Below, piece after piece: positions 1-64,000 of a stretch of DNA of 64,000 bases. The DNA comes from Phoronis australis (taxonomy: Eukaryota; Animalia; Phoronida). Numbering within the stretch: the stretch's first letter is position 1; the number at the start of each line of letters is the position of its first letter. The stretch spans positions 70,592-134,591 of the forward strand of contig NMRA01000122.1 of assembly GCA_002633005.1 (NCBI GenBank), written 5' to 3'. The notes beneath the pieces were generated by a model. That model was not told the origin of the DNA. It searched no databases and was given only the letters and a program-made list of their open reading frames with translations. A program made the translations under genes and the position numbers.

Positions 1-2856
1 TTAGAGCGCCAACAAAATTGGTTACTTAGTCGGAACGCAAAAGTCGAACTGGTCCTCTCAACGCCGAAAAACATCTAAATGCATTGATGAAGCAATCAGC
101 AGTAAGACCATTGCATAGCTAAATATGGATAGCTTTCGACGACATACATACATGTACGAAAACACAAGCCCAACGTTTAACTGACTTACGACCACTCTTA
201 ACATATACCAAGGATCGAAATAATCAACTCCACAGTATGTAAAAGGTAGCGAGGGCTCTAATCTGTCCTCGGGGAAAATCAGCCATCTTCTGTACGCAAG
301 TAATAGGTCTGAACTTTCTGCAAGTAACGCAATTGTGTGTATAGTGTGAAACAGCAGTACTGCAGCCAATATTCCAATAGCCATTGGTCGTATTTCATTA
401 GTGGTTAAACTACGACCTTGGTGCTGAACTTGGGTAAGATGATGCTTACATGGCAAAATCACAGCGTGCTTGAACTCACGTGACATCTTAGCACGTTTAA
501 TTTGACCACCTACGCGCAGAACGCCATCTCCATCCAAAATGGATCCAACGGAAGAAGTGGGCTAGATCTCTTTAACGCTCTGTCAGTAGAGCTTAAAAGA
601 GTAGAGATATCTGCTGCAAAAGCATTTCTCTGAACCAATTTGATAATTTCAACTCCGGCCGTTTGAAGATCTTGCACTGTAATAGACATGTCAACATTAG
701 CATTACTCGAGCGATTTCTCAGTCTAGACTTGAGCTTCATACAATTGGCAATAGCTCTTCTGGCTCTGAACCAATCAGAAAACCTTTCAAATCGAACAGA
801 CTCGAGAAACTGCGGGAACTGTTGTGCGTCCTGAGTCGCTAATGATTTCACTCGTTTAACTTTAGGGTCATCGTCAGAGAGACGCACATCTGAAACGTCA
901 AAATCATGCGAGAGAAAGTCGTCATTCCATAAAAACCTAGGACCTGAAAACCATTCAGAACGACCAACAAAACTACTGGGATCGATACCCCTTGAGGCCA
1001 CATCGGCCGGGTTTTCGGCTGAGCTAACGTGTCTCCACTGAGAGGGATCACTATGTTCCCGTATTTGTTGGACACGATTGGCAACCGTTTGGCGTCGTTC
1101 TGGATGTAACCTAGTGTAATCTGACTATCTCTGTCGTACTCTACTTCTTTCACTAGAATAGAACTGATACAGCGTCTGTCAATTCAAGTCTGGCTACCGT
1201 AACTGGTCGTAAAGGCACAAGTACTTAACCAAAGCACGATGAATTTCATCTTTGAATTCTTCAGAGGGAGGTAGGAACATTCCCCATAGCCAACATTACA
1301 AGCACCAGAGAAACTACGTAACTGTATTTACACAATGTCGCATAAAGCCTGTAGTTTGTAACAGCCTTTCGATTTTCAAACTCTTTAAGCCTTGAGGACT
1401 ATTTCTCCATAGTTCCCAATGGGCTCTCAAACCATCTGGAAGGCAACAATCCCAGTCTACATGATCACTACAGACTTGTTGCAAGATTTGCTTCCCTCGC
1501 AAAACGACAGGAGCAAGTAAACCTAAGGGGTCATACACAGAAGCTACAGTCGTGGCTAAAATACCTCGTCTGGGCAGTGGCTTATCTTGCAGAGTAATTC
1601 TAAATTGGAAAGTGTCCTATTCGACACACCAATACACGACGATTGCTCTTTCCAGCGGAATGCTATCGTGCAAGAGATTCACATCATTTAGATGACACGA
1701 ATGATCATTAGGATCAAGTGACTCCATCACTGCTTTAGAGTTGGACATAAAGTTGTGCAATCTTAATCCACCTTTAGCAAATAGTGCTGTGGTGTTTTCA
1801 ATCAAAGTAACCGCTTCCTGGTCATGCAGTCAGCACTGATACGAGTCCGTCGTCCACATAAAATTTCTGTTAACGAATTTAGCGGCGTCGGGACCAAATT
1901 CCCTTTCACATTTGGTGGCATTAAATTTGAGCCCAAAATTCGCGCATACTGTGGAAGAGGTGGCCCCGAACAGATGCACTGTCATGCGATACTCAGAAGG
2001 TTCAAAATCTATATTACCATCCCCCCACCACAAAAACCTAAGGAAGTATTTATGTTTCTCGTCTACGTAGAAGTGATGGAACATTGCTTCAGTGTCGCAT
2101 ATAAGGGCTATCCTGTATTGTCTAAAGCGACAGAGAACACCAGTTAAGGTGTTTTTCAGGTTAGGTCCATATAATAAATGATCATTGAGGGATACTTCTC
2201 GAAACTTTGCGCTGTAATCAAAAACTACTCTTAATTTATTAGGCTTCTTGGCATGGAATTCGCCATAATGGGGCATATAGTTAACAGAACCGTTTTCTAG
2301 CTCAAGCCCAGTAATAGGAACCTTTTCTGCAAATCCCTTATCAAAGAGGTTATTCATGAAATCAACGTACTGTTGGTTATACTTGGAATCAGACTTTAGA
2401 CGTCTTTCCAAAGGTTTCAGACGGAGTGCCAATTGTCTGTTATCAAGAAGTGAAGGTTCAGTGAGCTTAAATGGCAGTGGCATTTCGCACTGTTTCAAAA
2501 AAATCATAAAACTCGCGGAGAGCATGTCCGTTGCGCGCCGGAATTTCATTCTAAGCGTCAAATTTGTCCCTGAAAGCGTTTGTAATTACAAAGGGGTCGC
2601 CGTAACGTTCTTCTAAGAGCTTCTTAGCCTCGGTATAAGCTAGGTGGGGTGGCAAAAAGAAATAACTGTCGATTGCCTTTTTGGCCGCACCAGACAGATA
2701 TTTTCCCAAGTAATAAATTTTCTCTGTTTGTGGAATGGACTCAAAGGCGCATTTCCACCCTGGGTATTTTAACGGATCACCTTCAAAGATAGTAGGCTGA
2801 GGTAACGGAAGACGTCCTAGATTAATTTGCTCGGCAAACTTGGCTAACACACTGAC
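1..2856 (-). mobile_element. Degenerate BEL/Pao LTR retrotransposon internal region (gag DUF1759 - RT - RNase H/Peptidase_A17 - integrase start)
   Basis: Minus-strand fragments carry Pao motifs: LPLPQPTIFEGDPLKYPGWK..AKKLLEERYGDP (gag); YMPHYGEFHAKKPNKLRVVFDYSAK..SLNDHLLYGPNL..YRMTVHLFGATSS (RT); YDPLGLLAPVVLRGKQILQ and DSQITLGYIQN (RNase H); ASRG..WFSGPRFLW; LPEDRLEPSLPFTYCGVDYF-like (integrase). Many frameshifts and stops; bounded by the window edge and the gap. Confidence 0.93.
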
Positions 2857-3338
2857 NNNNNNNNNNNNNNNNNNNNNNNNNNNNNNNNNNNNNNNNNNNN
2901 NNNNNNNNNNNNNNNNNNNNNNNNNNNNNNNNNNNNNNNNNNNNNNNNNNNNNNNNNNNNNNNNNNNNNNNNNNNNNNNNNNNNNNNNNNNNNNNNNNNN
3001 NNNNNNNNNNNNNNNNNNNNNNNNNNNNNNNNNNNNNNNNNNNNNNNNNNNNNNNNNNNNNNNNNNNNNNNNNNNNNNNNNNNNNNNNNNNNNNNNNNNN
3101 NNNNNNNNNNNNNNNNNNNNNNNNNNNNNNNNNNNNNNNNNNNNNNNNNNNNNNNNNNNNNNNNNNNNNNNNNNNNNNNNNNNNNNNNNNNNNNNNNNNN
3201 NNNNNNNNNNNNNNNNNNNNNNNNNNNNNNNNNNNNNNNNNNNNNNNNNNNNNNNNNNNNNNNNNNNNNNNNNNNNNNNNNNNNNNNNNNNNNNNNNNNN
3301 NNNNNNNNNNNNNNNNNNNNNNNNNNNNNNNNNNNNNN
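2857..3338. other. Assembly gap (482 N)
   Basis: Run of N; ORFs spanning it are artefacts. Confidence 1.
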
Positions 3339-3599
3339 CCCCCCCCCCCCCCTTGGCTGCCACAAGCAACAGCGTGAAGCGTGAGGAAATGTTGAGTATC
3401 AAGTTCAGTAACGAGGACCAGAAGCGGAATCATGTTCCCATTATTTTTTTTCTTTAGTCCACCGATAGATGTTCTGCACAGAAGACCCACATGCCCGGCT
3501 CCCCCAACTTTCGGGCCGCCTGTGCACATACACTCGCGCTTTCCCCAATTCCCGGGGCAACATCTTGCCCCCCCTTATGGTATATTAGATCCGTCACTG
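3339..3599 (+). mobile_element. Short MITE related to family A (left end hidden in the gap)
   Basis: Starts with the family-A subterminal CCCCCCTTGGCTGC..GGAAATGTTGAGT and ends ..TTAGATCCGTCACTG, like the family-A right end. Confidence 0.6.
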
Positions 3600-4802
3600 C
3601 ATTCAACCCAGACATCTTCGATGTTTGTTCCCAATGGTAGTTGCTGAGTCAGTGAGCCCGACAATTTCCAGCTTGGCACTGACTAAGCCCCTGGAGGTTG
3701 TCAAGTCCAGCATTCAAAGGAGTTACAAACGCAACTATATTTGACCGCTCATCATGGAGTGCTTCAAACCTTGCGCCTTTGTCAAAGACTCCAGGGCCAA
3801 TTTGCATCTCTTGCAACTTTTGAATAAACGTCCAGTCTGAACACTTGAAACCTGAAGTTGTAACATCAAATAAACGCCCACGGGTATGGACTTTTCATCG
3901 GGAGGGCTTTTCTGCGAAAATTCCCAATATAGAAGACGGGAGTGGTGCTTATTGTGGGTAGGAAGACGGTCACTGCTGAGGTCGGAACCAGGGCTCCTTA
4001 GGAGGCCTACTGAACACCGCGCGAGTACCGCAAGACTTTGCTGAGAGAGTGAGAGTATAGCCTACCCGCAATTTCTGGTACTGTGCGAATACATGTACGG
4101 TCACCTTGTCAATGTAAATGCCCCCGGTTTATTCCTTGTATAGACCTAACTTGCTAGGGTTTATTTTGAGACAGACTCAGTCGCCAACAAACCTCAGCGC
4201 CCGCCACAACCCCCCTTACTAGGGCCAAACAATTATTCGGAAAACGAGTTGCATCTTTTTTAATAAACACATTACATCAGTGTACACTGTATGATTATTG
4301 CGCAAAAAAAATATTATACACCAGTCAAATTCAAGTTACAAACTTGTTGTGGAGTATAATTTTGGCATGGCAGGTGAAGTAAAACAATGCACGTCGATTT
4401 CCCTGGATACCAGGGTCACGCGGTAATACAATATTTTCCTTATCATATCAAAGCATGTCGTAGAGTAAAGCCGCTAGTTACATAAAAATCAGCTATAGAA
4501 CTTCGCTTTTCCACGGTGGGTCTGATTTCAAAGTGCTAGTGGCTACAGCCGCGGAGACTGAATAATGAGTTTGGACCCCAAAACGCGTAGCGCACAATTG
4601 AACTCTGTGCGACTTGCCGATGAGCCACAAAAACTCGAAATGCGTTGGGTTTTGTGATTACAGCAAATCGCAATGCAAAGAACTTGTACTTTTCCCCCAT
4701 TTTTTAAGTATTACTTGCGTTTGCTGGCGGTGCCGTTTTCGTTTGTTAATTTTATATTTTGATCCTGTCCAGGGGGGGTTAAACCTGATCCCCCTGTAGA
4801 TC

Positions 4803-5948
4803 CATAGGCGGATGTAAGGGGGCCAGGCCCCCCCCCCTTGGCTGCCGCAAAAACATAAAACAGCAAGAGCGTAGGGAAATGTTGAGTTTATTAATTAACC
4901 CCGGAAATTAAAATTATACGGATGAAACAAGATTTAAATGTGTGCATTTTTTAGGGGGGGGGGGGTCTCAGATCCAATTTCAAGTGTCAAATTTGGAACA
5001 CGGCGCAATGGTAACGGAACTATGGCTAAGTATAGGCTCTCCCGCAATATCCAAGGCGACCGGCAGTAGCGCTGCGCACTACGACTCCGTTTCCGTCGTC
5101 TGCTCCATTGCGCAATGAAATAAATTACTTCATTTTTAAAGAAAATGGAACCTGAGTGACGATGAAAACACAGAAGTTGCTGATAAGATGTGAATTTTAA
5201 TCGAAGCCTTAGTGAATCACTCAGAAACTCATTCTCTCTTTGTCAAACCTTAACTAAAGACGATTTCCAAAGATATCCCGTCATTATTGCCAACACGAAA
5301 AACGGATTTGGTCTATTAGGCAATTGAAGACTATTTTAAATACAACAAATTTGTTACGAACCGATTGCACAAAATATAAAACGTGTAATAAGCATTACAA
5401 AAAGAAGTAGGTTTCGCGCGCAAACGCTGTGGACCATAAACAAGTAGCTCTCTTAGTTTCATATTAGGAATTAAATCGTGGTGGAGCAGTGGTAAAGCAC
5501 GTGCGCTCTATCCGCCAGGTCGTGAGTTCGAGTCTGTGGCGCTTGCAGTTTTTCCTGTTTGACACTTTCTCCGTTTTTTTTTGTTTTTTTGTTTTTTTTT
5601 AAATTTTTTTTGTTGCCTTTTTCTCAACACTTCGGGAATAAAGGCAGTCAATATGAGTAGGAGTGAAATCGTGGTGGCCGGAGTAGTGGTTAAGCACGCG
5701 CGCTGTATATCCGCCGGGTCGTGAGTTCGAGTCTGTGGTATATCCAATTTTTCTTGTTTGACACGTTCTCCGTGTTTTGCCTTTTTTTCTTGGGTAATAC
5801 TTCAGGAATCAAGGAAAATGCTTGATTTTTAGAGGAAACAGAAACCTCCCTCTATTCGGTGCTATGCGCATCTACAATCGTGGTTTGCGCAAATGCTTAC
5901 AGACAAAATGTTGCCCTCCCCCCTTGTGATATCATAGATCCGCCACTG
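4803..5948 (+). mobile_element. Non-autonomous DNA transposon family A, copy 1 (hAT-like termini, 5-bp TSD)
   Basis: Termini CATAGGCGGAT...ATCCGCCACTG; TSD AGATC at 4798-4802 and 5949-5953; homologous over ~1 kb to 9269-10187 and 57530-58515. Strand is relative. Confidence 0.88.
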
Positions 5949-6255
5949 AGATCCGTCAAAAATGACTGTGAGTATCAAAACTGTATATGAGGTTTGCGAA
6001 GTGGATCACGCCGGATTAGGCCTAGCAAACTGCCACTACCTAGTCATGAGCCGCCCCTGTGACATGATATTTGCCCGGCCTGCATGATGTCCTTTTTAGA
6101 CTGTACTAGGCCTCCTTATACCTGTTTGTAACTTGAAATAGTCTTCCTTTAATGTTTATTGTATCGATAACCAGAAGGCCTACTTGTGCTAATATTTTGT
6201 TGTTGTCTCTACTCGAATAGGCCTACACTGATGTGTTTCTTGGCTGTCTCGCCAT

Positions 6256-6827
6256 CAGGGCCCGGTCTCTAATCTTTGTACTCGAAACGCCGAACTCCAT
6301 ATTTTGGCCGGCAATTTCTCTGCTTCTTTTGTGCGAACTTAAGATAATTGGTTATAAGACTGTGCTCGAATACATTATAGTTTATGCATAGGAGTTTCTA
6401 GTNTCAAATTTGGAACACGGCGCAATGGTAACGGAACTATGACTAAGTATAGGCTCTCCCGCAATATCCCAGGCGACCGGCAGTAGCGCTGCGCACTACG
6501 ACTCCGTTTCCGTCGTCTGCTCCATTGCGCAATGAAATAAATTACTTCATTTTTAAAGAAAATGGAACCTGAGTGACGATGAAAACACAGAAGCTGCTGA
6601 TAAGATGTGAATTTTAATCGAAATTTCGAGTTCAAACTCTAACTTATTGCTTTAATATTGGGTTTACAAACTATGAACTAAGGGCAATAAACTATCTACG
6701 TAAGTTATTGTGTACTCGAGCATAGAATAATAGACACTTATTTTCAGTTCGCCCAAAAGTAGAGTAGAAAATGCCAAACCTAATTTCGAGTTCCATTTTA
6801 AGTAAAAAGATTGGAGACCGGGCCCTG
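6256..6827. mobile_element. MITE-like element with ~27-bp terminal inverted repeats
   Basis: Left CAGGGCCCGGTCTCTAATCTTTGTACT; reverse complement of the right end CAGGGCCCGGTCTCCAATCTTTTTACT; no clear TSD. Confidence 0.65.
6404..6622 (+). repeat. Near-identical partial copy of family A internal segment (4987-5205)
   Basis: Three substitutions seen in ~220 bp versus copy 1; starts right after a single N at 6403. Confidence 0.85.
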
Positions 6828-6912
6828 GTGACTGCCGTTAGTATTTACGCAAACACCTATGAGTGCGACATCTTTTGTAGCAGATAGAAACTATTTGGGA
6901 CTGTTTTCATCC

Positions 6913-7260
6913 ATTGCCTGGAAACAAAACATTGGGGTACAGCTAAAAGTTGACCCTTGCGTCGTTTCGAACAGAAGAAATTTGAAAAAAACTAACTGAT
7001 GAGTATATTAAATTGAAAACGTGAGCACATAATTAACTTTGAAAATAAATTTTGTACATAGAATTATAACTACATTTATTTGTGATCCACATATCTTATT
7101 AGAATTTTACAAGTCTAATGTTTATCAAGCACCAGGCGCCTGTGACGTCACTTAGTAGTCAGCCATATTCGAAATTCTCAATTCATTCTGTTCGGAGTCT
7201 GTGCTGTCAGTTGTGCATGTTTGCTGTGGTATTTGTTGAACTAGAAGATATCAAAAGGTT
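6913..7260 (+). promoter_or_regulatory. Putative CAPSL promoter region with candidate non-coding first exons
   Basis: X-box-like ATTGCCTGGAAAC (6913-6925) followed by donor-like AAAC|GTGAGC (7021); CRE palindrome GTGACGTCAC (7142-7151), GCCATATT and donor-like AAAG|GTTTGT (7258). The first coding exon begins at an acceptor (10521-10522), so an upstream exon is expected. Confidence 0.35.
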
Positions 7261-9268
7261 TGTGCCGCCTCCGAGTTTCTGTCAGAATATAACTTCTATT
7301 CTTGTAATGCAGCCGGTGAATTTTTGTTTTTTGTTTGCGACTTCGTGTTTGTTTTTCTCACTAATCCAGAAATGCAGAATCACTTGTGAGCTTGTGTTGT
7401 ACCGTGGCTTGTGTCTCCCACTTGGCATTGCCACTGGTTGGTTATAAGTGATCCTTGATTTAGACAACCTGTTTTATCCATTGTCTAGTTCTCAAAATCA
7501 GGGGCGTCTACATGAGGCTAATAGTCTTGACTTGGACAATCCGCTTGACGTGATTTTCTCATGTCAAAATACGACTTGACGAAATTCACGTGCCTCCCAA
7601 TGAGAAATGAGTGGTGCATTTCGTAGTGTTTCTTTTGTTGCGGACGTGACATTTTGACTTTTTAAACCCCCACAAAACATAGGCTGATGCGCCTCTTCAT
7701 CTTAAAGTTATGAGAATTCTGAAGAAGACAGGGATTGCTGTTTCACATAAGTCGAAAAGATGAGTCAGTTAACAAGTTTAATCATTGGGAGTATTGTAGT
7801 TGGTTCTATTGCTGTGTGTGAATTTGGAATTGAGTTTAATCTTAAGATTGCTTATATGTAAGCTTCATTAAAGAATTTGTGTTAAAGTTTTTGTACAGTG
7901 TAAAGAATTTTTCTTACTATTGACCGAACGATCACCCATATTCTCCGCTACCGCAACTTATGTGACCACAGAATTGCAGAACTATATAGCCGTATTTACA
8001 CAGGAGACAGCTGTCATGGAGCAGCTAATTGGCGCAAGTGTGTGTGTGTGTGTAAACATGGCTGACACTGCGGTGGCCATATTTGACCCTGGTGTAAGAG
8101 GTAGAATAAATTGTACTCTCTCAGTTGCTCCAGTTTCAACTACAGTACATATATCTAAACACGAACTGGGGCAAGGTAGAAGGAATCATATCTCTGTTAC
8201 GCTTGCGCAGTTGCATATATACAGGTGATTCGCTAGCATACCACGTGGTGCAGACATGAGCATGTGCAGAGAGCCTTTGTATGACTTAAGCTGATCCAGT
8301 TTGCGACCTAATGTGTAAAGGTGACTAAAGTGCAGCAAATCATGACGCAATAACTCGTGACAACTCTTTCCCATGTAAAAATAGCTTTTGAATAATAACC
8401 AATTATTGTCAGTAGTTGGAAAAAACAATAAAGGTTTCTGGGCTAAAATTTACATTCAGCATGTGATTTGCTTTACGTGCAATTCGCTATTTACTTTGCC
8501 ATGCATCTTAAAATCATTCATTGACAACCATGGTTTCTTACAGCCAAGGCCACAACTTCGTTGTCAAGTGGCCTATAATTTGCATAACAAAACTGAAAGA
8601 GCATGTATTGATATCTAATCTAAGATTTTTCATCATTGGGGACAGTATGCGTACATATTGTTTAGTAGAATTTACCAATCAGAAAGTAAATTGTTTGAAT
8701 ATTCCTATGACATGGCCTGTATGCCATTGTGTTGCTCATCTCTGAGAGACATGTGGTCAAGGGACACAAATTTATACGTAATGAAACATGTATGATTGGG
8801 TTAGATTTTTAAACAGTGTAATTTATTGTTGGTTTTTCCGAGTTTAGAGCGCAAGTTTTTCTGAAAAACACAATCATGATCAGTGTTCTTCATACTTCAA
8901 AATTCATACAGGTCATGTTAATAAGCACTTCGAAAATTTAGACAGTGTGCAGCATGTGCACATCATAGCAAACAAATGATACTTTTTGTTCAAAATGAAA
9001 AAATCAGTTGTGTCACGTGCCAATCAACAGGTTGCAGTGACCTGTTAAAACAGGTAATGGAGAATACTGATTATGACATGTTGTCGCATCACATCCTAAT
9101 ATATGCCATGTACACTCGAAGATTTTCTGCAAATTGGGCTATACACCCTTGTCATTGTCATGTCATTATGCAGGCACATATTTGGTGGCTGTAAATGCCT
9201 TTAAATCCTTTCAACTCAAACAAATATTCCGGTAATCAAGATTACTATGTGATATGTCTCTTCAGTCG

Positions 9269-10187
9269 CAGTGGCGGATCTAGGATATCACAAGGGGGGC
9301 CCAACATTTTGTCCGGCTGTAAGCATTTGCGCAAACCACGATTGTAATGTGCACAGCACCGAATGTTTTTTCCTCTAAAAATCAAGCATTTTCCTTGATT
9401 TCTGGTGTATTATCCAAGAAAAAAAGGAAAAAAAAATGTGTCACACAGGAAAAATTGCAAGTTTCACAGACTTGAACTCACGACCTAGCTGTCAAGACAC
9501 GCGTGCTTTACCACTACACCACCACGATTTTGCTAATAAACAGCAACTAAGAGACCTACTTGTTTATGGTCCACAGCGTTTGCGTGCGAAACCTACTTCC
9601 TTTTGTAATGCTTATTACACGTTTTATATTTTGTGCAATCGGTTCTTAGCAAATTTGTTGTATTTAAAATAGTCTTAAAATGCCCAAAAGACCAAATCTG
9701 TTTTTCGTGTTGGCAATAATGTCGGGATTGCTTTGGAAATCGTCTTAAGTTAAGGTTTGACAAAGAGAGTATTGCGAGTTTCTGAGTGATTCACTAAGGC
9801 TTCGATTAAAATTCACATCTTACCAGCAGCTTCTGTTTTTTCATCATCTCTCAGGTTCCATTTTCTTTAAAAAAGGAAGTAAATTTTCTCCATTGCACAG
9901 TGGAGCAGACGACGGAAACGGAGTCGTAGTGCGCAGTGCCACTGCCGGTCGCCTGGGATATCGCGGGAGAGCCTACACTTAGCCATAGTTCCGTTACGAA
10001 TGCGCCGTGTTCCGAATTTGACACTTGAAATTGGATCTGAGCCCCCCCCCAAACACTAAAACTGCACACATTTAAATCTTTTTTCATCCGTATAATTTTA
10101 ATTACCGGGGCAAATTGATAAACTCAACATTTCCCTACGCTCTTGCTGTTTTATTTTTTTTTGCGGCAGCCCCTAAATCCGCCTATG
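9269..10187 (-). mobile_element. Family A MITE, copy 2 (inverted)
   Basis: Termini CAGTGGCGGATC...ATCCGCCTATG; TSD AGTCG at 9264-9268 and 10188-10192. Confidence 0.88.
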
Positions 10188-10532
10188 AGTCGTCAACAAA
10201 GTTTTTAGTTTACTTACATTACGTTCAAGTACTCTGGATCAAATGGAAGGGAAGGTGTTATGGGAAGGAAACTCGTTTGCCAGCCATGAGGAAAGTTGGC
10301 AGCAAATTGCATAGACAGGGTACCTGTGTGGATTACATTGTATGGTGTTCATCTTTATGCGAACAATTTGAGAGTGTTTTATGTAATTCATTTCAAACTT
10401 TGATTTTGTAGAGTACTCTTGAGTTCTGAATAGTTGTAGAGACAGCAATAATAGTATAGACCGGTAGTGGGAAAGAATTGCTTCATTAACAGTTTGACAA
10501 CATTCTTATGTGTTTATTACAGGTGAACACAA

Positions 10533-16351
<5,819 letters not shown>

Positions 16352-18813
16352 ACATACAGAAATTTGTAATTTCATGCCTGTGTAGGTAATAGCCGGATAT
16401 AATGCACCTGCAATTTGAGAAGTTGTTTTCTCCTCTAAATAATGGTCATCCAACTGTTTCTCAAAATGTGGGCACTTTATATCCGGCTATTGCCCATGTA
16501 TATATGTGTAACTTGCATATGCGTGCAGCATATTTCAAAACCTTTTTGTGTAATTCCATCCAAATACCAGCTGGTGGCATGTGAAACTCGTTTTGCTAAA
16601 GCGTGATTTTATTCAGTGTTGTAACTTGTATGATTGTGCTGGTTATTTAGGAGTCTACTGTTTTACTGAACCAAGCAAGAAGGTGAATAAACTATCCGTT
16701 GAGTAGACTCACAGATACCTGGCTCAGTCATGTGTGTCATATCTTGACTTGCAGCTGTCGGGAGTTAAGAATGTTATATGGCCATAGGATTGAATCCCTT
16801 ACTAAATCATCGAGGAATCTGACCTCAAGTCGTCTAGGTATAAGATAGGCAATATTTTTTGCTTTCTGTGCTAATTAATACGGTTTGATGAAATCTTTTT
16901 AGCATGGGATATCTGTTTTCAATGTTAATTTTTGGTTAATACACACTTTAAGCTCATCATATTTTTTATCTTACAGTTGGTCTTGTGATTGAATGTCAAG
17001 TTAGTATTCACAATTATTTTATGTTTCTATCTTTCTGGAACTGGTCTTAGAATTTACCCATTATTGGAACTTGGCTCCTCTTCTGGAAGGTTTGTTTTTA
17101 CAAATTTAATCTCCGTGGTATTCTGTAGCTTAGGTTTCCAAAGACCAACACAGTTCTGGAGAGACAGCTTTACAATGAGTCATGAAAGGAGGTGACTAGT
17201 TTTCACCAGCCTAGTCAGCAATGACTGTTAATATTTGACCACTTACAACGTTTGCAGCTGAGGCAACTTTAAGTGAATTGTTGCAGCTGTTCATTTTATT
17301 TTTGTAAAATAAAGAGCTGTGTCTGTTTTGTTTCATCAATCATGTTGGGGCAGTTGACTGCAGTGTGATGGCTTGACAATGGTTTCACTGTCATTTTAAT
17401 TGGTTTGCATTTCAATGTTATACATGGCCTTTGATTCGGAGCAGGAAAATTTAGACATCAATTTATAGTTATTTTCTATTTATGTATTTACAAAGCTAGA
17501 CATTCCAGTTTTTGTTTTGTAATCATGGTACTTACTTGTGGTTCATGTACTTTGTACTTTTTATCAAATAGGTACTTAAAGCAGCTGTAAGCCCTGAACT
17601 CCTATCCAGATCGGAGCTGTTACTTTAGACGACCTATGGCTAAGATTGGTTTTCACTTATTCCTTACTCAGATCAGAAGTGATTCCTGAGTTGGCAAAGA
17701 GTTGACAATTTGTTGCTCTTTGACATCATGCTCTTCTCATAAATTGACATTTCGTGACCAGTCACCTTGCAGAGCCTGACCTCAGGTTCTTGTAACGAAT
17801 TTTCATTTCTTTCCAAGCCCTGAAAGCACCTCCAGACTAAAGAACAATTTGAGACAATTGCAATTTGTTTTATGTTGTGATGGAAGACAGGTTTATAGCT
17901 GCATAAAGTACTATGTTATTGCAAGCGATGTTGCAGTGTTGGCAAATTTCCAATTTTTAGCTTGAGCATTCCTGTCTCTTTTATATTTGTCATCTTATAG
18001 AATTGTTTTGGGATGAGAATGTATATATCTATGTTTATTGACATTTTAAACATTTTTTGTTTGTGGTATGCTGAGCTTACTACTAACATTTCGTCATTAT
18101 CGTGAGAACAACGCCATTTTGGTCACAAATTAACCTTTGAGATAGGTCACATCAAAAATTGTGGACTTTGTATAATTTTATGAACAAGCCCTATGAAGCA
18201 TTACAGCATTTGTAGTGACATGCAGCTGTTTCTGGCTCTGACGCCCATATTGCCTTGAACTAGAAATGAATGCTCATACATGTGAGTTTGATGTCAGAAA
18301 ATATTCAGACATACTATTAAATAAATTTTGGACAGCATTATAATCATCATTGAACTCCAGTCACAGTACAAGTATCAAATTTACAGGAGGTGCCTGAAAT
18401 TTGTTTGGTGATGTACAAAATCGTACGAAGTCAACAGTGTGCCGTCGGGTAGCTGTTGACTGTAACACTGTGTTCTTCAATAGCCGATCAGTCGAAATAC
18501 ATTCCCCTAAACACCATCCATCTGATCTGTGTTCTTCAACTTCATCTTGGTTGCTGGAATCTTTCCATAACGACATCTCATCCACATATCAAGTATACTC
18601 CAAACTGTTCCCACTTGCACTATCCATAATACATCCCCATTATCTTATGCAGGACATCCAAGAAGGCCGGGTTCAAATCCGGTAGAGGGGGTATAAAGGG
18701 GTTGCTGTAATTGTAATGTCGCACTCCTATATTTGTCCCTTGTGAACTCTTGTATAAAATCCTGTCTGCAGCTAGCTAGGCCATTTTTCAGGCTTGTTCA
18801 AAGCAGAATAGAA

Positions 18814-19061
18814 TATAAATAAAAAAATAACTGCAGGCGGTCTGATACACGTTGTACCAGACATGCGCAGGCCTCGCATGTGGGCCCAATGCACTGATCA
18901 CCTGGAAATATTTTTATGCTTTATTAATATATGGTTAAAACCGAGCTGAGGAGCTAGAAACCTGGCTCAAGGGTTTAGCATTGTGACCTGGTGGGACTCG
19001 AACCCGCGACCTCAAGTAACGAAAGCGGGCACTTATCAACCAGGCCACACTGCCTTCTCTT
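18814..19061 (-). mobile_element. tRNA(Arg)-like SINE with 14-bp TSD
   Basis: Head GGCAGTGTGGCCTGGTTGATAAG..TTCG..GGTCGCGGGTTCGAGTCCCACC has A and B boxes; AT-rich tail; direct repeat AAAGCAGAATAGAA at 18800-18813 and 19062-19075. Confidence 0.88.
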
Positions 19062-19194
19062 AAAGCAGAATAGAACCAGCTACATGAATTAAATGGCTAT
19101 GTTAGTGAATGCACAGATGAGGTTAAAAGAAATGTATTCTTTTTGCGAAAGACACGAAATCGAAATGGCTTTTTATTTATCTCTTGTTTGCGTG

Positions 19195-19273
19195 CTCGCT
19201 GGTTCCCTGCATACCGTTAGGTGGGGCGGTAGCTGGTGGCTGGGCTGAGCACCAGGCGCAGGGAACCAGCGAG
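19195..19273. mobile_element. 79-bp hairpin micro-MITE, copy 1
   Basis: Perfect 16-bp TIR CTCGCTGGTTCCCTGC; flanking direct repeat GTTTGCGTG (19186-19194 and 19274-19282). Confidence 0.75.
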
Positions 19274-19629
19274 GTTTGCGTGCAGCATGTTCTGTTCACT
19301 TGAATCGCTTGTTTTGCGTCGCAGTCTGGGTTACAGTCCTCCGCCTGACAAAGTCGAGGCTGTCGGACTTGGTTGTTTTCTTTAGAAATTTGTTCATGAT
19401 AAGTTTTGGTCACCGGCCAGTCTGCTCTTCAGCTTAGAAATATACCATGTATCGCCTCAAAGCTCTTAGAATATGATTACGAGTACTCGCAAAACCCTAT
19501 TGATTTCTCATTAAATCTGCACCTGACAAGTCCTCTTTTTCTAAAAACCTGAGGTCTCATCGATATAATAGTCTGCAGTGATGTCATTATTAACCTCAAG
19601 CAAGACTGTGAGATGTTTGGCAATCTTAA

Positions 19630-20922
19630 GGATATCTCAAACCTTAGTCACAAAAATCGGTCGTCTTTACAATATTTCATACGTTAGAAAAATACCTTAT
19701 CTTCATTTTCGGGGAACTTCAAATACGAAATATATATCGTTTAGCGAGGAAAAAAATATTTTGCAGAACCACGTCTTCATCCGCGTGGAAATTTGTTTAC
19801 TACATATCCTACATGTAGGTCAAAGGTTACAGGGATGTCACTGAAATCGAATCCCCCACGCATAGATCAGTTATAGTAGTAGTAGTGGTAGTAGTGAGTC
19901 AACGAGGAAAGAAAGATGCTGCGAATAACAAAGACAAAACGTAGTTTTGATCATGAGGGAGTTGTGCATTGGCAGGCATAAGACCGTCGAGAACGAATGC
20001 CCCAAGTCTGCAGTGGCGACATCGGCTCTGTGACTTTGTGTTCACGAACACACCAAATTGTGAAAAGAAATAAATTCATTAATTTGATAGATAATTTGAC
20101 ACATCGCTGTTTCGATCTCGTGCTCACGGCGCGTTTAAACCATTGACTTGATTTTTGTTGTACATGTATCACAATGAACTGTTGACTGCTGGCCTCGCCT
20201 TGCTAGCTTGACTCGAACTTCGGAAGCACATTCACAATATTTATACGTTTTAGTTGGGAGTAATATTGGTAATAGGTTTTAGTGATAATTAAGTTAATTA
20301 CGCACTGCAAACCCGGTTGACATTACGAGTAAATGTTGAAATATCGAATATGGTTATGGCATGTATACACTGTAGGTTATATTTACCAAAAACAAGTTTT
20401 CACCAAATAATTAAGTGACAACCATTAGATTATGAATACTCGCGATATTTCCGCTTTTTCTCGGCTTCGGCAAATGGACTTAATTTGAACTTAAGAACTC
20501 GAGTACTCGAAAACAGCTGGGTGAATTTCACTGAAAGCGTCCACTTTTAATATTTGTTTACCAATCTCATAGGGATTTAGTTTTAAACGCCTAGTTTTTT
20601 CGTACGTAAGATAGACTAATGCGACTGCTATTTTTTCCCAAAATACCTTACGTTTTGCGAGGTAATATGGCATAGAAACAAAACTAAATGAGTAATCAGA
20701 AATTTTTTACAACATGTTTTCGTTTAAAAGGGATTTCATTAAAATTGAACAAGGGATGATTTTGCTTTGCAGAATGTACCTTTCTTAAAAAATTCGGACT
20801 TATACAACATATTTATACAATGTGGCCTTTTTCTTTCAGAAAATAAATACTAGTAGTGACGTAGCCTGGTTTTTTGATATATGAGTTAAAATGCAGGTCA
20901 CTAAATAAGGGTTGAGATAACC
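19630..20922. mobile_element. Non-autonomous TTAA-flanked DNA transposon (Kolobok-type)
   Basis: TTAA|GGATATCTCAAACCTTA ... TAAGGGTTGAGATAACC|TTAA: 17-bp TIR with 2 mismatches and purine-purine termini. Confidence 0.7.
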
Positions 20923-21526
20923 TTAAAGGGAAACGTCACCTTTTTTAAGCACGTTCTTATTTAGTCAAATTGCATACTTGTGTTCTATAAAAGATATTTG
21001 AAACTTTTTAGTCGGTTTTTACAATAACATATTAATGAATCAAATTTCAAAAATGTCAACCGGTCTGAGTCAGCCGTGTTTTTTCCCTTTTCCGTTCAAA
21101 TAACTTAGACAAGTGGCCGAGACGCCCCCGATTTCCGGTTCCAATCGCGGAAAGGAACACGAGCAATGTTGCTTGAAACGGGTAGTAAAACTAATATCTA
21201 TTCAACCTATAGTCACATAGTACTTGCACTGATTTAGCAACTCACAGCACCACATTTACAGTTTTAGTAATTGTTATTTTTATCTACTTTTGTTTTTTAT
21301 AAAGATGGGTTGATAAGGGGTAATAATACGTACGTGTCAAAGTTACAATGAAACGCCTTAAAATGGTAATATGTTGCCTTTTAATTTCTATCCGTCCGTA
21401 TGTCTGACTGTCGCGTCAAACGCTAAAACCATATGCACCACAGTTGTTCACATGTGTTATTGTACTCGCGTGTGTCGAACGAAAGTTAAAGGGTCGTTGA
21501 AATACCTGGGAAGCAAAAAATAGGTA

Positions 21527-21620
21527 GCGCGCGTAATGGTGCGTCATGTGTTGGCAGCCACAAGGACTTTCGTTGCGCGTGTACTGGTGCGTCATGTGTT
21601 GGCAGGAATAAGGACGTTGT
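21527..21620. repeat. Two-copy 48-bp tandem repeat
   Basis: GCGCG..TGGTGCGTCATGTGTTGGCAG..AAGGAC at 21527 and 21575. Confidence 0.75.
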
Positions 21621-22369
21621 CAGTCGATTGAAGGAAAACTTCTGGTGGTATTCGTTTAAGTTTCATACAAAACACATCTCCTTAAAAAGGTAAGTTTCGA
21701 CCGTCGTTTGACACAGTGGTTGTGGTATTGATTACGATCGATGTCTACTTCAAAAGTTGTTGCAAGCTGGATGGCGTGCTATTGAATCCAACAAAGATGC
21801 TTCTTTCCCATTTCTTGTCCGTCCTTCCCATTGTGGGCCCTTGCTTCCCATGCACTGATCTGTACGTCCTTCCCGTTTTTCGCCCGTCCTTCTCAACTTA
21901 ACATCCTCCCTTTCCATCGACAACCCGTGCTTTTCACTGCAATGACCGAGTCTGACCAAAAAGATTCATCGATTGACGCAAGACCCTTTCAGACGTGTCT
22001 TTGCACATATGGATTTTACTCAATTTCACTCGAGTGAATAGAGCAAATACACGAGACCACGGTTACAACTGAGCTTGGCGTAGCGCATGAGAACTAAACT
22101 GGTAGTGAACAAGCCGATTTTTACATAACACTGTACAGGGACCGGTAAAAGTGTTGTAATTTTACCAACTTCAGAAGAGAGAATGTGATGAAAATATTCA
22201 TATTTTACCTTTTCCAAAGGGAATATGTAAAGTGACAAATATTCTTATTTTTGCAGACCAACGCAAGAAGAAATTGAATGGTATAAAATCATTCCTCGTG
22301 ACATGTCGTGTTTCCGGACTACTTCGTTTTGCTTGATCATATATATTGGCGAGTGACGTTTAATGCTTC

Positions 22370-23287
22370 TTATCTAGGGTCGTTGCAGCTAAGACCCACC
22401 TCGGCAAACGCCGAGGTCACTTCTTTCGTGGAATAGCCTTCGTCACGTGCTGCGCTCAAAACACCGCATACTCCACTATTAAAGGTAGTCGTCTTGTCCC
22501 AGTAGATTTCGTTAGCTATTGCGAATACTTTAAATGTGGGAATGATTCCGAGACCTTTTTCTTTCGCGAGAACGCAGAAGACTCGGTTATAAAGACCAGA
22601 TGCAAAGTGGATATTCAATTTGGCATGGTATTGACTATAGTGGGAAATCGATCGACCGTCTACGCGTGGATTGCACATGTCTCGCAATCCAAGATTTGGA
22701 AGCTTAAAAATGCTAGCGCCAATTTTGTAATCGTTCGTATTATCCACATAATGTTCTACAGCTTCACCAACCATGTCGCAGAAGGCTTCGTCGATGGCAC
22801 CTGACTCGCCCCAGTATTCCAGATTAGCATTGCCTTTTTTGGCAGTAAACCCGTGGCCTATTTCGTGACCAACAACGTCGCAAGACGTCAAGGGATAGCT
22901 CAGGTTAGACGCACGGTTACCGTCACCGAAAAAGAAGTATGAGTTGTAGTAGAAAGCGGTATCCCAGTTATATCCAACATGAACTGCAAGGTATATCCAA
23001 CCGTCGGTTGGTAAAGTGTTCAGAGTATCCAAGAAGAACCGTTTCACTTTGGTGGCGCAGAAATGCGCATCGCTAAGAGCAGAATATCCTCCATTGACGG
23101 AGTCATACATGTTTCCCTCGGTGCAGCCGAACGTTTTGGGGTAGGGTGGCCAACTCAGGCCTTTTTGGAAGTCGTAGGTCGACACACCCGATGTGTTCAG
23201 GCTGCAGACCGTTTTCGCTGTGTTCGACGAAACCGACAACGGTGGATACTTACTGTTTGCTTGGGAGGAATACGTGTGCTTCCCCGT
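22370..23287 (-). CDS. M4 paralogue 1, catalytic-domain exon
   Basis: ttttcag|TGKHTY..SDAHF..AFYYNSYFFFGDG..YPLTSCDVVGHEIGHGFT..GESGAIDEAFCDMVGE..DGRSI..AFAEVGLSC; 918 nt ending at TAA. Confidence 0.95.
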   Translation of the reverse strand, partial: TGKHTYSSQANSKYPPLSVSSNTAKTVCSLNTSGVSTYDFQKGLSWPPYPKTFGCTEGNMYDSVNGGYSALSDAHFCATKVKRFFLDTLNTLPTDGWIYLAVHVGYNWDTAFYYNSYFFFGDGNRASNLSYPLTSCDVVGHEIGHGFTAKKGNANLEYWGESGAIDEAFCDMVGEAVEHYVDNTNDYKIGASIFKLPNLGLRDMCNPRVDGRSISHYSQYHAKLNIHFASGLYNRVFCVLAKEKGLGIIPTFKVFAIANEIYWDKTTTFNSGVCGVLSAARDEGYSTKEVTSAFAEVGLSCNDPR

Positions 23288-26200
23288 CTGAAAATTACAT
23301 TTAACTTGGTACAATGCGATAGGAAAGACGAATTTTGCTCCTTGTAATAAAGCTTAATATTTTAACGTTTTTTTTTATAACAGAAGGGACCATATGATAA
23401 CTGCGAATCTGTACTGTACATGTACAATTTACGAATAAGCTGACAATATGTAAATAGCCATGACGTTTGCAGCTAAACAGACGTTTCATGAAAATGGAAG
23501 CATTTCAAAGCAGCGTTCTGTAAGAGTATTTCAGTACTATTTACTGGGAAGTGGTCACCGGCACATCGAACTATTTCAATATTGTACTAAATCTGGTGAT
23601 TTCACCCACATGTGGTTTCGTAACCTGCTTACACCATTGATGCATAGAGGGATTTAAAGGGGTAGTCTGTAGGTGTTTAGAGATTTCGTGAGCTTCTCCA
23701 ATGCGAAAATTGTGGTTAAGACGTCCTAAATCTATCAGTGTCAGCCAAGGCGCCACCCATGGACGATAAAAGAACTAAAATATTTCCTAAATATGTGATT
23801 AAACATATTCTGTGGTTCTTGGTGGCTGTTCTTTGCCGAAGCTGTCGTGTGGCTCACCTAAAGCGTTAGTGAGGACTTCGCAAGGAGCTCTTCTCGCTGG
23901 TTCCCTACGTGCCTAGTTAGCACGCTGCGTGATGGCTACCGACCTCCTGGCGACACGCAGGGAACCAGCGAGCTCTTGCGATTGAATAAAAATCAGACGC
24001 ATATTTCGTTTTGGTGGACAAGTCGTGATAGCGGTTTGTAGAGTTTAGCGGCCTCTTCGGAAATTAGAAATTTACAGTAGTTACAATGTTCGACAGTGGC
24101 TCATTCTTTGAAGCAGCTTGTCGAACTGAAGTTTCGACGGTTGGAGGATATTTCAAGTGTATTCTGAAGCCAGGGTTGAGTTACGTAGACGTAAGAATCT
24201 CGTGAGTCAAGCTAGCTATTCTAGCTGCTATATCTGGAATGCACCAGCGATATCTTAAGAAGTCACGTTTGCGGGATCTTACGTTTTCGCGAGCCAGGTT
24301 CTCGCGTATATGGAACGTTCCCCAGAATTTAGAATGCATGACATCACGTTTTCTCGTGGAAAACAATTGTACAAAGTGGCTGGCAAAAGAGTACGAAGAT
24401 ATACCTACTGCTCGAGTGCTTCTTACCTCCCCGGCCATCGTAACATATCGATATTTTAAATCAAGCCCTCAGGTTTTCAAAATGGCCCGATTTGAATATC
24501 CATTTGCTTGAAACATCGTGTGTTCTGTGTTGATAGGCATGCAGATACATGTCATGTAGTTTGGACATACGAAAAGTTTACTGCCATAATAGGCCTGACT
24601 AATATTTTGCTATCTAAAATAAATTTCACTGGTCCAACACTTACTTTTGTCGTTCCTCCAAAACTGTTGGCCAGATAGGGAAACTGTTTTTTCAAGTTAT
24701 CCCAAGTTTTCCACACGCGCCCTCGTTTCTTGGCGTCTACAATACACAACGGGCTCATCGGTTGACGGGGCGTCAACAGGAGATAAGTAACCACATATAC
24801 TAGGCGAGGAGGCGTGTAACGTCTGTTGTGCAGACTTGAGGCACGCGATGGAGCTTTTTTCCGTAGTTTTGGAAGACCTGGAATTAAAATTTCAAATCTC
24901 AATCACTGTCTTGTGTTTTGGTAATACGACATATTTGTCGAAGGCGAATTGAGAGCGTACTGCTGCTGTGGGGGAGAGGAGTGGAAGCGACTAAGTAGGC
25001 CACATCATTTGCAACAAACACTTCGATGGTGATTCAAAAAATTCCCTAGATTTGTGTAGTTAAAAAGGAATCTGTTGTAGAGTTTCGAACTCCCAAAGGT
25101 ACCGTCGTAGATAAATTTGTCAGAAAAGAGTGCCATTTTGTGGGGTAAATTGCTCTTGAACTAGTCAGTACCCTTTTGAGGTGCATGTGCCATAAAGTCT
25201 TCAATGGAAGAGGTGTGAAACAACACTTAGCGGGTCTATCCATGAACGTTTTCAACTATGTAAAACTGTGATATTTGTCGGTGAATCTGTCGCCTTGGCC
25301 AGTAGGTTCCTGGATTAGAGCAATGAGTAGCATTTGGCTTGCAGGAAAGCGTTACGTTCGTGTTTGTTAAAATTTACCTGGATGAATGAAGAGCTCCGTA
25401 TGTGGTTTCTGTATACCCGTTTTTGGATGGCCATGGGCTTTTCTGCAAACATCAATGGCCTCCAACGGTTGCAGTCGTGGAATTACTGCGCTTCTGTCTG
25501 CAAAAGTCGTGTTTAAATAGTCTGTTATTTCGTACCGCCCTTTCTACCAAATTTGGAGAATATGCAGTCACTCATAAACACGTATGTATGTATGGTCCCC
25601 TTCCTCCTCAACTGTGAAATTGTCACTGAAACAAAATCCAACCAGTTCACAATGTATTTTTACGAATTCTTTGTAAAAATTTTGAATTTCTGTTGACTTC
25701 AAAGCATTTTTCTTTTAGTTTCAAATTTCAAAAAATTGATCTGTCAACAGCTGGTCACTTTGTCGATTTTGTCACACAAGGTGAAGCACGTCTCCTTATT
25801 TGGTTGGGCAAGACAAAGATGTACCACATTTCCTTTATATGACGTTTGACCTTTGATGTTATCAAAACAATGTCGACTTCAAGCAGCAGCCAGTCCGATT
25901 AAGAAGCAACGGAAGTAAGTCTTAATTGTTTGAAGCTAGGAACTAGTTCCTAGTTTGAAGTTAGTGTCAAAGGTGTCGTAGTATTCAAAAATATTCTAAA
26001 ATGCACTAAGAATTCTGTTTGGGATATAGATGCTTCCCTGGCTTGCCTCATACTGTGCTGTCGACCTCAGATTGGGAGTGCAATCACACGTGATCTGCCG
26101 TTAATATCCATCTTGTCAGTCAGCTTTGACCGCATGCGCGAATTTGTCATTAAGTAGCATGGAGATTAGAAACTATGTGGTGACTAAGATTTTTTTTCTT

Positions 26201-29200
26201 AGCGCGTATTTCAAAACTCGTGGGTTTTGTCATTTTTGTGGAAACGCCCTTAAAGGGGAAAGTGAATAACTCTGTAGTAGACGTTGCCAGACAGCACTTT
26301 CGTCATGAACTGTTTAAAGGATATTTTTGTATGTTATAAGTACCTTTTGCGAAAAGAGAATACAAATGGTGTATTTCACATAAATAGGCCTTCGGCCCAC
26401 GTTACAAATATATAATAAACAGTTCAGGATTTCCAAACCAACACATCAACAAACTCATTTCTACTTTCCTGGACATTAATTAATATAGTTAGCAATTTTC
26501 TTCAAGTTATGTAAATCATGGATCTGTAGGAGATCCCTGAATACTGCTTCATCCACCCTCATCGAATCTATGTAAAAACTATTGTGCAAATCAGAATATA
26601 ATTTACATTCTATAAGATAGTGAATTTCTGAGTCCACATTTCCAGTATTGCTGCAGGGACATTCTCTCCTCTCTAACTGCGAAAAGAGAGTCACCTTAGG
26701 AGGCCGTTGATGTCCTTATCTCTACCTACTCGAACAAATACTCCCGAAATCAAACTATTTTCGAACATTCCTTCGTCCAGTTGCCCAAACAAGCCACTGT
26801 CCACTTTTTACATTGCTGGCGCCAGGGGGTATGGTCTCGTTCGAGCTGAGAAGAGTTAAAGATATCAAATACCTGGCAAGGTATCCGTCTATTCACAAAA
26901 AGTACTTATAGCAACACGACTCTGTTGGTGTAGTCATTGTGAGGCATAAGTCGCCGAAAAAAGTCCGGCGTATGGCTGTCCGCTGAGATGGTCACCGTCT
27001 CTACAGTGGCTAGTGGTAGTGTCTAGAGCCCTGTCGTGCTTATTCTTGATCTCTGAGCCGAGATGACCAAAACGGAGCGATGTGTATCGCGCTCCACCCG
27101 GCTACTATTGTGCGACGTACCGTAAAGCTTTAAAAAGGTAACACCTGTATATTTGGTTCCTACAGTATGTTAAGAGCATCAACCTGATCCCAACAGTGCC
27201 ATAAATTGCCAAATGTTGGCTTATTGACTTGCTTTTGCCTACGTCACCGCGAGAATCACCTTTTAATTCAAACAGCTGCGAATAACACCCGCTCGCAATG
27301 CTGTTCTATTCAAATCCCTACTTGCGCACTTTGATGGCGCTGCAAAAATGATTGTTGTTTGTTGTTAACAACCCAAACGTGAAAGCGCGCGTGTTTCAAA
27401 CACGCAGAACCATTGTAGTTTGAATATAACAACTCGTTTTCAAGCCCAATTAAATGTGGAGTAATAATTACATGTAAACCAGTACACGTCACTGATGAAA
27501 ATACCTTTCAGGAACTTTTTTAGCCTACGAGCAAGCCTGCCTGTCGTCCAACCTGTGTAAAATCCACCTGAGATCTCTGTGACAACATGTGACCCGTAGA
27601 CTGGCACACCGTAGTATTGCTGCTGTAACTTAACCTGGCAATGACCGACATATTTAGTACTGAAACTCAAAAAAGCTTTAAGGCAATGTAGATGTGTGAC
27701 AGAATTGACGAAACATTTGCTGGCAAGATGGCTTAAAGAACAAAATATCCAAGTCGCCCGGCCTATCGCTTAGACAAACTGGATTACTTGCGGCTATTCT
27801 CTTTGCCTAAGGCTGCGTCACATGATCGATTTCCTGTAGTTAAGCCCGTTACCCCCCCCCCTCAAAGCCTTCTGAAATGCAGACATTTTTTTGTGTGTGG
27901 TAAACCATAAACAAATGACGTGGAACCGTAATCAGCCGTCGTATAGACAATGTCTTTCGGATGTCTTTTAAAGCTGTTGTTAATTATTTCATTAAATAGT
28001 TTTGGGATTTTAAAAATCGAACAGCCAACTCTGTTAATTTTACTTGCTGAAAAGCATCGTGAAAGTTATTTTATCGACATTTTATAATTAAAGCGTAAGG
28101 CAGCAATTTTAGTGTCATTTTTGGTTAAATTGCGATGTTCTGATTATCTTTATTAAATATTTAAATCAAATAAATTTTCCCTAGATGTAACTTATTATGC
28201 ATGCAAATTTTACGACCTGAATTGTTCCCCACCAGTTTGGAATTTATACGGATTTTGGACAGTGTTTGACAGCGGATGCGTCTTTGTTTAACTCAGCACA
28301 GCAAATCAAAGCAAGACAATTATTATTCTTGGTGGCGACCTTAAACTCCCAAGCTGGTTCTGGAAACGAGTTACCTCAAACTGAATGCACCATACCTAAA
28401 TATCCATGCCCTATCCAATGTACTCGACCAGATCATACAGTAGTCGACAAGGAATGGAAACACCACAGAGCTTATCTTAACAAACCAACCAAACCAGATT
28501 AACCGTAACCAACCCCTTCTTGGTATGAGCGACGACGACGGAAGATGCAAACCCAAAGACCAACTCCGTTTTATAATAAGGCCGATTGGGATATATTATG
28601 TAACCACGGGGGTAACCAAACTTAGAAGATTACACTAGAACCTGGCTTATCCCCCGAACATCTGTGGCGGGAGTTTAAGGGTGCCTTGGCATCCCTCACA
28701 ATATGTCCAAACGATTTGAAAGTAAACCTTGGATCATTCTTGCCGTTCAACATAAAATGAAGCAAAGAGCTCGATAAGTATGGTCATGAAGAAGACGAAT
28801 TGTTATTCCGTAGGCTGCGGAGTTAGTTTCAATCTTATTGAAACTATACTGAAAACGCCATTACCCCCAAAGGATGATAACCAGTTTGGTTCAAAGAAAA
28901 CTTTTATCAAGCATTAAAGTATTAACAGCACTAGGACAAAAGAAGAAGAAAAGCGGAAGGAGAAGGAGAAGGAGAAGAAGAAGAGACGAAGAAGAAGAAG
29001 AAGACAGAGAAGAAGAAGGTAGAGGAGGAGGAAGAGAAGGAAGAGGAAAAGTTATTTGTTTTCCTCGAATTCTTATTCAGTTGATGCGTACCGGTATGTA
29101 AGCATCATGAACTCTAGCCTAGTATAGAAGTTCCGTTTCACAGACTGCCAGTGGATGGCAAAATCCGTCGGAGTTGACTAGTTCGTGTGAAGAACGCTAG

Positions 29201-30112
29201 TTCACGTCACGACCGGTAAAAATGTCGCGCATAATGCAAACGTCATTTACATGTATTGTCTGATTACGAAGGGAGCGTGTGCGTGGAGTCATGAGCGTTA
29301 AAGATATTATGATGAAGGATGTCATGCCGTCCGCATTTCCCTTTTGTCCTCCGACGCCATGTGGTATTAGCAAGCTGCAGCCTCTGTAGTGTCTCAAGAT
29401 CACGAACTTGATGTCACCTGTGCCTGTCTTTGAACAGCCATCGCAGCGTTCAAGGCAGCACAGCTTCACCATGAACATGATTTACGTATTTGGCTGACTC
29501 TAGTCATTTCCCGTCCACTGAATATCAAGGGGTGGTTAAATCCCACTAAATTGAGTTCTTGTTCAATCTAGGAGTGTCTGAGAATACACGACCAAGGCAA
29601 ATAACTAGGGTACTGTTTTGGAAAACGTATAATAATCTAACAATGCCCACATTGAATTGTGGCACAAACAAAGCTGGTGGGGATTGATTCGGTGAACGCC
29701 ACTTCCGGAATGACGACTGCATAATTAAGTATAATTAACCAAGGGAATTTGATAAATTGACAATTTATTCAGGACAATCAAAAAATTGCAAACAATGGTA
29801 TGTAATTTATATCAGTTTCACACGAGATGACCACTGAACAATTCGCTTGCTCCTTACGTTTCAAAGGTGACGCAGTTCACTTCTCCAGTTGAGGAAAGCT
29901 AGTATTTTTGTAGACCTACCAATGTTCTCCTACCTTGACTCTGCCTCGCCGAGTTTTGAAAGATTTCATGGAGCGCAAAGTTTCGTCTTTTCCAATGTCA
30001 AGTGTAAACATCAGTTTGGCCCGAGACATTTTCGTGCGCATGCCAAATCCACTGCGGTGTATATTGACCATTTCACTGGACCCGGGATATATCACGGAAA
30101 GCGGAAGAAGCG
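22370..30112 (-). CDS. M4-family (thermolysin/LasB/vibriolysin-like) zinc metalloprotease, paralogue 1; complement join(29934-30112,27505-27634,25378-25497,24645-24877,22370-23287); first coding exon not located
   Basis: The exons splice in frame into a signal-peptide tail, FTP (LQQQYYGVPVYGSHVV), PepSY (PRLVYVV..CIVDA..WDNL) and catalytic domain with HEIGH, GAIDEAFCD, LRDM, IHFASGLYN. Confidence 0.9.
23893..23972. mobile_element. 80-bp hairpin micro-MITE, copy 2 (opposite orientation to copy 1)
   Basis: Same TIR CTCGCTGGTTCCCT..AGGGAACCAGCGAG; flanking CTCTT on both sides. Confidence 0.7.
24645..24877 (-). CDS. M4 paralogue 1, PepSY exon
   Basis: attccag|GT CTT..RLVYVVTYLL..PLCIVDAKKRGRVWKTWDNL..GGTTK|GTAAGT; phase 1 to 0. 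Confidence 0.88.
25378..25497 (-). CDS. M4 paralogue 1, propeptide exon (absent from the ORF track)
   Basis: ttttgcag|AC..RSAVIPRLQPLEAIDVCRKAHGHPKTGIQKPHTELFIHP G|GTAAAT; homologous to 45887-46000. Confidence 0.85.
26355..26700 (-). mobile_element. 3' fragment of a non-LTR retrotransposon (LINE, clade uncertain)
   Basis: ERRECPC..VDSEIHYLIECKLYSDL resembles the C-terminal Cys/His motif of LINE ORF2, followed by a short 3' UTR-like stretch (GGCCGAAGGCC). Confidence 0.65.
27505..27634 (-). CDS. M4 paralogue 1, FTP-domain exon (130 nt)
   Basis: tgccag|VKLQQQYYGVPVYGSHVVTEISGGFYTGWTTGRLARRLKKFLK G|GTATTT. Confidence 0.88.
28334..28685. mobile_element. Possible small MITE
   Basis: Inverted ends GGCGACCTTAAACTCCC and GGGAGTTTAAGGGTGCC. 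Confidence 0.4.
28938..29049. repeat. Purine-rich (GAA/GGA)n microsatellite
   Basis: AAGAAGAAG..GGAGAAGGAGAA..GAGGAGGAAGAG run. Confidence 0.9.
29934..30112 (-). CDS. M4 paralogue 1, signal/pro-region exon
   Basis: Strong acceptor ttttgtttctttcag|CG, then LLPLSVIYPGSSEMVNIH..LMFTLDIGKDETLRSMKSFKTRRGRVK|GTAGGA; C-terminal part aligns with paralogue 2 (FELGMEKDEELFERTRFKTKRGKKK). Confidence 0.8.
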
Positions 30113-33100
30113 CTGAAAGAAACAAAACGGTGTGCACTCCCCTGGGGTCTTCAGAAAAAATGGTGCTAGTGCGCCTCCAAGAGGTAAATAACAAAAACGC
30201 ATTTCAATGCGTTTGAATCGACAAAAGTAAAGACATCAAAGCTCTTGAAATGTGCAACCATATTAATAACTGACTCGAGAAAGTGACCCACTCCAATAGC
30301 TCACGCAAAAAGTGTCGAACTTTAACACTTTATATATAAATGACCCATAAAGAATCCCCACTGACAGAACATTCATAAACCATATGTATTTGTCACCAAT
30401 CGCAGTACTAGGGTTGACAAAATGTCTACCCAAATGAATTGGTGGAGTCTATACCCATATCGATATCAAAATAGGCGAAAACTCTAGTAGAGTGTCACAT
30501 GTGTATGCAACAGTGCCGCAAGAAAGAATCATGGGGAATCACTGAATAATGAGAAAAGTGATTTTGGGTTGTCAAGTAGATGCCCGTATGATGGCAATGG
30601 TAGCAATGGTATTGGTCTTTTTGTTGATGATCGTAATGGTGGTAGCAATTGTTAAGTGATGGTAACGGAAGTGATGGTGGTTCAAACCTGTTACGTGTGA
30701 CCTCCCCTTTATAGCGTTAATAACTGAATTTTACAGGGCATTATTTCTACATTTTCCGATTGCTATTTTAATGTCTCTATACACAAACAGAAGAGAGCCG
30801 ACAAGCATGGCAGTCTACGTTTATTTGAAGGGGAGTAACGTAATTATTAATACCTAAACGCCAGTTGAAAATCTCATGTGTATTTCATACCACAAAACTA
30901 TGACGAAATTATGACCACTCCAGCTTTAATTATACGGTTAAATAGATATTAACTTAGCGACATAATTTACATAGGGTACATGCCACATTATTGGTTTTTG
31001 AAGACAACTGACAGGCACGATGGGTCATTAACGGTACTTAACAGCAGGTTGCGCTTTTCGATATTTCCAGAAAAAAAGATTAATTGCAATTGACCTTAAC
31101 TATGCATTTTAATTTTCCATTTTAATTTTCCATGAGTCACATACGAACTCATCATGAGTACGGAGTTAACTCGCCTTCTATCACAGAAACTAACTCTTGA
31201 TGTAGACAAAGAAGCCTTATGAAATATGTCTTAGAACATTTCCTCGATGAAGTTAGCAGCAGTAATTTTAGGGCTTCGAACGAACTGGCAGTTGTATTCT
31301 GCTTGATTTCAAACTGGCTTATCAACGCGGATGATTTCACGTGTGGCCGCGTCTTGTCTGAAGGAATTTGCAAGACGACAAATTATTTTTGTCAGAGTAA
31401 AATACATGGACCAAAATCTAAAGTTTAATCATTGATTGTACTCAGTTACATTGTACATCAAACCGTATTATAGTGGGCATTTTCACAGTTCGTTGCACAT
31501 TCATTTGAAACAAAACATGAGTATATGTTTGACTGTTTGTGAATCACAGTACTAAAAATTACGCTCCTAGATTTCACTGATCGTGTGTCAAAATGTGAAT
31601 ATCGTTTGAATTTTGGTTCAGTTATTTTTTTTATTGTGTTTATGTATCAATATGTATTTAAAGACAATGGGCGATACCACTGAAATTGGCAATTTCTGGT
31701 GATTAAATGTATCAGAAAACATTCAATCCCAAAACTTGTACAGTTGACGAGTTTCTATACAGTCAAATAGTTTCCTGATTTCCCGTATTCTTATAATTAA
31801 CCACACTTTCAGCGAATATGTTTTTTATTTTATTAGCAGACCCGTCAATATGGTTTTACTCCTTTAACTAACCCAAAAGCTCGAAACACGTAGCCTGATG
31901 AGCCCCAATTTATTACATCAATCCGTTGGCCAATTTATTGCAAATGTCAGTGCTGTTACGTTTGTAATATAACGGACCGTTTTTATAAAGCGGGAATCAT
32001 CGGTGGCCTCACAATGATTAAAAATATTATGCCTTTGTCTAAAGTCAAAACTTAAATATCAATTACTTTTCATTGCTCTTCATTGTGAAATAAAACAGGT
32101 CTATGACGATCCTTGTGCGTAACAGGTGTTTGCTTCAGGGGGAAACCAGCCTCGCTTTGACTTGCAAAATGACGAAATCGTGCGTAAAGCAACGTTAAGC
32201 TTACTGGTAACTCCAAACAATATAGAATACAAGAGAATATGAGCTTTGATTAAGATAAGCATGTGATTTTACACCATGTTGTATTGCATATTTCATTCCT
32301 GTGACTTTTGCGTTTTTGTGAATTCAAACAGTAAACTATTAATTTACAAATATCTTGACACAACCTACCGACACACAAGACGAGCCCTGGAACCATGCTG
32401 ACAAAGTGAGTCTCATAGAGTGCAATGACACAGCATCTGCAAACAAAATGAAACTGAGATCAACATCTTGTGCAAAACTTAGGTCGTCAAAGAGGTAAGT
32501 ATGAGTTTTGCGGAAGGTCAGTCAACATACCAGTTCACTGTTCAATTACGTTCGTCTCTACGTTTACTTGTAGGTTACTAGAAAATAAGATATGTACAGT
32601 ACATTGTATTTATTACATTTCACTACTGTGATTTAGAAATATCTGCCCTCGCTATAACTGTAAAGCTTTGTTCGGATCAAAACGCCGGTAAGCTCAACGA
32701 TCTAACTTCAGGAAAGAGATCATCCAGAGTATTTTAAACCTCAAAAACTCATCATGGAGCAAACACCAGTGATTGTTATGGCGGACTCAAAGTTTACCAG
32801 GTAAAAAAATCGGGTTTCGTCAAAAATTGCAATCGTACTAGAAAGTGGCTCTCAACAAAAACATTTTCCAAAAACGTAGTATCCCTGAAGACATGCAACA
32901 TGACATAATCGATTTGACAGCCTAAAATTTTTTTTTCATTATTATTGTTTGATTTTATAGGTTAATTAGCTTTGACCACATCAACAAAACGCCAAAATCC
33001 ATTGTGTTTTGTGATTTTATTACAATTTGTCAATTCTCACAGTTGTCTACCGCTGAAAGCTATCACCGGTGATTATCCAGTTGCAAATAATCGAATCTGG

Positions 33101-34027
33101 GTTAGCCAGCTTTGGACTGCGACTGTTTCAGTGGTGGGGTTAGTCTCAGAATACCACTTTTCTTGCCGGAAAAAGTTCCAAATTTGGATAATTTAGGAAC
33201 ATCATATCTCAGAAATCGTTGATTGGATTCATACGTAACGTTCAGATATCATGCTTTATGGCTAAATACACAAACTTGTCAATAAGGTCCTGCGTAATTT
33301 TAAGTATACGTCGCTATAGCTATATATTACTTGACCCTAGAGGTTTAACCAGGCTCAGAGCATCGCTTCTGAAATATTCTGTCACTATCACCAATTTTCA
33401 TCACAATGCCTAAATAAAAAAAGAAAATTTATCATTAGGAAATTGTCGGAACATAGACATTTGCAAATGTTTATTTCTCGAAAACGTACCTTACAATGTC
33501 AACACTTTACAAACTTCACATGCCCTCCTTAAATACTTAACAAGATACTAAATTTATTATTTATTTATTAGTAGCAGTTTCATTTATAAAATTCAATTTC
33601 TTCACTTCTGAATATACCTTAGTTTTGGGAAAGTGAAATTCTACGTAGGATTCGTCTGTCGACAAACACATACAAATCTCTTCGCGCTTATCCTCGCACC
33701 CTTTAGCCCACTCAACATAATAGCATCTAATGTACTGTACCTGTTCCTAATGACACCTTCCTCTGTCTTGATTTCAGTTTTGTCCAATTGTTTTATAGTG
33801 ATAGCGCAATTGTAGAAAATTTAAATTGTAACATAAATCAAACTTTTAATGGGTGGACGATTGTTTTTACCGTTGGACCTCGATTGCTCCCCCTCTCAGG
33901 GCTACAACGTCTTGTGAAGTTGATCGATTATTGTGAACGCATCAACAGAATTACACAAACACAATTGGTGTACAGTGATTATATCAGCCAACTCAGAAAT
34001 CAAGCATTTCGGCACCGTCTACATTAA

Positions 34028-35449
34028 GGGAGGAAGCAACCTTTTTCATGTCATTTTTAGTAACAATACGGTCAGTTCCTTGATTATCCCAGACATATTT
34101 GTCAGCTAATGACGGCTTCCCGTAATTTAATTAATTAGTATTCTCCTATTCCGGAAGTGACGTTTAGGGTATAGAATTTCCCGCCATTTTGTTTTCACAT
34201 TGTCTGACAATGTGAGCTGTCGAGTTAGTCATTGTTTTACCTCAGTTGTGATAAGTTCAGTCGTCGTTTGCATTTGTTTAAGAGTCAGTGAACATGTTGC
34301 GCGGTTGCTTCCTTCCGGGACGTACTCGTTATCGTCTCACGTGCCATTACATTGCGCTCCGACGGATGACATGCTCCGCCTTCCTTGGCTCGTTCGTGTG
34401 AAGAACGCAGTGTTACCCGACCAAGGAACGTACAAAGTAGTGGAGAATCAGCGAGTGTGCGGCAAGCATTTTCTGCCATCGGATAACGAAAGATACCTGA
34501 AAGTGATGAACGTTCCTGAAAAACAACGCCTGGAGAAGGGTACCGTTCTGTCGATGTTAATGCCCGGCAGTGTCTCCTCGCCGCTCCCGAAAAGTGCATT
34601 TTTGAAGCGAGAAGCCTCGCGAGCTTGGGTTCCTACAGGGATTCGAGGCTCTTCAAGTATTGTCATCCTATCCAGCCAGCAATAGTTGTATGAAGTCCAT
34701 CGTCAAAAAACAGCTGTTTGTAGCCAGCCAGCTATATTCAATATACAAATTTGCACCAACGCTACTGTCACAAGTGCCTCCGAAGGTATCCCTAGAGCGT
34801 GCAATTCCGGGAACTAACATTGGTTTGCCCTGTGCTGACATTGTTTCCAGCCCAGCAGCCCTTCAGCGATGTTGAATAATGGGGGTGAATACATGTACAA
34901 GCCCAGTTCGTCATCAGCCAGTGAGGAGGACAGTTCGTGGTCCAGTGAACACTAGTGCCGGTGAACCAAACTTTGATAAGCTTATTGTGGACTTGACTAG
35001 AGCTATTTAGAATGTGCCAGGTGTACGGCGAGGGAGTCACACGGTGGGATGTAAGCTGTTTGGGTGTTCAGGTTTCCAGCCGGTCAATGTGAGTGTGTCG
35101 AAAGTGGGACACTCGGGCAAGTGAGACAGTTGTTCGTCCGTCTGTTGGATGCCCGTCGGAGGTCCACTTTACCATGCTTTTCACTGGAAACACCTTTCGG
35201 TGAAGACACTGACGGACTTCGGTTAAGTCAAGTTGTTTTCCAAGACGACAGTAGAACAGATCCTCACAGAAAACTCAAACACCGAAGCAAAATAGCTGGA
35301 AATTCTAAACCCCTAAACTTCAGTTCCGGAATAGAACAATATTAATTAATTTAATTACGGGAAGCGGTAATTAACTGCAAAAATATGTCTGGGATAATCA
35401 ACGAACCGTATTTTTCACTAAAATGACTTAAAAAACGTTGCTTTCTTCT
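34028..35449 (+). mobile_element. Internally deleted Kolobok-type DNA transposon with THAP remnant
   Basis: TTAA on both flanks; ~165-bp imperfect TIRs; ORF remnant ..RVCGKHFLPSDNER..QRLEKGTVLSM (THAP C-terminal motifs). Confidence 0.82.
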
Positions 35450-36161
35450 TTAACTACTCCTGGTTGTGCACCGATGCACTGAGTTGATCATATGCGGTAT
35501 TGGTTGGCAGGGGTCGCATAGCGTTGTTCCCTCTCTGGTCTCTGTGTTCACCAAAGTAACATCAGTTGAGCGCCTGTCTCTGCTGTAACTGATTCTTCTG
35601 TGCCACTTTTCGTTTCCCTTCGTACAAGGTGACGGTGTCTGCTCTTTTCTTTTACTTTTCGGCCATAACCTTCACCTTTTCTATTTCTCCCAGGGATTGA
35701 GTTTAACCGTACGCTTAGTGGGGACAAATATTAAATATAGAAATCGCATAACAGGTCATGCAGATAGGCAAACGAATAAGCCTGACTTACCTCGATTAAC
35801 TCGTCTCATGAGATGGGACCAGAAACTTGACGGAATGCCTCCAGTCGCACCAAATGCACTTGAATTTCTTCATGCTGACTGTCCAAGGCATCCCACGTGA
35901 ATCGTGCCTGGCTTGAAACATTCTCTTGGTCATTCCTCACACTGCAGCTGGTATTGATTTTCATTCCTAAATCTCATGTACCTCTGCTCGGCCCATGACA
36001 TTACCATTTACGGCAAGAGTGAATAGACCCACGCCTTCAGTCAAAAGCAACAGTTTTCGTTTAAACCACTTTTAAGTGTCTCTCCTTGTTTCGCATACTG
36101 TTTTGAAATAGCATAGATTTTAAAGAAGACTTGTTTCAACAACAAAAGATGATTAATAGAG

Positions 36162-36450
36162 GCTAACAGCTTATTATTTAAAATGACTTATTCTTATTAA
36201 AGTGACATAGACAAAAAATTGAATTTCGGGGGTCAAAAGCGAGGCCATCTATATTAATATTGATGTCCCCGCCGAAAGGCAGCCGGAGAGCGGGGCCCTC
36301 TAATTTAATACAGAACGCGTCGCTCCCCGGCTACCTTTCGGTGGGGCCAACCATATTAATATAGGTGGCCTCGCCTTTGACCCCACAAATTCAATTTGTT
36401 CCTATGTTATTTTAATAAGAATAAGTCATTTTAAATAATAAACTGTTGGC
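36162..36450. mobile_element. ~290-bp fold-back (palindromic) MITE-like repeat
   Basis: Arms pair over ~130 bp (TTATTATTTAAAATGACTTATTCTTATTAAA..GCGAGGCCATCTATATTAATAT..CCGAAAGG) around a short loop near 36300. Confidence 0.85.
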
Positions 36451-38059
36451 TTGTAATATGTTGTTCGGAGATTGGATGAGTAGTTCCCCAGTGCATCACA
36501 CATACGGAATATTTCTGAAAACGGAATATCACTCTTCCCGGTACTAGGAACGCTTTGTTTTTACTATGCCATGCACTACATGCACATACCGTTATAGGAT
36601 AGTGAGCCATTATAGGTCGAGGCGCTTGAGCGCTAAAAACGGTAGTCGCCCTTTACCGTTCATACGAAGAACACACACATACGGGAGCGTTTGTACCGCA
36701 TGGGCGGTTCCAATGCAGTACTGGGATACAAATCGTTCGCACAGATTTGAACAAACATAGTAACTTCACCGTCAGATGTATCTCATAAAGCTACTCTTGG
36801 AAAGCGTACTTTCGTTCTGAATTTCCGTGTTAAGAAATTTCATGAGAGGGGGTTCTTATTTGTCTTCTTGAGTTTGTCCGACTTCTGTCCAAGTTGTGAA
36901 ACGCGACGTCATTTTACCACATTGTGGTAATGTAAAAAAATTTACTTCTACTTTCAACATGTAAACAAATAACATCTCTAGAGTCCCAAATGTAATGACA
37001 CTCTAGTTTGAATAAGCATTTTAACTGGGAGCAGAAATTTTCTTGAAAAAGTCGTTTGAAAACGATATTTGAATTCTGTGTATGGTTTTGCCCATTTCTC
37101 CACACTAAGAACATGCAAGGAACTTTGCTTGATTTGTAACCGTATCCAGTGTATGTGGGTATTTAGGCACACGCGCCAATATCCGAACTAATGCATTTTT
37201 CAAAGAAATTTGTTTTCGCATGAGTTTCGCATATCGGCGCATGCTCCAAGTTTCGATTCTATGCGCAAGTGGGTGTCTTTTGTTGAGGCTCACACCTTGC
37301 TGTAGATACACGTAAATGCACACAGATTGTCCTTGACAAAAGCGAACTTCCGTGAACGTGCAAAACATTTTATGTGAGTTGATTTGATTGCTGCAATCCT
37401 AATTATAATTCAAATAATACCAAATTCTTTTTATGATATGTGAATTTCTTTGTAACTAAGTAGGAATGCCAGCTAACAGCTCAGACCAGTGACTTATTGT
37501 ATGGCAAAAGTGGTTTTAAAGTTTTTATCTTAGTTCGTAAATTGTGAAACATTGCATACATTAATTAAACTGGATCTGAGTATTGTAAACGTTTGAAAGG
37601 AATTAAAAAAGATGTTTGCGTGACTTGAACCATTTAATGAAACGTCACCAGTGAAAATGCCCCAAGAGTTTTCATCGGAAAACAACGCAAGTGTTTGATA
37701 TGTGCAGACTGAATACGTGCACATGCAGGGCGTCTGGGTGTTTTATGCGGTTCTCATATAGGGGCATGCGCCCAATTCCGGAATAAGCGCATGACGGGGC
37801 CTAAATGTTCGCATATACTGCAATGGGGAGAAAAAACAGTGATGAGTGGCGACGCATATCAGCTTGTAAGCAGCCCTTCATCGATGTTGAGTAATGGGAG
37901 TGAATACAATTCCAGTTCGTCATCAGCCAGTGACATGCTAACTTGATTTATTTTTGGTAAATGATACTCGGTTTTGTCTTGTGTGTAGAAAAATTACTGT
38001 GTTGTGCTGACGGCCGGCCTGAAACTAGGGATCATTCAATGTGTGCCTGACAACTATGT

Positions 38060-38531
38060 TACCAGCTATGGTGCGACACAATACACTGTTTTTGTCCATC
38101 AAATGCACTTACACGTTGAGAAGCTTTCATAAAATCTCCATCTCTGCGAAAGGTCGAAGCCCACAGTGGTATCTTGACTGATCGCTTGCTCCACCGTGTA
38201 TCGCAATACCCGGCGTACAAATCTGTGCCAGTTCTGAGCGATCTCGGGATCTTATGGAAACACAAAAACTGAAATATTGTCAGCTCGATTGCTATTACTA
38301 CATCCTCCGCACACTCATATTTTCATAATACTCGTCTCAGACAATTTTTAACTCTTTTCGAGAACACTCCACCTTAAGACTGGTGTAAAACAACACAATA
38401 GCGGAGACCGGATTTCCACTGATGACAACAAACAATTTTTTATTTTTCAATTTTGGTATTTATTTCATGATTGCAGATGCACAAATTGAAGAGAAAATAC
38501 TTAAAATATCATACCAAAATTGTTGGTAGCC
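38060..38531 (-). mobile_element. Decayed THAP-domain DNA transposon fragment, copy a
   Basis: MKI*VCGGCSNSNRADNISVFVFP*DPEIAQNWHRFV (THAP N-terminus); homologous to 39490-39940. Confidence 0.65.
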
Positions 38532-39489
38532 TATTTCAAGCACTTATGGTCATAGTGCGAAGGGTTTAAAGCGTTCCCACGATAGATGTTTGCACTTTAT
38601 GTGATTTTAGATCGTGTATAAAAACTTTATCACATAAATCTAACTAAAAACACGTGTTTTGGGAAATGATTGAGAAATTTTGAGTTTTCAAGAAAAAATT
38701 CATTGATTTTTTCCTGCCACGTGATGACATCAGTGGAAGATGTTGATCAGTTGACAGCATATATGCAATGGTGGATAATGATTTTGTAATTTACACAGAC
38801 TTAGAGAGCGAGCTTGACGAGTGTTAAGGAGAGGTAGGTATGGAGATGAAGGTGAAGACAACACTCTGGCCATATTGGCAGACTTTTCGTGTTTGAGGCC
38901 GTACCAAATCGAACTTCCCGCACCGGCGTCTTCGGCGAGTGAAGTCTAGTCGGAGCCTACTCAGTCTCCGGCCGTCATGATTGAAGAGCTGATATTTCTA
39001 AGTGGTAATTATAGCCTTAAACTAAACCACAATTTAATTTTCTAACCGATTTAGTGTCAAACTGTAAGTTTTTACATTGACTGTCTAAGCCCAATCTCGA
39101 AAAGCGGTCAAATTGATTTTATTGCTTCGAAGGCCGAGTGCGTTTGTTAGGAACCATCATATTTAATTGTGATGGTTACTGGATTTTATTTCTATCAAAA
39201 AATTATAAAACCTTAGCTAGATTATGATTCGTCAGTTATTTTGTTCCAGTGCCCGACTCTAGCTTCCGACTGTGCCGGCTGCAGTCGTGATCTCAAACTG
39301 TTTTCCTGGCATCTGTATGCATGCCATTTTCTACGATTGAGGTTTGACATCTATGCAGATAGCATGCATTTCCACAAAATCTTGAGCAAGAATACATTGT
39401 CACAATTTCAAACTGAGGATGATGATGCTCAATGGACCTAGGTGCCTAACAACGACTTTCGCAGCAATGGTACAACAAAAAGGACTATT

Positions 39490-39940
39490 TTTGCATTTTT
39501 ACGCTGGAGAAACCTTTATCAAATCTTCGTTTCTGTGACTGGTTGAAGCACGATTCTTTAAAATGGGCCAAGTACAGCGTATCCATGAACTGACGAGTTG
39601 CTCCACCGTGTACTGCCATACCCGCGTCCGATGAAGCATGTCAGAACGTATATCATTTCTGGGCAATCCTAAGGTCTTCTTGAAACACAAATACTGAAAT
39701 ATTGTTTGTCCGATTGCTATTACTGCATCCTCCGCGCACGCACATTTTCATAATACTAGTCACAGGCAATATGTTTTCGAAACTATTCTGACTTACTGTT
39801 GGTGTAGAACAACACAATGGCAGAGACCGGACGTCAGACAAAACTTGTAATATTTCTAACTTTTGCGTTTATTTCTTGATTACAAGTATACAAATTGAAG
39901 AAAAAATATTTAAAATATGATACCAAAGTTGTTGGTAACC
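39490..39940 (-). mobile_element. Decayed THAP-domain DNA transposon fragment, copy b
   Basis: MKMCVRGGCSNSNRTNNISVFVFQEDLRIAQK*..AHFKESCF; shares upstream DNA with copy a. Confidence 0.65.
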
Positions 39941-40364
39941 GAACCGTGTTGTCCGTACAAACTCTCTATGCCCGGACTTCTCATGATTTAGAGAACTGAA
40001 GCAATTTATGGTGGTGCTGACTAGTGCATCTTTGTGACACGATCCATTTTTTTTCTGCAGTCTTAGATTTACTGCAAACCTTTCAGAGTAGTTTTGCATT
40101 CCCTAGAAAGTCGCATTTGTAGATAGTATTTCACTTAAGAAATATCGTGCATATAACCAACATGTCGTTCCAATTAATTTATTGATATATATTTGAGTAC
40201 TTTTCTCTTTTTTATTTAAAACTTCACCGAGACAGGGGATGTCGATGACTAGTTTCAGTGTTCATTTTCAATACTAAGAGTACCTGGTTTAATTTAGCCA
40301 CTGATGTTCTTGCTTATCATGGGTCTCGGTAACTTTTTCCACGGGTTCTGAATATATTCACTCA

Positions 40365-41312
40365 TCAACTTGACGGAGTTGCAGTAGTGGCGTTTGTGTT
40401 CGGCGGACTTGTCGGTGGAGGTGGCGGAGGAGGACATACTGCGCCTACAACTTTGAAAGCTGCAGTCACGTCAGCCTTGCTAAAACCTTCGTCTTCGGCG
40501 GCAGACTCTACCCCGCAAACGCCGTCATTGAAGTTAGTGGTTGTATCCCAGTATCTTTGGTTGGCCCGTGCGAACACGATAAATCCCTTTTTTATATCCC
40601 ATCCCGGTTTATGGACAAGAACGCAAAAAGCTTTATTGTATATACCACTGCTAAAATGGCCATTCATTCCCGCCTGCCAGTTACTCACGTGATCTATGGA
40701 TATTTTGTCTGCTGTTGGAAGACACAAATCTCGAAGTGCATATCCTTTTTGCCGGAATATCTCGTAGCCAATTTGGAAGTCGTTTCGGCCGTAAATATGA
40801 TGTTCGATAACTTCACCTACGATGTCTGAATATGATTCGCTTATTCCGTGTGCTTGTCCCTTGTTTTCTAAATTCGAATGTAATTCAGTAAATCCATGCG
40901 CAGTCTCGTGCGCTAAGACGTCAGCAGAGACCAGAGGGTAAAATGTGTTGTTACCGTCTCCGAAGAACAAATAGCCGTTATAGTAAAATGCGTTCTCATA
41001 TTCTTTACCAAAGTGACAGAACAAGTGAAGAGAATGTTTGAGAGGAGGTTCGTTGAGATACTTCATGAATGCCTCGTGAGTTTTGCCGCCCAAAAAGTGC
41101 GCATCACTGAGAGGAGACGCCGCGCCGTTTTTAGCATCCTCGAAGCCGTCGCTGCATTTGAATTCTTTGGGATCATATGGTAATGTCCAATTTCCCTGCA
41201 TGTCGTACGTCTTAACATTTGCATTTTGCAAGCTACACTCAGTTCCATTCAAATCTGTAACAGCCGATAGTGGCGGGAATATCTCGTGTTTTCCATACTT
41301 CCACATTCCAAT
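40365..41312 (-). CDS. M4 paralogue 2, catalytic-domain exon plus Pro/Thr tail
   Basis: ttttccag|IGMWKYG..NGAASPLSDAHFLGG..YENAFY..FGDGNNTFYPLVSADVLAHETAHGFTE..ADVTAAFKVVGAVCPPPPPPPTS..; 948 nt. Confidence 0.95.
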   Translation of the reverse strand: MGMWKYGKHEIFPPLSAVTDLNGTECSLQNANVKTYDMQGNWTLPYDPKEFKCSDGFEDAKNGAASPLSDAHFLGGKTHEAFMKYLNEPPLKHSLHLFCHFGKEYENAFYYNGYLFFGDGNNTFYPLVSADVLAHETAHGFTELHSNLENKGQAHGISESYSDIVGEVIEHHIYGRNDFQIGYEIFRQKGYALRDLCLPTADKISIDHVSNWQAGMNGHFSSGIYNKAFCVLVHKPGWDIKKGFIVFARANQRYWDTTTNFNDGVCGVESAAEDEGFSKADVTAAFKVVGAVCPPPPPPPTSPPNTNATTATPSS

Positions 41313-44300
41313 CTGGAAAACAAATGTTTTTATTGCATGATTTGTACAGACTTTGTAGAGTGTTGCGAGATGGAGTATGTCAATGGAACAGAATTTTGGA
41401 AATCCCTAGTGTGCATTGCGCAATGCTATCATAAAAACAAATCGTTTAGTCGTGTACTTGAGTTTGAAGCAGTACTTATATAGTACTTACAGTTTGTCTT
41501 TGAAATTTGTCAATAATTGTTATAATGATTACGTTATATGGCGAATGATTTAGAACGAAGTCCTGTCCACATACAGACTTGCCCTAGAATAACTTGCACA
41601 TGTGCAACTTGCCCCACTTTAAGCGGAGTGTCCACACACATGTACCCGATACCTTGCGCAATAAGGCGTAAGATATTACTTTGCGCATGACAATGAACAG
41701 CTCATTCGAAAAAAGACCCGAGTGTGTGTATTTGCGTTAGAAGTGCAAGTTACCCTAAAACAAGTTACAGTATCTCGATATGGTGGAGTAAGGTGTCTCG
41801 TGTGTTCAAATTGCACTAGATTTAACAGCGTCCAGAAAACCCCCACACCTATCGACAACTCACGTTCCAGGAGTAACTTGTTTTAGGTTAAATTTATGAT
41901 TTGAGGGTACTCTTTAGACCACACAATGACATAAGGAGCGAAGTAGAAACTCATTCCCAGTGGTCGTCATGTTCCTAAACCTCCACACGTCTTTACACCA
42001 GCTTCCTGTTCCAAAACAAACTCTTCGAATAAACCCTAGGCAATCGATGACACATTTTGTCTCCCATATTTAAAAAGGTCAACCCATTTTGGTTGATTCC
42101 AAATTCATTTAGTGCCTATGATAAATGACGAGAAAGCTGGTGATAAATAGTGAACCAGCTGATGATAAATTGTGAGCCAGCTGATGATAAATGATAAGCC
42201 AGCTGGTGATAAATGATGATCAGGCTGATGATAAATGGTGACCCAGCTGATGATAAATGGTGAGCCAGGTGATGATAAATAGTGAGCCAGCTGATGATAA
42301 ATGGTGAGCCAGCTGATGATAAATGGTGAGCCAGCTGATGATAAATGGTGAGCCAGCTGATGATAAATGATAAGCCAGCTGGTGATAAATGATGAGCAGG
42401 CTGATGATAAATGGTGAGCCAGCTGATGATAAATGGTGAGCCAGGTGATGATAAATGGTGAGCCAGCTGATGATAAATGGTGAGCCAGCTGGTGTTAAAT
42501 AATCATCATCCATAGCTGCACCATTCTTAGATCATTGTTCAAAGATAGGACCTTCATAAACCATCACGAAAATTATATCAAACGTTAATATGAATTCTTA
42601 TGGCCCATTTGTAATATATCATACAGCTCATAGAAATTCAAAGAATTGGGTGATACCAATTCATATAAAATCTTTTATAATAAATTATGATCAACTACAA
42701 TTGTCTGTCTGCATAAAAACGTCCATAGATGGCTTACACAGCATACTTATGATCGTGTTTATTGCTGTACAGTATTTTACATATTCATATGCATGTATTA
42801 TACATGTAGATATACATGGAGTATACATGCGCATATACAGTGAGTATACATGAATTTTCCATATACATGTATACATGTAGTACATGTACATAATGATATA
42901 GCTTGCATGTGCATGTATCTTTGAATATATTCATCAAATCATTTATTTGTCTTACTGAACGTTTTTAGTTTTGTCTATTAAATCGAATATTCTTTGTGGA
43001 TTTGCCACCCACTCGCCTTTCAAATTGAGAACACCAGATAACAGGTACACCCAGAGTGCGCGTGAGGGCGATAATGAGTACATCCCGGTCCGCAGCAACT
43101 GTGTGGCATTTTGACTGACTCGTAAACAAAGCAAACTACGACCGAACTTATCACAACCGAGGAAGAACAATGACTGAATCGATATGCTCACACAGTTAGG
43201 CTATATGAAAACAAATCTGGCCTGAACTTCTTGACTCCCTCAACGTCACTTCCGGAGTAGGGCACGAGTAATTAATTAAATTACAAAAAGCTGTAATTAA
43301 CTGAAAAATATGTCTGGGATAATCAACGAACCTCATTTTTACTAAAAATGACATAAAAAGATTGCCTCCACCTTTAACGTTTGATGCACAGTGAGCAGCG
43401 GTGGAGAATTTTGTGCACACTGACCATAAAATCATATTACCTTCTCATTTCCTCCAACACTGTTTACGTGGCGCTGATATATGAACCTTCCGATGTTTGA
43501 TAGACCTTCCCAGGAGTCGATAATTTTGCCATTTTTGGCGTCGACAATGCAAACAGGTCGTGTCACAGTTTTGGGCGACGAAATGAAATAGTTTACCTTG
43601 TAAACTAGACGATTTTTATAATGTCCATGCGTTTTGTAACCTGAAAATCGAGATTTTAGAAATTGTATTGCATTAGAGGTTAACAAGCAGGGCTAACAAG
43701 ATAATGGCCCCAATAGACACCATGCTTGTGAACTCACCTCAACAAATATTGGCTATTCTCTGGACGTCAAGACGTCCGTCCACCCTTGTCGTCTGCAACT
43801 TTGTCCCATGTTAGCTGTAGTCGTCAATGAGCACCATCCCTCCTCTAGTTGATCTGGGAGTTCCAATTCTTTCCATCGTCAAATGGTTTCGTCCAGTTTA
43901 TGGTAGTAAACAAATGTTAGCCCCAATATCTCACTAAATATCGGTTACTGGTCCCCTTTTCTGATCGTCAAACGTCGATTCCCCTTTTGGATCGTCAAGA
44001 AATTTTATCACCACTCTGAACGCCAGTAAACCCTGTTGCTCTGGTCGTCAACAAGTGTTGTCCTTGATCTGGCAATCTACAAGCCTCTTCCCTCGTTTGA
44101 TCGTCTTCATCTCCGCTCTCCTCTGTTTGTCAACAATTATCGTCCCTGCTCTATTCGTTGAAAGCCCCGTTCTTCATCTGGTCACCAACAGAATCTTATC
44201 CATAACTGGTCAGTTTTACTAGAGCTCACAAACCATGTCACAAAATTCGGTGCTCTCAAAAGTTTTGACAGCTTAAGATAGTTGTCGTGGTTCACCTTGT

Positions 44301-44845
44301 CACTATGATATAACATGAGCTAGTGGCATTAGTTGATCGCTTAACTCTAAGTGAATATTGTGCTGAACTGAATTTGTGCAACACAAAATTGTGAAACCAT
44401 CGATGCAGAAATAAAAACCTCTTATCAGCTCCATATTGTGAGTTTCATTCCTTAAAACGGATAGGAAATCGCTGTCCGTCCATTTCAAAATTGGGTCTCA
44501 AATTGATGCTTTGGGTTATCAGAACTGAGAGTTCGTTATTACCTATAAAGCCAGGCTTTCCAGGTTGACTTGTCACGGTGTGTCTTTTTTATTCGCCAAG
44601 CATGGTCTAGAGCATCAACCTACTGGCAGTTCTTTACAGTACGGAACAAGGTTAGTTTCTTCAACGGAGCGCTGAAGCTATTGCTGCTTTGAATGCACAA
44701 AGTCTGCCAAAGTCAGTGTAAACCGCTGATTTTTGTCCTTGTGCGTGCGTGTGTGAGTGTGCATGTGTGTGTGTGCGTGTGTGTGAGTGTGCGTGTGTGA
44801 GTGTGTGTGTGTACGTGCGCGTGTGTCTGTGTGTGCGTGTGTGTN

Positions 44846-44888
<43 letters not shown>

Positions 44889-47800
44889 ATGTGTTTGTAT
44901 ACATAACAGCGCAAAAGCTGACAACCGACTGTTCGAAGTTGTGTTCATCAGAGGGAAGATCAGTGACGGTACCGTTCTATAACTAATGTTTCATTTTTTT
45001 CCATTTTCGTCTACGACACACGTGCGTATTTGAAAATATGAAAGTCCGCTTTAGTTGTCAACAAATTAAGTCCGTCGTCTGGTGATAATTGAGCCACGTC
45101 CCTCTTTTGATCGTCAATATTGCAACTTGCGTTCCTCCTCAGGTTGTCCACAAGTTACATGTACGTTCCTCCAGGCTTAAATGGCAAGACACGAGCCAGT
45201 TCCACGTATTTAGCTGACTGCACAGATGCTCTGTTCAAATACACACAGATATGGGCTGGGTTCCAAGGAGCAGTTTTTGCAAGTAAAGAGCTATCACAAA
45301 GATCTTCGTTACGTGACTTTCTTCATTATATGAGAAGACCGTGGTCACAACAGGATAGAGTTTCGTAGGGGCAAGAACCTCGTTAAGGAAGCTAGTGTGA
45401 TCACGTGCTTCGCTTGCAATGCATGGCGGAGACCTCGCGAAGACTTGGCAGTTATTGCTTTCTCACAAGAAACTAGATCTACCGAACGCACGCATGTTTT
45501 CACTCCAGAATGTTTTGTGTTGCTGAACGGGCAGAGGATAGTGATTTCAGTGCCATAGGGTATTTTACACGGGGATGAACATTCGTTCTAGGCGTTCATC
45601 GTTGCACCTCTTATATTTAAACATAATAAAAACAGGCTACCCACACAAACAGCTCACTCTGTATTTATGATCATAGCTCCTCACTTATGAACACAACTCA
45701 CAAAAACGTGTCTGCACGAACAAAACACTTACTATGCGCCCAAAAAGCATGCCCCACACACAGGCTCTCGTCCAATCACAAAACATGTGAAGTCAGCAGT
45801 GTTCATAAAGTGTAAGTGAGGGGTTACATGTACGAGTACACTATACTAATCAAAATTGGTGGCTGTATAAATTAAATAGACCATACCTGGGTGAATAAAC
45901 AGCTCGATTGAAAAATCATCGACTCGCATTCGTCTGTGACCATTTTTTCGTTTACATTTACGAAGCGCCTTCATCTTGGGTACTTTTGGTCTTACATCAC
46001 CTGTAGGAATCCAACCGGTTCAATATCGAACATAATTTTATTCAACAAGAGAATCCAGCAGAAGTTTTGAAATCAGACTTTCAGATGAGTTTGAACTATT
46101 TTCAGCTTTTCATGTTCTAAAAGTTATTTTAACACTGACACTAACTAAGTTTCAGTGGCGAATTTAAGAGGGGGCAAAGGTTGTCATGGATCAGGGGGGA
46201 GGCAAATGTCTGAGAGGCAAAACCCTGGCTAATATTCTGCCCTACCCCCCCGCTCAAAATCCGGGATCCTCCTTTGTCAACAGACGTTTTCAGTTAACAT
46301 AACCCTGGTGTGTTGCGTACAGATGGTTACGCTCGATTCCGGGACTCACCTGACTTACGCAGGTTTAGACAGGTCAACCAGTTAGAGCATCTGATTGGTT
46401 TGTGAGTAGGAGTAGTCCTCCTCGGGAACCAATCAGGACCCGGTGCGTCTTGCTGAGGCAAGACACTTGCGAAAAAGGAAAGAGAAGAAGAACGAGTATG
46501 CGCGGGATTTTACTAGCCTACCCAAGCAAAATGGCGATCAATTAAGTATCATTGATGTCTGATTGATGAGTTTGGAATGTCGAAATACGGAATAAAATTC
46601 ACTGTTTTTGTGCAATACGTGAAAGTTTTTCGCCACAGTGTCTTGCGACTATGGAACGCAGCCTACTCTGGATGGTTAACCCGTTTGACCCAACATACGC
46701 CAAGTCCAACCAAAAATGCATTTGTATTCACTCATTTTCAACAAAGATCTGAAATGAACATAGCCCTTCACACACTTTATGAACGTAAAGTGTTGCATGA
46801 AACAGTCACAAATAAGGACTCAAATAAGTTGTCTAATTTTTTTACCTATTTGTGTCTTTGTTCACTCACAGATTTAATCTCTTTACTATCATTTCATCTT
46901 TATTGTGAGCTCCTTTTTAACTAATTACATTTTTAATGATATAACTAAAAACTAATCCCTGATTCAATGAAAATAGATAGGGACTTAGTCGTTGCATGAA
47001 AAGATCCCGCTAAATTTTCGATTGCATTGAGAATTAAACATACGTCGAGGTTACTCTCGATTTGTATCAAAGCCAACAGTTGACTTGGTAACGAAACTAA
47101 AACAGCATAAGAAAGGACAATCGGTGTTTTCATAAGTCCACAAATACACGGTAGATTTAGGGAACATATTTTAGCAACTATCTGGGACTGTTTCATGCAA
47201 CCAAGCATCCCCACCTTTCAAGTCCTTAGTTAAACGTCTGGCGGCGAAGCCCGCAGCGTCACCAGTGAAAGCACCCGCCTCTGTTTCGGCAACGATTGAC
47301 GATCCATAAATGGGAACATTTTTATACTTCAGTTCTAGTCGAGCCTGAAGCAACATACATATGGTTTATACCAACACTTGTGTACTTTTAACTCCTGTAT
47401 CTCCCGTTGACAAGAGCGCAAGGTGATGTAGGTGATGTAATTAGTCTTTGACAATAGTTAACTCCCGTATGTGGAGCCTGCAAAACTTGTAATAGATCAC
47501 GTGAAATGTAAAACAATTGGACATTGAGCATAATTGTAATTGGACTAATTTATTGGCGTGAGCACATTTTTGCCACTGTAGTAAACCAGCTCATTTTTTA
47601 ACCCTGCTTTCCGCTCACCAGCCAACAATGCAATTTCAAAAATGTTTTGTAAATTACGAATAATACAAACCCACAGATATGCTTTCTGACAATGCTATAA
47701 ATCAATTAGTTTGTTTGGATCAGATTCTAGTCACCTTTTTCTTTCCTCTTTTTGTCTTGAAACGAGTACGTTCAAACAACTCTTCGTCTTTTTCCATACC

Positions 47801-48132
47801 AAGTTCAAATTTAAATCGATTCCTCGTTAGGCGAACCCTCTTCCGATTTTTTTTAATTCGTTCTTGACTTGTCTCTTCGACTTTTCCCTTTCTCGCTTTG
47901 CCTTCATACAAAACTTCCATAAACTTTTTATTTGCTTTCTGTGTTTTTTTTCTTGACTTCTGCCATCTCTCTATAGATCCCTGTATGGTATCATGCAATC
48001 TTTCTTTAGATTCAAATTTGAATTTTTGCAGCCTGCCTATTTCATCCTGCTTGCCCGCGCGTACTCCATTCAGTCTCACTTTTGCTTTCGTTTTCCCCGT
48101 TATTGCAGCCACCGTGCATAAACATGACACCA
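40365..48132 (-). CDS. M4-family (LasB/vibriolysin-like) zinc metalloprotease, paralogue 2; complement join(47735-48132,47215-47344,45887-46000,43441-43640,40365-41312); first coding exon not located
   Basis: In-frame GT-AG exons give a signal tail, K/R-rich pro-segment, FTP (YKNVPIYGSSIV), PepSY (RLVYKVNYFI..RPVCIVDAKNGKIIDSWEGL) and catalytic domain with HETAH, GISESYSD, ALRD, HFSSGIYNKAF. Confidence 0.9.
42117..42502. repeat. 22-bp minisatellite (~17 units)
   Basis: Unit ATGGTGAGCCAGCTGATGATAA; a variant block recurs at 176 bp (42191 and 42367). Confidence 0.95.
43048..43373 (-). mobile_element. Left-end fragment of the Kolobok/THAP family
   Basis: Reverse complement matches the left TIR and THAP 5' region of 34028-34340; TTAA at 43374-43377. 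Confidence 0.8.
43441..43640 (-). CDS. M4 paralogue 2, PepSY exon
   Basis: ttttcag|GT TAC..RLVYKVNYFISSPKTVTRPVCIVDAKNGKIIDSWEGL..GGNEK|GTAATA. Confidence 0.9.
43743..44213. repeat. Highly diverged ~28-bp tandem array (resumes at ~45035-45155)
   Basis: Recurring core (GTCCC)..CTCTGRTCGTCAA at 25-33-bp spacing, ~17 units. Confidence 0.7.
44740..44899. repeat. (GT)n microsatellite
   Basis: Imperfect then perfect GT run, containing one N. Confidence 0.97.
45887..46000 (-). CDS. M4 paralogue 2, propeptide exon (absent from the ORF track)
   Basis: cctacag|GT DVRPKVPKMKALRKCKRKNGHRRMRVDDFSIELFIHP G|GTATGG; same ELFIHPG ending and phases as paralogue 1. Confidence 0.87.
47215..47344 (-). CDS. M4 paralogue 2, FTP-domain exon (130 nt)
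   Basis: gcttcag|ARLELKYKNVPIYGSSIVAETEAGAFTGDAAGFAARRLTKDLK G|GTGGGG; same length as in paralogue 1. Confidence 0.88.
47735..48132 (-). CDS. M4 paralogue 2, signal/pro-region exon (K/R-rich)
   Basis: ctcgtttcag|TG VSCLCTVAAITG..RFKFELGMEKDEELFERTRFKTKRGKKK|GTGACT; 398 nt open. Confidence 0.82.
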
Positions 48133-51100
48133 CTGAAACGAGAATGCAGGAAAAACGTCGTCATATTCATTGTCATAAATGTTTAATCTCTATCATTATA
48201 CATAAGCAAATTTGTCAAGTATTTCGGCCTTCGATTATGGTAAACAGACATTAATGTTTTGAGATATTTCCACTTACATGTGCGACAACCCTAAGAGGCT
48301 TGTGTATTCTAATACCACATTCACATGAACAACGAAGCCGCTAAATTGTTTCAGTGCATGGCTAAGATGCTAACGAAAACTCCTACCACACGAGCTGTCC
48401 TCGAAGGGATTATTGTCGCCAGCAGCTAGTTTGTTTCTTCACCTACCGAATCGATTTTACTGAGGCCGTAAATCAATCGTCGGTTTACGACATTGGCTAT
48501 GTTGTGTAACATTTGAATATGATTTCACATTCCAAATAATAGCTTATTTAATGTGAAAAACAAAACCCGTTGATTAAGCGCTGGGTTTTTGTAGTTTTTG
48601 GCGTTTGATAACAGGGCGCGACATCAAATTTCATGATGCGTCTTACTAAACAATAAGATGAGACTGAATGCAAATGGCAATTATAAACTCACTAAAGAAG
48701 AAACTGATTGTCTTATATCGTGGACATTAACTTAACTTATTTCACACACCTAACAACATAACACAATCGGGATAATCTCACTCGTGAATTTGGTACGCGT
48801 TCTTATGTAACGCTGTTTGAGCTAAAATAGCTGAACAACGACATCGGTGACCTCCTCATTTGTTCTTATGATTTCACGGAAATCACATTAGGCATCAAAA
48901 TAACACATCACAGTGACGTCGTAATGGTGTGGGTAAAAGCCAAAACTAGTCAGGCAGCCAAAACGTGAAAAGTCTTCTAAATATAGGTTTGCTGGCAAAG
49001 TCGTTCTAGAAACATTCAACACACATCACAACAACATAAATCTAAAACAGTCACTGGTAATTGAGGGGTTATTAAGCGAACGTTTTAAATTGGCATTATT
49101 TTGCTTCAAACTACCATGTAATAGGGCAGCTAAGTAAGCCATTCAAGGTCATTAAGTAAGCACCAATCTCATTGGTCAGTATGACCATTATCTGGCTAGC
49201 ATGGTTTACACTAGCCAATGAAAAGCAAGGTCACATCCTGTGTGTCTGCTTCCAGGTAAACCAGTTGTAATTGATGTAGTCGTTTGTTTAAATTGGCAAT
49301 TACGTAAGTCCACACGAATTATTTTATACATCTACATGTATAGGTCCTTCTAGTTCCACTTTGCAGTGCGATCAAACATACAGAAGGGCGGCAGTGCCAA
49401 TATTTATTAAAAATCATCGTGCGGGAATTGGCCAGAAAAGCTCTTTAAGCCTACTTTACAATTCGCTCAGGGCGTGAGTTCGTCCATCCGCAAGTTAGGA
49501 TTCTCAAGATTCAATACCACAGTCACCATCTGGCAGTGCTTGTTTTTGTTGAGAAGTTGTGCATTCAAAACAATGCTAAGACCCTTTGAGAAATGAAAAA
49601 ATCAAATTTGGCAACTGTTTTTGCGCCATTGGCGAGATTTGATTTGACTTCAGTGCTCATGCATATTAATAGGAGAACCTAATAAATTGTTAGAATTTTA
49701 TCCATCGCATGCAGCATTATCTCTCTGCCAGAAATTCAAGCCAGCGTGAATTGGAAGGAAAATTTAATGCAATTGATGGTAGAAAGTGCACGTTTTGACA
49801 CCAATTTCTACGGTTGGTTAGGATGCAAACTATACATAATTGCTGTCGAAAAGGATCCGTTCGCTGGCTAATCGTCTGCCTGTTTTCATCATTCTTGTCA
49901 ACCAAGTATAACAAGTATAAGCAGAGATGGGAATGTTGTTCAAATTCTTCCACACTCTTACCTATTATCGAAATTGTGAAATATTTCATCTCTGAAATAT
50001 GCACTTTCCAGAACCTGAAAGTAAACAAGCATTTCAACATTGTGAGATAATGAACCGTTAATTACATTGCAATTAGCACGTAAAGTTTAAGGGCATGTTT
50101 GTGTCTTGGTCACATGCCGAATGACTCGGATGCTCGGCTGATCTCGATTCTTCTGTTCTTATGCCTGTCGTGAAAGGGCGATTTTTCTTCGGACAGGCTG
50201 CACTGATTCTTGAAAGTGAAACCCATTTGTGACCAGTTGATGAATAGTTGTGACTGTTTTTTAATACCCGTGTTGATTACTTTGAGTCGTGTTCGTCCGT
50301 GATGACGTCGCGTTCCGCTAACATCAATGCAGTAAACTTTCGTGACATCAAAGTAAGTCCACGTCAGCTCAGCTAAGGTTGTGTAATGCCAAATTTGACT
50401 AACTTCCAAACGTCATCTCAGAAATCGCTTATCGTATTCACATAAAACTTTCTGGCAGTATGCTTCATCAATTAATATTTTTCAAAGCGCTGTTTTGAGT
50501 TGTTTTTGAAATTTTTGTTCTTTGTATGAGGGTCATCGAAATTAGGACTTTTACTATTTTCATGAAAAAATCTATACTTACATAAAACGAATACGAAATT
50601 GTATTTCTGAAAGCTGCAACATCAATTTTGAGATCACATACTGAACATTTACATGAAATAAAATTTCATCGAGTTATTAATGCTGTTGTTTTGCTAACCT
50701 TGCACCCTTCTTTTTAACCAAATTTTACTAAAAAAACATGTCCACGTGACCCAATTAAAAGCATATTAGTGAAAAATCAAAAATAAAAACTTTGCTTCTA
50801 CTTTCAGTACGCACATGCTTCTACTTTCAGTACGCACATGCTGTTACTTTTAGTTTTGAAGATATTTGGCTAAATTTGCAGACTTGTCATTAAGGTCCTA
50901 CATCACCTTAAGATTTTATGTTTGACAAATACATGTATGTTTGAGTAAAAGTCCGCATTTCAAGCGAAAAATGTGAGAGTGTTACATGTATACGAGATGA
51001 AGTTTATCATTCCACTTAATCAACTGCATGGAGTGTTGTAATAAGGCAAGACGGGTGGTAAACAAGCACCAACTGAAAGGAACCAAAATACATTTTCCAT

Positions 51101-52495
51101 CAGGTCCACCGATTTCAACAGAATTGAAAGGAATGGTTTCACTGGACGTATACTCAGAAACCTCAATACTATGTATGTTACCATCCGTTGATCTACACCA
51201 AGTTCTAGCCTATTTACATTGGAGTGACGTTTCAGGTCATGATTCTCCGCCCATCTTTAGGTGTTATGGTGTGTTTGGTTCAATGAAGGTAGTCAAAGAT
51301 TAGCACTTTTTGGAGTTGATTCACGGTGGGATTTGAACCTGGGACTTTTTGGTTACCACCGCAAACAATAGATTTTATTATCTCAACACCGTTTTAGAAG
51401 TTGTTATAGGAAAGCATGGGAAGTTGGGAGGCAGCGCCCCACTAAACAGAGACGTAGGAGGCGGGGGCGGCTGGAAAACACGCGTACCCCCTAATAATTT
51501 TGGCGGGGAGCACGCCAGTCGAGAAAAGAAAAAAAACTGTGAAACATGTAGAAGAGAGAGAAAGTTAGAGCACATTCGTCAGCTGCCAGTGCTGGATTTA
51601 CCCTATGGGGGACCTTGTTAGGACATTTTTGTGGGAGGAACAATTTTGCATACAATTTGCATTTACCGACAAAATGTTTTATGTAGAACGAATTGTTCCT
51701 GATTTTTAAATTCAAGAAAACAACTTATAGGGAATGAAAACCTATATTTCTCAAGGGACCCTTCGCTGGAAAGTATAATGAAGTCGCTGCTGTTTTCTAC
51801 TTTTTGTTTCAAATTGTATGCCATTTCATATAGATTCCAGCTATTGGAAGAGACCGCAGAAGGTATCTATGGTTAAGATTTCGCTGTTCTCTTATCCTTT
51901 TTAGGCATCACCCACGTAAGGTTCTCCAATGATGGAATTTATTGCCTCCCTTTTCTTTTTTTTGAAATGTACAATCTTTTATTTTAAAGAAGTAGATGAT
52001 GGAAGGAGGTTGGCCCGAAAATGGAATAAACTGTCACCCTTGTTCATGACTTTAATTTATGTAGCATTTCACATTACAGTATTTTGACAGCATGTCTTTC
52101 AAATTAATGAAAATTAATGAACCTGCTTTCAGACGGGGTCCTCCCTTATAGGGACGACACGGAGCAGTTGCCCCTTTGCACCATATAAATTCGACAGTGT
52201 TTAACTATTCTTGATGGGAAGTAGAAAAAAAATTAAATTGGACATGAAAACCACACGTGTTCATGCAAAGCGAACCAGCGTCAAGACATGCGGCCGAGAC
52301 AAGAAAAAATGTGGGGCAATAAAACATAAGGAAAGCAATCTTTTTCATGTAAAAATATGGTTCGTTGATTATCCTTGACATTTTTTCTGTTATTTACGGT
52401 TTTCCGCAACTTAAGTTATTTGTCATGCCCTATTCCGGAAGTGACGTTTTCGGGGTTTAGAATTTCCCGCCATTTTGTTTTCATATAGTCTGACT

Positions 52496-53584
52496 CACAG
52501 GCGCTTGGGTTTATCGCAAATGACGTCACTCAATAATATATATAAGAAAACATAAAGGTTGGACACTTAAACTTTGCCAAGCCGAGGCTCCCAACTTCAG
52601 CCGTCCAAAATCCAAATAAAATCTGCGTGCACCTCCCTCAGTCTGGTGTTGCATAAACCTTCGAAGCCTTATCTTTCCTAGATTCCATTAACTGTCTTCG
52701 TGAGTGGTGAATAGGCGAGGGAATTTCCAAAACAATCTCAAAACTCTGAATTCAAGGACCTGAAATAGTAAACATGGCGGATTTCAGTTGTGCTTCAACT
52801 TGTACGCCTGTCGTAGGTGAAACTTCGAGTTTGAGCAAGGAACCTATATTTCAAATTCAATAATTCTAATCAAAAGCTCAACTAATTGAGAATGTTAAAG
52901 TTAGTATTTTAATGATTATTTGTAACTTTATTCCACTGACGGCTCATTTTAGCCCTTAACTTAGAATTTCATTACATAAACTGGCGTATCTTGTTTCTCA
53001 TCTTGACATCACGCACTTTTTTGATTGAAGCACAACACACACTCGGCCACTGGAAACGCAGTCCGTGCAAGTATTACAATGCGCGTGGCCGACGAGTTAA
53101 CTGAATGGTTTTGGCCAAAAATAAAACCTTCATCACAGTACACAAAAACTTCGCATATCAATACAGTATCAAGATAATTTATATTTGACACAAATATGTG
53201 AGTAATTACACTCTCTGCTTCTCATGATCAAGTAGTCGAGGGATTGATGAAGAAAGCCGCGCGAAATTAGACTTTCGGATTTAGCTCGCGAGCGTCCTTC
53301 AAAAACCCAGATGTGCGAAGACCGTCTGCCATGACATCACGGAATCACGTCCTTGTGATTTTGGCATTGTTTTGTCATTTTTGTCGCCAAATCACCACTC
53401 GACCGCAATTTGAAGAGATCGAATGAAAGAAAGTATTCTAAGAGTTGTCCGATGCTAGTTTCGTGGAGTTCCATGCACATTTGAGTAGAAAGTTTTGAGG
53501 AAATAGATTTCGAGTGTCCAACCTTTATGTTTTCTTATATATATTATTGAGTGACGTCATTTGCGATAAACCCAAGCGCCTGTG
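52496..53584. mobile_element. Young MITE with perfect 72-bp TIRs and 8-bp TSD (P-element-like termini)
   Basis: TIR CACAGGCGCTTGGGTTTATCGCAAATGACGTCAC..GGACACT; TSD GTCTGACT (52488-52495 and 53585-53592); the empty site is visible in the sister Kolobok copy at ~34202. Confidence 0.92.
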
Positions 53585-53827
53585 GTCTGACTGTGTGAGC
53601 TGCCGAGCCAGTCATTGTTTTACCACGGTTGTGATAGGTTCAGTCGTCGTTTGTTTTTGTTTACAAGCTAGTCAACATGCCGCACGTTTGCTGCGTACCG
53701 AGATGTGCTCATTATCGCCTCACGCGCACTTTAGGTATGCCATTACATCGCTTTCCGACGCATGGCACACTCCGCCGTACTTTTCTTGTTGACGTGTGAA
53801 GAACGCAGTGTTTCCCGTCCACACAAC

Positions 53828-53865
53828 TTATTATTATTATTATTATTATCATCATTATCATTATT

Positions 53866-53906
<41 letters not shown>

Positions 53907-53960
53907 CATCATCATCATCATCATCATTATTATTATTATTAATATTATTATTAATTTATT
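53828..53960. repeat. (TTA/TCA)n microsatellite interrupting the THAP ORF
   Basis: TTATTATTA..TCATCATCA run. Confidence 0.95.
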
Positions 53961-56900
53961 TCATAGTATACAAAACTACAATAATAATAGAGTAATTGGT
54001 AAATGGTAAACGAAATTTCAAAAAAAATAATTATATAACGCCAAAAAATTTTAAAATGCATTTCTGTGGTGGTTCATAGTACAAAGCAGTGGAGAATTAC
54101 CGAGTATGTGGCAAGCATTTTCTGCTGTCGGAGTGCGAAAGAAATATATACGCGAAAGTGATGAAGGTCCCTGCAAAACAACGCCTGAAGAAGGGTGCCA
54201 TACCGTCGCTGTTGATTCTCGACAGTGCCCCGTCGCCACTTCCGAAAAGGGCATTTTTAAAGCGAGAAGCCTCGTGAGCTGTGGCCTCTATAGTGACTCA
54301 AGGACCTTCACCCGCTCCTCCGAACGTATCCCAGAGCGTGCAATGCTAGGAACTAGCAGTGACTCGCCCTGTGCCGGTGTTGTCTGCAGCCCACAGCCTG
54401 CCAAGCAGCCCTGCAGCGATGTTGAGTAGTGGCAGGGAATACAGGCCCAGTTCATCACCCAGTGAAGAGGACAGTTCGTCGTCCAGACCGGTGAGCCAAA
54501 CTTTGTGGACTTGACCAAAGTACTGCAACCGTTTAAAAAAGTGGCAGCTGTGTGGCGAGAGAGTCACGCTGCGGAATGTAAGCTGTTTGGCTGCTCGATC
54601 CAGTGGAGTGCGTCGCGGGACACTCGGGCAAATGAGGTCCACTTTACCATGTCCAGTGGCGTGCTCTTCTCTGGAAACACCTTTCAGTCGGTGAAGACAC
54701 TGATGAACTTCGGTAACGTCAAGCTTTTCTCGAAGACGACGTACAATAATATCCAGAATTCGTTACCAGCCGTCAGTGAGTTCTCTAACACTCTAGCTTG
54801 TCGTAGAGTACTTGTCGAAAACAACAGTAGCACAGATCCTCACAATGAACTGGAACGCAGAAACAAAATTGCGGGAAATTCGGAACCTCCTAAAGCTCGC
54901 TCCCGGAAAAGGGCATGACTAATTAATTAAATTACCGGAAGCCGTAATTAAATGAAAAATGTCTGAGACAATCAACGAACCGTATTTTTAGTAAATGACA
55001 TGAAAATTATTTGCTTTCTCCTTTAAAAGACCAGTATTTGTGAACTACACAAATACAATGTTCTCGGCGGTTTTATAATGATAATACACTCGTCCCTTTT
55101 TGCAAAGAATTTCATAAATTAAATATTTTATTTGAAGATTGTTCGTAAGAAGATCGCTGTGTATATCAGATTGTCAGGAGTATGATTTTTCGTGACCAAG
55201 TAATGACTACCTCTGGAAAGAACTAGAATTCACGTTAACACGAACAAAATCTACATATGTCTGGATGGAGTGCTTACTAACTCCAACGGCATGCCCCGTC
55301 TCCCGCGCCTTCCCGGTTGCTCGTCAAGTACATGTATCCGGTCGCATCCCATCTGGAATTGCCAAAAATCCCATACTGTGAATTACGGATTTGTAAAAAG
55401 TCGTTCAGTTTATCAGCCGGTAGTTCACTCAAAATTCCTACTGTGCGTGCCTGTAGTTTTAAAATAGATGGCCAAGCATGTAGGACATCTTTTGATTCTA
55501 TTTTTTTATGTTTATGTCTACTGAGAAAATCGACCGATTTATAGATGACTGGTTGACTATCACGCAATTTTAAGTAAACTTTAACGCAAACCAGAATTTG
55601 GTAAATCTCTACCGTCTTACATCCAAGCAGTAAGAGAACGAGGTGTCTTCTTCCGACACTTCTCGGGACAACTTGCGGTAGTGTTTTTACAATATTTTTA
55701 CATCCCTAAAGAATGATTGCGACATTGTGTCTTATAGTACCCTAACATAGGTGAAATTCATAAAACATGCCTCGCTAATGGTCACATACCCAAACCTTAC
55801 GTCAAATGGATGCCTCTAAGGAGTTTGACCCAAACAGCAAATATACACGGTGCGCCTATGGAACTGGGGTATGAACGTCGGCGATGACCATGGGGGATGC
55901 GGTGGCTATGGAGACAAGGGGGACAAAATTTGGGGAATAGAATTATGTGTAGTTGCTCCAATAAGTTTTACATTGCTACGGGCATGCTTACGCAGCAAAA
56001 AGAGGTAGCGGGCGGACTCGTAACTGTTGGCTCTCTAAAACAAAGTAATGCTCCGTAATTGTCTTCAACCCTCAAAATTTTGCATCGAAATTTGGAAATT
56101 CTTGTAAAGTCTGCTTAACTGGCAAATTTGACCTACGCTTTGAGAGGGAGATAATAGTCTATTAAATTGCATATAAATGAATGAAATACAATAAAAAGTT
56201 ACACGACTACTGTAAGGAAAGAGAACCCACCAACACTATAATAAACATTCTGTGGAACTGTGGGGATGTTTTAGTTGAATTTGTTTTCTGTAGCACGTGT
56301 TGTTTATAAAACTGCTACTCGGCTATTCAAAAAGAATATATTTGAGTTTTCATTTACATTTACCCATGCCATTGAAAAGTACAGATTCTTTGAAAATAAA
56401 AAGTTTGCAACTCAACCCAGGCTGACCTACACCGTACTCATTAGCATCTGCCCCGCTGGTACTTACCCGAACCTGGAAGCATATAATGAATAAATGAATT
56501 CCAATCCTCATTTAATACTTGTTTTTAACGGCTGTTGTTTTTCTGCTTACGTCACTGGAGGGAAATCGCCGCCCTCAATTTACAATGAATACATCGAAAT
56601 TATTTTGTCATTGTTATCTGCACCGTATGTTGGTTTAATGATGATTTGAAAATAATGCTAAAATAACCCACCAGGGGCTAATTTTGACATTTTTTGGCCA
56701 CCTGTCTCAAAGAAATTTGTCGTTCTTGGAGCTTGGTTATTTGTACATGTAAGAATAATGTATTTGACTAAAATTAGGGATTTGTTCTTAACTGTAGCTC
56801 AAGTAGTTACACGTATTACAAACTTGAAGTAAAGTGTCAATGAAATCTATTGAACGAAGGAGTCGCAAGGGAATGCTTTCACTATATCAAATCTGTGTCT

Positions 56901-57097
56901 CTGTATTAGAAACTCGACTTCGAATAATGCCGTGTGGTTGGTTAAATTCCGAGTCTGAGCCATTTGGAATACGTCAGGTATTTCCATAGTCTCTGTTTTC
57001 GCCTCGGAGGTGAAGGGTGTCTACAGTTGTGCACTTCAGTCATAATGCAAGTCATGCGACTTTCAAGCTAGTTGGAGAATAGTTGGCAGTAGATATT

Positions 57098-58966
57098 GGA
57101 TTGTTATTAAACCCCCTCGACCCCACACCCCACGACCCCCTCGATCCACGACCCCCTCGACCCTCTCGACCCACGACCACCTTGACCCAGTCTACATAGG
57201 TTCGACTCAATCTGACGATTTACAGGACCAATGAGTTGGGCCGTGAGCTCGTCTGGCTTTCCCCTGTTTTTTGCAATTAAGAGAGTCGATTCGCCAAGTT
57301 TGAAAGCTAAAAAACAGGAAAAAAAACAACGCGACCAAATCAAATCAAAGACCTACCAACGTTACAAATGTCGTTCCCAACAGAGTGTAATCGTCGTGTC
57401 GGCTCTTTAGTGAATGACAGATTCAACTTTTTTTGCAAAGAGTCCGAGGAACCGACAAAACTGTAATTTCATCGGTAAATACAGTTTGAAAAAAAAACAC
57501 TGTTTACGAAAAAGTATTTCAACGTTATACATAGGCGGATTTGGGGGGGCAGGGGGCCCGGGCACCCCCCCCCCCCTTGGCTGCTGCAAAAAATAAAACA
57601 GCAAGAGCGCAGGGAAATGTTGAGTTTATAAATTAACCCCGGTAATTAAAATTATACGGCTGAAACACGATTTAGATGTGTGAAGTTTTAGTGTTTGGGG
57701 GGCTCAGATCCAATTTCAAGTGTCAAATTCGGAACACGGTGCCTTTCGTAATGGAACTATGGCTAAGTATTAGGCTCTACGCGATATCTCAGGCGACCGG
57801 CAGTGGCGCTGGGCACTACGACTCCGTTTCCGTCGTCTGCTCCACTGTGCAATGAAGAAAATAACTTCATTTTTTAAAGAAAATGGAATCTTTGTGATGA
57901 TGAAAAAACCGAAGCTGCTGGTAAGATGTCAGTTTTAGCCTTAGTGAATCACTCAGAAACTCATAATTCTCTTTTTGTCAAACCTTAACTTAAGACGATT
58001 TCCAAAGCAATCGCGTCATTATTGCCAACAAACAAAAACGGATTTGGTCTTTTGGTCTTTTGAAGACTATTTTAAATACAACAAATTTGTTACGAGCTGA
58101 TTGTGCAAAAAAATGTAATAAGCATTACAAAAAGAAGGTTTTGCGCGCAAACGCTGTGGACCATAAACAAGTAGGTCTCTTCGTATCAAATTAGGAATTA
58201 AATCGTGGTGGAGCAGTGGTAAAGCACGTGCGCTCTATCCGCCAGGTCGTGAGTTCGAGTCTGTGGTGTTTGCAGTTTTTCCTGTTTGACACTTTCTCCG
58301 CTTTTTTTTGCCTTTTTTCTTGGATAACACTTCGGGAATCAAGGAAAGTGCTTGATTTTTAGAGGAAAAAACAGAAAAATTTCCTGGGCGGAGGGGGGTT
58401 TGCCCCCCTCCCGATCTCCCCCATTCGGTGCTATGCACATCTACAATCATGTTTTGAGCAAATGTTTCAAGACAAAATGTTGCCCCCCCTTTGTGATATC
58501 CTAGATCAGCCACTGTTATATGGAATATATTGTAAACGTATACAACAGAAAGCAAATAATAAAATTGTGAAATTATATACATTCACTTCACGTTAACGTA
58601 CTCTCTCCCTAAGTTTAGTAGAACAGGGCCATTGGTAGCCGCTCGTGGAACTATTTTCGTGACACCGATAACGCGCTCACAATCCGCTATTTCAGATCAC
58701 CTTCTCACGCCACTTTCGGTTTTTAGTCACCAGACTTCAGCCACAGCAGACTCGCGTATATGTATGTGTTATAGGAAAGTCACTCAGCTACGTAATAAGA
58801 TTATGAAATATGTAAGAAGCGCAAAAATACCTCTATTGCCTCAGGTCGTGGGTCCAGGGGGTCGTGGGTCCAGGGGGTCGTGGGTCGAGGGGGTCGTGGG
58901 TCGAGGGGGGTCGTGGGTCGAGGGGGTCGAAGGGTGTGGGGGGTTGAGGTGGTTTTCCAACAATCC
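57098..58966. mobile_element. MULE-like MITE with subterminal tandem repeats, hosting family A copy 3
   Basis: Inverted ends GGATTGTT..AAACC.CCTC.ACCCC plus arrays of ~16-bp CGACCCCCTCGACCCA in inverted orientation; flanks GTAGATATT and GTAAATTTT (7/9 match, possible decayed 9-bp TSD). Confidence 0.7.
57530..58515 (+). mobile_element. Family A MITE, copy 3
   Basis: CATAGGCGGAT...ATCAGCCACTG; TSD TTATA at 57525-57529 and 58516-58520. Confidence 0.88.
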
Positions 58967-59062
58967 GTAAATTTTGAAGTTCGCACATGGGTGGATAGCC
59001 TTCACCTCTTAAGGGAAATTTGACGCTACGAAATTACCCGAGGTGTTCCTATCGAATTGGCG

Positions 59063-60060
59063 CTTATTGGGTTGGCTGAGCATTTTATGTTTTGTGCTGC
59101 ATGTGAAAGATCGCCAGTGTTGACCACTTGGCTCATATTTTGCTCAGTCGTGACTTTTCTTAAAATTTTGCGGTTGGCAAGCGGGATGTTGACCTTTAGC
59201 CTGAACTTGAGGTACCCTTTACGCGCTTGCAATCTGGCTGGTTGACGCCCACTTTTCATCTGATTTCTGTAATCCGAGACGTCTGCTAGGAGGTAGGGGC
59301 CAGTAATTACTGGTAGAGCTTGAAAACTCCAAGTGTCTCTCCTTATGGACTCGCAATGTGGATGACACATGCATGATTTTCAAGCGAGAAAAGATGGATG
59401 TGTAAAAAAGCCATCTCAACAACATTCACCTCATGATCCAATTCACTATTGGCAGAGAATTCCCAACGGATCGTTGTTCACTACGTTATACAGGAGAATC
59501 GCGTAGTGACCAATAGTTGGTTGCTGACTCTCATCACCCCCATAAACTTGGGTTGCTCACGACCCTACACCACTGGGGGAGCATCGATAATTCTAACAAG
59601 AGAAGGGGCATATCCGGAATACTCTGGGCCGCAGGTGCGATGATTGAGCACTTTTGTCACCTTCGGATATCAATCTCGGTGATCAAACCGAACCTATTGG
59701 TTTTGTCTGAACACCGTGCGTCCGCAGAGCCCCAGAAACTCTCAGACGGATCTTGTCATCTTATAAAATGAACACACTGTGCTTGAAACTTTAGTCTTCC
59801 TTAAGGACCTTCTCGGTTTTTTCGGAGAAAACTGAAACAGTGTATCCCATCAGATGTAAAGAATGCGACGCAGCATACATCGGTTAATCAAACCGTCGCC
59901 TCATGACACGCCCAGCCTAACATATAAGGCCCAGTGGGGCGAGAGAATCGAGACAGATTGCCATACACGACTTCAGTTTCAACAGGGATGGTGAGAGGTT
60001 CCAAGTTGCAAAAAGTTGCCAGCAATTACTGGCCCCTGCATCCCAGCAGATGTCTTGGAA
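59063..60060 (+). mobile_element. Decayed Penelope-like retroelement (RT and GIY-YIG remnants) with inverted 5' pLTR
   Basis: LWTRNVDDTCMIF..HLNNIHLMIQFT, DSHHP, VYPIRCKECDAAYIG, NRDG; 59272-59322 is an inverted copy of ~60010-60058. Confidence 0.75.
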
Positions 60061-60583
60061 ACACACCTCGCACGCCACGTGGTTTTGACTAACGGAATCA
60101 ACAAGATTAAGGGTTGTTACGCACCTGTCAGAAGTAAACTGACACTGGTTTTATTTGACTGTTCTGCTTGTTTACTAGAAAATACTGCTTGGTTGACATG
60201 ACCAATGAAGTCAATTCAGTGACGATGAATTTTTTTACAACAGAATTATTGAGAACATTCTAGTACATTCCACTACATGAATATGAGTGACTATAATATA
60301 GAACCATGGCCTGGAACTATATAGAGCCTGTCATATGTTTGTAGAATGATTGGGTAGATTCCGGGAAGTTAAAAAATTAATATGCTTGAACTCGTAAAAA
60401 GTTCCAGCAACACTGTCTGAAGCATAGAACAGACATTACGTCGGATATTTTGTTTGAGTAGACTTGTGTGCGGAGGGTCAGGATTAATATAGTGATTAAC
60501 TCGAACAAGTCTTCAATCTATCATCGCACCGAGAGCTATTAGCACTGGTCACTGACTACCTGCACACACTCATCCACTGAGCA

Positions 60584-60810
60584 CTTATTGGGTTGGCTGA
60601 GCATTTTAAGTTTTGTGATGCATGTGAAAGATCGCCAGTGTTGACCGCTTGGCTCATATTTTGCTCAGTCATGGCTTTTCTTAAAACTTAGAGGGTGGCA
60701 AGCGGGAAGCACAACTTTAGCAGGAAGTTGAGGTACCCTTCACGCGCTGGGAATCTGTAAAAGCAATCTGGATGGTTGACGCCCACTTTTCATCTGATTT
60801 CTGTAGTCTG
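60584..60810 (-). repeat. Second copy of the putative Penelope pLTR segment (direct repeat of 59063-59275)
   Basis: CTTATTGGGTTGGCTGAGCATTTT..GGTTGACGCCCACTTTTCATCTGATTTCTGTA is shared. Confidence 0.8.
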
Positions 60811-63529
60811 AAGAGATGTGGTACTCTGAATGCACCGTTACTCCGTTCGTAATAATCCTATGCAATCGGTGACTTTGGGGTGAATACTTGTGATTTGGTG
60901 CACATTGTTCACTTTGAGCAGCTGGTTGCAGATGCGGAAGTCGTAAGCGGTGGAAAAATGACTTTGAAATCAGTTTCAATAGACTTTGTGCAAAGTTTTG
61001 AAGTCTTTGATCGAGCAATCCATTCTTTTCATACTTCCGGTTTTGCACACTCTGAAATGTAATGTTGGAGCTTCAAATATCTGTTTTTCCCAACTCAGCA
61101 AAAACTATTGTATACATATTCTATTTTTATTTCAGCTATGAATATGGTCTAAACCTTGTTCCTATGTTCGATTTATTTTTGGATTACAACCCAGACGAGA
61201 ATAATTTTTCTATTAAAACAGTCATTAGTTATACTCGTAAAAACTTTCCTTTTCTTGTTATCTTCAGACGACAGGGGGTAAATCCAGACAGTCTGGTTTC
61301 TTTTTTAGACTGTCCGGTCTGTTTTGTTCAGCTTCACGACTCGCATGGTTCAAAGAGTTCCTAAAATCCATTCATATTGCTAAAAATGCGAGAGTTGCTG
61401 GAAAACAGCACAACCTGTTCGTTATTAGCATAAAAATCTGCTAAGAACGGTCTTCAAGCGAAAAAAAATCTATCACAATTAGTATTTATCCCATGTTGAT
61501 GTGACGCGTTCAGCGGGACCTGCAGTAACTAATCAGGTAGGACAATTTTGTTTGGTGCCGTGAATAGAGCCGAATTTCCAATGAGGCGAGAATCAATGAA
61601 GGGGGAACATTTGCACCCAACCCGTCACCTCCTAATACCCTTACCCTTGGTTATTATGTTGTTGATTTCGTTCATGAAAACGTCCGTGTGCCGCACCCTA
61701 TGAATATAACTGCAAAATTTATGTAAAGTCTTCAGGCAACATCGGCCGCTGTCGTGACAATACTGAAGTTCATACTTTCGTGATCACGTTCCACCATATC
61801 AATAGCACATAGTGTACAACTGTTGTGCTATTGTATCAAAATCATTATCGCTTATTTCTCATTTACTTGGACAGTTGAACAGCGACAGATGGTGAAGCAT
61901 TTCAATCTCTCAACACAAATGCTGACCTGCCTTCAGTTGTATATAATTTTCTACGTTCATATCATTAATTCCACTGGGGCCCATTCAAACAAAGGTTATA
62001 AGTCCAGTCGTCCAGTTACGAATAAAAAGTTGCGACTGTCTTAGCTAAGGCCAGATCATTTTAGTACGAGCCCCTGACCATCAGCAACGTAATAGTGGTG
62101 TGTACCCGGCATGCAATCCCATTTACTGTTTTGTTTTGTTTTGTTTTGTTTTGTGTTTCTCTTGCTTCCAGCTTACTTCCAGCCTGCTTCCAAAGGTGGT
62201 CCAGCGGGTCTGGACAATGGCGAGTCTAAGTTGTCGTAAGGGGAGAGTGGCAAACTTTAATTTTAGAACGAAAAAAGGCCACATAAAATGACATATGTCG
62301 ACGGTATTTTTTGACCGAGTCCGTGAGGGACGAGTCTCCTGTCCCCTCTCTAAATCCGCCTTTTGTGTACCTCCTGTCCGTACACCTGTTGCACTGAGGC
62401 AGAAGAGAAATTTCAAAAGTAACTCCTACATAGCTCCACAATCTAAGCTTCCCACGTCCGATATTCCGTATCGTGTGTTCATTATGCCGGAACTGTTTTA
62501 CACTTCCTGTATATCGACCTTAGAAGAGTCATTGAAAACACCTGTAGTAAAACTATTCCACGAAACGAACTAATACAGTTTGCTGTGTGTGAAAAATATA
62601 GTTATTCGTGTAGTCGTGTGCATGGACCATAAGATGTGCATTCAATATTTCCTGGTTATATGCTTCTTAACTAGCTGGTCGTGAATAAAATTGGTTCAAT
62701 ATGGCATTTTAAAGCGACATTTCATCTAACACAGCTGAGAGGATGGCATGGTAAATTTTCACTTTACGAAAATAATGTATTTGCAGTGCTTCTATTTGTA
62801 TGCAACAGGTGTTGTGTAAAATCCGTAAGAGAAAATGGAAACAAACGTATCCGCTTATTAAACAATACCACCGTGGCGCCCTCTGGGCATTATTACTATC
62901 TATACATTACCCTTCTATTGATGTTTAAATTCGTTTACCTTATCCATGAGCGCAAATGTACGATTCATGACCAATTTGAAACAAGTGTGTGTTATATTTT
63001 TACAATAACTGCTCTAAAAATATCCTAATAAAAATTATGGAGGGACATTATCTTTTCTAATTTCAAAAACAACTTGTTAAAATTCAATCATACGCTTTAA
63101 TGATTTTTAAATGGCTACCAAACTCTCTTAGCAGATGAGTGCGGTGTGTATATTGAAAACGAGGTTTTTTTGGTGAGATTTTTTTACATGCTAAGCTACT
63201 GTCTGATTTGTATGGGAATTTCATTATTTTGAATTGCCTCTTATTTCTCCCACTTTCTGAATGTTTTTAAGATACATACTCTCTATTAGATAAGGTAATT
63301 GAGTGCAAAGTTACATTGTACACCAAAGAGAAGAGACCGGGCGCAATGTGAACGGTGGGGCACTTTTATCTCCCTGTTCATCTGGATTATGATTCAATGT
63401 TCGCGTGTTAAGGTTTTTAAAGTCCAAGAAACACACGTTGTGAACCTTATTGCATGGTTAAAGGAGGTTATGAGGATGCAAGCAGTACCTACCCCATAAC
63501 TTATAATCGAAAAGTTGAAATAAACGCGC

Positions 63530-63700
63530 CACTCACGATTCGTACCCGAAGAACACACGGCCATTTTGAACTTACCACGAACCCGGAAGTAAATTTCATT
63601 CAGGAACCCAGGCTTAGTATACACCCGTCGCAAAAGGTACCCGCTCATCCAAAACCTTTACGGCTAACAGATGGCGCTTTTCATCAATCACGTGTCATTT
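63530..63700. promoter_or_regulatory. Housekeeping-type promoter motif cluster
   Basis: YY1-like GCCATTTTG (~63561) and AGATGGCG (~63669) in opposite orientations, ETS CCGGAAGT (~63583), E-box CACGTG (~63689), and minus-strand donor-like GTAAGT/GTGAGT. Confidence 0.3.
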
Positions 63701-64000
63701 TATCGCTCAAGACTGTCTGCCAGAGAATCTTAACCATGAACCTTGACCTACATTCTGCTGCTGCTGACTGTAACCACAGGTCACGAGAGTTCATGAACCA
63801 GACAGTGTATGTCCTGATGAGTGGCGAATTTGTGTGGAAAAGAAATCTTTGTGTCCGACATTCCATGTTTAAAACCCCATTTGTAACAACTATTTATAAC
63901 ATATAATTAAGATGAAAGTGTTAATAATATACGCTGTTGTGGTTGCTCGGCCTAAACGCTGGGGTAAAATATATATTCAATGAACGTGACCATGGTGAGG

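Follow-up and report, generated by a model that had tools for sequence, protein, structure and literature searches.

Two spliced M4 protease genes in Phoronis australis

Proteases of family M4 are viewed as enzymes of microbes and as drug targets. The finding of such genes in the phoronid Phoronis australis raises the question of whether they truly belong to the animal, where they came from and what they do. The window, i.e., the whole 64-kb stretch of contig NMRA01000122.1 analyzed here, contains two M4 protease genes on the minus strand, hereafter named A (535 amino acids) and B (605 amino acids). The reading that we favour by a little is that they are two co-expressed host genes of the LasB/vibriolysin type, likely acquired in an old bacterium-to-animal transfer shared with other spiralian animals, and that their products are predicted secreted digestive zymogens.

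The preliminary description of this DNA held that each gene could be spliced from at least five exons. This was confirmed, as GT..AG introns yield stop-free reading frames in both genes, and the count rises to six coding exons apiece, with matching intron phases, because the start of gene B lies further up than first modelled. In gene A (minus strand throughout), exon 1 (32369..32396), predicted from its GT donor, its frame and the hydrophobic N-terminus, carries the ATG and the predicted start of the signal peptide. Exon 2 (29934..30112), with the remaining signal peptide and a basic pro-region, is reached from exon 3 by 93 X1 reads (loose end 27636). Exon 3 (27505..27634) contains an FTP propeptide motif recognized by Pfam, and the joint 25497/27505, covered by 82 X1 reads, connects it to pro-region exon 4 (25378..25497), whose other joint has 45 X1 reads. 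Exon 5 (24645..24877) is PepSY-like, with a predicted maturation site near its end (joints with 45 and 71 X1 reads and 7 X2 reads). Exon 6 (22370..23287; Pfam M4 and M4_C, X1 depth 96) encodes almost the whole catalytic domain and the stop.

Gene B, also on the minus strand, starts at an ATG at 49989 in exon 1 (49962..50014), beyond position 48132 where the preliminary description had ended it. This exon, with a predicted signal peptide, was located through its frame and the RNA joint 48132/49962 (11 X1 reads), which rules out a GTG or upstream ATG start within exon 2. Exon 2 (47735..48132; joints with 11 and 5 X1 reads, depth 16-18) encodes the end of the signal peptide and a long Lys/Arg-rich insertion in the pro-region. 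It is followed by exon 3 (47215..47344; joints with 5 and 8 X1 reads and 1 X2 read), an FTP-equivalent region that aligns with exon 3 of gene A, and by pro-region exon 4 (45887..46000; joint 45997/47212, 8 X1 reads). The PepSY-like exon 5 (43441..43640) is predicted from its frame and a Pfam PepSY match below the cut-off (E 0.0024), and is alignable with exon 5 of gene A. Exon 6 (40365..41312; Pfam M4 and M4_C) encodes almost the whole catalytic domain, a Pro/Thr-rich tail and the stop. In both genes, the mature enzyme thus lies almost entirely on exon 6. No third M4 copy was detected within the 64-kb window, and no Rfam match was found.

Expression and host context

Splicing was seen in RNA reads for seven of the ten introns (intron 1 of gene A and introns 4 and 5 of gene B fall outside read coverage). 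RNA depth in samples X1, X2 and X3 was 95.7, 2.46 and 0 for the last exon of gene A, on the correct strand, and 16-18, 0-0.5 and 0 for exon 2 of gene B. Both genes are therefore expressed chiefly in one of the three samples, gene B at a lower depth than gene A. A neighbouring gene encoding calcyphosin-like protein (CAPSL; 10533..16352, plus strand), identified by tblastn with animal CAPSL, served as an expression control and gave a flat profile (8.1, 8.3 and 8.6). Its four GT..AG joints are present in X1, X2 and X3, in agreement with the earlier proposal that a metazoan CAPSL gene sits beside the proteases. In comparisons with animal CAPSL, a 59-residue exon ranked echinoderms first (66%) and the 162-residue model molluscs first (73%, in an unstarred grouping), so that the host is probably a spiralian, with CAPSL as weak evidence. 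In the X4 contigs, pieces of CAPSL are present and M4 exon joints are absent, which is uninformative either way.

Transposons had also been proposed in the introns. A 320-bp fragment of a THAP-domain terminal-inverted-repeat element does lie in intron 5 of gene B (43058..43380, no strand assigned); it has inverted repeats and is 79% identical to 34021-34344, the THAP domain itself being found at 34161-34682. The proposal is thus confirmed in part. None of the 10 intronic open reading frames (among 18 scanned) showed a transposon domain, but numerous divergent RNA reads pile up on intronic stretches, a behaviour shared with interspersed repeats.

The best protein matches of A and B are bacterial, as would be expected of bacterial contamination or of a chimeric scaffold. 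Against such an artefact, to which we give a negligible probability, stand the GT..AG splicing in RNA, intronic repeats shared with the host, a host-like G+C content of the locus, a synonymous allele present in RNA, and CAPSL being spliced in the same runs. A and B are almost certainly real, expressed M4 genes. Their spliced transcripts largely refute contamination, as their introns had already suggested, and mark them as host genes.

Catalytic domains of the LasB type

Both last exons score above the curated Pfam cut-offs for Peptidase_M4 and M4_C (22.4 and 24.4 bits), with 73 and 105 bits for A and 73 and 79 bits for B. The best PDB match was Pseudomonas elastase (E 4.5e-74, obtained with exon 6 of gene B), compared with 1.1e-17 for thermolysin. 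A structural model of A, built from a 65-row alignment (a single-sequence fold gave a pLDDT of 36), reached a pLDDT of 94.8 and showed the thermolysin-like two-domain fold, with a TM of 0.89 and an rmsd of 1.2 to vibriolysin MCP-02 (3NQX); this fold result covers gene A. Assignment to the LasB/vibriolysin type rather than the thermolysin type, as first put forward, is thus upheld by PDB scores, structural comparison and the tree described below. Fungalysin (M36) was ruled out, with 19.3 bits for Peptidase_M36 against a cut-off of 23.3 and a TM of 0.57-0.66.

The zinc ligands are intact in both genes, with the motifs where they had been reported: HEIGH at 22867 and EAFCD at 22789 in A, HETAH at 40910 and ESYSD at 40838 in B, i.e., HExxH and, some 20 residues downstream, the third ligand, a Glu. 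Two other motifs named in the preliminary description are each found in one gene only: DGRSI is present in A and reads DKISI in B, while SPLxDAHF, from the motif NGxxSPLxDAHF, is present in B and reads SALSDAHF in A. With LasB numbering carried over through the PDB-match alignment, H140, E141, H144, E164, R198 and H223 are retained in both, as are acidic residues at positions 136, 168, 172, 175 and 183. The four Cys of both LasB-position pairs, which form disulfides in LasB, are also present. Trp115 is replaced by Tyr in A and B, and Asn112 by Thr in A. From these residues, gene A very probably encodes an active enzyme, and gene B probably does too.

The more cautious estimate for B is linked to position 155, where LasB has a Tyr that helps stabilise the transition state and B has an Asn. 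Tyr is found there in 267 of 270 non-animal rows. Together with the lower X1 depth of gene B, this substitution could indicate a weakened or non-catalytic paralogue acting by binding, with A as the working protease. We consider this unlikely, as B retains the zinc ligands, Glu141, Arg198, Asn112, His223 and an open frame, and the same Tyr155-to-Asn change recurs in a Watersipora paralogue and in one bacterial-looking row.

Highly basic pro-regions

The N-termini of both proteins are hydrophobic, their signal peptides being assessed by hydropathy only. In single-exon scans, the Pfam FTP match in exon 3 of gene A was at the cut-off (21.1 against 21) and the PepSY match in exon 5 of gene B below it (18.6 against 24); the two paralogues are alignable through both regions. 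The pro-regions carry a net charge of +32 and +42 in the two genes, compared with a median of +2 and a maximum of +16 in 246 other M4s. In the animal relatives, this region ranges from neutral to acidic, with a net charge of +3 to -18.

Following what is known of the family, the hydrophobic N-terminal stretch would route the precursor into the ER, and the FTP/PepSY pro-region would chaperone folding and block the active site. Proteolysis a few residues ahead of GG(N/T)xKxG, around residues 218-222 in A and 278-282 in B, would then release a zinc endopeptidase some 310-325 residues long, which would cut before hydrophobic residues. The very basic pro-regions may pair with the acidic catalytic domains (pI 6.1 for A and 5.6 for B) or with an acidic secretory matrix.

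Animal relatives and origin of the genes

The preliminary description anticipated that M4 genes might already be reported in invertebrates. Named relatives indeed exist in four species of three phyla: the abalone Haliotis asinina (XP_067678922/3, "hemagglutinin/proteinase-like" and "neutral protease-like" in RefSeq), the scallop Ylistrum balloti (XP_060074769) and the bryozoan Watersipora subatra (XP_067951641), both "elastase-like", and Lingula anatina (XP_013384835, a RefSeq animal M4). Their existence weakens the novelty of the genes. Among the papers listed by literature searches, none concerned animal M4 genes, and term searches of the main texts of PMC8382897, PMC4826915, PMC8643629 and PMC4729200 gave nothing on family M4 itself. 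The animal LasB-type family is auto-annotated in databases, and these searches listed no work on where it came from or what it does. What is distinctive in A and B is the polycationic pro-region, the mature enzyme encoded almost entirely by one exon, and the Tyr155-to-Asn change of B.

Phylogenies were quick trees, and the loci L013 and L052, which have no usable frame, were left out of the 70-row tree. Animal and Gram-negative enzymes fell on one side of a branch with a support of 100, opposite five thermolysin-type rows, and A and B formed one clade (support 99). They share 44% amino acid identity, with a dN of 0.58; synonymous sites are saturated (pS 0.78), so no dN/dS value is given. The clade and the five phase-matched introns support the earlier view that the gene was first intronised and then duplicated. 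We infer that it would have gained five introns in its pre-pro part before a tandem duplication long ago.

A bacterial origin of the two genes is highly probable. Searches of the atlas returned only mainly bacterial M4 clusters, those near the abalone M4 being 98-100% bacterial, and the LasB type is spread across many bacterial phyla. These observations, and the lack of any named non-animal eukaryote among the M4 matches, many of which are nameless, or the 28 M4 look-ups, argue against vertical inheritance, in which a LasB-type M4 of an early eukaryote or opisthokont would have been lost from most lineages with no transfer at all. Animal rows do have a basal or nearly basal position in the LasB-type group and not one deep in a single bacterial family, and fungi such as Aspergillus niger do have M4 genes of one subtype or another (PMC7804941); we still regard this explanation as very improbable.

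The donor lineage is less clear from the trees. The genes had been expected to nest among proteobacterial elastases, which is not established because the tree backbone lacks resolution: the pair falls in a basal polytomy of the free trees, among long branches, and the shortest path from it to a row from outside the window leads to a Rhodanobacter enzyme. In these free trees, animal rows are not united, three label changes are needed and the named animals are scattered. Further, the catalytic exon of B has a best identity of 49% over most of its length, all to bacterial or nameless rows in both searches. Of the 18 animal-like rows, 10 have an extra Cys pair, namely A, B and those of the scallop and of bryozoan type; it is also present in 105 of 270 others, many of them Rhodanobacter-type, but not in Haliotis or Lingula. 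Three bryozoan-cluster gene-call fragments (P0372, P0377 and P0379) have breaks within the catalytic domain and continue through the site of A/B intron 5. This could mean that the lineage acquired its own Gram-negative LasB-type gene, apart from abalone, brachiopod and bryozoan, with several domestications; we see this as possible but doubtful. Long branches and intron turnover could produce the same picture, the starred branches alone force only one label change, and animal monophyly was not rejected. A tree in which the 14 animal or animal-like rows were held together exceeded the free quick tree by 4.71 log-likelihood units (p-AU 0.589), in a test weakened by the fact that 7 of the 14 were classed as animal by their look and tree position after the first tree had been seen. 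We therefore lean towards one transfer common to A/B and the other animals.

Possible roles and significance

The products of A and B are predicted to be secreted as zymogens and to break down protein outside the cell, with food as the likeliest substrate. Bacterial M4s act outside the cell to release nutrients, and their pro-peptide is removed by cleavage (PMC7426729). A digestive role, proposed by analogy, has in our view an even chance. A serious contender, which we place somewhat below even, is that the enzymes are secreted into mucus, body fluid or matrix and serve in defence or reshape shell, tube or extracellular matrix; once freed, the cationic pro-peptide could also bind bacteria or acidic polymers in its own right. 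The charge of the pro-regions, the Pro/Thr-rich tail of B and expression confined to one sample all fit such a role, as does the degradation of collagen-fibre proteoglycans and glycoproteins by a Vibrio M4 (PMC7426729), while the basic charge may serve only to inhibit the acidic catalytic domain.

A bolder proposal, which we find distinctly unlikely, is that the lineage independently domesticated a virulence-type elastase and rebuilt its pro-peptide as a polycation that took on a further function, for instance killing or binding bacteria or packaging the enzyme in acidic secretions. If true, LasB-type proteases would have been taken up by animals more than once and would form an undescribed invertebrate protease family. 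Whichever origin and role apply, spliced, sample-restricted animal M4s mean that marine invertebrates make LasB-like proteases of their own, with a bearing on invertebrate digestion and defence. Matches to "vibriolysin" in shellfish transcriptomes may stem from the host rather than from Vibrio. For biochemistry, concrete leads are offered by the cationic pro-regions and by the natural change of Tyr155 to Asn.

Comparison with known systems

Other reported horizontal transfers to invertebrates include msp130, alpha-amylases, aerolysin-like biomphalysins and centipede venom families, which belong to other protein families. The RefSeq animal M4s are, like A and B, LasB-type pre-pro-proteases of spiralians, often with near-identical paralogues. 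They are not close orthologues of the pair, with which they form no starred grouping; several have C-terminal extensions, and in bryozoan-type genes the introns seem to lie elsewhere. Thermolysin, bacillolysin and aureolysin, the Gram-positive M4s, have family, fold and zinc site in common with A and B but are much further removed (E 1e-13 to 6e-23, TM 0.68-0.80, separated by the branch with a support of 100). LasB and vibriolysin MCP-02 share with the two proteins the signal-FTP-PepSY-catalytic order, as predicted for A and B, HExxH with the downstream Glu, R198, H223, both Cys pairs and the fold (TM 0.83-0.90), whereas A and B differ from them by five introns, very basic pro-regions, the extra Cys pair, Trp115 to Tyr, and the changes of Asn112 to Thr in A and Tyr155 to Asn in B. 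Vibriolysin precursors have a C-terminal PPC domain, but A ends after the catalytic domain and B with its Pro/Thr tail; without a PPC domain, neither is a vibriolysin proper.

Gene structure and genomic context

The locus carries domesticated LasB-type (Pseudomonas aeruginosa elastase-type) proteases as a tandem pair that is real and well supported. Two long minus-strand frames, in gene A (23353-22370, HEIGH/EAFCD) and gene B (41405-40365, HETAH/ESYSD), matched Pfam Peptidase_M4 and M4_C well over the cut-offs. Upstream exons were positioned from GT..AG sites and paralogue similarity. The preliminary description of two minus-strand M4 genes with at least five exons was borne out, with six coding exons in each. 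The exons of gene A (32396-32369, 30112-29934, 27634-27505, 25497-25378, 24877-24645 and 23287-22370) encode 535 aa and those of gene B (49989-49962, 48132-47735, 47344-47215, 46000-45887, 43640-43441 and 41312-40365) 605 aa, neither with internal stops. Tblastn with both gene models found no third M4 copy within the window.

Intron phases (1, 0, 1, 1, 0) are common to the two genes, which have five introns each. Three introns occupy the same alignment column, one is two columns off, and the first follows codon 9 in both. The matching phases, and the grouping of A and B as sisters (support 99) in a 36-row tree of pro-plus-catalytic sequences, uphold the proposed tandem duplication. The proteins are 43.5% identical over 506 codons, with dN 0.58 and saturated dS, pointing to an old duplication with a conserved protein. 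The suggested dN/dS comparison yielded its dN term, with dS saturated.

The DNA of the window is animal-like, with G+C of 34-46% per 2 kb, microsatellites and transposon remains. A degenerate minus-strand BEL/Pao LTR retrotransposon (58-3570; Peptidase_A17 E 4.8e-16, DUF1759 weak) is disrupted by a roughly 480-N gap. Between the protease genes lies a THAP-domain DNA element bounded by terminal inverted repeats (34021-35454), and decayed related pieces are found at 43058-43380 and 52333-55026. The window also contains three copies, in both orientations and 81-88% identical, of a repeat of about 770-960 bp (4817-5593, 9269-10171 and 57551-58515), and a MITE-like imperfect palindrome of 300 bp (36154-36458). 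A 22-bp tandem repeat (17.4 copies, 42118-42500) sits inside gene B intron 5.

Splicing and expression

Four RNA runs with a matching species label were mapped to 12000-28900 and 44950-53780, using about one-fifth of each raw-read run. In gene A, joints were found at 23287/24645 (71 reads in run X1, 7 in X2), 24875/25376 (45 in X1) and 25497/27505 (82 in X1), and 93 X1 reads continue from exon 3 into the end of exon 2. Joints in gene B were found at 48132/49962 (11 reads), 47343/47734 (5) and 45997/47212 (8 in X1, 1 in X2). Thus, seven of ten predicted introns are spliced; the other three (the first of gene A and the last two, 4 and 5, of gene B) lie outside the mapped stretches. Three reads give a weak case for an extra non-coding 5' exon of gene B near 52631, because this site falls within a repeat. 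As expected, the read strand of both genes is opposite to that of CAPSL, the adjoining calcyphosin-like gene. The earlier argument that introns speak against bacterial contamination was strengthened by the spliced reads, and contamination is excluded in practice.

Depth in X1, X2 and X3 was 95.7, 2.46 and 0 for the last exon of gene A and 16-18, 0-0.5 and 0 for exon 2 of gene B, against an even 8.1, 8.3 and 8.6 for CAPSL (bin 12564-13127). Both proteases thus show strong enrichment in sample S1. Among the differences listed, the last exon of gene A carries one allele, at 22715 (86/86 reads, synonymous). In X1, 11 molecules stop at 22295, directly beyond the gene A stop codon, and minus-strand RNA persists past it at depth 5-13 to about 21000 (stretch 21024-22295), reflecting either an extended 3' UTR or transcription that runs on in the direction of CAPSL.

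The closest proteins to CAPSL (plus strand) are those of bivalves and gastropods (73%, a grouping without the starred branch label), which makes a spiralian host probable, although with a single exon alone echinoderms rank first. Its last coding exon is present in two copies (15818-15919 and 16244-16351). The joint 15920/16243 (14, 18 and 30 reads) places the second copy, whose frame is intact, directly after the stop codon of the first. The second copy could be an alternative last exon; no direct joint to it was present among the joints listed.

Relatives and origin

Sequence searches returned chiefly Gram-negative enzymes, with 38-49% identity across most of the domain. Named animal matches came from Watersipora subatra, Ylistrum balloti, Lingula anatina and Haliotis asinina. 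In a cluster look-up of M4 proteins, 5 of 28 were named animal and 2 named bacterial species, the others having no taxon.

A 70-row catalytic-domain tree separated animal and Gram-negative LasB-type rows from five thermolysin-type rows (support 100); its inner backbone was without resolution, and animal rows were dispersed on basal long branches. In the 36-row tree, eight animal-like rows (named animal M4s and look-alikes classed by appearance and tree position) grouped together (94, unstarred), and the animal label requires three changes, of which starred branches force one. The phylogenetic check thus recovered the LasB-type versus thermolysin-type split, but the free trees gave no supported placement among bacterial elastases. 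Constraining 14 animal or animal-like rows together, seven of them without taxon name and picked after inspecting a FastTree of 288 rows, improved on the score of the free quick tree by 4.71 units (p-AU 0.589), a result that would allow one old transfer into animals.

Other observations may point to several separate transfers. An extra Cys pair divides the animal rows (present in 10/18, and in 105/270 others), and, as an indirect sign from protein-level gene calls, short bryozoan-type cluster fragments stop within the catalytic domain and cross the intron 5 position of the window genes. Four Watersipora-type fragments (P0372, P0377, P0378 and P0379) are short calls resembling single exons; such calls imply that bryozoan M4 genes may have introns within the catalytic domain, unlike the window genes. 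Among other animal-like M4s, P0167 and P0205 retain bacterial PPC domains, and P0279 has a long tail of Pro/Arg/Tyr/Thr repeats.

Pro-region and putative role

The N-termini of A and B are hydrophobic. The mature chain of a Vibrio M4 starts eight residues ahead of the GG motif, with the pro-peptide cleaved off (PMC7426729). By analogy, maturation is predicted near residues 218-222 in A and 278-282 in B, which would make exons 1-5 the pre-pro part and exon 6 the mature enzyme minus about 10 residues. Pro-region charge is the most distinctive trait of the pair: B (+42) and A (+32) rank highest of 248 rows with a full pro-region. For the other 246 the median is +2 (SD 6.3, maximum +16), with values of +3 to -23 in the 13 of them that are animal-like.

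We propose that cells of one tissue would co-express both genes, and that their precursors would pass into the secretory pathway, be assisted in folding by the FTP/PepSY pro-region and be activated by cleavage. They would then work outside the cell as putative neutral zinc endopeptidases. The preferred role, with about an even chance of being correct, is digestion of food protein, because bacterial M4s have a nutritional role and expression is strongly sample-restricted. Defence or matrix remodelling, favoured by the positive charge of the pro-regions and by gene B's Pro/Thr tail, is a close rival, possible if somewhat doubtful.

Comparison with known M4 proteases

The occurrence of a LasB-type M4 gene in an invertebrate has precedents, since RefSeq already contains automatic annotations of such animal M4s from several phyla, as the preliminary description had cautioned. 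We found no paper on the origin or function of animal M4 genes in listings and abstract openings of the full-text literature (supplements may list such genes), and a term search of selected main texts returned nothing on family M4. The animal family behind the pair is apparently undescribed.

The gene B catalytic exon matched Pseudomonas elastase (E 4.5e-74), vibriolysin MCP-02 (1e-66), a Legionella ProA-type zinc metalloproteinase (1.2e-51) and thermolysin (1.1e-17). The gene A domain model, folded from a 65-row alignment (pLDDT 94.8), superposed on vibriolysin with TM 0.89 (rmsd 1.2) and on thermolysin with TM 0.80. By motif, domain, fold and tree, A and B belong to M4 and to its LasB/vibriolysin subgroup; membership of M36 was rejected.

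In LasB numbering, transferred by aligning the gene B catalytic exon with elastase, both retain His140, Glu141, His144, Glu164, Arg198 and His223, acidic residues at 136/168/172/175/183 and all four LasB-position Cys. The active-site contacts given in PMC9404851 are His140, His144, His223, Glu141, Asn112, Ala113 and Arg198. The pair differs from LasB in Asn112, which is Thr in gene A, and in Trp115, which is Tyr in both (non-Trp in 11/18 animal-like rows versus 2/270 others). Together with the cationic pro-regions, the unusual feature of the pair is Tyr155, replaced by Asn in gene B and kept as Tyr in 267/270 other rows. Vibriolysins proper have a C-terminal PPC domain in their precursors; A and B lack it and hence are not vibriolysins proper.
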